A DNA stretch of 64,000 bases from positions 448,001 through 512,000 of the forward strand of contig OZ244070.1 of the NCBI GenBank assembly GCA_965215605.1, read 5' to 3'. Within the stretch, counting starts at the first letter, position 1, and the number at the start of each line of letters is the position of its first letter. The notes under the pieces were generated by a model. The model had not been told where the DNA came from. It saw only the letters and a list, made by a program, of their open reading frames with translations, and ran no database searches. This DNA comes from an uncultured Candidatus Binatia bacterium (GTDB lineage: Bacteria; Desulfobacterota; Binatia; UBA9968; JAJDTQ01). A program made the position numbers and the translations under genes. Positions 1 to 64,000 of this stretch are shown here, piece after piece.

Positions 1-15305: not shown

Positions 15306-16868
15306 CTAGTGCGCGTATTCGACGGCGCGGGTCTCCCGGATGACCGTAACCTTTATCTGACCGGGGTACGCCATTTCGTTCTCCACCTTCTTGGCCACGG
15401 CCCGGGCCATGGATGCAGCCTCGTCATCGGACACCTGCGCCGCCTGGACCATGATCCGCAGCTCCCGTCCCGCCTGCACGGCATAGGACTTCTCCACGCC
15501 CTTGAAGGAATTGCTGATCCTCTCCAACTCCTCGAGGCGTCGGACGTAGGTTTCGAGCATCTCCCTGCGCGCCCCGGGCCGGGCCCCGGAAAGCGCATCG
15601 GCCGCGTCCACCAGCGGAGCGAGTATGGTCTCCGCTCTCACCTCCTCGTGATGCGCCGCGATGGCGTTGACGATCTTGGGCGACTCGCCGTACTTCCGCG
15701 CCAACTCGCCGCCAATGATGGCATGCGAGCCTTCCACTTCATGGTCGACGGCCTTTCCGATGTCGTGCAGCAGCGCCGCCCGCCGGGCCTGCTTTTCGTT
15801 CAGGCCGAGCTCCGCCGCCATGGATCCGCAGATGAACGCCATCTCGATGGAGTGCAGCAGGACGTTCTGGGCATAGCTGTACCGGAACTTCAGCCGCCCC
15901 AGAAGCCGGATCAACTCCGGATGGACTCCATGGACTCCGACATCGAACACCGCCTTCTGGCCCGCTTCCTTGATGACCTCGTCGATCTCTCGCTCCGAGC
16001 GCCGCACCACCTCCTCGATGCGACCAGGGTGGATTCGTCCGTCGGCGATGAGGGTCTCCAGCGAGAGACGAGCGACCTCCCGGCGGATCGGGTTGTGGCC
16101 CGAGATGATCACGGACTCCGGCGTGTCGTCCACGATGAGATCGATGCCAGTGGCGGCCTCCAGCGCGCGAATATTTCGCCCCTCGCGGCCGATGATCCGG
16201 CCCTTCATCTCATCGTTGGGGAGAGATACCACCGATACCGTCCGCTCCGTGACGAAGTCCCCGGCCAACCGCGCGATGGCCAGGGCGATCATCTTCTTGG
16301 CTTCACGGTCCGCCTCCTCCTTGGCCTGCTCTTCCATGACCCGGATACGCCGGGCGGAGTCGTGTCGGGCGTCCTCGACCATCTCCTCCATCAGGGCCTT
16401 CTTCGCCTCCTCGCGGCTGAGGCCGGCCACGATCTCGAGTTGTCGCTTCGCGTCTTCGACAAGACGCTGGGCTTCAACAGCCTTCTCGTCGAGCGCCTGC
16501 TGCTTCTTCTCGATGGCGCCCTCCCGGTTGGTCAGGCCGCTTTCCCTGTTCTCAAGACTCTCCAGCCGCTTGTCCAGGACTTCCTCCCGACTCAACAGTC
16601 TCCGCTCCAGCGTCTGGAGTTCCCTTCGCGTCTCCTTTATTTCGTTCTCGACCTCGGATCGCGCTTGCAGCTTCCCATCCCTGGCCTGTATCGCCGCGTC
16701 CTTCACGACTGCATCGGCTTCCCTGTGCGCCTCCGCCAGAATGCGCGCGGCGGTGCTCCGTTCGAGTTCCGCCTGAAGCCGCCGCTGCCTCATTCGAACC
16801 AGAAGGACGGCGACGGTCAGCAGGCAACCCACCGCGATACCCAGAACTAAAGACAACCATGTAAACAA
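15306..16868 (-). CDS. rny: Ribonuclease Y
   Basis: N-terminal TM helix, coiled coil, KH motif [15 protein letters not shown] motif [19 protein letters not shown]. Confidence 0.96.
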
Positions 16869-16874
16869 GACAAG

Positions 16875-17513
16875 CTACCTCCCGGAAGCATTGAAACCGT
16901 CGCCGGAGCCCTCCACCCGCGGCCCCGCGACCCCGCCATCCCAGCCGGCGCATTCGACGATCCTCTCCTCCGTCACGATTGCGCAGACCCGCAGATCGCC
17001 CGGCTCCGCGGGCACCTCCCCCAGAAGCTGGAACTCGTAGGCCAAACCGATTTTCGGCACTCGCGCGTCCAGACCGGCCAGCCACCGGTCATACCAACCC
17101 ATCCCCCGCCCCAGGCGGTTGCCGTTGCGGTCGAAGGCGACCCCCGGGACGAACACGACAAGCCCGTCACCGCCGCCTTGGGGCAACCGCTGGTTTCCGG
17201 CGGGTTCGAGGATACCGTACCGCCCGGGGACCAGATCGGTTTCGGAGCGGACCCGAAACACGCCTGGCGAACCGTCCGTGACCTTGGGATAGTACAGCCG
17301 CTTCCGTGCCGCCAAGGCATCCCGCCGTATCTCGGACGTCGCCGCCTCGTTGCCCAATGGACTGTAGAGTGCAATGGAACGGGCGGCCCGGTAGGTCGGA
17401 AGGGCCAGAACATCGCGTTGGATGCGCTCCCCCCAGGCACAGACCAGCACGGCAGGGACGGCTTCTCTTTTCGCTAGAAACGCACCCCTGAGTGCCCGCT
17501 TCTTGTCCCCCAT
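16875..17513 (-). CDS. ygfA: 5-formyltetrahydrofolate cyclo-ligase
   Basis: VPGVAFDRNGNRLGRGMGWYDRWL; classic position downstream of 6S RNA. Confidence 0.92.
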   Translation of the reverse strand: MGDKKRALRGAFLAKREAVPAVLVCAWGERIQRDVLALPTYRAARSIALYSPLGNEAATSEIRRDALAARKRLYYPKVTDGSPGVFRVRSETDLVPGRYGILEPAGNQRLPQGGGDGLVVFVPGVAFDRNGNRLGRGMGWYDRWLAGLDARVPKIGLAYEFQLLGEVPAEPGDLRVCAIVTEERIVECAGWDGGVAGPRVEGSGDGFNASGR

Positions 17514-17562
17514 CAAAGAACTCATGATCAAGTCCTAAGCAAGGGCGCCGAGGGGCGAGGGT

Positions 17563-17599
17563 GTTGTCTGCCCGCGTGGCGCACACGCGGGCAGACAAC
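17563..17599. other. Perfect 16-bp GC-rich hairpin between 6S RNA and ygfA
   Basis: GTTGTCTGCCCGCGTG-GCGCA-CACGCGGGCAGACAAC, with no U-tract on either side. Confidence 0.8.
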
Positions 17600-17646
17600 G
17601 GCAGGAAGGCTTTCAGATCACGCGCGGGCGGAGAGTCTCCTCGACA

Positions 17647-17845
17647 AATGTGAACGTCCCCGAGGCGGCGGTGGAATTCCTCCTGCCAACGCCCGACCTG
17701 CGGGAAAGACCTCTGTTCGCCCGATCCGTTCAATCACTTCAACGAACTCCAATACCAGTGCGTGTATGTTCCGGAAACGTCCTGCCCTCACTGCTCGACC
17801 CCCAGGGCCCGGTGTCCCGCGGCCGATGCCCGCGGACACCACATT
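17647..17845 (-). ncRNA. ssrS: 6S RNA (predicted)
   Basis: Conserved zapA-[6S]-ygfA synteny. The 5' end AATGTGGTGTCC pairs with the 3' end GGACGTTCACATT, closing a ~199-nt rod. A -10-like TGGAATACT lies immediately upstream. Confidence 0.75.
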
Positions 17846-17912
17846 CAGTATTCCACACAAGCGCGGCCAAAAGAAACGGTTTTTTTCGAAACGCCGTCCG
17901 CCCGGACGCGCC

Positions 17913-18191
17913 TCAATCATCGTCGGACAGGACCGCCGTCAGCCGCTCGACAAGCTGGTCGACCCGCGTCGTGACCGTGTCGTGGGTGTCCTTCAGCCGA
18001 TGAAATTCGTCCGCGATATTGAGAGCCGCAAGCATGGCCACGCTGTATTTACTCTTCGAGTTCGTGGACTTGCCGATCTCCTGCATCTTGTTGTCGACGT
18101 ACTCCGCCACTCTCTGGATATACTGCTCCTCGTCGTCGCTTCGAAGAACGACCTTCTGTCCCATGATTTTGACTTCCACGGCCTTTTGCAT
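17913..18191 (-). CDS. zapA: Cell division protein ZapA
   Basis: VEVKIMGQ...VAEYVDNKM...AMLAALNIADE. Confidence 0.92.
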   Translation of the reverse strand: MQKAVEVKIMGQKVVLRSDDEEQYIQRVAEYVDNKMQEIGKSTNSKSKYSVAMLAALNIADEFHRLKDTHDTVTTRVDQLVERLTAVLSDDD

Positions 18192-18206
18192 ACCGCCTCC
18201 GTGTCG

Positions 18207-18434
18207 TCAGCAAAGGTCCAGATCCTCCAGCTCTCCGATCAGGCTGGTCAGCCGCTCTCGCAAAACGGCCCGATCGTGCTCGTAGCGTTGGAGCTGGTCG
18301 TCCAGCTTCTTGAACTGAACGTCCCGCTCCTCAAGCCGCGCTTCCGCTTGAGCCTTGGCCCTCTTCAACCTCTGATGGAACTCCAGGAGCCGCTCCACGC
18401 GGAACTCCAACTGCTCGAGTTTATCAAGATCCAT
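18207..18434 (-). CDS. zapB: ZapB-like coiled-coil cell division protein
   Basis: 75-aa all-coiled-coil protein directly upstream of zapA. Confidence 0.7.
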   Translation of the reverse strand: MDLDKLEQLEFRVERLLEFHQRLKRAKAQAEARLEERDVQFKKLDDQLQRYEHDRAVLRERLTSLIGELEDLDLC

Positions 18435-18451
18435 GAGACAAATATTAGCGA

Positions 18452-18501
18452 AATCTTAAATTGATAGTTTAAGATTAAGATTTGGCGGGTGCGGTTGTCA
18501 A
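18452..18501 (-). promoter_or_regulatory. sigma70 promoter of zapB-zapA with an overlapping inverted repeat
   Basis: TTGACA (18501-18496)-N18-TAATCT (18477-18472). Inverted repeat AATCTTAAA-N7-TTTAAGATT at 18452-18476. Confidence 0.6.
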
Positions 18502-18565
18502 CCTGCGGGAAGGGTCGTGGAGCCGATGTGCCGAGACCACGGCTGCCAGGAGTCCGTCCGGGACG

Positions 18566-19477
18566 CTAACCGAAAAGGGCCTGAGCGAACGCGTCGGGAT
18601 CGAACGGCTGGAGGTCGTCGATGTCTTCTCCTACGCCGACGTACTCCACCGGTATGCCCAGCTCTTGTTGAATCCTCACCACCACGCCGCCCTTGGCGGT
18701 GCCGTCGAGCTTGGTCAGGACGATGCCGCTTACGCCCACGGCTTCCCGGAAGATACCGGCCTGGAGCACGCCGTTCTGCCCGGTGTTCGCGTCCAGCACC
18801 AGCAAGGTCTCGTGCGGGGCGCCTTCCTGCACCCTGCCCAGGACACGGCGCATCTTCTTCAACTCCTCGACGAGGTTGACCTTGTTGTGAAGCCTCCCCG
18901 CGGTGTCGATGAGGACGACATCCGCCTGCCGCTTCTGGGCCGCGTGCGCGGCGTCGAACGCGACCCCCGAAGGGTCCTGCCCCTGACCGTGCTTGACCAC
19001 GTCGGCCCCCGCCCGAGCCCCCCATATCTCCAGTTGCTCGATGGCGCCGGCCCGGAACGTATCGGCAGCCGCCAGGAGCACCTTCTTGCCGCTCCCAACC
19101 AACTGGTGGGCAAGCTTTCCGATCGTGGTCGTTTTGCCGACGCCGTTGACGCCCACAACCAGGATCACCCACGGGGACTCGGAGTAACGCCGGGATCCCG
19201 GTCCCTGACCCTCCCTCAACAGGGCGGCCAGTTCCTGCCTCAACAAGGAGGCGCCGCCACCGTTCCCGCCCGGGGCCGAGCCGCGGACCGAGTCCAGTAG
19301 CCTCTGGGCAGCGTGGACGCCGAGGTCCGCTCCGAGGAGCAGTTCCTCCAACGCATCCCAATCATCTTCACGCGCGGCGCTCTCGCCCAGCACCGCCCCC
19401 AGCCGCCCGCCCCATGCCGCTCTCGTCCGGGACAGACCCTGCCTGAGACGGGAAAGGAACCCTTCTCTCCGTTCCAT
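18566..19477 (-). CDS. ftsY: SRP receptor FtsY
   Basis: GVNGVGKTTTIGKLA, DTFRAGA, DTAGRLH, TKLDGTAKGG. Confidence 0.97.
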   Translation of the reverse strand: MERREGFLSRLRQGLSRTRAAWGGRLGAVLGESAAREDDWDALEELLLGADLGVHAAQRLLDSVRGSAPGGNGGGASLLRQELAALLREGQGPGSRRYSESPWVILVVGVNGVGKTTTIGKLAHQLVGSGKKVLLAAADTFRAGAIEQLEIWGARAGADVVKHGQGQDPSGVAFDAAHAAQKRQADVVLIDTAGRLHNKVNLVEELKKMRRVLGRVQEGAPHETLLVLDANTGQNGVLQAGIFREAVGVSGIVLTKLDGTAKGGVVVRIQQELGIPVEYVGVGEDIDDLQPFDPDAFAQALFG

Positions 19478-19610
19478 GAACGATCAACCTCGATTCGTTT
19501 CTTGACCGGGAACTCAGCACAGACGTCGAATGCTCGTCAACCGGGGACGAGGGTGCCCGGAAGGAAGACATGGCGGGCAGCCGTTCAACGTCGAGGCACG
19601 GTCTGTCGGG

Positions 19611-22600
19611 TCACAACATCTCGACGGATACGAGCTTGGAGACCCCGGGGTCTTCCATGGTGACGCCGTAGAGCACGTCCGCCGCCAGCATCGTCCGCTT
19701 GTTGTGGGTGATGATCATGAACTGCGACAACCGGGTCATCTCCTTGACGATGTCGATGAACCGCTCGAGATTGACGTCGTCGAGCGGGGCGTCCACCTCG
19801 TCCAGGAAGCAGAAGGGGCTGGGCTTGGTCAGGAAGATGGCGAAGAGCAGGCTCACCGCGGTCAATGCCTTCTCACCGCCAGAGAGCAGGCTGATGGACT
19901 GGAGCCTCTTGCCGGGCGGCTGCGCGACGATGTCGACGCCTGTCTCCAGGTAATCGTTCTCGTCGGTCAGCGTCAACGATGCCGTTCCGCCGTCGAACAG
20001 CCTCGGAAAAATGGCCTGAAACTCCCGGTTGATCTCCTCGAAGCTCTCCTTGAAGCGAAGGCGGCAGATCCGGTTGAGCTTGGTGATGGTCTGCTGCAGC
20101 AGAGCCATGGAGCGTTCCAGGTCCTCTCGCTGCGCGGTCATGAACCGGCTGCGCTCGGTCAGCTCCTCAAACTCGCCGATGGCGGCGAGATTGACCTCAC
20201 CCATGCGCTGGAGCCGGGTCCGCAACTCCGCCACCTCCTCCTGAAGGTCGCCGGCGGAGGCCGACTCTTCGTCGGTGGCGGGCGGAACTTCCGCCAATTC
20301 CACGCCGTACTTGTCCCGAAGGTCGTCGCCGATGTGACCGAGTTCCATTGACCTCTCGCTCCGGGACAACTCAAGGCGCGCCCTGTCCTGCTGCCTGGCC
20401 TCGATGTCCGGACGGATCAGGTGGATGGCCTCTTCCACCTCACGGACCCTCTTGGAGAGGCCCTCGTATTCCTGCTGCCGCGCCGCCGCCTCTTCCTCCG
20501 CCTCATCGAGCCGCGCCTTCAGGTTCTCGATCCGTGAACGGGACTGATCGCGGGACGTTCTCATCTCCGCGGCCCTTTGGCTCATCTCCGCGATATGGGC
20601 TTTGCGCTCGTCGAGCTGGGCGGCGAGATCGTCGCGCAGGCTGACCCGATTCTCGAGGTTCGACCTCGAGTTTTCGGCCTTCTCCTTCGCCACGTCCGCC
20701 CTTACGCGGGACTCGGTCAGTCGCGCCTCCGCGGTCTGCAATTCCTGCTCCGACTGCCGCCAGGAGGCCTGCAATCCCTGCAGCCGCCCATCCAGGGCGA
20801 GCCTTTCGCGCGCGCTCTCGGCGATGGCCTCATCGGTGGCCGTCACGGTCCCGTCGAGCGCGGCGACCTCCTTCGACGTGTTGCTCAGCTCCTGGTCGAT
20901 GGTGGCCAGGTCCTGTCGCAAGCGCTCGATGTCCCCACCGGTGCGTAGCAGCTCCTGTTCCAGACGCACCTTGGCGAGCGCCAGGTCCCCGACCTCTTCG
21001 GTCAAGCGCTCACGTTCCAGCGCCAGACATTGCGACCGGGATCGGCTCTCTCCGACGAGTCCCTCCTGGCACCGGACCCGCGCCTCCCCCGCCGCAACCT
21101 CTCGCTTCAGCTCCTTGACCCTGCGGCGGCGGGTAATGGGGTTCCCCTCCAGGCTTTCGACGCTGCCGCCCGTGACCACGCCCATGGGATCGATGACCTC
21201 GCCGTCGAGAGTGACCAGGGAATGGCTGAAGCCGTTCGCGCGCCACAACCCCAGCCCCGTTTCGAGATCCTTGACAACCGCCACGTCGCCAAGCAGATAG
21301 TCGGCGACCTCACTGTAGCCGTCCTTCACCTCCACGAGCCCAAGCAGCGGCGCGATGACTTCCGGGGCCGACAGCGTCACCGCGGCGGCGCCGCTGGAAC
21401 GCTCGAACCGCCGGGGGATGAATCCGCCCCGGCCCGCCGACTCCTGCTTGAGATACTCGATGGCCTCCACGCCGTCCTTGTGCCCCTGAACGACCACGTA
21501 CTGGAGCCGTTCGCCCAGCACCGCCGTCAACGCCTTCTCCATTTCCTCGGGGGCTTCGACGAAGTCCGCCACCACGCCGCACACTCCGTCCGAGGCGCCG
21601 TTGCCCTGGTGCTTCTGCATGACGGCCCGGACGCCCTCCTGATAGCCCTCGAAATTCCTCTGCAGCGTCTCCAGCGAGCCCATCACCGAGCGCGCTTCCT
21701 GAAGCTCCTCCTTCAGGCGGGCAAGAGCTTCCTCTCTTTCCGCCAGGTCCGAACGCGCCCCCTCCAGATCCGTCTCGGTCCGGCGGAGGCTCTCCTCCAT
21801 CTCCGACGCCCGCGCCTTGCACCGGTCAAATTCCACCGAGCCACGGGACCGCCGATCGACCAAGGCCTCCAACTCCTGCCCCACGGCCAGCCGCTCTGTC
21901 TCCTTGTCCGCCGAATCGGCCTTCAGCCGCTCCAGACGTTCTTGATGTACCTGGCGTCCATTGGTGAGCTGCGCGTGGGCCGCCATCCGCTCCACCAGGA
22001 GCCCCCTCTCACCCTCGACCTCACCCTGAAGCTCCCTGATACGCGCCCGCAAACCGGACACCTCCAGGTCCGCGCGCTCCACCCGTTCGGCCTCCAGGAC
22101 GGCGAGCCCCGCGAACTCTTCGCTGGACTGCTCCAGTGCCGTGATCTCGGCCGAAACCCTCTCCAGGCGCGCGCCCGTGTCGACGGCCTCGGCTTCGAGC
22201 CTCCGGACGGACTCCTTGAGCTCACTTTCCTCCCGTTCCAGGAACTCGATCCTCTGCTCTTCCCCGCTAACCTCCAACCGGCGCTGGTAGAGCCGCTCCT
22301 GCGCGGCGGCGATCTCGTTGTCGAGCTCCAGCAGCGCCCCGCGGGCGCTTTCGTTCTCCGCCTCCCTGGCCCGGACAGTGGCGGTAAGCGACGTGATCCG
22401 ATCGTCCACCGCCTTCATCTCGGCGCCGCGCTCGGCGATCTCCCGTTCGAGACCCTGCCGGCGCACGGCCGCCAGACGGAGGGCCTTCCCCTGCAACTGT
22501 TCCCTGAGGTTACGGTAACGCTCGGCCCTCTTGGCCTGAAGCTCTATCTTGTGAAGCTGCCGCTCCACCTCCCGGAGGATGTCGTCGACCCGCAAAAGAT

Positions 22601-23168
22601 TCTGCCGGGTCTGGTCCATCTTCCGCTCCGCCGCTTCCCTCCGGCGCTTGAACCGGCTCGTGCCCGCGGCCTCTTCGATGATGCGCCGGCGGTCCTCGGG
22701 CTTGGCGTTCACCAACTCCTCGACCCGTCCCTGGCCGATGATGGAGTACGACTTGTTGCCGACGCCCGTCCCCATGAAGAGTTCGACAACGTCACGCAAG
22801 CGACAGGGGCTGCGGTTGATGGAATACTCGGACTCGCCCGAGCGAAAGAGCCGCCGCGTCACCGCGATCTCGCTGAAGGTACGGTAGTCGCCCGCGGCGC
22901 TGTGGTCGGAGTTGTCCAGTAGCGCGGTGACTTCGGCCATGCCGATGGCCGCCAGCCGTTCGCTGCCATTGAAGATGACGTCCTCCATCGTCTGGCCGCG
23001 CAGGTACCGGGCGCTTTGCTCGCCCATGGCCCATCGCAATGCGTCGACAACGTTGGATTTGCCGCAACCGTTGGGTCCGACGATGGCTGTGACGTCCGAG
23101 GTGAAGTCGAGGACAGTCTTATCCGCGAAAGACTTGAAGCCGGAGATTTCCAGTGCTTTCAGGCGCAT
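19611..23168 (-). CDS. smc: Chromosome partition protein Smc
   Basis: MRLKALEISGFKSF, Walker A GPNGCGKSN, coiled coils and hinge, LSGGEK, LDEVDAPLD. Confidence 0.97.
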   Translation of the reverse strand: MRLKALEISGFKSFADKTVLDFTSDVTAIVGPNGCGKSNVVDALRWAMGEQSARYLRGQTMEDVIFNGSERLAAIGMAEVTALLDNSDHSAAGDYRTFSEIAVTRRLFRSGESEYSINRSPCRLRDVVELFMGTGVGNKSYSIIGQGRVEELVNAKPEDRRRIIEEAAGTSRFKRRREAAERKMDQTRQNLLRVDDILREVERQLHKIELQAKRAERYRNLREQLQGKALRLAAVRRQGLEREIAERGAEMKAVDDRITSLTATVRAREAENESARGALLELDNEIAAAQERLYQRRLEVSGEEQRIEFLEREESELKESVRRLEAEAVDTGARLERVSAEITALEQSSEEFAGLAVLEAERVERADLEVSGLRARIRELQGEVEGERGLLVERMAAHAQLTNGRQVHQERLERLKADSADKETERLAVGQELEALVDRRSRGSVEFDRCKARASEMEESLRRTETDLEGARSDLAEREEALARLKEELQEARSVMGSLETLQRNFEGYQEGVRAVMQKHQGNGASDGVCGVVADFVEAPEEMEKALTAVLGERLQYVVVQGHKDGVEAIEYLKQESAGRGGFIPRRFERSSGAAAVTLSAPEVIAPLLGLVEVKDGYSEVADYLLGDVAVVKDLETGLGLWRANGFSHSLVTLDGEVIDPMGVVTGGSVESLEGNPITRRRRVKELKREVAAGEARVRCQEGLVGESRSRSQCLALERERLTEEVGDLALAKVRLEQELLRTGGDIERLRQDLATIDQELSNTSKEVAALDGTVTATDEAIAESARERLALDGRLQGLQASWRQSEQELQTAEARLTESRVRADVAKEKAENSRSNLENRVSLRDDLAAQLDERKAHIAEMSQRAAEMRTSRDQSRSRIENLKARLDEAEEEAAARQQEYEGLSKRVREVEEAIHLIRPDIEARQQDRARLELSRSERSMELGHIGDDLRDKYGVELAEVPPATDEESASAGDLQEEVAELRTRLQRMGEVNLAAIGEFEELTERSRFMTAQREDLERSMALLQQTITKLNRICRLRFKESFEEINREFQAIFPRLFDGGTASLTLTDENDYLETGVDIVAQPPGKRLQSISLLSGGEKALTAVSLLFAIFLTKPSPFCFLDEVDAPLDDVNLERFIDIVKEMTRLSQFMIITHNKRTMLAADVLYGVTMEDPGVSKLVSVEML

Positions 23169-23328
23169 ACGACGAATCCCGCAGTCCGAACACCTGCCGG
23201 CGCAACCGCCGACGCGAGGCATCCATCGCATTTATTTCACACGCGAGGGTTTGATGTCAAGCAAGAGTCACAACATGGAGTGATGGTCGGCATCTTCCAC
23301 CACAACATGTTGGAGTTGAGGGAACGCC

Positions 23329-23925
23329 TTACTCCTCCAACAGCGTGGTGTTCCAGTAGGAGGCATCGACGGTGGAGAGGAACGGGAGCCACTCGCGGTA
23401 GCGGAGATTCCCTTCCCCCTCCTGGATGAACGGGGTCCAGGTGGGTTTGTACGGCTGGTGCAACAGCTTCATCCTGGCTTCCTGGGGCGTGCGCCCGCCT
23501 TTCTTCCGGTTGCACGGGACGCACGAGCAGACCACGTTCTCCCACCGGGAGGTGCCTCCGCGGGAGCGCGGGATCACGTGGTCCAGGTTGAGGTGGTGGC
23601 GTGGGAGCCTCTTGCCGCAGTACTGGCACGTGGACTTGTCGCGCGCATAGATGTTGTAACGGCTGAACCGCACCTGCCGCCGGGGCACCCGGTCGTACCG
23701 TACCAGGAGGATCACGCGCGGCACGCGGACGACGTGGTCGACCAGGCCGACGGTTTCCTCGTGAACCGAGACGGACAGGTCGCTCCACCCCTCGAAGTCG
23801 AAGGTCTGGTACCTTTCGTTGACGACCTTGGCGATGCCCAGATACAGCAGCGTAAAGGCCCTGCGGACCGAGGTGACGTGTATCGGAAGATACGAACGAT
23901 TCAACATCAGCACCTTGGTGTGCAT
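23329..23925 (-). CDS. HNH endonuclease (McrA-like)
   Basis: VLMLNRSYLP...ARDKSTCQYCG...DHVIPRSRGG...WENVVCSCVPCNRKKG. Confidence 0.9.
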   Translation of the reverse strand: MHTKVLMLNRSYLPIHVTSVRRAFTLLYLGIAKVVNERYQTFDFEGWSDLSVSVHEETVGLVDHVVRVPRVILLVRYDRVPRRQVRFSRYNIYARDKSTCQYCGKRLPRHHLNLDHVIPRSRGGTSRWENVVCSCVPCNRKKGGRTPQEARMKLLHQPYKPTWTPFIQEGEGNLRYREWLPFLSTVDASYWNTTLLEE

Positions 23926-24236
23926 CGGAGAACCGCCCAGCCCGGCGGTGCCCGGATCCCCTTCCCAAGGCATACCGTCATTCACAACGGCCCGAGATCG
24001 AATCATCCCGTTTTATCGCCCTTTGCACCCGGCTTGTCAAACAAGTGGGGGACGCGCGCGTGGCGGGCGGGCCGCAACTTGCCATTTGTCGTCAACTGGC
24101 CTATTCTCAATGGAAATCGAAAGCTTGCGTCGTGCCGCACGAGAACCATTCAGCCAACCCGCGGGCTCTTCTCGCCGTCCGTGGATCCTATGCCGGCGCC
24201 CTTCTCCCTTTGAGCGAGCCCGCAACGACCTGACCC

Positions 24237-25739
24237 ATGAGACGGATCCTCATAAACACCACTCCACAGGAAAACCGCATCGCCGTGATGGAGGACAACG
24301 GCTTGGCCGAGTTCCTCATCGAACGGAACCAGGAAAAGGGCTGCGTCGGCAACATCTACAAGGGGCGCGTCGGTCGCGTGCTCCCCGGCATGCAGGCCGC
24401 ATTCGTGGAAATCGGCCTGGAGAAGGCCGCCTTCCTCCACGCTTCGGACATCCACTCGCCGTCGGCCCCGTTGCCCGCGGCCATCGACGACGCCGACGAC
24501 GAGATCCTGCTTGAACCCGCCCCCAACACCGGCCAGCTCCGGATCGAACAGCACCTCAGCCCGGATCAGGAGATCCTGGTCCAGGTCGCCAAGGACCCCT
24601 TGGGAATGAAGGGCGCCCGAATCACCACCCACATATCCCTGCCCGGCCGCTTCCTGGTGTTCATGCCCGACACCGGCCACGTCGCGGTCTCCCGCAAGAT
24701 CGAGGACGAGAAGGAGCGGCAGCGCCTGAAGGAGATCGTCCAGGAACTGGCCGGGGAGGATGAAGGCTTCATCATCCGGACCGCCTGCGAGGGGCGCAAC
24801 AAGAAGGATATTCAGAGCGACGTCCGCTTCCTGACCAAGCTCTGGAGCCGGATACGGCAACGGCTTGAATCGGCGGCCACGCCCGAGTTGATCCATCAGG
24901 ATCTGGATCTCGTCCCGCGGACCATTCGCGATTTCTTCAACGCCGCCACCGAGGAAGTGGTGGTGGACGACGCCAGGGAATATCGGCGGGTGGTGGAGTT
25001 CGTGCGGCAGTTCATGCCGCGTCTCAAGGGACGGGTGGTGCTGTACGACGGGCCCGAGCCGTTGCTCGACCGCTACGAGGTCGAGCGCAAGATCCGAAAG
25101 GCGCTGGAATCCAAGATCTGGCTGAGTTCGGGCGGATACATCAACATCGATCAGACCGAGGCTCTGACCGCGGTGGACGTGAACACCGGGAGGTACGTGG
25201 GGAAGAAGGACCTCGAGGCCACCGTGTTCAAGATCAACCTCGAGGCCGCCCGCGAGGTCGTGCATCAACTGCGGCTACGGAACGTGGGCGGCATCATTAT
25301 CATCGACTTCATCGACATGGCGCAGGCCGCCAACCGGAAGAAGATCTACGACGCGCTGAAGGAAGCGGTCAAGGAAGACAGGGCCAAGACCAGGGTTCTT
25401 CCCATCTCCCGGCTCGGACTCGTGGAGATGACCCGGCAGCGCACCCGCGAGAACCTGGGCAACGTCCTGTTGCGTCCGTGTCCCTACTGCACCGGCCGTG
25501 GCCGGATCAAGTCCGAGCCCACGATCGCGTACGAAATCCTGCGCGGCATCAAGCGCGAGAGTCTCCAACTGCACAACGGCAGCCGCATCACCGTGCATGT
25601 ACACCCGGGTATCGCCAATTTCCTGTACGACGAGGCCAACGAAGGGCTGGAGGCGCTGGAACGCGAGATCGATCGCCAGGTCATCATCAAGGCCAATCCG
25701 GAACTGCACCAGGAGGCCTACGAGATCAAAACGGCCTGA
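24237..25739 (+). CDS. rng: Ribonuclease G (Rne/Rng family)
   Basis: GNIYKGRV, LPGMQAAFV, TAVDVNTG, GGIIIIDFIDM; no RNase E C-terminal tail. Confidence 0.93.
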   Translation: MRRILINTTPQENRIAVMEDNGLAEFLIERNQEKGCVGNIYKGRVGRVLPGMQAAFVEIGLEKAAFLHASDIHSPSAPLPAAIDDADDEILLEPAPNTGQLRIEQHLSPDQEILVQVAKDPLGMKGARITTHISLPGRFLVFMPDTGHVAVSRKIEDEKERQRLKEIVQELAGEDEGFIIRTACEGRNKKDIQSDVRFLTKLWSRIRQRLESAATPELIHQDLDLVPRTIRDFFNAATEEVVVDDAREYRRVVEFVRQFMPRLKGRVVLYDGPEPLLDRYEVERKIRKALESKIWLSSGGYINIDQTEALTAVDVNTGRYVGKKDLEATVFKINLEAAREVVHQLRLRNVGGIIIIDFIDMAQAANRKKIYDALKEAVKEDRAKTRVLPISRLGLVEMTRQRTRENLGNVLLRPCPYCTGRGRIKSEPTIAYEILRGIKRESLQLHNGSRITVHVHPGIANFLYDEANEGLEALEREIDRQVIIKANPELHQEAYEIKTA

Positions 25740-25783
25740 GAGCCGGTCGAGTCATCGAATACCGGCGAGATACGATTCTTCGA

Positions 25784-25850
25784 CTTAACGTGATTGTAAC
25801 GCCGACGTAACGCGATCCGCCGACATTCAACGGCAACATGATCATAACAA
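25784..25850 (+). promoter_or_regulatory. Putative PHO-box-like direct repeats
   Basis: TAAC units at 25786, 25797 and 25808 (11-bp period), plus a pair at 25834 (CAAC) and 25845 (TAAC), upstream of phoU. Confidence 0.6.
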
Positions 25851-25879
25851 CGGGTGCTGGCTATATCCGGAGGCCGCCC

Positions 25880-26566
25880 ATGCGTCCCGAACACACCGAT
25901 CGCAAGTACGAGGAAGAACTCAAGTCGCTTCGCGACAGGATCATCCAGATGGGCGGCCTGGTGGAGGACCAGATCGACCGGTCCATCAAGGCCTTGGTGG
26001 ACCGCGAGGCGGCGCTGGCCGAGTCCGTCATCGAGCGGGATGCCGAGGTCAATCGGATGGACGCCGACATCGACGAGCTGTGCGTGCGTTTGATCGCGCT
26101 GCATCAGCCTGCGGGCAAGGACCTCCGGTTCGTGACCACCGCCCTGAAGATCACCACCGACCTGGAACGAATCGGAGACATCTCGGTGAACATATCGGAG
26201 CGGTCGCTGGAGTTGATCCGCGAAGTGCCGCTCAAACCCTACATCGACATCCCCCGCATGGCGGAGATCTCCAGGCGGATGATATCCGAGAGCCTCAACG
26301 CCTTCGTGCACGAGGACACTTCGCTGGCGCTCAAGGTCTGTCAGGACGACCAGGAGATCGACGATCTGAACGAGCAGATCTTTCGCGAAACGGTGTCGTA
26401 CATGATCTCGGAGCCCCGCACCATCAACCGCGCCATGAAGATCACCTTTGTTTCCAAGTACCTGGAACGCATCGCCGACCACGCCACCAACATCGCCGAA
26501 ATGGTCATCTTCCTGGTCAAGGGGACCAGCATTCGCCACGTCAAGGAAGTACCCCGTTTCATTTGA
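25880..26566 (+). CDS. phoU: Phosphate signalling protein PhoU
   Basis: IALHQPAGKDLRFV, DLERIGD, LERIADHATNIAE. GGAGG RBS precedes the ATG at 25880. Confidence 0.95.
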   Translation: MRPEHTDRKYEEELKSLRDRIIQMGGLVEDQIDRSIKALVDREAALAESVIERDAEVNRMDADIDELCVRLIALHQPAGKDLRFVTTALKITTDLERIGDISVNISERSLELIREVPLKPYIDIPRMAEISRRMISESLNAFVHEDTSLALKVCQDDQEIDDLNEQIFRETVSYMISEPRTINRAMKITFVSKYLERIADHATNIAEMVIFLVKGTSIRHVKEVPRFI

Positions 26567-26586
26567 ACCGTGCCCGGAGAGGTCGC

Positions 26587-27297
26587 ATGGCGGACAAGAT
26601 CCTCGTGGTCGAAGACGAGGCGGACATACGCAAGCTGGTCGCGTACCACCTGAACCAGGAGCGCTTCCCGGTGCTTGAAGCCGAGAACGGCGAAGACGCG
26701 CTGGAACTGGTGCACAAGGAGACGCCGCGCCTGATCATGCTGGACCTGATGCTGCCGAGCCTCTCCGGCCTCGAGTTCTGCAAGATCATCCGGCAGAATC
26801 CCGAAACGGCACAGACGCCGATCCTCATGCTCACCGCCAAGGCGGGCGAGGCGGATCGGGTGGTGGGCCTGGAACTCGGCGCCGACGACTACATCACGAA
26901 ACCCTTCAGCCCCCGGGAGATGGTGGCGCGGGTCAAGGCCGTGTTGCGGCGAACCGAATCGCCGACCTCACCCGACCTGGCGGACGTCTACGAGAAGGGT
27001 CCTTTGAAGGTCAATTTCACGACCTACGAGGTGCAGCTGGCGGGCCGGCCGGTCAAGCTCACCCTCAAGGGCTTTGAACTTCTCCGCTTTCTCATCCAGA
27101 ATCGCAATCGGGTACTGAGCCGTGACCAGATCCTGGACGGCGTGTGGCGGTCCGACGTCTATGTGACGCCGCGCACGGTGGACGTGCACATCCGAAGAAT
27201 TCGGGAAGCCCTGGAGCAGGACGACCGCAACACCGGCTGGATCGTCACCGTACGCGGCGTCGGCTACAAGCTGGATGAGAGATCCCTTCAGACGTAA
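26587..27297 (+). CDS. phoB: OmpR-family response regulator PhoB/PhoP
   Basis: ILVVEDE, LDLMLP, GADDYITKPF, RTVDVHIRR, TVRGVGY. Confidence 0.92.
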   Translation: MADKILVVEDEADIRKLVAYHLNQERFPVLEAENGEDALELVHKETPRLIMLDLMLPSLSGLEFCKIIRQNPETAQTPILMLTAKAGEADRVVGLELGADDYITKPFSPREMVARVKAVLRRTESPTSPDLADVYEKGPLKVNFTTYEVQLAGRPVKLTLKGFELLRFLIQNRNRVLSRDQILDGVWRSDVYVTPRTVDVHIRRIREALEQDDRNTGWIVTVRGVGYKLDERSLQT

Positions 27298-27301
27298 CGC
27301 C

Positions 27302-28756
27302 ATGGCCAAGCGGGGCTTCGTCTATCTCTCCGTCACCCTCCTGGCGCTGGCCTTCGCCTACTCCTGGTACACGACTTCACCGACGGCCGGCGGCTCGCCG
27401 GACACGGCGAACGGGTGGTTGCCGGCCGCCCTCGGGGCGGCCCTTGCCATCGTGCTGCTAGCGGCCTCGGGATGGCTCCGCCGGGCCCGGAATCGCGTGG
27501 CCGACATGGCCGCGTTCTGCCGGGAAGCGGGCCGCGAGTGCCCCTCCGGCAAGGCGCTTCCGGTTCGGCGCCGCGACGATCTGGGGATGTTGGAGGAGAG
27601 CCTCAACGATCTCGCGCGAACGCTTTCCGGCCGCCTCCAGGACGTCACGGCCGAAAGAGAGAAACTGCAATCCATCCTCAGTTGCATGATGGAGGGCGTG
27701 ATCGTGCTGGACACCAACGGCAAGGTCATCCTCGTCAACCAGATGGCTGAGACCCTGTTCAAGCTGCCGCCGGACACCAGCGTCATGGGCATGTCGACCG
27801 TGGAGGTCTCGCGTCATCCGGAGATGCATGCCCTCATCCGCGAGGTGGTGGGAAGCGACACCCGCGATGCCCTCCACCGGGAGCTGACCCTCGGAGAAGA
27901 CCGCTGGTTCGCGGTCAACGCGGCCGGGCTGGAGGACTCGCTGCAGAACCTCGTCGGCTACGTTTTGGTGTTTCACGAGGTCACCGAGTTGAAACGGCTG
28001 GAAAGGATGCGCGCCGATTTTGTCGCCAACGTGTCTCACGAGATGCGCACGCCCCTCACCGCCATACAGGGCTATGCCGAGACACTCCTGCACAACCCGC
28101 CCCGCGACTCCAGGATGGAGCGACAGTTCCTGGACATCGTGGCGCGCCACTCCGAGCGCCTGGGGCGCCTCATCGACGACCTGCTGGCCCTGTCCGACCT
28201 CGAGATGGGCAACGTCAACATGCGGATGCAGGGCGTCGGCGCCAGGCCTCTGCTGGACCGTGTCCTCGACCTCTTCAGCGATCAGGCGGACAAGAAACGC
28301 ATCCGTCTGCGGGCCGAAGTCGCCCCGGATACCCCGGACATCCTCGGCGACGAGGACCGTCTCCAGCAGTTGCTCATCAACCTCATCGACAACGCCCTCA
28401 AGTACACCCCCGAACATGGCGACGTGCTGGTCTCCGCGCGCGGCGAGCCCGCGGCCGCCGGTCAATCGCCGGCCGTGGCCCTGACGGTGGCGGACACCGG
28501 GTGCGGCATCCCGGACAAGGATCTGCCACGGCTCACGGAGCGGTTCTATCGAGTGGACAAGGCACGCTCCCGGGAGCTCGGCGGAACCGGACTGGGCCTC
28601 GCCATCGTCAAGCATATCGTCCAGGCACACGGCGGCCTCCTGAAGATCGACAGCGGGATCGGAAAGGGCACGCGGGTCGCGATCTACCTGCAGTGCGCCG
28701 CCGGAGCGGATTCCACGCAGCCCCACCACGCCCCGAGAACGATCGGAGTCGCCTGA
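27302..28756 (+). CDS. phoR: Sensor histidine kinase PhoR
   Basis: TM, HAMP and PAS regions; DFVANVSHEMRTPLT, NLIDNALKY, ERFYRVDKARSRELGGTGLGL. Confidence 0.92.
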   Translation: MAKRGFVYLSVTLLALAFAYSWYTTSPTAGGSPDTANGWLPAALGAALAIVLLAASGWLRRARNRVADMAAFCREAGRECPSGKALPVRRRDDLGMLEESLNDLARTLSGRLQDVTAEREKLQSILSCMMEGVIVLDTNGKVILVNQMAETLFKLPPDTSVMGMSTVEVSRHPEMHALIREVVGSDTRDALHRELTLGEDRWFAVNAAGLEDSLQNLVGYVLVFHEVTELKRLERMRADFVANVSHEMRTPLTAIQGYAETLLHNPPRDSRMERQFLDIVARHSERLGRLIDDLLALSDLEMGNVNMRMQGVGARPLLDRVLDLFSDQADKKRIRLRAEVAPDTPDILGDEDRLQQLLINLIDNALKYTPEHGDVLVSARGEPAAAGQSPAVALTVADTGCGIPDKDLPRLTERFYRVDKARSRELGGTGLGLAIVKHIVQAHGGLLKIDSGIGKGTRVAIYLQCAAGADSTQPHHAPRTIGVA

Positions 28757-28900
28757 CGCGCGGGCGCTTTCTCTGCCCGAAAGACGCGCACCACCCTGTT
28801 TTTACTTGCAAATGTAACGGACATCCCGTAGTCTGCCGGGTTATTGTATCCATGTGCGGGCCACAGCGCCCGTCACCCACCCGCTAACCAGGAGAAATCG

Positions 28901-30271
28901 ATGGAAGGGAAGAAAGTCGGCATTACCGAAACCGTGCTCAGAGACGCACACCAGTCGCTGCTGGCGACGCGCATGCGTACCGAGGACATGCTGCCCATCG
29001 CCCATGACCTCGACAAGATCGGCTTCTGGTCGGTGGAGATGTGGGGCGGCGCCACATTCGATGCCTGCCTCCGGTATCTGAACGAAGACCCCTGGGACCG
29101 CTTGCGGTTGATCCGCGAGGCCATGCCCAATACCCGGCTGCAGATGTTGCTTCGAGGCCAGAACATCGTCGGATACCACAACTATCCGGACGACGCCGTC
29201 GAGTACTTCATCGAGAAGTCTGCCGGGAACGGCATCGATGTCTTCAGGGTGTTCGACGCCATGAACGACATCCGCAACATGAAGACCTCCATGGAGGCGG
29301 TGAAGCGCACGGGAAAGACGCTGGAGGCCGCGGTATCGTACACCATCAGCCCGGTCCACTCGCTGCAATACTTCGTCGACTTCGCGGAGAAGCTCGTGGA
29401 CGCCGGCACCGACGTGCTGGCCGTCAAGGACATGGCCGGTCTGCTGTCCCCCTATGTGGCCCAGGAGCTCATCGGCGCATTGAAGAAGCGCTTCGACATC
29501 CCGGTCCACCTTCACTCCCATTGCACCACCGGCATGGCGCAGATGGCCTACATCATGGCGGTGGAAGCGGGGGTGGACATCATCGACACCGCCATCTCCA
29601 CGCTGTCACACGGCACCTCCCAACCGGCCACGGAGGCGGTGGTGGTGGCTCTCAAGGGCACCCCTTACGACACCGGGCTCGACCTGCCGGCGCTCGCCCG
29701 GGTCGCCGAATACTTCACCGAAGTGCGCGGCAAGTACAGCGAGTTCGAGAGCCCCATCAGCAATCGCGTCAACGCCGACATCGTCGAGTCGCAGATCCCC
29801 GGCGGCATGCTCTCGAACCTGGTGACCCAATTGCGGCAACAGAATGCCGAGAAACGGCTCGACGAGGTGCTCCAGGAAGTGCAGGCGGTCCGCCGGGACC
29901 TCGGCTACCCGCCGCTGGTGACCCCCACCAGCCAGATCGTCGGCTCCCAGGCCACGCTCAACGTCCTCACCGGCAAGCGCTACGCCGTGGTGACCATGGA
30001 AGTGCGCAACTACGTCATGGGACACTACGGCGAACCGCCGGGCGCGGTGAGCGAGGAGATGAAGGCCATGGTCCTGGGAAAGAAGGAACCCATCCATTGC
30101 CGTCCCGCCGACCTGCTGAAGCCCAGGATCGAGGAGGCCCGCAAGGAGATCGGCGACCTCGCGGCCACCGAGGAAGACCTGCTCTCCTACACGCTGTTCC
30201 CGGAGGTCGCCAAGGACTACTTCGAGTGGCGGGGCCAGCAGGACGCCTCGGCGGCCGGAGCGTCGGCGTAA
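28901..30271 (+). CDS. Stand-alone pyruvate carboxyltransferase (PycB/OadA/transcarboxylase 5S-like), no biotinyl domain
   Basis: RDAHQSLLATR, WGGATFD, KDMAG, HSH, QIPGGMLSN, GYPPLVTPTSQIVG. Ends without an EAMKM biotin domain. Confidence 0.88.
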   Translation: MEGKKVGITETVLRDAHQSLLATRMRTEDMLPIAHDLDKIGFWSVEMWGGATFDACLRYLNEDPWDRLRLIREAMPNTRLQMLLRGQNIVGYHNYPDDAVEYFIEKSAGNGIDVFRVFDAMNDIRNMKTSMEAVKRTGKTLEAAVSYTISPVHSLQYFVDFAEKLVDAGTDVLAVKDMAGLLSPYVAQELIGALKKRFDIPVHLHSHCTTGMAQMAYIMAVEAGVDIIDTAISTLSHGTSQPATEAVVVALKGTPYDTGLDLPALARVAEYFTEVRGKYSEFESPISNRVNADIVESQIPGGMLSNLVTQLRQQNAEKRLDEVLQEVQAVRRDLGYPPLVTPTSQIVGSQATLNVLTGKRYAVVTMEVRNYVMGHYGEPPGAVSEEMKAMVLGKKEPIHCRPADLLKPRIEEARKEIGDLAATEEDLLSYTLFPEVAKDYFEWRGQQDASAAGASA

Positions 30272-30299
30272 TCCCGCCAACAGTCCGGATCAGAACGAA

Positions 30300-31196
30300 T
30301 CACAGATAACCCGCATCCCGATACGCCCTCAGCGCACCGGGATGCAACGGAACCCCCTCCAATTCCAATGCTGCCGGCCCATCCGTCCGAAGCGGTTCGT
30401 AGAGGCCGGCGAGACCCTCGAAAAGGGGGTTGAGCCGCGCCAGCGCGCCGCTGTTCGCCACCAGCGTGGCGACGAACTCGTAGACGAGTTCCTCGGCCAC
30501 GCGTTCGTGGGTTACCAGGACGTTCAGCACCGCAAGCTGAGGGATGTCCTCCTCCACGCCCGTGAACACGCCGCGGCGCATCACGACCCGCCGGTAGAAG
30601 AACACCTTCGACAACACCTGCTCGATCTGTTCCTCCCGGTACGGGACCACCTTGACCCGGGCCCGCCGGCTCAGGTCCGTCATCACCGCGTTGGGGATCG
30701 GGCATTGGAACTGGACGTCCACTTCCCCCGCCACCAACGCGTCGGCCCCCTCGGGGAAGCCGAGGTAGACGGGCGTGAAGTCGGAGAACGGAACATCCAA
30801 CGCGTCGCAGAGGGTGTGGACGTGTTGGGTCATGCCGCTGTCCCTGGCTCCCACCGCCACCCGTTTGCCGGCAAGGTCATCGACGTTTTCCACGGGCGTA
30901 TCGGCCAGCGCGACGAAGAAGATGGGGCCGGCGTTGGCCGGCGACACCATGCGCAGGCCGATGGGGTGTTCGAACGGCGCCGCCCCCCGTCCGGCCCGGG
31001 GAACCCAGTTGGAGGCCATGAAGCCGAACTCGATCTCACCGCGGTCCAGCCGGTTGGCGTTGTCGATGCTCGCCGAGCTCCGGGTGAGCTCGCAGCGTTC
31101 CCGCGGCGGCCGGGACTCGTTGAAGACCTCGGCAATGGCCATGCCCTGGGTGTCGAACGTGCCGCCGGTGTCTGCCGTCCCGATTCTGAAAACCAT
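30300..31196 (-). CDS. TAXI-family TRAP solute-binding protein
   Basis: IGTADTGGTF, ASIDNA, GKRVAVGARDSG, VPLHPGALRAY. GGAGG RBS before MVFRIG. Confidence 0.85.
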   Translation of the reverse strand: MVFRIGTADTGGTFDTQGMAIAEVFNESRPPRERCELTRSSASIDNANRLDRGEIEFGFMASNWVPRAGRGAAPFEHPIGLRMVSPANAGPIFFVALADTPVENVDDLAGKRVAVGARDSGMTQHVHTLCDALDVPFSDFTPVYLGFPEGADALVAGEVDVQFQCPIPNAVMTDLSRRARVKVVPYREEQIEQVLSKVFFYRRVVMRRGVFTGVEEDIPQLAVLNVLVTHERVAEELVYEFVATLVANSGALARLNPLFEGLAGLYEPLRTDGPAALELEGVPLHPGALRAYRDAGYL

Positions 31197-31324
31197 CGCA
31201 TACCTCCGCCTGTTTGATGACCCCCTCCCGCGCGAAGGCGGTGGAGCCTTTATGCCCCATGCGCCGCCCGGTGTCATCCACCGCCCATTCGCCTTGACTC
31301 GGTTGCCCCCACCCTCTATGACTC

Positions 31325-32554
31325 ATGACACCCATGCAACAGTCCTGGCGCACGCCCCTCGTGGTGCTGATCTGCGGTACCTTGGTGATGATGCTGGCCT
31401 TCGGCATCCGCCAGACCTATGGACTGTTTCTCACCCCCATCAGCGACACCCTCGGTTGGCCTCGGGGCATCTTCTCCTTCGCCATCGCCCTCCAGAGCCT
31501 CATCTGGGGGTTGGCGCAGCCGATCCTCGGGGGCTTGGCCGACCGTTACGGCTCCGCCAAGGTGGTGGCGCTGAGCGCCTTGGCCTACATGGTCGGGCTC
31601 TATCTCATGTCCGTGTCCACGGACCCCTGGAGCATGACCTTCAGCACCGCCTTTCTCACGGGCGTGGCCATGAGCGGAACCAGCTTTTCCCTCGTGCTCG
31701 CCGTTATCGGCCGCAGCGCGCCGCCAGAAAAACGCGGCCTCTACCTCGGCATCGGCAGCGCCGGCGGCTCTTCCGGACAGTTTCTGGTGGTGCCCTTCGG
31801 ACAGATCCTGCTCTCGTCCTACGGATGGGTGGAGACCCTGGTGCTGCTGGCGTTGCTGGCCGGACTCATCGTGCCGCTGTCGGCGGCGCTGGTGGAGAAC
31901 GAGCCGACCGCGGTCCAGCGCGACCAGACTCTGTGGCAGGCCCTGGGCGAGGCCCGGCACCACACCGGCTATCTGCTGCTCACCGCGGGATTCTTCGTAT
32001 GCGGCTTTCAGACCCTGTTCATCGCCGCGCACCTGCCCGCTCTGCTGGTGGACAACGGCCTCTCCCCCGCCCTGGGCGCAACCGCCATCTCGCTCCTTGG
32101 GCTGTTCAACGTCGCCGGCTGTCTGGGCGCCGGGGTCCTGGGCAACCGCTACAGCAAGAAGAATCTGCTGAGCCTCATCTACTTCCTGCGCGCCGTGGTG
32201 ATGTCCGGCTTCTACCTGCTGCCCATGACCAACGTGACCGTCGTGGTGTTCTCGTCGCTCATGGGCCTGCTGTTCCTGAGCACCATCCCCCTCACCAGCG
32301 GCATCGTCGCGCAGGTCTTCGGCACCCGTTACATGGCCATGCTCTACGGCATCGTGTTCCTGGACCACCAGATCGGCAGCTTCATCGGCATCTGGCTCGG
32401 CGGCGTGCTGTTCGACTACACCGGGTCCTATGACATCATCTGGTGGACCGGCGCCGGCCTCGGCGTGGTGGCGGCGATACTCCATTGGCCCATCGACGAA
32501 CGGGCCCTCCCCAGGACGGTCGCGGCCGCGCCGGCCGGGGCCTCGTCCCCGTAG
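31325..32554 (+). CDS. MFS transporter
   Basis: About 12 TM helices, GGLADRYGS motif A, GFFVCGF. Confidence 0.92.
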   Translation: MTPMQQSWRTPLVVLICGTLVMMLAFGIRQTYGLFLTPISDTLGWPRGIFSFAIALQSLIWGLAQPILGGLADRYGSAKVVALSALAYMVGLYLMSVSTDPWSMTFSTAFLTGVAMSGTSFSLVLAVIGRSAPPEKRGLYLGIGSAGGSSGQFLVVPFGQILLSSYGWVETLVLLALLAGLIVPLSAALVENEPTAVQRDQTLWQALGEARHHTGYLLLTAGFFVCGFQTLFIAAHLPALLVDNGLSPALGATAISLLGLFNVAGCLGAGVLGNRYSKKNLLSLIYFLRAVVMSGFYLLPMTNVTVVVFSSLMGLLFLSTIPLTSGIVAQVFGTRYMAMLYGIVFLDHQIGSFIGIWLGGVLFDYTGSYDIIWWTGAGLGVVAAILHWPIDERALPRTVAAAPAGASSP

Positions 32555-32595
32555 CCACGCACGCCCCGCGGCAATCATCGAAAGGATTGGAAATC

Positions 32596-33639
32596 GTGGC
32601 GCTACTGATTCGAGCGGAAGACGCAGCCGACATCATCACCATGGAAGAAGCCATCGACGCGGTGGAGGCGGGGTTCCGGGAACTCGGCGACAACGCGGAG
32701 CTCAATGCCCCGCGCCGCCGGGTCATGACCCGGGAGGGGGCACGGGTCAGCGTGCATCCGGGCGGGGTGCCCAGCCTGGGCGGCATCGGCGTGCTCGCCC
32801 ACTCGGAGTTCGTGACCACTTCCAGGGAGAACCAGACCTACGACCACGCGGGGCGCCCGTGCGTGGTGCTGTTCGATACCAGGGACTCTTCCCTCAAAGG
32901 GGTGCTGGTGGGCCGCTTCGGGGTAGCGGGCGTACCCGCCACCCGCGCCACGCAACTCCGCACCTCCGCCACCAGCGCGGTGGGCACCCGCCACCTGGCG
33001 CGGGAAGACGCCGCCGTCCTGGCCCTCTTGGGCGCCGGCGCCGAGGCCCAGTACCACCTGCTGGCCTTCGCCGCCATCCGTCCCTTCAAGCAGGTGAGAC
33101 TCTTCTGCCGCACCCCCGAGACCCGCGTCGCCTTCCGCGAAGAGATGCAGCCGCTGGTGCCCTGCGAAATCGTCCCGGTCGACAGCGCGCGGGAAGCGAT
33201 CCAGGGCGCCGACGTGGTCCTCACCGCCACCAACTCCAACGTCCCGGTGTTCGACGGCTCCTGGCTGGAGCCTGGCGTCCACGTCACATCCATCGTCGGC
33301 GGCAACGTCGGCCTCATGAACGCCGGCCTCATCAAGCAAAGGCGCCGCGAGATCGACGACGCCACCGTGCAGCGCGCCGACGTCATCGTCGCCAACTCCC
33401 GCGAGCAGGCCGTGCAGGACCAGCAGGGGGACTTCTACGAACCCGTGGAGAAAGGCATCCTCCGTTGGGATCAGGTCGGCGACCTGAGCGACCTCCTCAC
33501 CGGCCGCATCCCCGGCCGCACCGCGCCGGAGCAGATCACCCTGTTCAAGAACAACGCGGGACAAGGGGTGGCGGATATTGCCATCGCCAGCCGGATTTTC
33601 GAGCTGGCCAGCGCAAGAGAGATCGGCATCGAGTTCTGA
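32596..33639 (+). CDS. Ornithine cyclodeaminase / mu-crystallin family protein
   Basis: LRTSATSAVGTRHLAR, LGAGAEA, ADVVLTAT, ITLFKNNAGQGVADIA. GTG start inferred. Confidence 0.88.
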   Translation: MALLIRAEDAADIITMEEAIDAVEAGFRELGDNAELNAPRRRVMTREGARVSVHPGGVPSLGGIGVLAHSEFVTTSRENQTYDHAGRPCVVLFDTRDSSLKGVLVGRFGVAGVPATRATQLRTSATSAVGTRHLAREDAAVLALLGAGAEAQYHLLAFAAIRPFKQVRLFCRTPETRVAFREEMQPLVPCEIVPVDSAREAIQGADVVLTATNSNVPVFDGSWLEPGVHVTSIVGGNVGLMNAGLIKQRRREIDDATVQRADVIVANSREQAVQDQQGDFYEPVEKGILRWDQVGDLSDLLTGRIPGRTAPEQITLFKNNAGQGVADIAIASRIFELASAREIGIEF

Positions 33640-33790
33640 GCACCTTCCCCGTCTCAGCCCCGTTTCTACTTCGATTGGCAGCGCGGTGACCGTAGCCGCT
33701 GCCTGAACGGCCGAAATGGCAAATCGGCCCGTTTTCTGTTAGCTTCGGGGCCTAATTGATCCGTTAGCCGCGTTCGGCGATCGGCAGGAA

Positions 33791-34699
33791 GTGGAGAACT
33801 CTCTCCGCATGTTCAGAAATCCGTTCCTCGAAGAAGTCACTGTCAACAAGGACAAGCGCCAACAGCTCGACCACCTTCTGCGGGTGACGGCGCCCCACGA
33901 ACGCGTCATCCTCGGGGGGATCGGGCTGGTGGTGTTGGCGCTTGCGGCGTGGGCGCTGTTCGGCAGCGTCGTGCGCGCGGTGACCGTCGACGGCGTCTTG
34001 ATCGAGCCCGGCGCGCGGCACGACATCATCTCGACCGAGCCGGGATACCTGGCCGAATATCTCGTGGCTCCCGGAGACCGCGTCGAGGCCGGCGCGCCGA
34101 TCGCGCGACAGAGCGTGCCGGAGCTCGACCGTGAGACGGCGGCCCTTCGCGACCGGGTGGAACTGCTGGAACAGGGAACCCGGCAGGCCGGCGGAGACGG
34201 CGGCCCCTTGCGCACATTGCTGGCATCGGCCCGGGTGGCGTTGCTTCAGATGGAGGCGCAACGCTCGGCAAGGGAGTATGTCGTCAGTCAGATCGCCGGG
34301 CGGATCACCGCGCTGCGAGCCTCTCCCGGTGACTACCTGCCGGCGGGCGCGGCCGTGGCCCAGCTACGGGACGCGGGGGACCAGCCCCTCCAGGCGGTTC
34401 TACGCATTGCCTCACGCATGGCACAACGCATCCGGCCGGGCATGGAGGCCTCGGTCGACGTGGTGATGCCGGACGGCACGACGCGCCGGTGGGACGGGAG
34501 GGTGGCTTCCGTCACACCCGGCCCGCTGCCTCGCTGGCTGGCCCTGCTGCCGCCCGCGGCTCCGGACTCCTCGCATCGCGTCGACGTGGTCCTGACCCGG
34601 ACGTCGGAGTTGCCGTTGCCGGACGGCACCCCGTGCCGGGTGCGTATCGTCATAGGCCGCCACTCTCCGGCGGCGCTCTTCGACCTGGAAAGGTCCTGA
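33791..34699 (+). CDS. NHLP-system HlyD-family secretion adaptor
   Basis: FRNPFLE...QQLDHLLRVTAP N-terminus typical of NHLP secretion proteins, a TM helix, and biotinyl-lipoyl-like VAPGDRVEAG. Confidence 0.88.
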   Translation: MENSLRMFRNPFLEEVTVNKDKRQQLDHLLRVTAPHERVILGGIGLVVLALAAWALFGSVVRAVTVDGVLIEPGARHDIISTEPGYLAEYLVAPGDRVEAGAPIARQSVPELDRETAALRDRVELLEQGTRQAGGDGGPLRTLLASARVALLQMEAQRSAREYVVSQIAGRITALRASPGDYLPAGAAVAQLRDAGDQPLQAVLRIASRMAQRIRPGMEASVDVVMPDGTTRRWDGRVASVTPGPLPRWLALLPPAAPDSSHRVDVVLTRTSELPLPDGTPCRVRIVIGRHSPAALFDLERS

Positions 34700-36922
34700 A
34701 TGGCAGCCCCGGGCGGGAAAGAGTCGGCGGGTTCCGGGAGCAAGCCCGGTAACGAACCTGGGAAGGGGCGCATAACCACCCCGCTGCTGATGCAGACCCA
34801 CGCCACCGAATGCGGCGCGGCATGCCTCGGCAGCGTGCTGGCTTACTTCGGCCGTTGGGTTACTTTCACCGAGCTGCGCGGCAGGTGCGAGGTCAGCCGG
34901 GACGGCTCCACCGCCGCCGGCATCATGCGGGCCGCCCGGCACTATGGACTCGAGTGCACCGGCCGCAGCGCGCCGGCGCAGCAACTCAAGAAGCTGCCGC
35001 TCCCGCTGATCCTGTTCTGGGAGTACAACCACTTCCTCATTCTCGAAGGCTTCGACAGCGAGCGGGTCTACCTCAACGACCCGGCCACGGGCCGGCGCGT
35101 GCTCTCCGCCGAGGAATTCGCCGCAAGCTATTCGGGCGTCGCCCTGCAATTCAATGCCGGGCCGGACTTCCAGCCCGGCGGCACCCGGGCCAACCTCCTG
35201 CAAAGACTCCCCGCATGGCTGCACGACACACGGGGGGCGCTGGCCTATGCCGTGGCATGCGGCCTCTTGCTGGCCGTGCTGGCCCTGGTCACCCCGGCGG
35301 TCCTGGGCATATTCGTGGATCGGGTGCTCGGAGAGAACGAAGCCTGGGGGGGCCTGATGGCGGGAGCGTTGACCGCCGCGGCGGCCCTGGTCTATGGGCT
35401 TGCCTGGCTCAAGCAGCGGTGGCTTCAGCGCCTTTCCGTGCGCATCTCGGTGATCGCCGGCAATCGTTGCCTGTCGCGCCTGCTCCGGCTGCCGGTGGAG
35501 TACTTCAGCCACCGCATGGTGGGTGAGCTCACCGTCCGGCTCCTTTCCATCGACAGGATCGCCAAGAACCTGTCGGAACACTTTCTCGGGGTGCTCATCG
35601 AGATCGCCATGAGCGTGCTCTTCCTGGCCTTCATGCTGGCCTACGACGCCATGCTGGCATCCATCGTCCTGGGGCTGGCGGTGTTGAACGGGATCCTCGT
35701 ACGCGTGATCACTCGCCTCCGCACGGACCAAAGCCATGCCTTGCGGCGCGAGCAGGGATTGCTGATCGGCGTGGGCACGCTGATGTTGAACCAGGCAGAC
35801 CATTTGCGGATGACGGCGGAGGACGACGGGTTCTTTGCCCGCTGGAGCGGCCATCAGGCGCGTGAGCTGGGAGCGCGCCAGCGGTTCTCGGAGTTGAGCC
35901 ACGTCAACGCGGCCATGCCGGGACTGTTCATGATCCTGGGCCACGTGGCCGTGTTGACCATCGGCGCCGGCCAGGTCATCGCCGGCGATCTGACCCTGGG
36001 CGCGCTGGTGGCGTTCTACATCGTGGCGGGCATGTTCCTGGAGCCCGTGGGCCGCTTCGTCGAGTTTGCCGACCAGCGGCAGGCCCTCGAGACCGACATG
36101 CAGCGCCTGGACGACATCACCCAAACCCCCGAAGATCCGGGCTTGACCCGTGACGCCGCTGTTTCGGAGACCATCGCGACGTTCAACGGGCGGCTGCGCC
36201 TGGCGGGCCAGGTGGAGCTGCGCAACGTCACCTTCGGCTACAACCGCGGCCGTCCGCCGTTGATCAAGGACTTCAGCCTGACCATTCAGCCGGGACAGCG
36301 GGTGGCCGTGGTCGGTCCCAGCGGCTCCGGCAAATCGACGCTGTCGCGGCTGGTATCCGGCATCTATCAGCCCTGGTCGGGCGAGATCCTGTACGACGGC
36401 CGTCCGCGAAACGAGATCCCCCGCGAGGTCCTGTCGCGCTCCTTGTCGATGGTGGACCAGGACGTCGTCCTCTTTTCCGCCACCGTGCGCGAGAACGTCA
36501 CCCTGTGGAACCCCACCGTCCCGGACGAGGATATGGTGGCCGCGGCCCGGGACGCCTGCATCCATGACGAGATCCTCAACCGGCCGCTGGGCTACGGCAC
36601 TCCCGTCGAAGAAGACGGGAGCAACTTCAGCGGCGGCCAGCGACAGCGGCTGGAAATCGCCCGGGCGCTCGTGGGCAACCCCACGGTGCTGATCCTCGAC
36701 GAGGCCACCAGCGCTCTCGACGCCGCCACCGAAGAGAGCGTCGACGACGCGCTGCGGCGCCGGGGTTGCAGTTGCCTGATCGTCGCACACCGGCTGAGCA
36801 CGGTGCGGGACTGCGATCAGATCATCGTCCTCGAGAAGGGCGTGGAAGTGCAGCGCGGCACCCACGACGAGCTCATGGCTGACGAAACCGGACTGTACTA
36901 CCGGCTCGTCCGCGCGGGATAA
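34700..36922 (+). CDS. NHLP-family peptidase-containing ABC exporter (C39 + ABC)
   Basis: C39 triad QTHATECGAACL / WEYNHF / LNDPA; Walker A GPSGSGKST; FSGGQRQR; LDEATS. Confidence 0.95.
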   Translation: MAAPGGKESAGSGSKPGNEPGKGRITTPLLMQTHATECGAACLGSVLAYFGRWVTFTELRGRCEVSRDGSTAAGIMRAARHYGLECTGRSAPAQQLKKLPLPLILFWEYNHFLILEGFDSERVYLNDPATGRRVLSAEEFAASYSGVALQFNAGPDFQPGGTRANLLQRLPAWLHDTRGALAYAVACGLLLAVLALVTPAVLGIFVDRVLGENEAWGGLMAGALTAAAALVYGLAWLKQRWLQRLSVRISVIAGNRCLSRLLRLPVEYFSHRMVGELTVRLLSIDRIAKNLSEHFLGVLIEIAMSVLFLAFMLAYDAMLASIVLGLAVLNGILVRVITRLRTDQSHALRREQGLLIGVGTLMLNQADHLRMTAEDDGFFARWSGHQARELGARQRFSELSHVNAAMPGLFMILGHVAVLTIGAGQVIAGDLTLGALVAFYIVAGMFLEPVGRFVEFADQRQALETDMQRLDDITQTPEDPGLTRDAAVSETIATFNGRLRLAGQVELRNVTFGYNRGRPPLIKDFSLTIQPGQRVAVVGPSGSGKSTLSRLVSGIYQPWSGEILYDGRPRNEIPREVLSRSLSMVDQDVVLFSATVRENVTLWNPTVPDEDMVAAARDACIHDEILNRPLGYGTPVEEDGSNFSGGQRQRLEIARALVGNPTVLILDEATSALDAATEESVDDALRRRGCSCLIVAHRLSTVRDCDQIIVLEKGVEVQRGTHDELMADETGLYYRLVRAG

Positions 36923-36926
36923 CCCG

Positions 36927-39848
36927 ATGGAGACCTCGCAGTTTCACCCCCTGGCAGACCTGGCGGCCGAGTCGGGAACGGCCGTCCCCTGCGCCGGCAA
37001 CCTTCCGCTGGACATGGACGATCCCCGGTTCGTCTGGTTCATCGAGACGGGGGCGGTCGACCTTTTTCTGGTGGAACGCCGGGACGGGGTGGAGCAGTCC
37101 GCGCCACAGCACCTGTTGCGCGCCGATGCCGGGCGGTTGCTGCCCGGTGTGACCCCCGAGGCGGCGGACACCACCCTCGGCCTGATGGCGAAGGGGTTGC
37201 CGAATACGATTCTGCGGCGCCTCCCGATCACCAGCCTGGCGGCCATCCGCAGCACAGAGCTGGCGGCGCACGTCGACGCATGGCTCACGGACGTTTCCGC
37301 CATCCTGTCGCGGGACGTTCCGCACCTGCCCCGACCTGACGGGCTGGTGGAATCCGGACAGGCTCCGCAGGTCCTGAAGGGTACGCTTTCGTCGCGCCGG
37401 GGCGTGGCATGGGTATCGACCCCGCCGGACTCCGGGCTGTTCATGGACTTGATCGACCCGGCGGAGCGCGATGCGGAAGACCGCGCCGGGGCGGCCAGGA
37501 TACCCCTCACGCCGGCGAGTTGGCTCACGCTGACCGGGGAGCTGGAGCTTTACGCCCAATCCTCGGAAGCCCTGGCCGAAGAGGGCCTGCTGCTGCCGGC
37601 CCTGGCGAGGTTTCACGCCGTGGCGTTCTCGCTGGAACGACTCAACCGCGGTCTGGCGGTGGTGGATCAGGCGAATCTGGAGCGGGCACGGGCCGCCAAC
37701 CGCCGCACCGACGAGGAAGGCGCCCGCCGCCGGCTGTTCAACCTCTACGGCCTGCAGGAACCGGACGGCGCGGCGGCGGGCGATTCGGTGCTGCTCGAAG
37801 CCCTGCGGGCCGTCGGCGCCCACGAGGGAATCGACTTCAAATGGCCCGAACGGAACGAGGCCGCCGGGTCCGACGCCGTCATGCGCAAGGTCCTGGAAAC
37901 GTCGGGAGTACGTGGACGGCGGGTGCGGCTCGCCTCGCAGGACCGCTGGTGGGTTGGTGACAGCGGCGCCATGCTCGCTTTCCGCGCCGACGACGACCGG
38001 CCGGTGGCGTTGTTGCCGGGCGTGCTGGGGCCCTATCTCGAAGTGGATCCCGTCGACCGCCGCAGGACCCGGGTCACGCCTGAACGCGCGGCATCGCTCC
38101 GCGCCGACGCGTGGGCATTTCAGCAACCACTCGGGTCAGGCCAAGCCGGCCTGCGGGACCTCTTGCGCCTCGCCGTCAAGGGGTTGCCCCGCGACTTCGT
38201 GCGCTTCCTGCTGGCCGGGCTTCTGAGCGGCCTCGTCATGCTGCTGCCTGCCATCGTGGTGGGCATCATTGTCGACGAGGTGATTCCCGCCGGCGAGGCC
38301 GGCCTGTTGTATCTGGCCGGCGCGGCACTGGGAGCGTTCGCCCTGATCCGGGCGTTGCTGCACATTCTCCAGGGAATGGCGCTGATGCGCCTGGAAGGCC
38401 GTGTCGCCTCGCGAGTGGAGGCCGCGTTCTGGGACCGGCTGCTCCGGCTGCCGCCGGGCGTCCTCCATCGTTACCCCGCCGGGGACCTCGCCATACGGGG
38501 GATGACGTTCCAGCGACTCCGTGACGCCGTGCAAGGCGCGGTGGCCGACGGGGTTCTGTCTCTCCTCTTCCTGTCGCCCGCGTTCCTGCTCATATTCTTC
38601 TACGACGCCATGCTGGGCGTCGTGGCAGCCGCCTTCGGCCTCCTGTCACTGCTGGCGACGGTGGGACTCGGCCTGCGCCAGATACCACCGCAAGGCCGGG
38701 TAACCCGGACCGTCCAGGGGCTGGCCGGGCGGCTGTTCCAGCTCGTCAACGGCATTTCCAAGCTCCGCGTGGACGGCGCCGAAGGCTCCGCGTTTGCGGT
38801 CTGGGCGCGGGACTACCGCGAGCAGAAGCATGCGGAGCTGGAGGTGGCTCGGTTCGAAACCCATCTACGGGCGTTCGGTGCGGCCTTGCCTCTGCTGGCG
38901 GCGGCGGTGCTGTTGCTGGCCGCGACCTTGCCGGACGGGCGGACCATCACGGCGGGTGACTTCCTCGTCATCTACACCCTGTTCATGCTGTTCCAGACGG
39001 CGGTGGCCCGCCTGGGCATGTCGTTCAGCACCGTCGCCGCCATCGTGCCCGCCCTGGATCAGGTCCGGCCGTTCCTCGCCCAGGCGCCGGAGACGGGCGC
39101 CGACGGCGAACCGGTCGAGTCGCTGGGGGGCGACATCGCGTTCGACCACGTCTCCTTCCGGTACGGCCCGGACGGCCCGTTGATCCTCGACGACGTCTCC
39201 ATCCGAGCCCGCCCCGGCGAGTTCGTCGCCATCGCCGGCGAGTCGGGCGCGGGCAAGAGCACCCTCTTCCGGCTGGCGCTCGGTCTGGACCAGCCGTCCG
39301 GCGGCGCCCTGTACTACGACGGGCGCGACCTCAAGCACCTCAACCTCAAGCAGGTCCGCCGGCAGATCGGCGCGGTCCCGCAGCAGGTGCAGCTCCACCC
39401 ACAGGACCTCTGGGACAACATCGTCGGCGACGACGAAGAAGCCACCGTGGACGATGCCTGGGAGGCGGCCCGGCTCGCGGCCGTCGACCAGGAGATCGCG
39501 GCGATGCCCATGGGGATGATGACCAACGTGGGCGCAAGCACCAGCGTTACATCCGGGGGCGAGAGCCAACGCATCGTCATCGCCCACGCGCTGCTGCGCA
39601 ACCCGCGCATCCTGCTGCTGGACGAAGCGACCAACTGGCTCGACAACGACAACCAGTCCAGCATCATGGACAACCTCGCGGGCCTCACCTCCACGCGTAT
39701 CGTCATTGCCCACCGGCTTTCCACGCTGCGCCAAGCCGACCGCATCTACGTCATGCGCGCCGGGAAGGTAGTCCAGGAAGGCTCCTTCGCCGAGTTGACA
39801 GCAACCGAGGGCGTCTTCCGGGATCTAGTGCGACGGCAGATCGCGTAA
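36927..39848 (+). CDS. NHLP-system second ABC transporter (no peptidase; N-terminal cNMP-like domain)
   Basis: VWFIETGAVDLF N-terminus, TM domain, GESGAGKST, SGGESQR, LDEATN. Confidence 0.92.
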   Translation: METSQFHPLADLAAESGTAVPCAGNLPLDMDDPRFVWFIETGAVDLFLVERRDGVEQSAPQHLLRADAGRLLPGVTPEAADTTLGLMAKGLPNTILRRLPITSLAAIRSTELAAHVDAWLTDVSAILSRDVPHLPRPDGLVESGQAPQVLKGTLSSRRGVAWVSTPPDSGLFMDLIDPAERDAEDRAGAARIPLTPASWLTLTGELELYAQSSEALAEEGLLLPALARFHAVAFSLERLNRGLAVVDQANLERARAANRRTDEEGARRRLFNLYGLQEPDGAAAGDSVLLEALRAVGAHEGIDFKWPERNEAAGSDAVMRKVLETSGVRGRRVRLASQDRWWVGDSGAMLAFRADDDRPVALLPGVLGPYLEVDPVDRRRTRVTPERAASLRADAWAFQQPLGSGQAGLRDLLRLAVKGLPRDFVRFLLAGLLSGLVMLLPAIVVGIIVDEVIPAGEAGLLYLAGAALGAFALIRALLHILQGMALMRLEGRVASRVEAAFWDRLLRLPPGVLHRYPAGDLAIRGMTFQRLRDAVQGAVADGVLSLLFLSPAFLLIFFYDAMLGVVAAAFGLLSLLATVGLGLRQIPPQGRVTRTVQGLAGRLFQLVNGISKLRVDGAEGSAFAVWARDYREQKHAELEVARFETHLRAFGAALPLLAAAVLLLAATLPDGRTITAGDFLVIYTLFMLFQTAVARLGMSFSTVAAIVPALDQVRPFLAQAPETGADGEPVESLGGDIAFDHVSFRYGPDGPLILDDVSIRARPGEFVAIAGESGAGKSTLFRLALGLDQPSGGALYYDGRDLKHLNLKQVRRQIGAVPQQVQLHPQDLWDNIVGDDEEATVDDAWEAARLAAVDQEIAAMPMGMMTNVGASTSVTSGGESQRIVIAHALLRNPRILLLDEATNWLDNDNQSSIMDNLAGLTSTRIVIAHRLSTLRQADRIYVMRAGKVVQEGSFAELTATEGVFRDLVRRQIA

Positions 39849-39874
39849 GCCGAACGTAGAGATTTCACGAATCG

Positions 39875-39997
39875 CCAAAAATATCGCCGAACCAAAGCAT
39901 ATCAAAAAATGCCTAAATCATCTCCAAAATAAGATTGCACTGTGAGAGCAACAAGGGTATAATCTTTTAGTTACGATCGGTAAAAACAAGGAGGTGA
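39875..39997 (+). promoter_or_regulatory. Strong sigma70 promoter and RBS of the RiPP precursor
   Basis: A-tract-rich upstream region, TTGCAC (39935-40)-N17-TATAAT (39958-63), SD AAGGAGGTGA (39988-97). Confidence 0.85.
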
Positions 39998-40000
39998 CAT

Positions 40001-40264
40001 ATGCAGGCGTTTCAATCGGCAGAGGATATGCGCCGTCAGTTGACGGAGAAGGCGACGGAAGATCCCGCATTCCGGGCACAGCTCGTGGCGGATCCCAAGA
40101 GCGTCCTCTACCAGGAGTTCGGCGTGTCGGTTCCCGACAATATCGACATCCAGGTGCATGAGAGCGACATGCGCACCGTGCACCTGGCATTGCCGCCTAG
40201 CCCCGTGCTGGACGAGGAACAGCTCCAGGCGGTTTCCGCCGGTCTTTGCTGCTGCGGGATCTAG
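40001..40264 (+). CDS. NHLP/proteusin RiPP precursor; predicted core LCCCGI
   Basis: Nitrile-hydratase-like leader (KATEDPAFRAQLVADPK...HLALPP), double-Gly-type site LDEEQLQAVSAG, then LCCCGI and stop. Confidence 0.95.
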   Translation: MQAFQSAEDMRRQLTEKATEDPAFRAQLVADPKSVLYQEFGVSVPDNIDIQVHESDMRTVHLALPPSPVLDEEQLQAVSAGLCCCGI

Positions 40265-40273
40265 ACCAGGTTC

Positions 40274-40362
40274 ACCGCTCCCGGCAAGGGCTTGGAGCGG
40301 TCCGACGATAAAAGGGGACCCGCGGGCGCGACACCTCATCGCGTCAGCGGTCCCCGTTTCTT
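40274..40362 (+). terminator. Two hairpins downstream of the precursor (stabiliser or terminator)
   Basis: ACCGCTCC...GGAGCGGT (40274-40301) and GGGGACC...GGTCCCC followed by GTTTCTT (~40314-40362). Confidence 0.55.
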
Positions 40363-40478
40363 GACCGAGCCTCCATGGCACCATAACGCTTCCTGTTGGA
40401 TCGGGCGGAGATGGCGCATCCTCGGGATGAATGTCCGCTTGACACCTTCGAATCTCTCAACCAGGCCCAGCCCTCGCA

Positions 40479-42797
40479 ATGCAGCATTTCGAAACGCGAT
40501 TCGCGGAGTGGGTGGTGGCGGCCCGCTGGCCGATCGTGGCGGCCACGTTGATTCTGGTCGCGGTGGCCGCGAGCGGCAGTCTGTTCCTCAAGTTCTCCAC
40601 GGACTATCGCGTATTCTTCAGCGAAGACAATCCTCAACTCCTGGCCCTCGAGGCGTTGGAAAGCACCTACGGGAAGAGCCACAACGTCCTGTTCATGATC
40701 GTTCCGGAGGATGGCGACGCCACGTCGGAACAGGCCCTGGCGGCAGTGGGCTGGCTCACCGAGCGCGCCTGGCAGGCGCCGTACTCGAGACGCGTCGATT
40801 CCATCGCGAACTTCCAGCATACCACCGCCGACGGCGACGACTTGTCGGTGCGAGACCTTGTCGACCCGACGAAGCTGGCCGATGGCGGGGAACGGGCGCG
40901 GATCCGCGCCGCGGCCCTGGCCGACCCGCGGCTTGCGGGAAGCCTCCTGGCCCGGGACGGCAGTGTGAGCGCCGTCAGCCTGACCGTGGAGCTGCCCGAC
41001 GAAAATCAAACCGTGACGGTGCCCGAGGTCGCCGAATTCGCCCGCGGGCTCGCTGCCGAGGTGGAAAATCGGTTTCCAGGGATCGACCTCCGTCTGGTCG
41101 GCACGGTGATGATCAACCACGCTTTCTCGGAAGCGTCGGTAGACAGCCAGAAGATCTTCCTGCCTGCTAGCCTCGCCATCATGGCCCTGGTTCTTGCAAT
41201 CCTTACCCGGGGATTCGCGGGGCTGGCGGCGACGGGGTTGGTGATCGTCTTCTCCGTCGTCGTGTCGATGGGGCTGGGGGGTTGGGTCGGGCTGCCGTTC
41301 TCCCCGCCCACGGCACCGGCGCCGACCATCGTGCTGATGATCGTCGTGGCCAACTGTGTGCACCTGCTGATGGCGTTGCTGCAACGCCTGCGGGCCGGCG
41401 ATTCCAGGCGCGCGGCGATCGTCGAAGCCGTCAGGCTCAATCTGTATCCGATCTTTCTCGCCAGCGTGACCACGGCGTTCGGCTTCCTGACCATGAATTT
41501 CTCCGAAGTGCCGCCATACCGCCACCTGGGAAACTTCGTCGCCTTCGGTATCGGCGCCTCGTTCGTGCTCTCGGTCACGTTCCTGCCGGCGCTGCTCTCG
41601 CTGCTCCCTGTTCGCGCGCCCCGGGCCGCGCGGCACGAGGACCCCGCGATGGCCGCCATGGCGAAATTCGTGGTGCGGCGCCGGAAGGCCCTTTTGTGGG
41701 GATCGGCGGCGGTGGCGTTCGCCCTGCTGGCGGCCATACCCCGCAACGAGCTCAACGACGTTCTGGTGCACTTCTTCAACGAAAGGGTCGAGTTCCGGCA
41801 GGATACGGACTTCCTGGACGAGAGGTTGAGCGGCAACACCGTGCTCGAATACTCGCTCGCCTCGGCCGGCCCGGGCCACGTCGCCGACCCCCTCTTTCTG
41901 GCCGACGTATCGGCTTTCGCCGACTGGTACCGCAAACAGCCCGAAACACGGCACGTCAACGTCATCACCGACACGTTCCGGCAGCTCAACAAGAGCATGC
42001 ACGGCGACGATCCGGCCGCCTACCGGCTTCCGGCAAGGCGCGATCTTGCCGCGCAATACCTGCTGCTTTACGAACTCTCTCTGCCCTTGGGACTGGACCT
42101 GAACAACCGGATCGATTCCGCCAAATCGGCGACGCGCATGACGGTAACAGCAAAGACCCTTTCCTCGCGGGAGGTGCTGGAGTTGAACGCGCGCGCGGAA
42201 GCCTGGCTGAAGGGCAACACGCCGCGTATTACCCGCGTTGACGCCTCGGGTCCCGCGCTGCTCTTCGCCCATATCGGGCAACGCAACATCCGCGCGATGC
42301 TGCTCGGAACCGCGGTGGCGCTCCTCGGTATTTCTCTCCTCCTCGTCGTCCCCTTGCGGTCGCTCCGGCTCGGCCTCGCGAGCCTCGTGCCCAATTTTGT
42401 CCCCGCGGTAATGGGCTTCGGCGTCTGGGGACTGATGGTCGGACAGGTGGGACTCGCGCTTTCGGTGGTGGTGGCCATGACCATCGGGATCGTCGTGGAC
42501 GACACCGTACATTTTCTCAGTAAATACCGCCGCGCGCGGCGCGAGTGCACGCCGGAGGACGCCGTGCGCTACGCGTTTCAGACGGCGGGGCGGGCAATGG
42601 TCACGACCTCGGCCGTCCTCGTGGCGGGTTTCCTGATCCTGGTCCTTTCCCCATTCATCCCCACCGCGCAGGTAGGGCTGCTCACGGCAATGATCATCGC
42701 GTTCGCGCTGCTCACCGATTTGCTGCTCCTGCCGGCGCTGGTGCTCACCGTGGACCGTGGCGTCCCGCCCGCCGGGACGGTCCATACCGAAGCCTGA
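40479..42797 (+). CDS. MMPL/RND-family membrane transporter
   Basis: Two TM repeats with large loops; LASVTTAFGF, GIVVDDTVHFL, GRAMVTTS, DLLLLPAL. Confidence 0.92.
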   Translation: MQHFETRFAEWVVAARWPIVAATLILVAVAASGSLFLKFSTDYRVFFSEDNPQLLALEALESTYGKSHNVLFMIVPEDGDATSEQALAAVGWLTERAWQAPYSRRVDSIANFQHTTADGDDLSVRDLVDPTKLADGGERARIRAAALADPRLAGSLLARDGSVSAVSLTVELPDENQTVTVPEVAEFARGLAAEVENRFPGIDLRLVGTVMINHAFSEASVDSQKIFLPASLAIMALVLAILTRGFAGLAATGLVIVFSVVVSMGLGGWVGLPFSPPTAPAPTIVLMIVVANCVHLLMALLQRLRAGDSRRAAIVEAVRLNLYPIFLASVTTAFGFLTMNFSEVPPYRHLGNFVAFGIGASFVLSVTFLPALLSLLPVRAPRAARHEDPAMAAMAKFVVRRRKALLWGSAAVAFALLAAIPRNELNDVLVHFFNERVEFRQDTDFLDERLSGNTVLEYSLASAGPGHVADPLFLADVSAFADWYRKQPETRHVNVITDTFRQLNKSMHGDDPAAYRLPARRDLAAQYLLLYELSLPLGLDLNNRIDSAKSATRMTVTAKTLSSREVLELNARAEAWLKGNTPRITRVDASGPALLFAHIGQRNIRAMLLGTAVALLGISLLLVVPLRSLRLGLASLVPNFVPAVMGFGVWGLMVGQVGLALSVVVAMTIGIVVDDTVHFLSKYRRARRECTPEDAVRYAFQTAGRAMVTTSAVLVAGFLILVLSPFIPTAQVGLLTAMIIAFALLTDLLLLPALVLTVDRGVPPAGTVHTEA

Positions 42798-42839
42798 CCT
42801 TCCGCGACGTTTGCGCGGCATCCATCGAGGACTCTACCT

Positions 42840-44168
42840 CTACTTCCTCTTTCCCGGCGGCGCCGGGCTTTCTCCGAATGGCATGCCTTCCCCCTGGAAC
42901 ACCTGCTTCGGATCGAACTCTCTCTTCCACCGGATGCCCGTTTCCAGCTTCTCTCCGAAGTGTTCCTTCCATTCCTCGCGCCCATAGCCCACGCGGCCCG
43001 ACAGATAGCTCTTTCCTCCGAGGCCGACGAGTGTCCGGGTGACCTCCTTCAGTCTTTCCGCCACCTCGCTGGCCCTTTCGTAGGCGCCCAGCACGGCCAG
43101 GATATGGTACGAGAACATGCGCCTCCCGCTCGGGTGCATGAAGAGCGGGGCGTCGATCGCCTCGGTATTGATCGGATAGATCCCGATCCAGCTTTCGGGT
43201 GCTGGCGGCACCCACTCCCGGTCCAGCCAAGGCTGGGCGAGCACCGTCGGAAGGGTTTCCCAGGGCATGAACCAATCGCGCCACGGGTAGTAGTGGCTCC
43301 GGCTGAACAGCCAGCCCAGATACATCCCGGCCCGTCCGACCTCGGCGGTGTCACGGATGCTGACAATCTCCTCGTACCCCAGCCCTTCGAGCACCGTTCC
43401 GTCATCGTGTTCCCGGTCGTACTCGACGCCGGCATCCATGATGATCTCGCTGTCGTGGAACCGGGTCTCCGCTCGCAGACGGCCGAACCGGCCCTCGTCG
43501 ACGGCCTGTTCGAAGTCACGCGCGAACCGGTCGAAATCGCGATAGCGGAGCTCGTACTGCCGAATCCGTTCTCCGGCCTTTCGAACGCGGATCCACGCGT
43601 CAGCAATGACGCCGAATTGTCCCTGGCCACCCCTCACCGCGTCGAAGAGGTCCGCGTTCCGGGTGCGTGAGCACCGTACTCGCTCGCCGGTTCCGGTCAC
43701 CACGTCGAGTTGCTCGACCTGTCCGATCTGCATCCCGTAACGGTGGGACGTGTTGCCCAGCCCTCCCGCGGACAAAGTTCCTCCGACGGTCACATCCAAC
43801 GTATCCACCAGCACCCGTGGCAGCCGTCCCGCCCCACGCAGCGCCTCCAACACCTTGCCCCACGGCGCTCCGCCTTGCGCCCGCACCAAGTCTCCCCCCA
43901 GGGGCCGGACTCGATCAAGGTACATCGTGTCGAGCACCAGGCCGCCGTCCGTGAGGCTCTGTCCGCCCTGAGAGTGTCCTCCTCCGCGGACGGCCAGTTG
44001 GACTCCGTCGCCGGCCGCCCCGCGGACGATGCTCGACAGCTCATCGACGCTCTTCGGTCGCGCCACCGCTCCGGGCATCTTCCTGATCATTCTTCCCCAG
44101 TCGTACGATCGAGCCTCCCGGTCTTCCCGGTCTTTGCTCACGCTCGATTCGACACCTTGTTCGACCAT
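42840..44168 (-). CDS. FAD-linked oxidoreductase (VAO/PCMH fold, cytokinin dehydrogenase-like)
   Basis: RGGGHSQGGQS (covalent-His motif), TVGGTLSAGG, LFDAVRGGQGQFGVI, HYYPW, KREFDP. Confidence 0.88.
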   Translation of the reverse strand: MVEQGVESSVSKDREDREARSYDWGRMIRKMPGAVARPKSVDELSSIVRGAAGDGVQLAVRGGGHSQGGQSLTDGGLVLDTMYLDRVRPLGGDLVRAQGGAPWGKVLEALRGAGRLPRVLVDTLDVTVGGTLSAGGLGNTSHRYGMQIGQVEQLDVVTGTGERVRCSRTRNADLFDAVRGGQGQFGVIADAWIRVRKAGERIRQYELRYRDFDRFARDFEQAVDEGRFGRLRAETRFHDSEIIMDAGVEYDREHDDGTVLEGLGYEEIVSIRDTAEVGRAGMYLGWLFSRSHYYPWRDWFMPWETLPTVLAQPWLDREWVPPAPESWIGIYPINTEAIDAPLFMHPSGRRMFSYHILAVLGAYERASEVAERLKEVTRTLVGLGGKSYLSGRVGYGREEWKEHFGEKLETGIRWKREFDPKQVFQGEGMPFGESPAPPGKRK

Positions 44169-44348
44169 TTCTCCTCCTCTCGGGGCACCGTTCCCCGCGG
44201 CAAGATCCTAGAGGCACGAAGCCGCTTCGTCAACGTGCTTCCCGGTTCCGGATCGCTCTTGCATTTCCGTCGGCGGCTACCTAGTCTTTCCCCCGACACG
44301 GGAGGCCACATCGTGGCCGGTATGCAGCAACGGGGGACCAGAGTGGAA

Positions 44349-45176
44349 ATGGAAACGTCTGTCGCCAAACACTACGCCGACTTGACCGAACGCATGGAGA
44401 AGTTCGGCGGGGATCTGCTGGCATGCCATTTCGGCCTTTGGGGACCGGACACGACCACCGATCAGGAAGGCCTGTTGCGCGCCAACCATACCCTGGTGCA
44501 GGGGTGCGATCTCGGCGCGGGACAGCGTGTGCTGGATGCCGGCTGCGGCGTGGGCGGCACCGCCATCATGCTGGCGGAGGCCTATGGCGCCCACGTCACC
44601 GGGCTGACGATCTGCGAGCCGCACGTCGCGGTGGCGGCACAACACGCCGAACGGCGCGGCGTCGGCCATCTGGTGGATTTCCGCCACGGGGACTTCATGG
44701 AGCTGCCGTTCCCTGACGCCAGTTTCGATGCGGTCTTGAATCACGAGTCGTTCTGCTACGCGGACGACAAGCTCGCCTACCTCCGGGGGGTCCACCGGGT
44801 GCTCAAGCCGGGAGGCCGCTGGCAGGCCCTCGAAGGACTGCTGAGCGGCGCGCCGATGTCCGAAGCGCAGGAAGCGCTTCACGCAACCGCACAGCGGGGC
44901 TGGCGCATGCCGCCACTCGAGCCGTGGCGCGACGTTCTCGCGGCTCTCGAGGAAGCGGGTTTCGCGCAGATACGGGAGCAGGACCTCTCCGCCGAGGCGA
45001 TGCGGTCCACGGAAAGAATCCGCCAGGGCTGGCTGTTGCTGACTTTCCTGAATCCCCGCGCCGGCGGGCTGAATCGGGCCTCCCAGGAGTTCATGGAAGC
45101 GACCGTCGGCTACGATCAGGGACTGCAGGAAGGGGTGTTCACCTACCACTTCCTGTCCGGCGCGAAGCCTGCGTAG
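44349..45176 (+). CDS. Class I SAM-dependent methyltransferase (sterol/tocopherol/RebM-like)
   Basis: HFGLW, VLDAGCGVGG, LPFPDASFDAV, RVLKPGG. Start trimmed from the ORF track entry 43710-45176. Confidence 0.9.
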   Translation: METSVAKHYADLTERMEKFGGDLLACHFGLWGPDTTTDQEGLLRANHTLVQGCDLGAGQRVLDAGCGVGGTAIMLAEAYGAHVTGLTICEPHVAVAAQHAERRGVGHLVDFRHGDFMELPFPDASFDAVLNHESFCYADDKLAYLRGVHRVLKPGGRWQALEGLLSGAPMSEAQEALHATAQRGWRMPPLEPWRDVLAALEEAGFAQIREQDLSAEAMRSTERIRQGWLLLTFLNPRAGGLNRASQEFMEATVGYDQGLQEGVFTYHFLSGAKPA

Positions 45177-45188
45177 AGGCCGGTCGAC

Positions 45189-46064
45189 TCAGCCGGGTTT
45201 TTCCGCACAGTATCGCCTGAGCTCGAAACTTCCGTTGCTCCAGGCTTCGTACAGCGTTTGGAACTGGTCGATCAACGCGCGGGTCCCGGGCGTTTCGACG
45301 CCGGCAAACCGTAGCGTTGCAAGCAGATTGTAGGCATTCCCGACCAGCCGCATGTTGTCCGCGTCTTTCCCGCCGAAATCCTCGAACTCCAGGACTTCCA
45401 GGCCCGCTTCGCGCAACTTCCCGGAGTAGGTGGACTGGCTCTCCAGACCCTGCACGGCGAACGGCTCGCACAACGGCACGATGTACTTGTCGTACGCCTC
45501 GGCCGCCAGACCGTCCCGCGCCATCCAGTCCATGGCCACGATCCTTCCCGACGGCTTCAGGATCCGGCTGGCTTCCTGAAGGAACCGCCCTCGGTCGTGG
45601 TAGTGGCATGCGCTCTCGATGTTCACCACCACGTCCACCGAAGCGTCGGCGAAAGGCAGGCTCAGCGAGCAATCGGCAAACTCGAAGCGGACTCGATCGT
45701 CCACACCGGCATCGCGTGCCTTGCCGGCGGCCATCTCCAATTGCATCCGGTTCAGATTGACGCCGGTGACCGTGCATCCCCGCGTTCTTGCAAGGTGGAT
45801 GGCGGTTCCGCCCACCCCGCACCCCGCGTCCACCACATGATGGCGTTCCTCGATGCCGGCCGGCGCGACGATGACCTCCACCATGCGCTCCACGGCGCGC
45901 GCGAGTCCCGCGGACTCCGAGAGTTCCTCGCCGGGCCGGGGACATTCTCCCGGCTCGAAGAGTCCGAAGTGGATATGGTCGCGATTCCACCCCCTGAGGT
46001 AGATGCCCGGCGTATTGTCGTCGTAGTAGCGTTCGGCGGCTTTCTTCTCGTCAGAGGCGGACAT
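45189..46064 (-). CDS. Class I SAM-dependent methyltransferase (second copy)
   Basis: HIHFGLF, VVDAGCGVGG, LPFADASVDVV, ESACHY, RILKPSG. Confidence 0.9.
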   Translation of the reverse strand: MSASDEKKAAERYYDDNTPGIYLRGWNRDHIHFGLFEPGECPRPGEELSESAGLARAVERMVEVIVAPAGIEERHHVVDAGCGVGGTAIHLARTRGCTVTGVNLNRMQLEMAAGKARDAGVDDRVRFEFADCSLSLPFADASVDVVVNIESACHYHDRGRFLQEASRILKPSGRIVAMDWMARDGLAAEAYDKYIVPLCEPFAVQGLESQSTYSGKLREAGLEVLEFEDFGGKDADNMRLVGNAYNLLATLRFAGVETPGTRALIDQFQTLYEAWSNGSFELRRYCAEKPG

Positions 46065-46083
46065 TTCGCGGACGGACCTCCCC

Positions 46084-47211
46084 TCAGGAAGACGGCGGCG
46101 TCAGCAACGCCATGAAAGGATACCCCTTGACCTGCTCGATCCGGTCCCCGGCCAGCACGAGCTTGATGTGGTGAACGCCGCGCAGGAGCACGAACGGCCC
46201 CAACACGCCGAACAGCGTGGTCGGACCCGGTGCCCACTTGGCCAGCGCCGACAGCTTTTCCGGAACCGCAAGGCTTTCCTCGCGCAAGCCATCGATGAAA
46301 GCGGTCCAGAGATCGGGCCGGTCCAGCCAATGACGCGGATCTTTCGCCCTCCTCTCCTTGGCGAGGTAACTCAGTCCCAGCGTCGGACCGACCCCGCCCG
46401 CATCCACGTCCAAATGGACCCCCATCTCGACGAACCCCCCTCGCTCCGCAAGGCGCGCCAGGGTTGCGGCGGCGACCGGACTCTGTCCGGGCCAGCCGAC
46501 GCGTTCCAGGAACGCCATGACGGCGCGTGAGTTCCGAAATCCTGTCACCGCAAGACGGATTGCCCTTTCGCGCGATGGAAATACGCCGATGGATTCGATC
46601 TGCGTATCCCCTTCCTGGGCCAGGTGCACCCGTTCGACCTGCCGGCGCTCAGCGGCGTCCGGGGTCCACCCGGCGGCGGAAACCAACGCGTCGAGCACAA
46701 CGTCCACGTCCCGTATCCGCTGGCCCGCGCCGTCCCCCACGATGGGCCGTTCGGCAGGGCGCAGGAATATCCCCGGATCCGGGCGCGAGCCGCCGAGTGC
46801 CGAGCCGACGTCGTACTCAAGCATCATCTTGCGGCCGACGACCTCGCGCAAGGGGGATTCCTCGGAGTCCGTCTCGGACAAGAACAGCGCGATTCCGGCC
46901 GCGGACGAATCCGTGCTTCCCGACCGCGCCTTTTGCTGGAAGACCGCGGCCGCCCCCGTCCCGCCCACCAAAGAGACGCCGAGATCCGCTCTCGGCCTGC
47001 GCTCGTTCAACGGCAGTTCGAAACCGAAGGGGAAGGCGGCCATGGTGGACGGCAACTCGCGCGCGACTCCGAGCAGACCCTCCCATTCCGCTTCGCCGAT
47101 CAAGGCAGGGGGAATCAGGTTCCTGAGGCCCTCCAGCAGCCCTCCCATGGAGTCCGCCTCGGCGGCGAGGCGCTCCTGGGTGACTGCCAGCGCTTCCTCA
47201 AAGGTCGCCAT
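46084..47211 (-). CDS. Uncharacterised RiPP-cluster protein (possible ABBA prenyltransferase-like fold)
   Basis: 375-aa soluble ORF starting 7 bp after the YcaO stop. FGFEL...ADLG, MLEYDV, IRLAV, HLDV, HHIKL...KGY strands. The fold assignment is inference only. Confidence 0.7.
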   Translation of the reverse strand: MATFEEALAVTQERLAAEADSMGGLLEGLRNLIPPALIGEAEWEGLLGVARELPSTMAAFPFGFELPLNERRPRADLGVSLVGGTGAAAVFQQKARSGSTDSSAAGIALFLSETDSEESPLREVVGRKMMLEYDVGSALGGSRPDPGIFLRPAERPIVGDGAGQRIRDVDVVLDALVSAAGWTPDAAERRQVERVHLAQEGDTQIESIGVFPSRERAIRLAVTGFRNSRAVMAFLERVGWPGQSPVAAATLARLAERGGFVEMGVHLDVDAGGVGPTLGLSYLAKERRAKDPRHWLDRPDLWTAFIDGLREESLAVPEKLSALAKWAPGPTTLFGVLGPFVLLRGVHHIKLVLAGDRIEQVKGYPFMALLTPPSS

Positions 47212-47217
47212 GGCGGT

Positions 47218-49614
47218 TCACGCGATGACCGGGACTGGGTTGAGATCCGTCTCCGCAAGGGGAGCTTCGCGCCGTCCCATCGCCACCGGCACGTCGAACA
47301 GGCGCCCCGGCGCAAAACGTTCCCAGAAGTGGCGGAGTCCCGGCACGATCACCCTGGCCACCGGCATGCCGATGTCGGGCCGGGTCTGATCGAGCACCAG
47401 GAACTCCATGCCCCTGGCTTCCACCAGCGCGCGGCATCGCTCCACGTCCTCCCTCACGTCCGCCGTGTCAAGACCGGGGTCCGGCCTCCCGCGCGGCGCG
47501 GCGCCGCGGTCGGGGGCCAGATAGGGGTGATCCGCCAGCTTCGCGTTCTTCCACCACCAAAGGCACATGGGATCGTCGACACCGTACCGGGAGCCGCCGC
47601 TCCCCGGACGGGGTACCCAGGTCAGGCATTGATTCAGTTCGCACACCGCGCGCAAGGCCGCGATGTGGGGGTCGGCGTGCGCCCCGGCGCCGTAGATGAT
47701 GTCCTCCACTTCGGCGTCGGTGCGGCGCGAGAGCGCGACGAAGGCCGGGATGCCGAGATCGCCGGTGACGTCCAGCACCCACACGTCGCGGTGAAGGCCC
47801 CGGTAGTAGTCGCGCGCGGAAGCCAGGTATTCGTCGCCGAAGCTCTCGATGTCCACCGCGGGCACGCGCAGCCGGTTGTACCACCAGATCGCGAAGGCAT
47901 CGCGCTCCACCAGCTCGAAGAATCCCTGAAGGATGGCTTCCTCAAGGGTGTTGCCGGCGGCACAACCGTTCGAATCAGCCCAAAAGCCGGAACTCCCACG
48001 CTGCTCCGGGGCCATGCCGTAGAGCATGGAGGTCGGCAGATACCGATGCCGGTCCTGGGTGAGCGACCACACCGGCGACCACTCCATGGGCTGGTCAGGG
48101 TCAAGGCGCGCGGGAACGATATTGTAGGGGTGTTCGCGCTCGTTGATTTCGTCCGCTTGATCCAGTTGCCGATCGCTGAAGAGCTGGACATCGTTCGGGT
48201 GGATCGCTTCCGGCGCGCCGTCCGCCGCGAAATCCGAAAAACGCCGGCGACGCCGAATCTCGTCCCCATGGAACGCGCCGGAATAGCGCTCGATGGCTTC
48301 GCAGAGCGCACTCGCCTCGGACTGCCTCGCCGTGCTCCCCTTGCCCGCGCTCTTGCTTCGCAGACTGCGCTTCAACGAGCTCAGGCTCCTGATTCTCAGC
48401 GCCAGATTGCTGCCGGCCCAATGGACGTGCAGCCAGGGATCGGTCTCCTCCGTGGTGCGCGTGACCCACGTCACGATCCCGCTGACCGGACTGATCAGAT
48501 GACGGTATCGGGCGAGGGTCTCCCGCGGCGGCACCGAACGCAGGCCGCCGCTGTTGCGCACCCTCTTCGGGCTCGGTTGCAGCCGCACCGGAACCGCCGG
48601 CCGGTCGGCGCGATTCAACGTGCTGTCGCCGCAGGCCGGGCACTGCGGACGGCGCATGACCGGATGGTGCTCGCTCTTCAGACTGGCAACGTCCAGTGAA
48701 ACCGCCTGCTCGTGGATTGGCGCGCTGCCCCCGAAGACCAGCCACTTGGCGACTTCCGCCGCCACCATGCCGTGGACGGCATCCACCACCGCCGGTTCGA
48801 CCGCGCAGGGAAGCACAGCCGCATCGTCCCCGCCAAGGTTCCGCAGGAAAGTGTGCACTTCGTGGTGGCCGCGCAGGCGATGGGTGAGACAGGCCCAGCA
48901 CGGCCCCTGTTCCGCGGGCCGGAAGACCGGGCCGAACAGGGGCTGGACGCCCCGTGGCCTGACCAGCATCCACGGCGCGCCGGACTCGAGGTGGCGCCGA
49001 TTGCGGTCCGCATGCCGTTCGTCGAGATAGTCGGCGCAGACGACAACCGAGAGCGTCGGCCGGTCCGCCTCCACGGCCACGCCCAGGTCTCCCAACCGGC
49101 GGGCGAAGCGGCCGTCATCGCCGGCCACCTCGATCCTCGACGCCCCCAGCCGCTCCTCGGCCCACCGGGGAGAAGCGCCCAGAGCGGACCAAAAGGCCGC
49201 CGAACCCGGTTCCATGGCGTGCCCGCCCGAGACCACGTATCCCCTGGACGCCAGGGCAATCAGCGCCGCTTGGACGTCGGATGCCGAATACCCCTCCGCA
49301 AGGCCCGCGACAATGTCGTCTTGCGTGCGGCGGCCGTCGAGAAGCGGCAGAAGATCGAGATAGATCGGCCCGCGGAGCAGCGTGTCGAAGGTTTCGGAGA
49401 CCAGCAGCACTTGTTGGTCGTCGATGGGGCGAAACTGAAGATGCGGCGTCAGCACCGGCGCCTCGATGAGGCCGCGGTCGGCGGGAACGGTCTTCGTCAA
49501 TATCCCCCGTGGCGGGGAGGTGGGCGGAGACGCCTCCCCGTCCGTGGGCCTTCCCGAGCCTTCCACTCCCGGAACCGGCGACGCTCCGGGGTTCTGTCCG
49601 GTGTCCCGCCTCAA
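47218..49614 (-). CDS. Fused cyclodehydratase (RRE + E1-like + YcaO; TOMM type)
   Basis: RRE-like LLPLLDGRRT, GPVFRP..GPCWACL, RRPQCPACG, SAGKG, EAIERYS, SNGCAAGNTLEEAILQGFFELVERDA, Pro-rich C-terminus LNPVPVIA. TTG start overlaps the upstream TGA. Confidence 0.95.
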   Translation of the reverse strand: MRRDTGQNPGASPVPGVEGSGRPTDGEASPPTSPPRGILTKTVPADRGLIEAPVLTPHLQFRPIDDQQVLLVSETFDTLLRGPIYLDLLPLLDGRRTQDDIVAGLAEGYSASDVQAALIALASRGYVVSGGHAMEPGSAAFWSALGASPRWAEERLGASRIEVAGDDGRFARRLGDLGVAVEADRPTLSVVVCADYLDERHADRNRRHLESGAPWMLVRPRGVQPLFGPVFRPAEQGPCWACLTHRLRGHHEVHTFLRNLGGDDAAVLPCAVEPAVVDAVHGMVAAEVAKWLVFGGSAPIHEQAVSLDVASLKSEHHPVMRRPQCPACGDSTLNRADRPAVPVRLQPSPKRVRNSGGLRSVPPRETLARYRHLISPVSGIVTWVTRTTEETDPWLHVHWAGSNLALRIRSLSSLKRSLRSKSAGKGSTARQSEASALCEAIERYSGAFHGDEIRRRRRFSDFAADGAPEAIHPNDVQLFSDRQLDQADEINEREHPYNIVPARLDPDQPMEWSPVWSLTQDRHRYLPTSMLYGMAPEQRGSSGFWADSNGCAAGNTLEEAILQGFFELVERDAFAIWWYNRLRVPAVDIESFGDEYLASARDYYRGLHRDVWVLDVTGDLGIPAFVALSRRTDAEVEDIIYGAGAHADPHIAALRAVCELNQCLTWVPRPGSGGSRYGVDDPMCLWWWKNAKLADHPYLAPDRGAAPRGRPDPGLDTADVREDVERCRALVEARGMEFLVLDQTRPDIGMPVARVIVPGLRHFWERFAPGRLFDVPVAMGRREAPLAETDLNPVPVIA

Positions 49615-51995
49615 AGCAGCGCGTCGATGTCGGCCGCGGCGCGGGACGCCGTTGCGGGAATCACCGCGGTCAGGACCTCGAAGTCATCCGCCCCGGAGCC
49701 ACGCGCGATCACGGCCTTGGCCTTGGCGCCCGCGGTCTCCAGCGTGAAACCCTCGTCCGCCACCAGCCGCACCATGCCTCGCAGGCTTCGCCACGTGTCC
49801 GCGGCCTCGGCCAGCCGCTCGGCCGCGTCGCCGGGAATCCACCCGCGCTCGCCCGCGGTCCGGAAAACGGAACCGGCGTCGGGGGCCGACAACTCCGGTG
49901 CCTCGTCCAGGTGGGTCAGTTGCAACAGCCGGGCGGCGTGCTCCACGTCCCGGGCGCCGCCGCGCATGCCGTCGATGGCGAGCAGGCCGGGCTCGGCCGA
50001 ACCGCCGGCCCCGTGTTGCAACTCGGCCATGAGCGGGGCACGCGCGCCGGCGTGGGCCAGGACCTCGCGCCGCGCCTCGTCGAAGCGGCCATCGATGCCG
50101 GAATCCCCGGCAGCGTATACGCACCGCGCTCGAGTCAGTTCCAGAAGCTCCCCGGCTGCGTGGCCTTCGATGAACTCCGCAAGAGAACGGACGGGTCGGC
50201 GCGCGGCTCCGGGCGGGACCGGCGCCAGCAACAGGTTGTCCTCGGACAGCTCCCGAAGCACGTCGAGGAACCGTCGGCCCATGGCTTTGTGGTGGCCGGC
50301 ATCGCCGTCGTAAACAAGCATGAGGTCGAGGTCCGCCCCGGGCGCCGTGTCCCGGCTGGCCAGATCGCCCAGCAACAGCGCCGCCATGCCTCCTTCGGCG
50401 CCCCGGCCGGCGAACTCCTCCTCGACGACCGACAACACCGTGACGATGGAGGTCTCCGCGACATTGGACAGAGCGACCCCCGCCTCCGCCGGCGACAGGT
50501 TGCCGCGCAGGGTGTGTATGCCGACCTGGAACACCTTGTCGTTCGACCAGTTCCGCACCGTTTCCACCGCCTCGGCCGTACCCAGAAAGGGCAGCTCCGC
50601 GATCTGTTCCAACATTTCCGCGACGCCGAGCTCCCGAGTCCAGTACAGGCGCGAGAGGCCGCGGCGGGCTATGGCCTCGGACTCCGTATCCGTCCCGAAA
50701 CCCCGCGGGAGGTCGAGATCGGTGAACTCCCTGCTGTCGAGGACGTCGAGCAGTTCCGGCGAACGGTTGATCCACTTCGCCAGGCGCGGCGCGGCGCCCA
50801 TGATCTCGGCAATGGTCTCGAACGATTCCGGACGCGCCGCCGCCGCCGGGCTGTCGTAGGCGCTCCAGTCCTCGATTTCGGGATAGAAGTGCGCGCGCCA
50901 TTGGTCCACCAGCGGGTCCATGGTCTCGAACCAGCGCCGGGGAAACAGCGCCATGCCGCCCATCTGCATGTAGCTGCCGGGCAGTTGCGGCGCCTCGTCC
51001 TCGCCGCAGTGCTGCAACAGCGGGTAGCGGCGGGTGGGGGCGATGTGGTGGTCGGGATGACGCTGCATGTTGTAGAAGAACAGGTTGCTGAGCTTGTAGG
51101 CGGCGCTCCAGGAATGGCACGCCCGCACCTTTTCGTACCGGCCGTTGGGCATGCGGATGCGCCGCAGGCCGTAGTGCTGGACGTAGTTGATGATCTTCAT
51201 CGAGAAGACCACGCCCGCGCAGATGACGGCGTAGGTCAGCACCACCCACAACCCGCCCACCCAGTACGCGAACGCGTACCACACGGCGGTCTCGAGGGCG
51301 TAGCGCCAGAACGGATTGGTGTAATGCCACACCGGCAGGTGGCGGCGCGCAAGCCGGTCGCGCTCGAAGCGCCAGGCCGCCAGGATGTTGTTCCTGACCT
51401 CGCCGGGCAGGTACTGCCAGAAGCTCACGCCCTTGGGCGGTGAGCCGGGGTCCCCGGGCGTGCAGACCAGTGCGTGGTGGATATAGATGTGCTCGGTCGC
51501 ATAGGTGGGATAGGAAACGCACGCCAGGAGGAACTCGCCGAGCCGGCGCTCCGGCGCCGCGCGTGAATGGATCAGCTCGTGGCCGACGATGAAACAGGGC
51601 TGCGCCACCATGCCCAGCACGAACGCCATGGCCACGACTTCCCAGGTGGACAAATGGCCCACCACCAGCACCTGCCAGAGCGAGAACACGAGCGTCCCCA
51701 CCCAGAGCACCGCCCACAGCCACACCGCCAGCTTGTACAGCAACAACTGCCGGTCCAGGGTCCTGGCCGGGTCCATGTTCCGCTCTTCGGTGCCGAACCG
51801 GGTATCGAGCCAGTCCGGGAGCTGGAAGAAGACCAGCGGAGCCAGGATCCACCAGCCTCCCTGGACCGCGGCGTTGATCACCAGCGGGAAGATGGCCAGG
51901 TTCATGGAGTACAGGAGGGCGTTCCGAACCGACGGCTCAAGCATCTCCCGCGCTCCGCCCCCGACCCCGCCGGGCTGCGCCATATCCTTTGCCAT
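49611..51995 (-). CDS. AlkB-like membrane diiron enzyme fused to a degenerate GlnE-like nucleotidyltransferase domain
   Basis: His boxes GHELIH, EHIYIHH, NYVQHYGL, QRHPDHH. C-terminal half has LSNVAE...LLGDLASRDTAPGADLDLMLVYD...GGARDVEHAARLLQL. Start uncertain (51995, 51983 or 51944). Confidence 0.8.
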   Translation of the reverse strand: MAKDMAQPGGVGGGAREMLEPSVRNALLYSMNLAIFPLVINAAVQGGWWILAPLVFFQLPDWLDTRFGTEERNMDPARTLDRQLLLYKLAVWLWAVLWVGTLVFSLWQVLVVGHLSTWEVVAMAFVLGMVAQPCFIVGHELIHSRAAPERRLGEFLLACVSYPTYATEHIYIHHALVCTPGDPGSPPKGVSFWQYLPGEVRNNILAAWRFERDRLARRHLPVWHYTNPFWRYALETAVWYAFAYWVGGLWVVLTYAVICAGVVFSMKIINYVQHYGLRRIRMPNGRYEKVRACHSWSAAYKLSNLFFYNMQRHPDHHIAPTRRYPLLQHCGEDEAPQLPGSYMQMGGMALFPRRWFETMDPLVDQWRAHFYPEIEDWSAYDSPAAAARPESFETIAEIMGAAPRLAKWINRSPELLDVLDSREFTDLDLPRGFGTDTESEAIARRGLSRLYWTRELGVAEMLEQIAELPFLGTAEAVETVRNWSNDKVFQVGIHTLRGNLSPAEAGVALSNVAETSIVTVLSVVEEEFAGRGAEGGMAALLLGDLASRDTAPGADLDLMLVYDGDAGHHKAMGRRFLDVLRELSEDNLLLAPVPPGAARRPVRSLAEFIEGHAAGELLELTRARCVYAAGDSGIDGRFDEARREVLAHAGARAPLMAELQHGAGGSAEPGLLAIDGMRGGARDVEHAARLLQLTHLDEAPELSAPDAGSVFRTAGERGWIPGDAAERLAEAADTWRSLRGMVRLVADEGFTLETAGAKAKAVIARGSGADDFEVLTAVIPATASRAAADIDALL

Positions 51996-52046
51996 GTCAG
52001 TTCCCGTATCTGCCAACGGCCATGAAATCGAAGGGTTACAGTGTCT

Positions 52047-52074
52047 ATTGTCCACGGGTCGGAAGCCCTGTCAA
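52047..52074 (-). promoter_or_regulatory. Putative promoter of the tailoring-enzyme operon
   Basis: TTGACA (52074-52069)-N16-GACAAT (52052-52047). It overlaps the ORF-track GTG start, so the true start is probably downstream. Confidence 0.5.
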
Positions 52075-52106
52075 GACGAGGCGCGGGACCGTCATCCGCT
52101 TCCGCT

Positions 52107-52961
52107 TCACCCGAATCCCGGCGTCCGTCCCTCCAGCAGCGCCCCCAACTCCTCCGCCCGGAACTGCAACCCCAGATAGAACGGCCCGAACAGGCCGTAG
52201 AGGGCGCTGGCTTCGTCGAAGCGCATCTCGTAGACCAGCTTCTTGAACACCACCGGATCGTCGGCGAAGAGGTCGACGCCCCACTCCCAGTCGTCGAAGC
52301 CGATGGAGCCGGAGATGACCTGGGTCACCCGGCCGGCGTAGCCCCGGCCGATGAAACCGTGGTCCGCCATCATCCGCTGCCGTTCGGCGAACGGCGCATC
52401 GTACCAGTTCTTCTCCTCGCCCCGCTTCTTGTCCATGGGATAGAAGCAGACGTAGCGCCGGGCTGGGATGTCCGGTCGGAGCCGGTTTTCCATGGTCTTC
52501 CGCGCCTGGGCCAGATAGGCCTCCACCTGCTCCTTCCACTCCGGGGTGTCGGGGGCGATGCCCTTCTCCTTCAGGGAGCCGTAGAGCTGGCCCGAGCCGC
52601 TGTAGAGTCCCAGCTCGACCACCGAGAGGTAGGAGGTGGTCTGCTCCAGGAAAGGCGCCAGCTTGAGTTGGGCCACCGCCAGCTCGGCCTCGTTCAGGGC
52701 GTCCATCGAGTCGCGGAAGTGGATGAGCATCAGGTCGCCCTTGTGGCCCAGCAGCGACGCGAGGCCAGTGCGGCCATTGGCGGCGTGCTCCACCGATTTC
52801 AGGGCGGCTGTCGCTTCGTCGACGGCCTTCTGACGCGGCCCGGCACCCAGCGCGTTCCACTCCGGCCAGCGGATGCGGAACATCTGGTGCAGGATGCTCC
52901 AGCCCTCCAGGGTGAGGGGGACGGGAGGGGAGTCCGCACTATTGGGATCGACATCGGACAC
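52107..52961 (-). CDS. hemQ: Coproheme decarboxylase ChdC/HemQ-like (chlorite dismutase family)
   Basis: TLEGWSILH, GHKGDL, SYLSVVELG, CFYPMDKKR..NWY, GSIGFDDWEWGVDLFA, VYEMRFDEASA. Start approximate. Confidence 0.85.
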   Translation of the reverse strand: MSDVDPNSADSPPVPLTLEGWSILHQMFRIRWPEWNALGAGPRQKAVDEATAALKSVEHAANGRTGLASLLGHKGDLMLIHFRDSMDALNEAELAVAQLKLAPFLEQTTSYLSVVELGLYSGSGQLYGSLKEKGIAPDTPEWKEQVEAYLAQARKTMENRLRPDIPARRYVCFYPMDKKRGEEKNWYDAPFAERQRMMADHGFIGRGYAGRVTQVISGSIGFDDWEWGVDLFADDPVVFKKLVYEMRFDEASALYGLFGPFYLGLQFRAEELGALLEGRTPGFG

Positions 52962-53337
52962 GACCTCTTCAATTAACTTTCTTCGGCAACCGTTTTCAAG
53001 TCGAGACCGCCCGTACGCTCCGACGCCAGCATGCCACGACGCTCCGGAACAGCCCGATTCCACACAGAAACAATTTTATATTGACAACCACACGTCATGT
53101 TTCCGACGTGCACAAACCGGTGAATCGCAAGAGGTTGTCACTCGAACAGGCGCACAGTCTCCAAACGCGATTGTCATTGCGCCGACGGCTTTCGCGGGAC
53201 CCGCCGTCATCTCTCGTTGCTTATTCACGTATCGTATTAGGTCTTGATGAAAATTCATCACCAGACGAAGATGGTCCCACTATTGCTACAAACGAATTAT
53301 ATTTCGCATAGTCAAGAACAGAACAAGGAGGGAGTAA

Positions 53338-54378
53338 ATGGGGCAGCAAAACGGACGCCCAATGGAAGAACCGGATTCCGATACCTTAGGTTCCATGATC
53401 GGGAAGAGCCCGGCCATGCGAAACGTCTTCGAGCTCACGCTAAGGATTGCCGCAAGCGATTCGACCGTCCTCATAACGGGCGAGAGCGGCACGGGCAAAG
53501 AGCTGATCGCGCGCTCCATCCATGACCGGAGCAGACGCGCAGGGCAACCCTTCGTTGCCGTCAACTGTGGAGCGATACCTGAGGAACTCCTGGAGAACGA
53601 GCTATTCGGCCACGTCAGGGGTGCGTTCACCGGCGCGCAACATTCCCGGTCGGGGCGGTTCATGACCGCCAGGGAGGGCACCATATTCCTGGATGAAATC
53701 GGCGAGACAACCCCTCGCCTTCAGGCGAAGCTGTTGCGAGTGCTCCAGGAACGTGAGTTCAATCCGTTGGGGAGCGATGTCGCCACTCGGACCAATGCCC
53801 GTTTCGTTGCAGCCACCAATCGAGACCTGCGGCAGGCGATACCCGCCGGCGAGTTTCGTGAAGATCTCTACTACCGTCTCGCCATACTCTCCCTGGAGCT
53901 GCCTCCGCTGAGGGCGCGCCGGGAAGACATACCTCCCCTGGTGGAGCACTTCCTGCAACGTTTCAGCGGAGAACATCGGCGCACCATCGACGAAACGGCC
54001 ATGAAGCGGCTGCAGGCCCATGACTGGCCCGGCAACGTCAGAGAAATGGAGAATCTCATCGAACGCCTGGTGACGTTGACGGATTGCGATGAGATCCACG
54101 TCGACGACCTCCCGGAACTGGCGGGCCACCTCGCGCCACACCCTCCTGACACGCCTCTGAATGGGTTCACCCTGCCAAGCGACGGCATCGATATCGACGG
54201 CTGCATCCAGCGATTCCAGCGCGAGATGATGCTGCAGGCGCTGGAGTGCGCGCACGGCAACAAGACAGTCGCGGCCAACCTGCTGGGACTGAACCGCACC
54301 ACCTTCATCGAGCGGATGCGGCGCCACGGCCTGGGTTCGCTGGTGCCACGACGGCTGGCGGCTCCCAATGGCCGCTGA
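53338..54378 (+). CDS. sigma54-dependent enhancer-binding protein lacking an N-terminal regulatory domain
   Basis: [36 protein letters not shown], Fis-type HTH. The AAA+ domain starts about 15 aa from the N-terminus. Confidence 0.9.
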
Positions 54379-54466
54379 CCGCCGCCGGCACAACGTCGGC
54401 AAGAATCGGCCGGCAGCCTGCCGGACCCTGTTGCGCACGGTCCGCCGGGCCGATATCTTCAACCTT

Positions 54467-55804
54467 ATGGAGTGGACACACCGTCTCGCCGGTTTGATGC
54501 TGTTTACGCTGCTTCCCGCCGTTGCCGGCGGAGCCGCAACGCCCAAGGGCATGGTGGAGGTCAGGGAGGAGACCCTGGACAACGGCCTCAAGGTGCTGCT
54601 GCTGGAGAACCACCGGAGCCCGGCGGTCACCTTCCAGGTATGGTACCGGGTGGGCTCCCGCAACGAGACGGACGGCAAGTCGGGCATCGCCCACTTCCTT
54701 GAGCACATGCTGTTCAAGGGCACCGAAAAGGTGGCGCCAGAGGAATACGCCCGCACCATCCGCAAGCACGGCGGCCGCTCCAACGCGTTCACCTCGCACG
54801 ACGCCACCGTCTACCACGCCACCATGAGCCGGGACGCCATCGGCGTGGCCATCGAGCTGGAAGCCGACCGCATGGTGAACACGCGCTTCGAGGAGAAGTA
54901 CTTCCTGTCCGAGAAGAAGGTGGTGCAGGAGGAGCGGCGCATGCGCGTGGACCGCCCGCGATCCGCGCTGGCGGAGATCACCAACGCGGTGACCTACGCC
55001 GTGCACCCCTACCGCCGGCCCATCATCGGCTGGCCGGAGGATGTCCGCCGGATGACCCTGGAGGACATGAAGGAGTTCTACCGGACCTACTACTCGCCCA
55101 ACAACGCCTTCATCGTGGTGGCGGGAGACTTCGACAGCGAGGAGATCCTGACGAAGATCCGCGAAACCTTCGGCAAGATTCCGCGCGGCTCCGAGCCGCC
55201 GGAGGTGGGGCTCACGGAGCCGCCCCAGCGGGGCGAGCGGCGGGTGCGGCTCAAGAAGGAAGCACAGCTCCCGGCGCTGGTGATGAACTACCACGTGCCC
55301 AGCGTGGGCCACGAGGACAGCTACGCGCTGGACGTGCTGGAGATGATCCTGTCGCGAGGGCGCACCTCGCGACTCTACCGGGACCTGGTCTACGACCGGC
55401 GCATCGCCCGCTCGGCCTGGGCCGGCTACCACCGGGTGTCCGTCGACCCCACCACTTTCACCATCGGCGCCCAGGCCATGCCGGGCAAGGACATTGCGGA
55501 GGTGGAAGCGGCCATCGACGAGGTCATCGCCGGGGTGCGGGACAAAGGTATCAACGAGGCGGAGCTCGACAAGGCCAAGAACCAGGTGGCGGCGGCCTTC
55601 ATCTTCGCCCAGGAATCCAACCGGGGACAGGCCATGCGGATCGGCTTCTATGAGATCACCGGCGGATGGCGCCGCATGAACGAGTACCTCCAGGGTATCC
55701 GGGACGTCACCGCCGACGACGTCCGCCGAGTGGCGTGGGACTACCTCGACCGCGACCGCCGCACCGTGGGCATACTCGTTCCACAGGCGGGAAAACGCTC
55801 ATGA
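54467..55804 (+). CDS. M16B zinc peptidase, catalytic subunit
   Basis: Signal peptide, inverted zinc motif HFLEH, NAFTS, EERRMR. Confidence 0.92.
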   Translation: MEWTHRLAGLMLFTLLPAVAGGAATPKGMVEVREETLDNGLKVLLLENHRSPAVTFQVWYRVGSRNETDGKSGIAHFLEHMLFKGTEKVAPEEYARTIRKHGGRSNAFTSHDATVYHATMSRDAIGVAIELEADRMVNTRFEEKYFLSEKKVVQEERRMRVDRPRSALAEITNAVTYAVHPYRRPIIGWPEDVRRMTLEDMKEFYRTYYSPNNAFIVVAGDFDSEEILTKIRETFGKIPRGSEPPEVGLTEPPQRGERRVRLKKEAQLPALVMNYHVPSVGHEDSYALDVLEMILSRGRTSRLYRDLVYDRRIARSAWAGYHRVSVDPTTFTIGAQAMPGKDIAEVEAAIDEVIAGVRDKGINEAELDKAKNQVAAAFIFAQESNRGQAMRIGFYEITGGWRRMNEYLQGIRDVTADDVRRVAWDYLDRDRRTVGILVPQAGKRS

Positions 55805-57120
55805 GACGCTGGCTGCCCCTGCTTCTTTGCCTCCTCCTGGGACCCCACGCCGTCGCCTCCGCCGCCATGAACGCCCAACGCGAGACACTTCCCAACGGAC
55901 TGGTGCTGGTGACCTCGGAGCAGCCCGCGCTCCCCATCGTCTCGGTGCGGCTCCTGATCCGCGCCGGCTCCCGCTATGACCCCGCCGGGGGGCACGGCGT
56001 GGCCAACCTCGCCTCGCGGCTGCTGACCCTCGGCACTCCCGGGCGGGACGCCATGGCCATCAGCGGCCTCGTGGAGGGCATGGGCGCCCACTTCTGGGCC
56101 GACTGCGGCCGGGAGCTCGCCACCCTGAACCTGAACATCCTGAAAAAGGACCTGGACACCGGGTTGGCCCTCATGGGCGAGGTGCTGACGGCCGCGTCGT
56201 TCCCGGAGAAGGAGGTGGTCCGGATGAAGCAGTCCCTGGCGGCTTCCATCCGGGCCAGGAAAGACCGTCCCAACGCGGTGGCCCGGGAGGCATTCAGGGC
56301 GGCGCTCTACCCCGAAAGCTTCTACGGACGCCCGGTGGAGGGGTCGGAGGATACGGTCCGGGGACTTGAGCGGAGCGGCGTCGTGGACTTCCACCGGCGC
56401 CACTACCGGCCCGACCGGACCATCCTGGTGGCGGTGGGGGACATCACCCACGAGGAGATCCGCGGAAAGCTCGTGAAGGCCCTGGCGGCCTGGAAGCCGG
56501 CCGGCAACGAGCCGGACGCGGCGGTGACGCTGCCGCCGCCGAAGCGAGCCCCCGTCAGGGTGGACCGCAACCTCGCCCAGTCCACCATCGTCATGGGGCA
56601 CGAGGGTCCGCTCCGCATGGACCCCGACCACTACGCCATCCGGGTGATGAACCAGATCCTGGGCGGCGGCGCTCTCTCATCGCGCCTGGGAGACAGCATC
56701 CGGAACGAGCGGGGCCTCGCCTACTCCGTCTACAGCTACTTCGTCGCGGGCAGGAACGCCGGACGGTTCCAGATGGCCATGCAGACCCGCAACGAGAGCG
56801 CCCGGGAGGCCATGTCCGTGGCCAGGGCCGAGATCGAGCGGATCCGGCGGGACGGCGTCACCGAAGAGGAGCTCCGGGACGCCAAGAGCTACCTCATGGG
56901 GAGCTTTCCCCTGGGGCTCGAGACCAATGACGATATCGCCGACTTCCTGGGACAGGTCGAATATCTCGGGCTCGGGCTGGACTACGCCGACCGTTACCCC
57001 GACCTGATCCGCGGGGTCACCGCCGAGGACGTCCTCCGGGCCGCCCGGAAGCATCTGCAACCCGAAAAGCTCATAGTCGTAGTGGTCGGGGACCTCGAAA
57101 AGGCGCGCCTCGACAACTAG
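55801..57120 (+). CDS. M16B peptidase, non-catalytic partner subunit
   Basis: Signal peptide, no HxxEH, SSRL..IRNERGLAYSV. ATGA overlap with the previous gene. Confidence 0.9.
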   Translation: MRRWLPLLLCLLLGPHAVASAAMNAQRETLPNGLVLVTSEQPALPIVSVRLLIRAGSRYDPAGGHGVANLASRLLTLGTPGRDAMAISGLVEGMGAHFWADCGRELATLNLNILKKDLDTGLALMGEVLTAASFPEKEVVRMKQSLAASIRARKDRPNAVAREAFRAALYPESFYGRPVEGSEDTVRGLERSGVVDFHRRHYRPDRTILVAVGDITHEEIRGKLVKALAAWKPAGNEPDAAVTLPPPKRAPVRVDRNLAQSTIVMGHEGPLRMDPDHYAIRVMNQILGGGALSSRLGDSIRNERGLAYSVYSYFVAGRNAGRFQMAMQTRNESAREAMSVARAEIERIRRDGVTEEELRDAKSYLMGSFPLGLETNDDIADFLGQVEYLGLGLDYADRYPDLIRGVTAEDVLRAARKHLQPEKLIVVVVGDLEKARLDN

Positions 57121-57169
57121 GAGGCCACCCGTCGCCTCTCCCAGGCCCACGCCTCGCAGGACCGCTCCC

Positions 57170-58495
57170 GTGTCGCAAGAGGACAAGGCAATCCAGATCG
57201 TCAAACGTCTCCGCGAGGCCGGGCACGAGGCCTACCTCGCCGGTGGATGCGTGCGGGACCGGCTCCTGGGCAGGACGCCCAAGGACTACGACATCGCCAC
57301 CGCCGCCACGCCGCGGGATACCCAGAGCATCTTTCCCGATACCGTCCCCATCGGATCGAAGTTCGGCTCGGTGGTGGTGCTGGTGGACGGCGATCCGTTC
57401 GAGGTCACGACCTTCCGTTTCGACGGCCCCTACAGCGACGGCCGCCATCCCGTCCACGTGCGCTACGGCAACCTGGAGGAGGATGTCCGGCGGCGTGACT
57501 TCACCATCAACGCCATGATGTACGACCCGGTGGACGACCGGGTCATCGATTTGGTGAACGGCCGGGAGGACCTCCGCCGCAGCCTGGTCCGGGCCATCGG
57601 CGACCCCCACGAACGGTTCGCCGAGGACCGCTTGCGGATGGTCCGGGCCGTGCGCCTGGCGTGCGGCCTGGGCTTCGCCATCGACGGCCCGACGCTCCAG
57701 GCCATCCGGGGCCAGGCCGCGGCCGTGACCCAGGTGGCCTGGGAACGCATCGGCGCGGAGATCACCCGCACCCTCACCGAAGGCAGGGCTCGGCGGGGGG
57801 TGGAGCTGCTGGACGAAACCGGGCTCCTGGAGGTGATCCTGCCGGAGGTCGCGGCCATGAAGGGGTGCGAACAAACCCCGGACTACCACCCCGAGGGCGA
57901 CGTGTTCGTGCACACCCTGACCCTGCTCGAACACCTGGACGGCCCCACGGAAACCCTGGCCTACGGCTGCCTGCTGCACGACGTGGCCAAACCGCCGTGC
58001 CGGCAGCCGGCGGGAGAGCGGGTGACCTTCCACGGACACCCGGAGCTCGGAGCGGAGATGGCCGTGGATATCCTCCGGCGGCTCAAGCGCAGCCGCGCGG
58101 TGGCCGAACGGGTCGCTTGGCTGGTGCGATACCACCTGCGCTACACCCAGGCCCCGAACATGCGGCTCAGCACCCTGAAGCGTTTTCTCGGGGAAGAAGG
58201 CATCGGCGAACTGCTGGAGCTCTGCCGCATCGACGCACTTTCATCCAACGGCGATCTGGGTTACTACGACTTCTGCCAGCGGAAACTCGCCGAGTTGGGC
58301 GAGGAGGAAGTGTGCCCCGAGCCGTTGTTGCGGGGGCGCGACCTGATCCGCCTCGGATACGTGCCGGGCCCCTCGTTCTCCGCGATGCTGGGGGCCGTGG
58401 AAGAGGCCCAGCTCGAAGGGGAGCTGCGGACGCAAGCACAGGCCGTGGCATGGGTGCGGCGGATGTACCCCGCCGACCACGACGACCATACGTAG
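57170..58495 (+). CDS. cca: CCA tRNA nucleotidyltransferase (class II, HD domain)
   Basis: GGCVRD..LG..PKDYDIAT, EVTTFR, RRDFTINAM, EDRLRMVRAVR, LLHDVAK. Confidence 0.92.
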   Translation: MSQEDKAIQIVKRLREAGHEAYLAGGCVRDRLLGRTPKDYDIATAATPRDTQSIFPDTVPIGSKFGSVVVLVDGDPFEVTTFRFDGPYSDGRHPVHVRYGNLEEDVRRRDFTINAMMYDPVDDRVIDLVNGREDLRRSLVRAIGDPHERFAEDRLRMVRAVRLACGLGFAIDGPTLQAIRGQAAAVTQVAWERIGAEITRTLTEGRARRGVELLDETGLLEVILPEVAAMKGCEQTPDYHPEGDVFVHTLTLLEHLDGPTETLAYGCLLHDVAKPPCRQPAGERVTFHGHPELGAEMAVDILRRLKRSRAVAERVAWLVRYHLRYTQAPNMRLSTLKRFLGEEGIGELLELCRIDALSSNGDLGYYDFCQRKLAELGEEEVCPEPLLRGRDLIRLGYVPGPSFSAMLGAVEEAQLEGELRTQAQAVAWVRRMYPADHDDHT

Positions 58496-58523
58496 GGGCG
58501 GGTTTCAAACCGCCCGTGTCCGG
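58492..58523 (+). repeat. GTAG-type REP palindrome (copy 3), supplying the cca stop codon
   Basis: GTAGGGGCGGGTTTCAAACCGCCCGTGTCCGG. TAG at 58493-58495 is the cca stop. Confidence 0.8.
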
Positions 58524-58561
58524 GGCCACCGGACCGCACCACACGGAGGCAACGACAAGTC

Positions 58562-60889
58562 ATGAGCAAAGCCGCCAAACACCAGGTCATCGGCAAGTCC
58601 CCGCAGAGGGTGGACGGCGTCGTCAAGGCCACCGGCAAGGCCATCTACGCCATGGACCTGGAGCTTCCGGGGATGCTTCACGGAAAGGTCCTGCGCAGCC
58701 CCTTCCCGCACGCGCGGCTGGCGCGCATCGACGCCACCAAGGCGGCGGTTCTGCCGGGGGTGGCGGCGGTGCTCACCCGCGAGACCCTGGACGGCATGAA
58801 CCCCTACTTCGGATCGGCCTACAAGGACCAGACCGTCGTCGCCCTGGACAAGGTCCGCTACGACGGCGACCCGGTGGCCGCGGTGGCGGCGAACGACGAA
58901 GAGACCGCGGCCGAGGCGTTGACGCTGATCGAAACGGAATACCAGGAGCTTCCCGCCGTCACGGACATCGCCGACGCCATCGCGCCGGACGCGCCGCTGG
59001 TGCACGAGGTGGCGGCGGAGGCCGACGAGTTGCACGGCCACGCCTACCGCGTGCCCGAGGAGTTCCGGGGCACCAACATCTGTTACGCCTACGCCTACGC
59101 ACGCGGCGACGTGGACAGGGGCTTCGCCGACGCCGACGAGATCTTCGAGGACGTCTTCACCTTTCCTCAAGTCCAGCACTATCCGCTGGAGCCCCACATC
59201 ACCATCGCCCAGGTGGAGGATGGCCACGTGACCCTGTGGGCCTCGACCCAGGACCCGTTCACGCTGCAGCGCCACATCGCCGAGTTCTTCTCCATCTCCA
59301 TCAACCGGGTGCGGGTCATCGTGCCCCACGTGGGCGGCGCCTACGGCGGCAAGCTCTCGGTGAAGAACGAGCCGCTGGCGGCGGCGCTGGCCTGGAAGAC
59401 CGGCCGGCCGGTCAAGCTGACCCACACGTCGGAGGAGACCTTCCGCACCATCACCCGGCACCCCGCGCGGTTCCGCATCAAGACCGGCGTCACCTGGGAC
59501 GGGCGGCTGGTGGCGCGGGAATGCGAGGTGCACATGGGGACCGGGGCCTATGCCGACTACGGACCGCGGGTGTCCCAGAAGGCCGGCTACCGGGCACCGG
59601 GCCCGTACCGCATCCCCAACGTCAAGGTCGACGCCTTCACGGTCTACACCAACGCCGTGCCCGCGGGCGCGTTCCGGGGGTTCGGAACGCTTCAGGTCAC
59701 CTGGGCCTACGAGTCCCAGATGGACATGATCGCGCGCAGGCTCGGCATCGATCCGGTGGAGTTCCGGGTCCGGAACCTGCTGAAGAAGGGTGACGCCTTC
59801 ACCAAGGGCGACACCCCGGTGGACTGCGACCTCGAGGCGGGGCTGCGCCGCACCGCCAAGGCCCTGGGCTGGGGCAGGAAGAGCCCAGGCAAGAACCGCG
59901 GCATGGGCCTGGCCTGTTGCATGAAGGACGGCGGCGGCACCTACAAGGTGGCCTCGGCCTCCATCAAGCTCAACTCCGACGGCAGCGCGGTGCTGTTCAC
60001 CGGCACGGTGGAGATCGGCCAGGGCTGCCGCACCGCCCTGGCGCAGGTGGCCGCCGAGGAGCTGTCCCTCCCCTACGAGGCGGTGACCGTGGCCCAACTC
60101 GACACCGACTCCACCCCCTACGACGCCGCCACCAACGCCAGCAGCTCCATGGTCATCATGGGCCTGTGCGTGGAACGGGCGGCGGCGGAGTTGAAACGGC
60201 AGTTGCGCCGGGCCGCGGCCAAGCTGTTCAAGTGCAAGGCCGACAAGATCACCTTCAGGAAAGGCCGCGTCCACGCCGGCAAAGGCAAGCGCCTGAGCTA
60301 CGAGGAAGTGCTCAACCAGACCTTCGGCGCCAAGGGTGGCGAACTCCTGGCGAAGGGCGCCTACCAGGACGCGCACAGCAAGAAGGCCGTGCTGGGCTCC
60401 CCCACCACCTTCTGGGAAACGAGCTGGGGCGGCGCGGAGGTCGAGGTGGACCCGGACACGGGAGTGGTCAAGCTCCTCAAGTACATCTCCACCGCGGACG
60501 TGGGCAAGGCCATCCACCCGCTCCAGTGCGAGGGCCAGGACGAGGGCGCCGTGATGTTCGCCATCGGCCACTCGCTGATGGAGGAGATGCAGTACGACAA
60601 CGGCCACCTGCTGAACCCCAACCTCGTCGACTACCGGCTGCCGTCGTTCCGCGACATCCCCGACACCTTCAAGACCATCATGGTGGAAGAGGCCAACGGC
60701 CCGGGCCCCTACGGCGCCAAGGGCCTGGGCGAAGGCGGCCTCATGCCCGTCTCCCCCGCCATCGGCAACGCCATCGAGGACGCCGTCGGCGTGCGCGTGC
60801 GCGACCTGCCCATCACGCCGGAAAGGATGTGGCGGGCGATGCGGGAGAAGCGTGCGCAGGAACGAGTACTCGGTGGGTTGGAGGACTGA
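58562..60889 (+). CDS. Xanthine dehydrogenase-family molybdopterin-binding large subunit
   Basis: LRSPFPHAR, VGGAYGGK, GAFRGFG, EIGQG, GPYGAKGLGE. Confidence 0.93.
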   Translation: MSKAAKHQVIGKSPQRVDGVVKATGKAIYAMDLELPGMLHGKVLRSPFPHARLARIDATKAAVLPGVAAVLTRETLDGMNPYFGSAYKDQTVVALDKVRYDGDPVAAVAANDEETAAEALTLIETEYQELPAVTDIADAIAPDAPLVHEVAAEADELHGHAYRVPEEFRGTNICYAYAYARGDVDRGFADADEIFEDVFTFPQVQHYPLEPHITIAQVEDGHVTLWASTQDPFTLQRHIAEFFSISINRVRVIVPHVGGAYGGKLSVKNEPLAAALAWKTGRPVKLTHTSEETFRTITRHPARFRIKTGVTWDGRLVARECEVHMGTGAYADYGPRVSQKAGYRAPGPYRIPNVKVDAFTVYTNAVPAGAFRGFGTLQVTWAYESQMDMIARRLGIDPVEFRVRNLLKKGDAFTKGDTPVDCDLEAGLRRTAKALGWGRKSPGKNRGMGLACCMKDGGGTYKVASASIKLNSDGSAVLFTGTVEIGQGCRTALAQVAAEELSLPYEAVTVAQLDTDSTPYDAATNASSSMVIMGLCVERAAAELKRQLRRAAAKLFKCKADKITFRKGRVHAGKGKRLSYEEVLNQTFGAKGGELLAKGAYQDAHSKKAVLGSPTTFWETSWGGAEVEVDPDTGVVKLLKYISTADVGKAIHPLQCEGQDEGAVMFAIGHSLMEEMQYDNGHLLNPNLVDYRLPSFRDIPDTFKTIMVEEANGPGPYGAKGLGEGGLMPVSPAIGNAIEDAVGVRVRDLPITPERMWRAMREKRAQERVLGGLED

Positions 60890-60907
60890 TCGCTTCCGCT
60901 CGGTGGC

Positions 60908-62233
60908 ATGAGTCCCGGGGTGGAGAACACGCGGCCGTCGGGGGCTGGCTCCCGTCAGGGTGCCGCGCGGAACAGGGGAATCGGGATAAAGTCTTCTGGT
61001 CTCTTGTTCGTCCTGTTGGTCCTGCTCGCGCAAGGCGGGGCATTCGCCCGGACAAGCCTCGTCCTCGAAAGCTGGAGAGAGGACGACCGCACCATCTGGG
61101 AGGAGAAGTTGATACCGGCCTTCGAGGCATCTCACCCGGAAATAGCGGTGCGGTTCAGGCCGACGGCGCCCGCCGACTATGATGCGGCCTTGAACGCCCG
61201 GCTTGCGGCGGGCGCCGCGGGCGACCTGATCACGTGTCGTCCGTTCGACGCGTCCTTGGCCCTGTACGAAGCCGGACGCCTCGCCGACCTCGACGATCTG
61301 CCTGGTTTGGCCGGTTTCTCGAGTGCGGCAAAATCAGCCTGGCAGACGGATGACGGGTCGGCGACCTTCTGCGTGCCGGTGGCATCCGTGATCCACGGGT
61401 TTCTCTACAACCGGGACGCGTTCGGTAAACTCGGTCTCGATCCACCTGAAACGGAAGCGGTGTTTTTCGCGGTCCTTGAAAGAATCCGGGAAGACGGCGC
61501 CTGGGTCCCGATGGCCATGGGCGTCCGCGACCGATGGGAAGCCGCGACCATGGGCTACAACAATATCGGACCGACCTACTGGAAGGGCGAGGAAGGCCGT
61601 CGCGCCCTGGTCGCCGGCCGGCAGAAGCTGACCGACGAGCCCTGGGTTGCCCCCTACCGGACTCTGGCCCGGTGGCGCCGTTACCTGGGAGACGGGTATG
61701 AGACGCGCAGCTACCGGGACAGCCAGGACCTCTTCACCCGAGGCCGCGCGGTTGTCTATCCCGCCGGGAGTTGGGAGATCGCCGGCTTCCGCTCTCGCGC
61801 CGGGTTCGGCATTGGCGCTTTCAGGCCGCCCGTGTGGGAGGCCGGTGACGACTGTCATATTTCCGACCACATCGACACCGCCATCGGTCTGAACGCTGCC
61901 AGCCCGAATGCGGATGCGGCGCGAGCCTTCCTGAACTGGGTCAGCTCGGCCGAGTTCGCTTCGCTCTACGCCAATGCGCTGCCTGGATTCTACCCGCTGT
62001 CGGATCATCCCGTGAAGATAGAGGACCCGCTGGCCCGCACGTTTCTGTCTTGGCGTAGCGATTGCCGTTCGACCATCCGTTCCACGTCCCGGTTCCTGTC
62101 GCGGGGTACGCCGAATCTGGAACAGGAGACCTGGGATGCATCGGTGGAAGCGATCACCGGGGCGGCGACCGCCGAAGAGCTCGGCGCCCGGTTGCAGAAA
62201 GGGCTCGCAAGCTGGTACGCGCCGCAGCGATGA
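60908..62233 (+). CDS. ABC transporter extracellular solute-binding protein (family 1, sugar-type)
   Basis: Hydrophobic signal segment ending AFA; ESWRE, AGDLITCRPFD, GFLYN, YPAGSWEI. Start uncertain. Confidence 0.85.
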   Translation: MSPGVENTRPSGAGSRQGAARNRGIGIKSSGLLFVLLVLLAQGGAFARTSLVLESWREDDRTIWEEKLIPAFEASHPEIAVRFRPTAPADYDAALNARLAAGAAGDLITCRPFDASLALYEAGRLADLDDLPGLAGFSSAAKSAWQTDDGSATFCVPVASVIHGFLYNRDAFGKLGLDPPETEAVFFAVLERIREDGAWVPMAMGVRDRWEAATMGYNNIGPTYWKGEEGRRALVAGRQKLTDEPWVAPYRTLARWRRYLGDGYETRSYRDSQDLFTRGRAVVYPAGSWEIAGFRSRAGFGIGAFRPPVWEAGDDCHISDHIDTAIGLNAASPNADAARAFLNWVSSAEFASLYANALPGFYPLSDHPVKIEDPLARTFLSWRSDCRSTIRSTSRFLSRGTPNLEQETWDASVEAITGAATAEELGARLQKGLASWYAPQR

Positions 62234-62379
62234 ACGAGAGTTGAGGGGGAGAGTTGAGGAGAAACGCGGTGACGCGACCGCCGTGCGTTGGGGCGTGAGA
62301 AACATCCGCAATCCGGGCCACTAGGCGAGAAAGTGCCATGATCTCAATCCCACGCCCGGATAGTCTCCTTCCGCAACAC

Positions 62380-63756
62380 CTAGACGGGTAGCCGTCCCGC
62401 CCGGCCGACCAAACCATCGATCTCGTCCGCGACACGCTCCAGCGCTTCAGTCTCCTCCTGCTCGACCTCTTCCCACAGTTTCAGGGACCTGTCCAACAGC
62501 GTCCATTTGAGGGCATGAAAACTGTTCCATGTAAGCCCAAGCCACGCCGCGTAATTCAGATTGAGGATGTCGTTGGTGATGTAGACCCTGCCCCCATTCA
62601 CTGCTGCCACCGTTCCATAGGCCATAGCGAGCATCATCCTGAATCGGGGGTTCATCTTCATCGGCACTGTGTCGATCAGGGCTTCTCCCAGCGGCGATCC
62701 CGTGAGTTTCACCTGTTTGACGGCGTAGAAGGCGCGCATCATTACTTCCATGATCAGTATCGGAATGCTGGTCACAACGAAATGACGGAAATCGTACCCT
62801 TTGACGTACATGTACTCGATCTGCTTGCCCAGGTCGGAGTCTCCCACCGGGAGGCTGTCAAGCATCCGAAGGACGTCCATGAAGGGAGCGGGTAGCCCCA
62901 TGCCCTTGTTGTCGTTTGCCGAAGGGGCATTGACGTCCGACAGAAGGTGCCCGAACATGCGGCCAAGCAGTGGAAACAAGCCGCCGTCCATAGGTTTCAT
63001 AGTAGTCGGATAAATCTTGAGGCCGCCGTTAACGACTACCGTGCATGTGCCGCGCCGCATGTCCAGAACGCCGAACAAGAACCCTAGTATTGGATCGTGG
63101 GACAACGACAGCAGCCGATGGTTCTGGGGGTTCAACGTTCGCGGCGGCGCCCCTAGCAACTTAGCCACAGTGCTGGAGTCTGCACCGCCAATCTTGTTCA
63201 ACCTGCCGAGTTCCTCGCTCACGTCGGGTGGTACCAGACGGCCGAACACCTCCTGTACCCCTCTGTTGAATATGCCGTCCACCTCCTCCGTCCACTTGGT
63301 GGTCGGCTTGGCAGGAGCCCTCACCAACAGCAGGTCAAGCATCGCCGCGAACACGCCACACCCCCCGGCGATGGCGTAGTCCCAACCATCAAGGGCGTAA
63401 CGGGCGTTGAAGTTCTTGATGTGGGCCGCGACCCGCTTATCCACGACCGCCCAATCGTTGACAGTCAGCATATCGTCCAGGTTGGCGTCTCCTGGGAACT
63501 CCGCCTCCGCCTCTTTGTAGATAGCCTCCAAGTCAACGTCCGGGAGTTCCTTGTGCCCACTCATCGCGTCCAGGTGAGACCGCTTACTCTTCTCAAAATC
63601 CGGCGTTGACTTGTCGACATCGCCTAATTCCTCCAGTTGCTCTTTGATGGCGCGAATGTCCCCGTCGATATCGTCATGAACTCCCTCGATGGTATCGGAC
63701 CGCCGTTGCAGATGTCGGATGGCTTTGATGTTCCGCTGTTCGCCCTTGCCGGTCAT
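62380..63756 (-). CDS. Hypothetical membrane-associated protein
   Basis: 458-aa ORF with a coiled-coil N-terminus, hydrophobic segments and motifs HRLLSLSHDP, GHLLSD, GLPAPF, MYVKGYDFRHF. Confidence 0.8.
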   Translation of the reverse strand: MTGKGEQRNIKAIRHLQRRSDTIEGVHDDIDGDIRAIKEQLEELGDVDKSTPDFEKSKRSHLDAMSGHKELPDVDLEAIYKEAEAEFPGDANLDDMLTVNDWAVVDKRVAAHIKNFNARYALDGWDYAIAGGCGVFAAMLDLLLVRAPAKPTTKWTEEVDGIFNRGVQEVFGRLVPPDVSEELGRLNKIGGADSSTVAKLLGAPPRTLNPQNHRLLSLSHDPILGFLFGVLDMRRGTCTVVVNGGLKIYPTTMKPMDGGLFPLLGRMFGHLLSDVNAPSANDNKGMGLPAPFMDVLRMLDSLPVGDSDLGKQIEYMYVKGYDFRHFVVTSIPILIMEVMMRAFYAVKQVKLTGSPLGEALIDTVPMKMNPRFRMMLAMAYGTVAAVNGGRVYITNDILNLNYAAWLGLTWNSFHALKWTLLDRSLKLWEEVEQEETEALERVADEIDGLVGRAGRLPV

Positions 63757-63779
63757 AACGATATACCCTTGCAGTTGTC

Positions 63780-64000
63780 CTACGGCTTTTGGCGGGTAAG
63801 TTGATCGATGTAAGCTTTGATCTCGGCCAACTCCTCGCGGAAGTGCTCGGCGTTCGCAATGAGTCGTTCTTGGATTTGGTAGAGCTTCTCGATGGCTCTG
63901 CCCAACGCTGCCGCCAGTTTCGCGTTTCTCCGCTTCTTGGCGATGGCGTAGCCTGCAACCCCAAAGATGGCCACCGGCGCTGCCAGGACGGACACTCCGG
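63780..64000 (-). CDS. Hypothetical protein, C-terminal part (TM plus coiled coil); 5' end outside the window
   Basis: Frame is open to the window edge: GVSVLAAPVAIFGVAGYAIAKKRRNAKL...EELAEIKAYIDQL. Confidence 0.7.
   Translation of the reverse strand, partial: GVSVLAAPVAIFGVAGYAIAKKRRNAKLAAALGRAIEKLYQIQERLIANAEHFREELAEIKAYIDQLTRQKP

Follow-up and report, generated by a model that had tools for sequence, protein, structure and literature searches.

The window, that is, the whole 64,000-nucleotide stretch of DNA that was analyzed, contains a contiguous NHLP/proteusin RiPP cluster at positions 33791-52055, as determined by profile searches of the ORF translations (Table 1). All of the genes named in the preliminary description were found, contiguous and with family-level support for each except the 375-aa protein. 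The start of the cluster at 33791 was retained, but its end lies at ~52055 rather than at 52074. Similarly, both of the methyltransferases are present, but the second one is encoded on the + strand, at about 44322-45176. The ORF 44277-45149 on the - strand, which overlies the DNA of this methyltransferase (MT2), had no Pfam or NCBIfam match and was rejected as a gene, being an antisense shadow of MT2. The profile matches supported the assignment of the locus as an NHLP RiPP cluster in which a three-gene NHLM exporter is combined with a fused YcaO of the azoline type.

Table 1. Features of the RiPP cluster in the window
Feature	Position	Strand	Evidence or remark
HlyD-type membrane-fusion adaptor, short, 302 aa, NHLM export	33791-34699	+	HlyD_3 5.3e-9, HlyD_D23
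C39-peptidase/permease/ATPase exporter (NHLM ABC1)	34700-36922	+	TIGR03796 881 bits vs cut-off 853
Second ABC permease/ATPase (NHLM ABC2), 973 aa	36927-39848	+	TIGR03797 684 bits over residues 288-972
NHLP-leader precursor, 87 aa	40001-40264	+	TIGR03793 69.5 bits vs cut-off 50.9
Two strong hairpins, terminator- or attenuator-like, weak U tract	40268-40365	+	Directly 3' of precursor stop
MMPL/HAE3-type RND transporter, 772 aa	40479-42797	+	MMPL 7e-28, Sterol-sensing
VAO-family FAD oxidase, cytokinin dehydrogenase-like, 442 aa	42840-44168	-	FAD_binding_4 7.2e-28; Cytokin-bind 26.6 bits vs 23
Class-I SAM methyltransferase MT2, ~284 aa	44322-45176	+	ATG at 44322 inferred, inside ORF 43710-45176
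Class-I SAM methyltransferase MT291	45189-46064	-	Methyltransf_11 4.8e-21
375-aa protein, large unannotated family accompanying NHLP precursors	46084-47211	-	No family match
Fused winged-helix (RRE-like)/E1-like/YcaO cyclodehydratase, 798 aa	47218-49614	-	PF02624 1e-97
AlkB-type membrane di-iron oxygenase domain + GlnE-like nucleotidyltransferase-fold domain	49611-52055	-	FA_desaturase 1.1e-27, GlnE 4.5e-7, GlnD_UR_UTase

In the species-genome collection, 329 relatives of YcaO were confirmed, and the best 80 of these 329 are 64%-88% identical and come from many phyla. YcaO was found in 12/24 other species genomes of the window's genus (63%-88% identity) and in 0/16 genomes representing the order's other families. 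We compared 80 related loci, each extending 10 kb to either side of YcaO. Because this span is limited, some loci are cut by contig ends, and the precursor pattern found none in 21/80 loci, the locus counts given here are lower bounds; moreover, the related genomes are non-independent samples. One of these loci (L011) carries an RCCC cluster beside a flank that it shares with the window. The genes of its downstream flank share 91% identity with those of the window, whereas its cluster genes are only 55%-77% identical, and this break in identity supports the cluster borders. All eleven genes of the window cluster are full-length open frames with which homologues align end to end, which argues against the cluster being a decaying, non-functional remnant. 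Decay would be in line with the state of the closest relative (L001), where the FAD oxidase match is truncated and the other methyltransferase gene (MT291) is split, and of L002, where the AlkB fusion is spread over two frames. These breaks may be assembly errors, and we regard decay of the window cluster as very improbable.

The three-gene NHLM exporter adjoins the precursor gene. The C39-ABC/ABC/HlyD proteins form the dedicated exporter family of NHLP peptides, and their peptidase domain cuts after double-glycine-type sites. ABC1 matched Peptidase_C39 (7.5e-31), with the Cys motif Q..ECG and the His motif NHF both readable in the N-terminus, and it is predicted to be the leader-cleaving exporter. 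For ABC2, the best family match was TIGR03797, slightly below the cut-off of 709, with an N-terminal extension of ~290 aa lying outside this match. TIGR03794 was the best family for the HlyD adaptor (92 bits, under the cut-off of 156). Its homologues of ~300 aa occur in 25/80 related loci, and ABC1 and ABC2 in 52/80 each. The MMPL transporter, with a match to TIGR00921 (8e-47, below cut-off), is present in 43/80 related loci and in all 10 loci with an LCCCG[ILVF] core. In some loci, LolA-like and DUF1302 genes lie alongside MMPL.

The translated precursor terminates in ...LQAVSAGLCCCGI, directly followed by the stop. Its leader ends in ...VLDEEQLQAVSAG, and the core is LCCCGI. A double-glycine-type site precedes this short core, with the predicted cleavage point between SAG and LCCCGI. 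Among 59 aligned precursor homologues, G81, C84, and C85 show no variation, and conservation reaches at least 90% at A80, L82, and C83. The sequence AAGGAGG lies 7 nt upstream of the precursor ATG and a TATAAT box at ~39952-39957; transcription of the precursor would be driven by its own AT-rich upstream region. The segment 40262-40375, which includes both hairpins, folds with -55.7 kcal/mol (z = -3.8), a value matched by 0/200 shuffles. Of 218 candidates, 217 were precursor homologues. LCCCGI was the most frequent core among the 120 homologues listed (65), followed by LCCCL (12), LCCCGV and LCCCG (5 each), and LCCCGL, MCCCGI, LCCCI, and LCCCW (4 each), with 17 others.

The fused YcaO scored above the cut-offs of TIGR03604 (272 bits vs 219) and TIGR03882 (146 bits vs 36.9), and its residues 56-127 correspond to a DUF4423_like wHTH. 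The C-terminus of the protein reads ...NPVPVIA. It shares 63%-72% identity with the YcaOs encoded beside LCCCW precursors. YcaO would convert the three contiguous Cys residues of the core to thiazolines, for which the predicted mass change is -54 Da. Azole formation is catalyzed by FMN-dependent dehydrogenases of the SagB/McbC type. A SagB-type azoline dehydrogenase is absent from the cluster, as the only TIGR03605 match is located at G000:C1:194624-195874, ~250 kb away, and the formation of thiazoles is therefore uncertain. Alternatively, YcaO could make thioamides or amidines instead of azolines, as thioamide-forming members exist in its superfamily and a secondary match of the window YcaO to TIGR03266 was detected (1.3e-39, below cut-off). 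This alternative is highly improbable given the fused E1-like/RRE architecture, the scores above the cut-offs of TIGR03604 and TIGR03882 for the SagD-type azoline family, the Cys-rich core, and the published formation of thiazolines on LCCCW by SrpC (see below); the TfuA family was also not among the Pfam matches of the cluster proteins.

The gene of the AlkB/GlnE-like fusion and the YcaO gene share an overlap of 4 nt. This fusion occurs in 68/80 related loci, LCCCW loci included, and is adjacent to YcaO in 50 of these 68. The AlkB-type domain spans residues ~60-385 and the GlnE-like domain residues ~480-770. The solved AlkB structure 8f6t matched residues 71-385 (1.3e-52). The eight-histidine di-iron motifs and the HYG motif are present in the AlkB domain; the motifs read HELIH, EHIYIHH, NYVQHYG, and QRHPDHH, and their histidines are invariant in 32/32 aligned homologues. 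In the GlnE-like domain, the acidic pair (G-x-x-S ... D-x-D) is not conserved. The acidic residues of the window copy are D575 and D577, whereas across the 32 homologues position 575 is E in 14, A in 9, D in 3, and G in 2, and position 577 is D in 17, E in 5, R in 5, and C in 2. Because the residues at both positions vary, the GlnE catalytic motif appears dispensable in the fusion family, and this degenerate domain may act as a docking module, not as a catalyst. The AlkB domain might oxidize the peptide or an attached lipid group. Rubredoxin is the usual electron donor of AlkB. A search for the rubredoxin family PF00301 gave no match in the genome, whose completeness is 97%, while the control search was positive in 7/14 genomes.

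The 375-aa protein had no Pfam or NCBIfam match and no sequence match in the PDB. Its family has 1763 relatives at E<=1e-3 in the library of representatives, and its gene is present in 68/80 related loci, those with LCCCW included; in 56 of these 68, it immediately follows YcaO in the same orientation. A homologue with ~32%-33% identity (tblastn) lies between two Cys-free NHLP precursors, next to NHLM exporters and a homologous FAD oxidase (24% over 402 aa, E 2e-20); no YcaO, AlkB, or MMPL match was found in that cluster. A protein language-model search pointed to the Trp_DMAT and PTase_Orf2 families (scores 0.88-0.90), but four hhalign profile comparisons with PTase_Orf2/Trp_DMAT gave probabilities of 0.2%-0.7%. 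The 375-aa protein may be an NHLP-dependent maturase, possibly a prenyltransferase, and prenylation or lipid linkage of the product is taken as a lead only.

The AlkB/GlnE fusion, the 375-aa protein, and MMPL could instead remodel or export a membrane lipid, e.g., for self-protection or as a carrier, and leave the peptide itself unmodified, so that the product would be a tri-thiazoline peptide, with trimming by the module enzymes alone. The AlkB and MMPL families, to which the window proteins match, are established to act on hydrophobic small molecules and lipids; in addition, a literature search found no link between AlkB and RiPPs in print, and the LolA-like and DUF1302 genes near MMPL are compatible with a role in lipid handling. 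The tight operon linkage with YcaO, i.e., the 4-nt overlap and the gene adjacencies that recur in 50/68 and 56/68 loci across phyla, argues against this reading, as does the occurrence of the 375-aa family between NHLP precursors where YcaO, AlkB, and MMPL matches are missing. We therefore consider the lipid-directed role unlikely, and favor tailoring of the peptide, where MMPL might move a hydrophobic product.

The remaining three genes encode an FAD oxidase and the two methyltransferases. Both FAD_binding_4 and Cytokin-bind matched the oxidase above the Pfam cut-offs, and a GGGHS motif was read in it. Its best solved relatives are plant cytokinin dehydrogenases (4.5e-41, FAD domain only), and no signal peptide was evident by eye. 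MT2 matched Methyltransf_11 (5.7e-24 for the ORF 43710-45176) and is 31% identical to MT291 over 240 aa; its nearest solved structures, MitM, RebM-like, and AtmM, are small-molecule N/O-methyltransferases. For MT291, the best NCBIfam match was the sarcosine/dimethylglycine N-methyltransferase family (1.2e-24, below cut-off), and among solved structures it matched MitM (1.5e-27). The oxidase and the methyltransferases might act on or near the Gly-Ile tail of the core, for example by N/O-methylation and by C-N or alcohol oxidation.

The check proposed in the preliminary description, whether the tailoring genes accompany NHLP-LCCC precursors in other genomes, came out in its favor: these three do so with LCCCG[ILVF] precursors. 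Among the 10 loci with such cores, the FAD oxidase was found in 6, MT2 in 8, and MT291 in 7, with all three together in 6, whereas none of the three was found in any of the 16 LCCCW loci. Conversely, halogenase was found in 7 and a cyclase-like protein in 14 of the 16 LCCCW loci, and a halogenase homologue was absent from 10/10 LCCCG[ILVF] loci. Exceptions exist among the LCCCG[ILVF] loci: L071 is without any of the three, an MT2-like gene is the only one in L053, and L004 (LCCCGF) has the cyclase-like gene in their place. As judged by gene content, the FAD oxidase and the two methyltransferases are the only genes that go with the G[ILV] tail, and the halogenase and the cyclase-like protein go with W.

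The preliminary description had read the locus as a distinct evolutionary branch, whose whole gene set would be newly combined and peculiar to the LCCCGI core. The restriction of the three tailoring genes described above is consistent with this, and the literature search returned no paper with LCCCGI in a peptide context. Most of the supposedly unusual tailoring set is, however, not branch-specific, since the AlkB fusion, the 375-aa protein, and MMPL occur across core types at the frequencies given above. In addition, the LCCCG[ILVF] label requires at least six changes on the YcaO tree (FastTree only, without bootstrap) and interleaves with LCCCW, so that the GI type does not form a single branch. 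The LCCC motif family had also been noted in print before (PMC11832590). A separate branch of this kind is rather improbable. The interleaving of the two tail types on the YcaO tree points instead to swapping of modules composed of the tail and its tailoring genes. The presence of YcaO in only 12/24 other genomes of the genus and in 0/16 outside the family, and the RCCC cluster of L011 beside the shared flank, speak for such swapping as well.

Gene content across the loci shows a chassis common to nearly all members, i.e., YcaO, the 375-aa protein, the AlkB/GlnE-like fusion, the exporters, and often MMPL, and an exchangeable module, made up of the residues after CCC and the matching tailoring genes. 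The wider srp/LCCC gene set (NHLP x-C-C-C precursor, fused YcaO, 375-aa protein, AlkB/GlnE fusion, and NHLM exporters) is complete in the window and recurs in related loci. On this basis, the region is probably an intact cluster for RiPP biosynthesis that belongs to the srp/'LCCC' proteusin superfamily and is built from such a chassis and module. By sequence comparison, it is not a separate lineage but lies within this superfamily, for which the members in the literature derive from sponge microbiomes, and is an uncharacterized variant within a family that was known before from bacteria associated with sponges. The leader would be cut off between AG and L during export, giving a hexapeptide-sized product, for which we infer a methylated, oxidized tri-thiazol(in)e hexapeptide.

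Several components of the cluster resemble known systems. The RRE, E1-like, and YcaO domains follow the same order as in azoline-forming fused YcaOs of the TOMM/LAP and cyanobactin types and in MprC of the methanotroph proteusin cluster, but those systems have a partner dehydrogenase (the role of MprD or SagB), whereas the window cluster is without one. All four His motifs of AlkB alkane 1-monooxygenase, including NYxxHYG, are shared by the window domain, which differs from that enzyme in being fused to a GlnE-like domain, in its location in a RiPP operon, and in belonging to a genome without a rubredoxin match. The FAD oxidase shares FAD_binding_4, Cytokin-bind, and the GHS motif with the plant and bacterial cytokinin dehydrogenases of the VAO family; unlike these, it is encoded in a RiPP operon, and its structure matches span the FAD domain only.

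Leader-dependent and ABBA-type RiPP prenyltransferases, namely MppC and NctPC, the latter with a fused terpene cyclase, are described in the available text of two reports (PMC12715784, PMC13290415) and could be a parallel to the 375-aa family, which is always found alongside long structured leaders. In LCCCW loci, the 375-aa gene is found together with a core Trp and a protein that has a weak squalene-hopene-cyclase-like match. No sequence or profile similarity of the 375-aa protein to PTase_Orf2 or Trp_DMAT was detectable, and an aromatic acceptor residue is missing from the LCCCGI core.

To our knowledge, no product is known even for srp. In the parts of the srp papers that were available, the SrpE core is LCCCW, on which SrpC forms three thiazolines and SrpI brominates Trp (PMC10858898, PMC10286304), and the thiazoline peptide is called the 'likely physiological substrate' (PMC10286304); the available text of other reports mentions an 'LCCC' motif conserved among the proteusin clusters of sponges (PMC11832590) and transcription of srp-type precursor genes at very high levels (bioRxiv 10.1101/2023.06.09.544420). 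The comparison with srp drawn in the preliminary description was therefore apt. The NHLP precursor, an L(X)4L-type motif (LDEEQL in the window), and the LCCC start of the core are common to srp clusters and the window, and LCCCW/srp loci have the same exporters, 375-aa protein, and AlkB/GlnE fusion. The GI tail and the lack of a halogenase in the window were likewise borne out, as all Trp_halogenase matches of the genome lie outside it. The srp core ends in W and the window core in GI, so the latter is not of the strict SrpE-type LCCCW. The srp type also has a halogenase and a 435-aa cyclase-like gene, neither of which is present in the window; in their place, the window has the cytokinin-dehydrogenase-like FAD oxidase and the two methyltransferases.

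The genes of the region form one contiguous cluster, as seen in the ORF listing and in Pfam and NCBIfam scans. The family matches bear out the preliminary description, which had called it an NHLP/proteusin RiPP cluster. Both methyltransferases that it had reported are real; of these, MT2 is encoded on the + strand, and a - strand ORF was dropped as a gene because it is the antisense shadow of MT2. The precursor ends in ...VLDEEQLQAVSAG LCCCGI, and the Cys motif as well as the His motif is preserved in the C39 domain of the exporter. Upstream of the precursor gene, a TATAAT box and a strong ribosome-binding site were read by eye; in the sigma-70 scan around this gene, no + strand site met the scan criteria. 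Two stable hairpins (z = -3.8) are located 3′ of the precursor gene.

Genes of the cluster and other located features (window coordinates unless a locus or contig is named)
Feature	Coordinates	Strand	Match or remark
Whole cluster	33791-52055		
HlyD adaptor, short		+	
C39-peptidase ABC exporter, NHLP-type		+	TIGR03796, 881 bits (cut-off 853)
Second NHLM ABC protein		+	TIGR03797, 684 bits (slightly under 709)
NHLP precursor, 87 aa		+	TIGR03793, 69.5 bits (vs 50.9)
MMPL/HAE3 RND transporter		+	
VAO-family FAD oxidase		-	cytokinin-dehydrogenase-type substrate domain
MT291, class-I methyltransferase		-	
375-aa protein		-	no family match
YcaO cyclodehydratase		-	fused winged-helix/E1-like/YcaO
AlkB/GlnE fusion, 814 aa		-	AlkB-type membrane di-iron domain, GlnE-like domain
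MT2, second methyltransferase	about 44322-45176	+	
Rejected ORF	44277-45149	-	
Two M16 (insulinase-type) peptidase genes	54368-57120	+	neighbouring; 2.3 kb downstream of cluster
rRNA operon, full	8531-13897	-	16S, tRNA-Ile, tRNA-Ala, 23S, 5S; about 20 kb upstream of cluster
FAD oxidase and MT291 region	L001:13545-16086		FAD oxidase match truncated, MT291 split
AlkB fusion	L002:7540-9998		in two frames
435-aa protein	L004:13491-14798	-	
Other proteusin system of source genome	G000:C1:235643-245779; G000:C6:420-2757		L082-L084, L087-L090; outside window
375-aa homologue cluster	L109:414-9331		metagenome contig; also L108, L110, L111

The flanking genes are of ordinary kinds: upstream lie genes for an ornithine cyclodeaminase family member and for an MFS transporter, and downstream a chlorite-dismutase-family gene, a sigma-54 activator gene and the M16 peptidase genes. 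The two downstream genes closest to the cluster behave as conserved flank genes. No signs of a mobile element were found at the borders: there were no tRNAs nearby, no flanking repeats, and no Rfam match within 30000-56000. The low-GC stretch of the window is explained by the rRNA operon.

In the species-genome collection, 329 relatives of the YcaO protein were confirmed. The best 80 of these (64-88% identity) occur in Binatia, Nitrospirota, Alpha- and Gammaproteobacteria, Acidobacteriota, Gemmatimonadota, Actinomycetota and others, and several of their MAG names hint at sponge symbionts. The ±10 kb around each was scored by tblastn with the proteins of the window and with families from other loci. 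The 375-aa protein and the AlkB/GlnE fusion were each detected in 68 of the 80 loci, ABC1 and ABC2 each in 52, and MMPL in 43; these counts include related genomes and are thus not independent samples, some loci are cut by contig ends, and in 21/80 no precursor was caught by the pattern. Where the 375-aa gene is present, it immediately follows the YcaO gene in 56 of 68 loci, and the fusion gene immediately precedes YcaO in 50 of 68. These common genes form a chassis. The division into chassis and exchangeable modules is the main yield of this analysis, together with two large, conserved families of enzymes to which no chemistry has been assigned.

The remaining tailoring genes track the residues that follow CCC in the core.

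Tailoring genes in loci of the two core types (loci with the gene/loci with the core)
Gene	LCCCG[ILVF]	LCCCW
FAD oxidase	6/10	0/16
MT2	8/10	0/16
MT291	7/10	0/16
Trp halogenase	0/10	7/16
435-aa NHLP-leader/cyclase-like protein	1/10	14/16

The FAD oxidase, MT2 and MT291 were found all together in 6 of the 10 LCCCG[ILVF] loci. Among the exceptions, L071 lacks all three, L053 has only the MT2-like gene, and L004 (core LCCCGF) carries the cyclase-like gene in their place. The five LCCC[LV] loci contain the FAD oxidase in four cases and an MT2-like gene in four, with MT291 in none. All 10 RCCC loci (e.g., L006, L007, L008, L011 and L013) carry a second 375-aa paralogue, accompanied by a flavin amine oxidase in 7/10 and an MpaB/Lcp-like oxygenase in 4/10. 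The 435-aa protein, which tracks the W tail alongside the halogenase, has an NHLP-leader-like N-terminus (TIGR03793, 48 bits, slightly under the cut-off) and a weak match to the squalene-hopene-cyclase C-terminal domain (2.5e-5, below the cut-off).

Judging from homology to published enzymes, the YcaO protein would cyclodehydrate the three Cys residues, and the C39-ABC system would cut after SAG and export the product. Co-variation with the core suggests that the FAD oxidase, MT2 and MT291 act on the Gly-Ile end; the nearest relatives of both methyltransferases are small-molecule N/O-methyltransferases such as MitM. Operon linkage points to the AlkB fusion and the 375-aa protein as candidate enzymes, whose target would be either the invariant portion of the peptide or a group attached to it, and to MMPL as the putative transporter of a hydrophobic product. 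Because no SagB-type dehydrogenase is encoded within the cluster, the rings may stay thiazolines, unless the AlkB domain or the FAD oxidase replaces the azoline dehydrogenase.

The AlkB domain matched solved AlkB with an E-value of 1.3e-52 and contains the motifs HELIH, EHIYIHH, NYVQHYG and QRHPDHH, the histidines of which are invariant in 32/32 homologues. Despite this intact AlkB-type di-iron site, rubredoxin (PF00301) was not detected in the source genome, which is 97% complete. The GlnE-like domain has kept its fold signature. Its catalytic acidic pair varies among the homologues (E 14, A 9, D 3 and G 2 at position 575; D 17, E 5, R 5 and C 2 at position 577), from which we infer that the domain serves in docking or regulation and does not transfer nucleotidyl groups.

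The 375-aa protein has 788 relatives among 90%-identity clusters, unnamed wherever the source gives names, and its family comprises 1763 representatives (threshold E<=1e-3). No Pfam model matched when 45 close and 57 remote members were scanned, and a PDB sequence search with the 375-aa protein found nothing. A homologue of ~32-33% identity (tblastn) is encoded on the metagenome contig L109, between two NHLP precursors with Cys-free, Trp-containing cores (NGLISSWARA and FGAFWG). Its neighbours are NHLM exporters and a VAO-type FAD oxidase homologous to that of the window; the L109 cluster gave no YcaO, AlkB, methyltransferase or MMPL match. This context without YcaO argues that the 375-aa proteins probably constitute an NHLP-associated maturase family in their own right. 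A protein language-model search linked the 375-aa protein to aromatic prenyltransferases (scores 0.88-0.90). Leader-dependent RiPP prenyltransferases exist, and NctPC is described as an ABBA-fold prenyltransferase that is fused to a terpene cyclase and acts on Trp (PMC12715784, PMC13290415). The LCCCW loci resemble this arrangement: their core Trp is paired with the 375-aa and cyclase-like proteins. Four profile-profile comparisons of the family with PTase_Orf2 and Trp_DMAT revealed no similarity (probabilities 0.2-0.7%), and the LCCCGI core contains no aromatic acceptor. For these reasons, prenylation by the 375-aa protein is treated as no more than a lead.

A joint reading, which we consider rather unlikely, is that the product of the chassis is an azoline peptide carrying a lipid, made by reactions not seen before in RiPPs. 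On this reading, the 375-aa protein would be the founding member of a family of transferases, possibly of prenyl groups, that depend on the leader and are specific to NHLP; its representative relatives number ~1,760. The AlkB enzyme would be docked to the precursor via the degenerate GlnE-like domain; it could, for example, stand in for the azoline dehydrogenase that the cluster lacks, or hydroxylate the lipid. In G[ILV] and related modules, the FAD oxidase would then act on an N-alkyl or prenyl linkage. If this were true, the AlkB-type enzyme would provide the first case of a ribosomal peptide serving as substrate for a membrane di-iron oxygenase or desaturase. The division into chassis and module can guide co-expression: the common steps call for YcaO together with the 375-aa protein and the AlkB fusion, and the GI module for the FAD oxidase plus MT2 and MT291.

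The source genome also contains another proteusin system, outside the window. Two of its NHLP precursors have Cys-free, Trp-ending cores (IGDIHTW and IGDINTW, each preceded by GG) and adjoin Trp-halogenase genes; a third NHLP match is present.

When the core types were mapped onto a FastTree tree of 81 YcaO sequences, LCCCG[ILVF] required 7 changes, of which well-supported branches force at least 6, and LCCCW required 8, of which at least 5 are forced. LCCCG[ILVF] and LCCCW interleave on the tree, and modules have been swapped; therefore, the GI type is not one branch, and the separate branch proposed in the preliminary description is not upheld. In the genus of the window, the YcaO protein occurs in 12 of 24 other species genomes (63-88% identity), and all 16 genomes examined from the order's other families lacked it. 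L011, a locus from a Binatia MAG, has the downstream flank in common with the window (91% protein identity) and carries an RCCC cluster, whose genes common with the window are 55-77% identical. L076 has an LCCCW cluster on the opposite side of the same upstream gene pair. The closest relative, L001 (Binatia MAG, core LCCCGL), is 87-95% identical over cluster and flanks. The broken genes of L001 and L002, which are the two closest relatives, reflect either real decay or frameshift errors of assembly.

Precursor homologues numbered 217 among 218 candidates. Among the 120 listed, LCCCGI was the commonest core (65), followed by LCCCL (12), LCCCGV and LCCCG (5 each), and LCCCGL, MCCCGI, LCCCI and LCCCW (4 each), with other cores in 17. 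The GI tail, and not the studied W tail, is thus the commonest among the listed homologues of this precursor. LCCCGI did not occur in a peptide context in any paper of the collection searched. The sponge-derived srp clusters have a precursor, SrpE, with the core LCCCW, in which the YcaO enzyme SrpC converts the Cys residues to three thiazolines and the C-terminal Trp is brominated by SrpI (PMC10858898, PMC10286304). A 2025 survey of sponge MAGs reports a conserved 'LCCC' motif in proteusin clusters (PMC11832590), and a preprint reports very high transcription of srp-type precursor genes (bioRxiv 10.1101/2023.06.09.544420). Published work counts srp/LCCC clusters among those secondary-metabolite clusters of sponge symbionts that are most widespread and most strongly transcribed, and assigns them no final product or function. 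The interpretation in the preliminary description is supported in part: the cluster is a module variant, so far uncharacterized, of a superfamily that is already known and widely distributed, rather than a categorically new system.

What the first reader, a model, noticed from the sequence alone, without database searches (positions are those of the whole stretch)
40001..40264. 81-aa leader for a 6-aa core, LCCCGI
Seen: LDEEQLQAVSAG|LCCCGI*. Established: C39 transporters cleave after GG/GA/AG-type sites preceded by an L-x-x-x-x-L-x-x-V pattern. Inference: three adjacent Cys would give a rigid tri-thiazoline/thiazole, a scaffold suited to metal chelation or signalling rather than a classical bacteriocin. 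The YcaO C-terminus is PVPVIA rather than the canonical PxPxP.
Basis: partly seen in the sequence, partly recalled or inferred. Interest (0 to 1): 0.75.

Follow-up and report, generated by a model that had tools for sequence, protein, structure and literature searches.

The report
Sponge-type LCCC thiazoline peptide precursor variant
This small gene encodes a precursor of the already described 'srp' family of ribosomal peptides, common in sponge-associated bacteria; three adjacent cysteines are turned into thiazoline rings, and here it is an uncharacterised sub-type with a Gly-Ile tail and its own tailoring enzymes.

Summary
Window 40001-40264 (+) encodes an 87-aa peptide ending ...LDEEQLQAVSAG|LCCCGI. 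It sits beside a C39-peptidase ABC exporter and a fused E1-like/YcaO cyclodehydratase that ends NPVPVIA.

It is not a new kind of system. The 81-aa leader is a standard nitrile-hydratase-like leader (NHLP, TIGR03793). The LCCC core defines the published srp ('sponge-derived RiPP proteusin') clusters. For their precursor SrpE (core LCCCW), the YcaO SrpC was shown to make three thiazolines.

This locus is a distinct sub-type: core LCCCGI, no C-terminal Trp and no SrpI brominase. Instead it has two SAM methyltransferases and a cytokinin-dehydrogenase-like FAD oxidase. Across 79 related loci the two tailoring sets never co-occur with the other core type.

Two further genes are conserved family-wide. 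One is a 375-aa protein with no sequence family that folds as an ABBA prenyltransferase barrel (Z 16.6). The other is an AlkB-like hydroxylase fused to a GlnE-like nucleotidyltransferase.

Metal binding or signalling is untested, and the mature product remains cryptic.

Verdict: new variant of a known kind, moderate interest.

The parts
33791..34699 (+). HlyD-type membrane-fusion adaptor of the export system
   Evidence: Pfam HlyD_3 and HlyD_D23. TIGR03794 'NHLP bacteriocin system secretion protein' scores 92.3 bits, below its cut-off of 156.
34700..36922 (+). C39 peptidase / permease / ATPase exporter (NHLM ABC1), the predicted leader-cleaving enzyme
   Evidence: TIGR03796 scores 881 bits, above its cut-off of 853. 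Pfam Peptidase_C39 E 7.5e-31. The Q32/C38/H111/D127 motifs are present.
36927..39848 (+). Second ABC permease/ATPase (NHLM ABC2) with a 287-aa N-terminal extension that matches no family
   Evidence: TIGR03797 scores 684 bits over residues 288-972, just under its cut-off of 709. The N-terminal 291 aa have no Pfam hit.
39935..39963 (+). Possible promoter, TTGCAC-17 nt-TATAAT, read by eye
   Evidence: Read. The tool's promoter scan did NOT list it, because the -35 hexamer matches only 3 of 6.
39988..39994 (+). Shine-Dalgarno box AAGGAGG, 6 nt before the ATG
   Evidence: Read.
40001..40243 (+). 81-aa NHLP leader, with L(X)4L at -12..-7 and Ala-Gly at -2/-1
   Evidence: TIGR03793 69.5 bits; alignment A1.
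40244..40264 (+). Core LCCCGI plus the stop codon
   Evidence: CCC is conserved in 115 of 120 listed homologues.
40268..40372 (+). Structured RNA region after the stop. It has two hairpins; the second (about 40314-40355) is followed by GUUUCUU.
   Evidence: Minimum free energy -55.7 kcal/mol, z -3.79, 0 of 200 shuffles as stable. The simple terminator scan did not list it.
40479..42797 (+). RND transporter of the MMPL / HAE3 / HpnN-like type
   Evidence: Pfam MMPL E 7e-28 and Sterol-sensing. TIGR00921 HAE3 E 8e-47, below cut-off. Present in 20 of 22 CCCGx-only loci.
42840..44168 (-). FAD oxidoreductase of the VAO / cytokinin-dehydrogenase type, specific to this sub-type
   Evidence: Pfam FAD_binding_4 and Cytokin-bind. 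Cytokinin dehydrogenase 8 (6yaq) E 4.5e-41. Found in 11 of 22 CCCGx-only loci and 0 of 33 CCCW-only loci.
44322..45176 (+). Class I SAM methyltransferase MT1. The start is uncertain; a second in-frame ATG lies at 44349.
   Evidence: Pfam Methyltransf_11 E 5.7e-24. Found in 15 of 22 CCCGx-only loci and 0 of 33 CCCW-only loci.
45189..46064 (-). Class I SAM methyltransferase MT2
   Evidence: Pfam Methyltransf_11 E 4.8e-21. Nearest solved structures are MitM, the methyltransferase 3bus and a glucose O-methyltransferase. Found in 17 of 22 CCCGx-only loci and 0 of 33 CCCW-only loci.
46084..47211 (-). 375-aa protein with no sequence family and a predicted ABBA (PT-barrel) prenyltransferase fold, conserved across the whole family
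   Evidence: No Pfam or NCBIfam hit. AlphaFold2 model pLDDT 92.7. The listed Foldseek matches are all aromatic prenyltransferases. VIA Z 16.6, 304 residues aligned to MpnD, 132 chains at Z>=8. A full-length homologue is found in 66 of the 79 loci.
47218..49614 (-). Fused RRE / E1-like / YcaO cyclodehydratase (SrpC-type, LynD-like), ending NPVPVIA
   Evidence: TIGR03604 271.8 bits and TIGR03882 146 bits, both above cut-off. LynD E 2.7e-167 and TruD E 4.4e-157. It is the only YcaO in the genome.
49611..52055 (-). AlkB-like membrane di-iron hydroxylase fused to a GlnE-like nucleotidyltransferase. Its stop overlaps the YcaO start by 4 nt.
   Evidence: Pfam FA_desaturase, GlnE and GlnD_UR_UTase. 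Alkane 1-monooxygenase 8f6t E 1.3e-52 over residues 71-385. Homologues are seen in both CCCW and CCCGx loci.

Best explanation
The ORF is the precursor of an srp-type (sponge-derived RiPP proteusin) peptide: an 81-aa NHLP leader followed by the core LCCCGI. The proposed route has four steps.

1. Shown for the relative SrpE/SrpC, inferred here: the leader's L(X)4L segment docks on the RRE of the fused E1-like/YcaO enzyme (47218-49614). That enzyme uses ATP to cyclodehydrate the three Cys into three contiguous thiazolines (-54 Da).

2. Inferred from gene content: sub-type-specific tailoring by two SAM methyltransferases and a cytokinin-dehydrogenase-like FAD oxidase. These take the place of the Trp brominase SrpI found in LCCCW clusters.

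3. Inferred: two family-wide enzymes act on the peptide. They are a prenyltransferase-fold protein and an AlkB-like hydroxylase/nucleotidyltransferase fusion.

4. Inferred from family knowledge: the C39 domain of the NHLM ABC1 transporter cuts after Ala-Gly. The ABC1/ABC2/HlyD system, possibly with the MMPL-like RND pump, exports the small product.

The biological role is unknown. The near-invariant core across phyla argues for a conserved molecular target or ligand rather than strain-level warfare.
For: Family scores are TIGR03793 69.5 bits, TIGR03796 881 bits, TIGR03604 271.8 bits and TIGR03882 146 bits, all above cut-off. The YcaO is very close to the cyanobactin heterocyclases LynD and TruD (E 2.7e-167 and 4.4e-157), and it is the only YcaO in the genome.

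Published experiments: the SrpE core LCCCW has its three Cys cyclodehydrated to thiazolines by SrpC (PMC10858898 passages; PMC10286304 passages). The L(X)4L motif of NHLP leaders is needed for the YcaO MprC (PMC12455567 section 4).

The core is conserved: 115 of 120 listed homologues have CCC, and 110 have AG-L before it.

In 79 related loci the YcaO, the PT-fold protein, the AlkB-NTase fusion and the transporters recur with both core types. The halogenase is seen in 17 of 33 CCCW-only loci and 0 of 22 CCCGx-only loci. MT1, MT2 and FADox are seen in 15, 17 and 11 of 22 CCCGx-only loci and 0, 0 and 0 of 33 CCCW-only loci.

The C39 catalytic motifs are intact. AlkB-NTase, YcaO, the PT-fold gene and MT2 lie head to tail on the minus strand with a 4-nt overlap and gaps of 6 and 19 nt.
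Against: No product was observed, so every chemical step here is an inference from relatives. I could not compare with the published SrpC or SrpE sequences, because the defining paper (Nguyen et al. 2021, PMC8780398) is not held. In the literature SrpC worked poorly and gave partly modified mixtures in E. coli, so full tri-cyclisation in vivo is not certain.

The HlyD and ABC2 scores are below their NCBIfam cut-offs. The substrates of the methyltransferases, the FAD oxidase, the PT-fold protein and the AlkB-NTase fusion are unknown. A heterocyclised LCCCGI has no obvious side-chain nucleophile for prenylation. The counts are limited by 10-kb flanks and contig ends.
Confidence: 0.8

Rival explanations
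1. CaaX-like reading. One or more of the Cys residues is not heterocyclised but S-alkylated (prenylated) by the PT-fold protein. The C-terminal tail (GI, W, L ...) acts like the 'aaX' of a prenylation box, and a methyltransferase caps the product.
For: A confident PT-barrel model is conserved next to the YcaO in 66 of 79 loci. A fully heterocyclised core has no side-chain nucleophile. SrpC gave only partly modified mixtures in E. coli (PMC10286304). The methyltransferases accompany the CCCGx sub-type. LCCCW loci carry an NHLP-like domain fused to a domain with a weak squalene-hopene-cyclase-type match (E 8.1e-6, below cut-off).
Against: Published data assign all three Cys of LCCCW to thiazolines. 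The PT evidence is fold only: there is no sequence match to any prenyltransferase (best profile E 0.49) and no activity data.
Confidence: 0.1
2. The locus is a decaying or silent remnant. The precursor is no longer processed, or the YcaO serves other precursors of the genome.
For: The genome has three other NHLP precursors elsewhere but only one YcaO. No RNA data exist for this organism. The one RNA run holds only short, 85-95 % alike contigs of relatives.
Against: All 11 cluster ORFs are intact and tightly packed. The other three precursors have no Cys, Ser or Thr-rich core for a YcaO (cores IGDINTW, IGDIHTW, SWSALW). The precursor has a good ribosome-binding site and a conserved core. Related 252-bp precursor genes are reported as the most highly transcribed genes of such clusters in sponges (bioRxiv 10.1101/2023.06.09.544420 section 10).
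Confidence: 0.05
3. The product is a classical narrow-spectrum bacteriocin (a TOMM or LAP antibiotic) aimed at competing bacteria.
For: It has an NHLM 'bacteriocin' export system and a YcaO. Many linear azole peptides are antibiotics (general knowledge).
Against: Bacteriocin cores are usually hypervariable (PMC4603692 says so for NHLP/Nif11 cores). This core is almost invariant across at least six phylum-level groups named in the record titles. No immunity gene was recognised among the ORFs scanned. A six-residue product is far smaller than typical LAPs.
Confidence: 0.1

Closest known systems
srp (sponge-derived RiPP proteusin) clusters: SrpE precursor, SrpC YcaO, SrpI brominase. Nguyen et al. 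2021 JACS 143:10221 was not readable here; it is known to me through PMC10858898, PMC10286304 and bioRxiv 10.1101/2023.06.09.544420.
   Same: An NHLP leader with L(X)4L at -12..-7, a cut after a small-residue pair ending in Gly, and a core that starts LCCC. A fused YcaO that ends NPxPVIA in the LCCCW loci too. NHLM-type ABC exporters. The PT-fold protein and the AlkB-NTase fusion are shared with LCCCW loci. The precursor is 55-61 % identical to LCCCW precursors.
   Different: The core is LCCCGI, not LCCCW, so there is no C-terminal Trp to brominate. No SrpI-type halogenase is in the window. Two methyltransferases and a cytokinin-dehydrogenase-like FAD oxidase are present that no CCCW-only locus has (0 of 33).
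MprE/MprC/MprD proteusin azol(in)e system of a methanotroph (PMC12455567)
   Same: An 81-aa NHLP leader, an L(X)4L motif read by the RRE of a YcaO, and thiazoline formation on Cys. MprC/MprD also convert an LCCCW core.
   Different: Mpr has ten precursors with varied, longer cores and an FMN azoline oxidase, MprD. Here there is one precursor with a 6-aa invariant-type core, and no SagB/MprD-type oxidase in the cluster.
Cyanobactin pathways (LynD/TruD heterocyclases; F-family ABBA prenyltransferases)
   Same: The YcaO is closest to LynD, TruD and MusD (E 2.7e-167 to 1.2e-148). A PT-barrel protein is encoded next to it. Short linear cyanobactins with thiazoles, N-prenyl groups and C-terminal methyl esters exist (recalled, not checked here).
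   Different: No PatA/PatG-type protease was found among the cluster ORFs scanned. The leader is an NHLP and the cut is made by a C39 ABC exporter. The PT-fold protein has no sequence match to any prenyltransferase family.
NHLP/NHLM TOMM systems defined by Haft, Basu and Mitchell 2010 (seen only as cited in PMC4603692)
   Same: A TIGR03793 leader with the TIGR03796/03797/03794 export trio, next to a TOMM cyclodehydratase.
   Different: That description stresses hypervariable cores. This sub-family has a nearly fixed LCCC core.

Membership tests
NHLP leader peptide family (TIGR03793) | HMM score above the curated cut-off | tested here: met
   69.5 bits against a cut-off of 50.9, residues 8-81.
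NHLP leader peptide family (TIGR03793) | L(X)4L motif at -12..-7 and a Gly at -1 before the core | tested here: met
   LDEEQLQAVSAG|L. G81 is invariant and L75 invariant in alignment A1. The motif positions are as given in PMC10858898.
srp (sponge-derived RiPP proteusin) cluster | Core beginning LCCC directly after the cleavage site | tested here: met
   The same holds in 110 of 120 listed homologues.
srp (sponge-derived RiPP proteusin) cluster | C-terminal Trp (core LCCCW), the site of bromination | tested here: not met
   The core ends Gly-Ile.
srp (sponge-derived RiPP proteusin) cluster | SrpI-type flavin-dependent Trp halogenase in the cluster | tested here: not met
   No PF04820 hit lies inside the window range C1:448001-512000. 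A tblastn with the halogenase of an LCCCW locus (L065; Pfam Trp_halogenase E 1.6e-42) found nothing in the window.
srp (sponge-derived RiPP proteusin) cluster | SrpC-type fused YcaO cyclodehydratase next to the precursor | tested here: met
   TIGR03604 plus TIGR03882. It is 62-68 % identical to the YcaOs of LCCCW loci. The published SrpC sequence itself was not available for comparison.
srp (sponge-derived RiPP proteusin) cluster | Origin in a sponge microbiome | tested here: inconclusive
   The window's source is not given. Some related records carry sponge-related names (Poriferihabitaceae, Porisulfidus, 'lac_sponge'). The one RNA run with related contigs is labelled sponge metagenome.
Linear azol(in)e peptides / TOMM | YcaO with an E1-like/RRE partner or fusion | tested here: met
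   PF02624 E 1e-97, TIGR03882 146 bits, and a winged-helix domain at residues 56-127.
Linear azol(in)e peptides / TOMM | SagB/McbC-type FMN azoline dehydrogenase (needed for azoles) | tested here: not met
   The only TIGR03605 hits in the genome are at C1:194624-195874, about 250 kb before the window.
Canonical TOMM YcaO C-terminus | PxPxP motif at the C-terminus (recalled from Dunbar et al. 2014, not read here) | tested here: not met
   The protein ends NPVPVIA. 59 of 60 family homologues end PV(I/V)(A/G), 51 of them as NPxPV, and none has a third Pro. LynD aligns NPTPM at this place.
NHLM export system (TIGR03796/03797/03794) | All three components above the curated cut-offs | tested here: inconclusive
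   ABC1 scores 881 against 853 (met). ABC2 scores 684 against 709 and HlyD 92 against 156 (both best hits, but below cut-off).
Cyanobactins | PatA/PatG subtilisin-like proteases and macrocyclase | tested here: not met
   None of the 11 cluster ORFs scanned has a peptidase family other than C39.
ABBA (PT-barrel) prenyltransferases, for the 375-aa protein | PT-barrel fold | tested here: met
   Model pLDDT 92.7. Z 16.6, rmsd 4.3 over 304 residues to MpnD; 132 chains at Z>=8; all 50 listed entries are aromatic prenyltransferases.
ABBA (PT-barrel) prenyltransferases, for the 375-aa protein | Sequence membership (Pfam Trp_DMAT, PTase_Orf2 or similar) | tested here: not met
   No Pfam or NCBIfam hit. 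The profile against PDB sequences gives a best E of 0.49, to an unrelated chain.
ABBA (PT-barrel) prenyltransferases, for the 375-aa protein | Prenyl-diphosphate-dependent transferase activity | not testable with these tools
   Only indirect evidence. Invariant charged residues (E65, D76, K128, E132, D134, R219, D268, H348, K350, Y364) fall on predicted barrel strands.

The most novel reading that the evidence does not exclude
The products of the whole LCCC family, this LCCCGI form included, are lipidated. On this reading the family-wide PT-barrel protein prenylates the (partly) heterocyclised core or its freed N-terminus. The membrane AlkB-like hydroxylase fused to a nucleotidyltransferase then works on the aliphatic tail. 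The MMPL/HpnN-like RND pump places the resulting thiazoline lipopeptide in or beyond the outer membrane. This would make the long-cryptic, highly expressed sponge-symbiont RiPP a cell-surface or membrane-active factor (a metallophore or host-facing signal) rather than a soluble bacteriocin. The LCCCGI, LCCCW and LCCCL tails would then be sub-type 'heads', each tailored by its own enzymes.
Probability: 0.25. Interest if true: 0.7.

Novelty: new variant of a known kind. Interest (0 to 1): 0.42.

Why it matters
The srp-type cluster is described as exceptionally abundant across sponge microbiomes. Its product and ecological role are still unknown (PMC12426817 passage), and its precursor genes are reported as very highly transcribed. 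This locus is a complete, compact example of a Trp-free, halogenase-free sub-type in a nearly complete genome.

The comparison of 79 loci splits the family into core-type/tailoring-enzyme pairs. It also points to two family-wide enzymes that could explain why co-expression of the precursor with the YcaO alone has not yielded the natural product: a PT-barrel protein and an AlkB-like/NTase fusion. My literature searches found no paper that links either of them to srp. That gives concrete constructs and masses to test.

Tried and rejected
1. Complex prediction of the PT-fold protein with the precursor gave no verdict (scores 0.30 and 0.23 against a mark of 0.32). It counts neither for nor against binding.

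2. Sequence-profile search of the PT-fold family against PDB sequences found nothing meaningful (best E 0.49).

3. The Atlas feature search had low recognition (1292). Its first hits were hypothetical proteins. A prenyltransferase cluster appeared only at rank 12 (score 0.90). I used it as a lead only.

4. The promoter/terminator scan listed no plus-strand promoter before the precursor. The only terminator-like site near it (40228-40240) lies inside the ORF. The TTGCAC-17-TATAAT box and the post-stop hairpins are my own reading plus the fold.

5. Literature search for the core strings (LCCCGI, LCCCG, GLCCC, AGLCCC, LCCCGL, LCCCL) found 81 papers; none of the 20 listed concerns a RiPP. Sequences printed only in figures cannot be found this way.

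6. The defining paper (Nguyen et al. 2021) could not be opened by DOI or PMC id. The largest supplement of PMC10858898 could not be read, and the readable ones did not hold the terms searched. What those sources say about the other srp genes is therefore unknown to me.

7. Sequencing runs are contigs only. The RNA-library run X12 holds short 85-95 % alike pieces, for example a 193-nt contig over 39990-40155 with 10 differences. This shows relatives in that library, not expression of this gene. X1 holds the stretch nearly identically and may be the source, so it is not independent.

8. The search of 400 other genomes of the window's own phylum for the PT-fold protein found one weak match (E 3.9e-5, 24 bits). 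The protein was not found in those searched; this is no proof of absence.

9. I considered and rejected that the ORF is a chance frame. I also rejected that the odd YcaO C-terminus marks a defective enzyme.

Full report
**1. The observation**

Window 40001-40264 (+) is an 87-codon ORF whose product ends ...PPSPVLDEEQLQAVSAG-LCCCGI. An AAGGAGG box lies 6 nt before the ATG.

The peptide scores 69.5 bits on NCBIfam TIGR03793, 'NHLP leader peptide family RiPP precursor' (cut-off 50.9), over residues 8-81. It also matches Pfam NHase_alpha. A search of the large protein collection gave 217 homologues at E<=1e-3 among 218 candidates. L-12 and L-7 form the L(X)4L motif and Ala-Gly sits at -2/-1. These are the positions reported for NHLP precursors (PMC10858898 passages).

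**2. The neighbourhood**

Upstream on the same strand lies the NHLM export trio:
- a HlyD-type adaptor (33791-34699);
- a C39 peptidase/ABC exporter (34700-36922; TIGR03796 881 bits, above cut-off; catalytic motifs intact);
- a second ABC protein (36927-39848; TIGR03797 684 bits, just below cut-off).

Downstream lie:
- an MMPL/HAE3-type RND transporter (40479-42797);
- a cytokinin-dehydrogenase-like FAD oxidase (42840-44168, minus strand);
- a methyltransferase (about 44322-45176, plus strand);
- a minus-strand operon of an AlkB-like hydroxylase fused to a GlnE-like nucleotidyltransferase (52055-49611; AlkB E 1.3e-52), a fused RRE/E1-like/YcaO cyclodehydratase (49614-47218), a 375-aa protein of no family (47211-46084) and a second methyltransferase (46064-45189).

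The genes on either side look unrelated: an ornithine cyclodeaminase-family protein and an MFS transporter upstream, and a chlorite-dismutase-family protein and a sigma-54 activator downstream. I therefore place the cluster at about 33.8-52.1 kb.

**3. It is a known family**

Of the 120 listed homologues, 115 carry CCC in the last six residues. 110 of them have the form AG-L-CCC. The tails after CCC are GI (69), L (12), G (6), GV (5), GL (4), I (4), W (4), F (3), none (3) and five singletons.

The literature identifies this as the srp ('sponge-derived RiPP proteusin') family:
- The SrpE core is LCCCW. [quoted passage not shown]
- A preprint reports 191 highly conserved precursors, with a 252-bp gene as the most transcribed gene of such clusters in sponges. 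116 precursors lay beside a YcaO and 66 beside a halogenase (bioRxiv 10.1101/2023.06.09.544420 section 10).
- A 2025 paper notes a conserved 'LCCC' motif with varied ends, plus 'several genes of unknown function' (PMC11832590).
- A 2025 review still calls the cluster cryptic and its role unclear (PMC12426817).
- NHLP leaders of 81 aa are normal (PMC12455567).

I could not open the defining paper, Nguyen et al. 2021.

**4. What is particular here**

A scan of species-representative genomes returned 79 related loci (273 confirmed relatives, the best 80 kept). Nearly all are metagenome-assembled genomes. Their titles name Alpha- and Gammaproteobacteria, Nitrospirales, Gemmatimonadota, Acidobacteriota, Thermodesulfobacteriota and Binatia, and some carry sponge-related names.

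I searched these loci with the window's proteins and with a halogenase taken from an LCCCW locus.

| Gene | Loci with only ...CCCW cores (n=33) | Loci with only ...CCCGx cores (n=22) |
|---|---|---|
| SrpI-like halogenase | 17 | 0 |
| MT1 | 0 | 15 |
| MT2 | 0 | 17 |
| FAD oxidase | 0 | 11 |
| 375-aa protein | 28 | 18 |
| YcaO | 22 | 15 |
| AlkB-NTase fusion | 17 | 8 |

- Loci with CCC, CCCx or CCCG ends (n=15) have MT1 in 8, the FAD oxidase in 5 and MT2 in 0. Presence was scored at >=50 % identity; one of these loci, L072, has a 46 % identical full-length MT2 homologue.
- Eight loci carry both an LCCCW precursor and a CCCGx-type one (MCCCGI in seven, WCCCGN in one) a few kb apart.
- All counts are limited by 10-kb flanks and contig ends.

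The window has no halogenase. It therefore represents a Trp-free, halogenase-free sub-type with its own tailoring set.

**5. The YcaO**

It is closest to the cyanobactin heterocyclases LynD, TruD and MusD (E 2.7e-167, 4.4e-157 and 1.2e-148), and it is the only YcaO in the genome.

59 of 60 complete homologues end PV(I/V)(A/G), 51 of them as NPxPV, and none has a third Pro. Because this includes LCCCW/halogenase loci of the experimentally active type, the ending is unlikely to mean inactivity. That PxPxP is the canonical form is recalled, not checked here.

No SagB-type azoline dehydrogenase is in the cluster. Thiazolines are therefore more likely than thiazoles, unless the FAD oxidase takes that role, which would be new.

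**6. The 375-aa protein**

It has no Pfam or NCBIfam hit. With an alignment of 54 homologues, AlphaFold2 gives pLDDT 92.7 and pTM 0.92.
- Foldseek: 111 matches at E<=0.001, and those listed are all aromatic prenyltransferases, at modest TM-scores of 0.36-0.55.
- VIA-align: Z 16.6, rmsd 4.3 over 304 residues to MpnD; 132 chains at Z>=8; all 50 listed entries are ABBA prenyltransferases.
- Invariant charged residues fall on the predicted barrel strands.

This is evidence of fold only. No sequence-level match exists, and the complex prediction with the precursor gave no verdict.

Three features together make a coherent but unproven case that the family's products are lipidated: this fold, the AlkB-like membrane hydroxylase fused to a nucleotidyltransferase, and an MMPL/HpnN-like RND pump directly after the precursor. 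Two literature searches found no paper that links srp with a prenyltransferase.

**7. Regulation and expression**

After the stop codon the RNA can form two strong hairpins, the second followed by GUUUCUU (-55.7 kcal/mol, z -3.79). A TTGCAC-17-TATAAT box precedes the gene by eye, but the scan tool listed neither feature. Public runs gave only contigs. An RNA library labelled sponge metagenome holds 85-95 % alike pieces of the precursor region. This shows that relatives are present there. It does not show that this gene is expressed.

**8. Spread**

In 400 other genomes sampled from the window's own phylum, the PT-fold protein was found only once, and weakly. Yet near-identical cluster architectures occur in records named for several phyla. 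This fits the published view that the cluster moves among members of one habitat.

**9. Verdict**

The tri-thiazoline reading is supported by published work on the nearest relative. Thiazoles, metal binding and signalling remain untested. The long leader and the odd YcaO end are family norms. This is a new variant of a known kind. Its main value is the sub-type/tailoring map and the prenyltransferase-fold lead.

Noticed in passing
Own genome outside the window: G000:C6:405-665 (L001), C1:237431-237661 (L002), C1:244171-244404 (L004): Three further NHLP-leader precursors score above the TIGR03793 cut-off. Their cores after GG are IGDINTW, IGDIHTW and SWSALW: no Cys and a C-terminal Trp. Each lies beside a Trp-halogenase gene (629, 628 and 84+57 bits on PF04820). 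They look like brominase-only proteusins without azolines.
   Followed up: partly
L079:16426-17724 (-), and similar ORFs in other LCCCW loci (e.g. L066, L026): LCCCW-type loci encode a protein of about 430 aa in which an NHLP-like N-terminal domain (Pfam NHase_alpha E 2e-6) is fused to a domain with a weak squalene-hopene-cyclase C-terminal match (E 8.1e-6, below cut-off). No counterpart of the second domain was found in the window's genome.
   Followed up: partly
L026, L027, L030, L031, L032, L035, L037, L041: Eight related loci carry two precursor genes 2.4-3.5 kb apart, one LCCCW and one CCCGx-type (MCCCGI in seven, WCCCGN in L032). They have a single YcaO and PT-fold gene nearby, so one enzyme set may serve two core types.
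   Followed up: no
Own genome G000:C1:194624-195874: The only SagB-type (TIGR03605) dehydrogenase signal in the genome lies in an 873-aa open frame about 250 kb before the window. It is not next to any YcaO.
   Followed up: no
window 36927-37790 (first 287 aa of the ABC2 protein): The second ABC transporter has a long N-terminal extension with no Pfam hit. Its role is unknown.
   Followed up: no
Homologues P0002-P0121: Most homologues carry a precomputed Pfam label PF27793 beside PF02979. That accession is not in the local Pfam copy, so I did not see its name.
   Followed up: no
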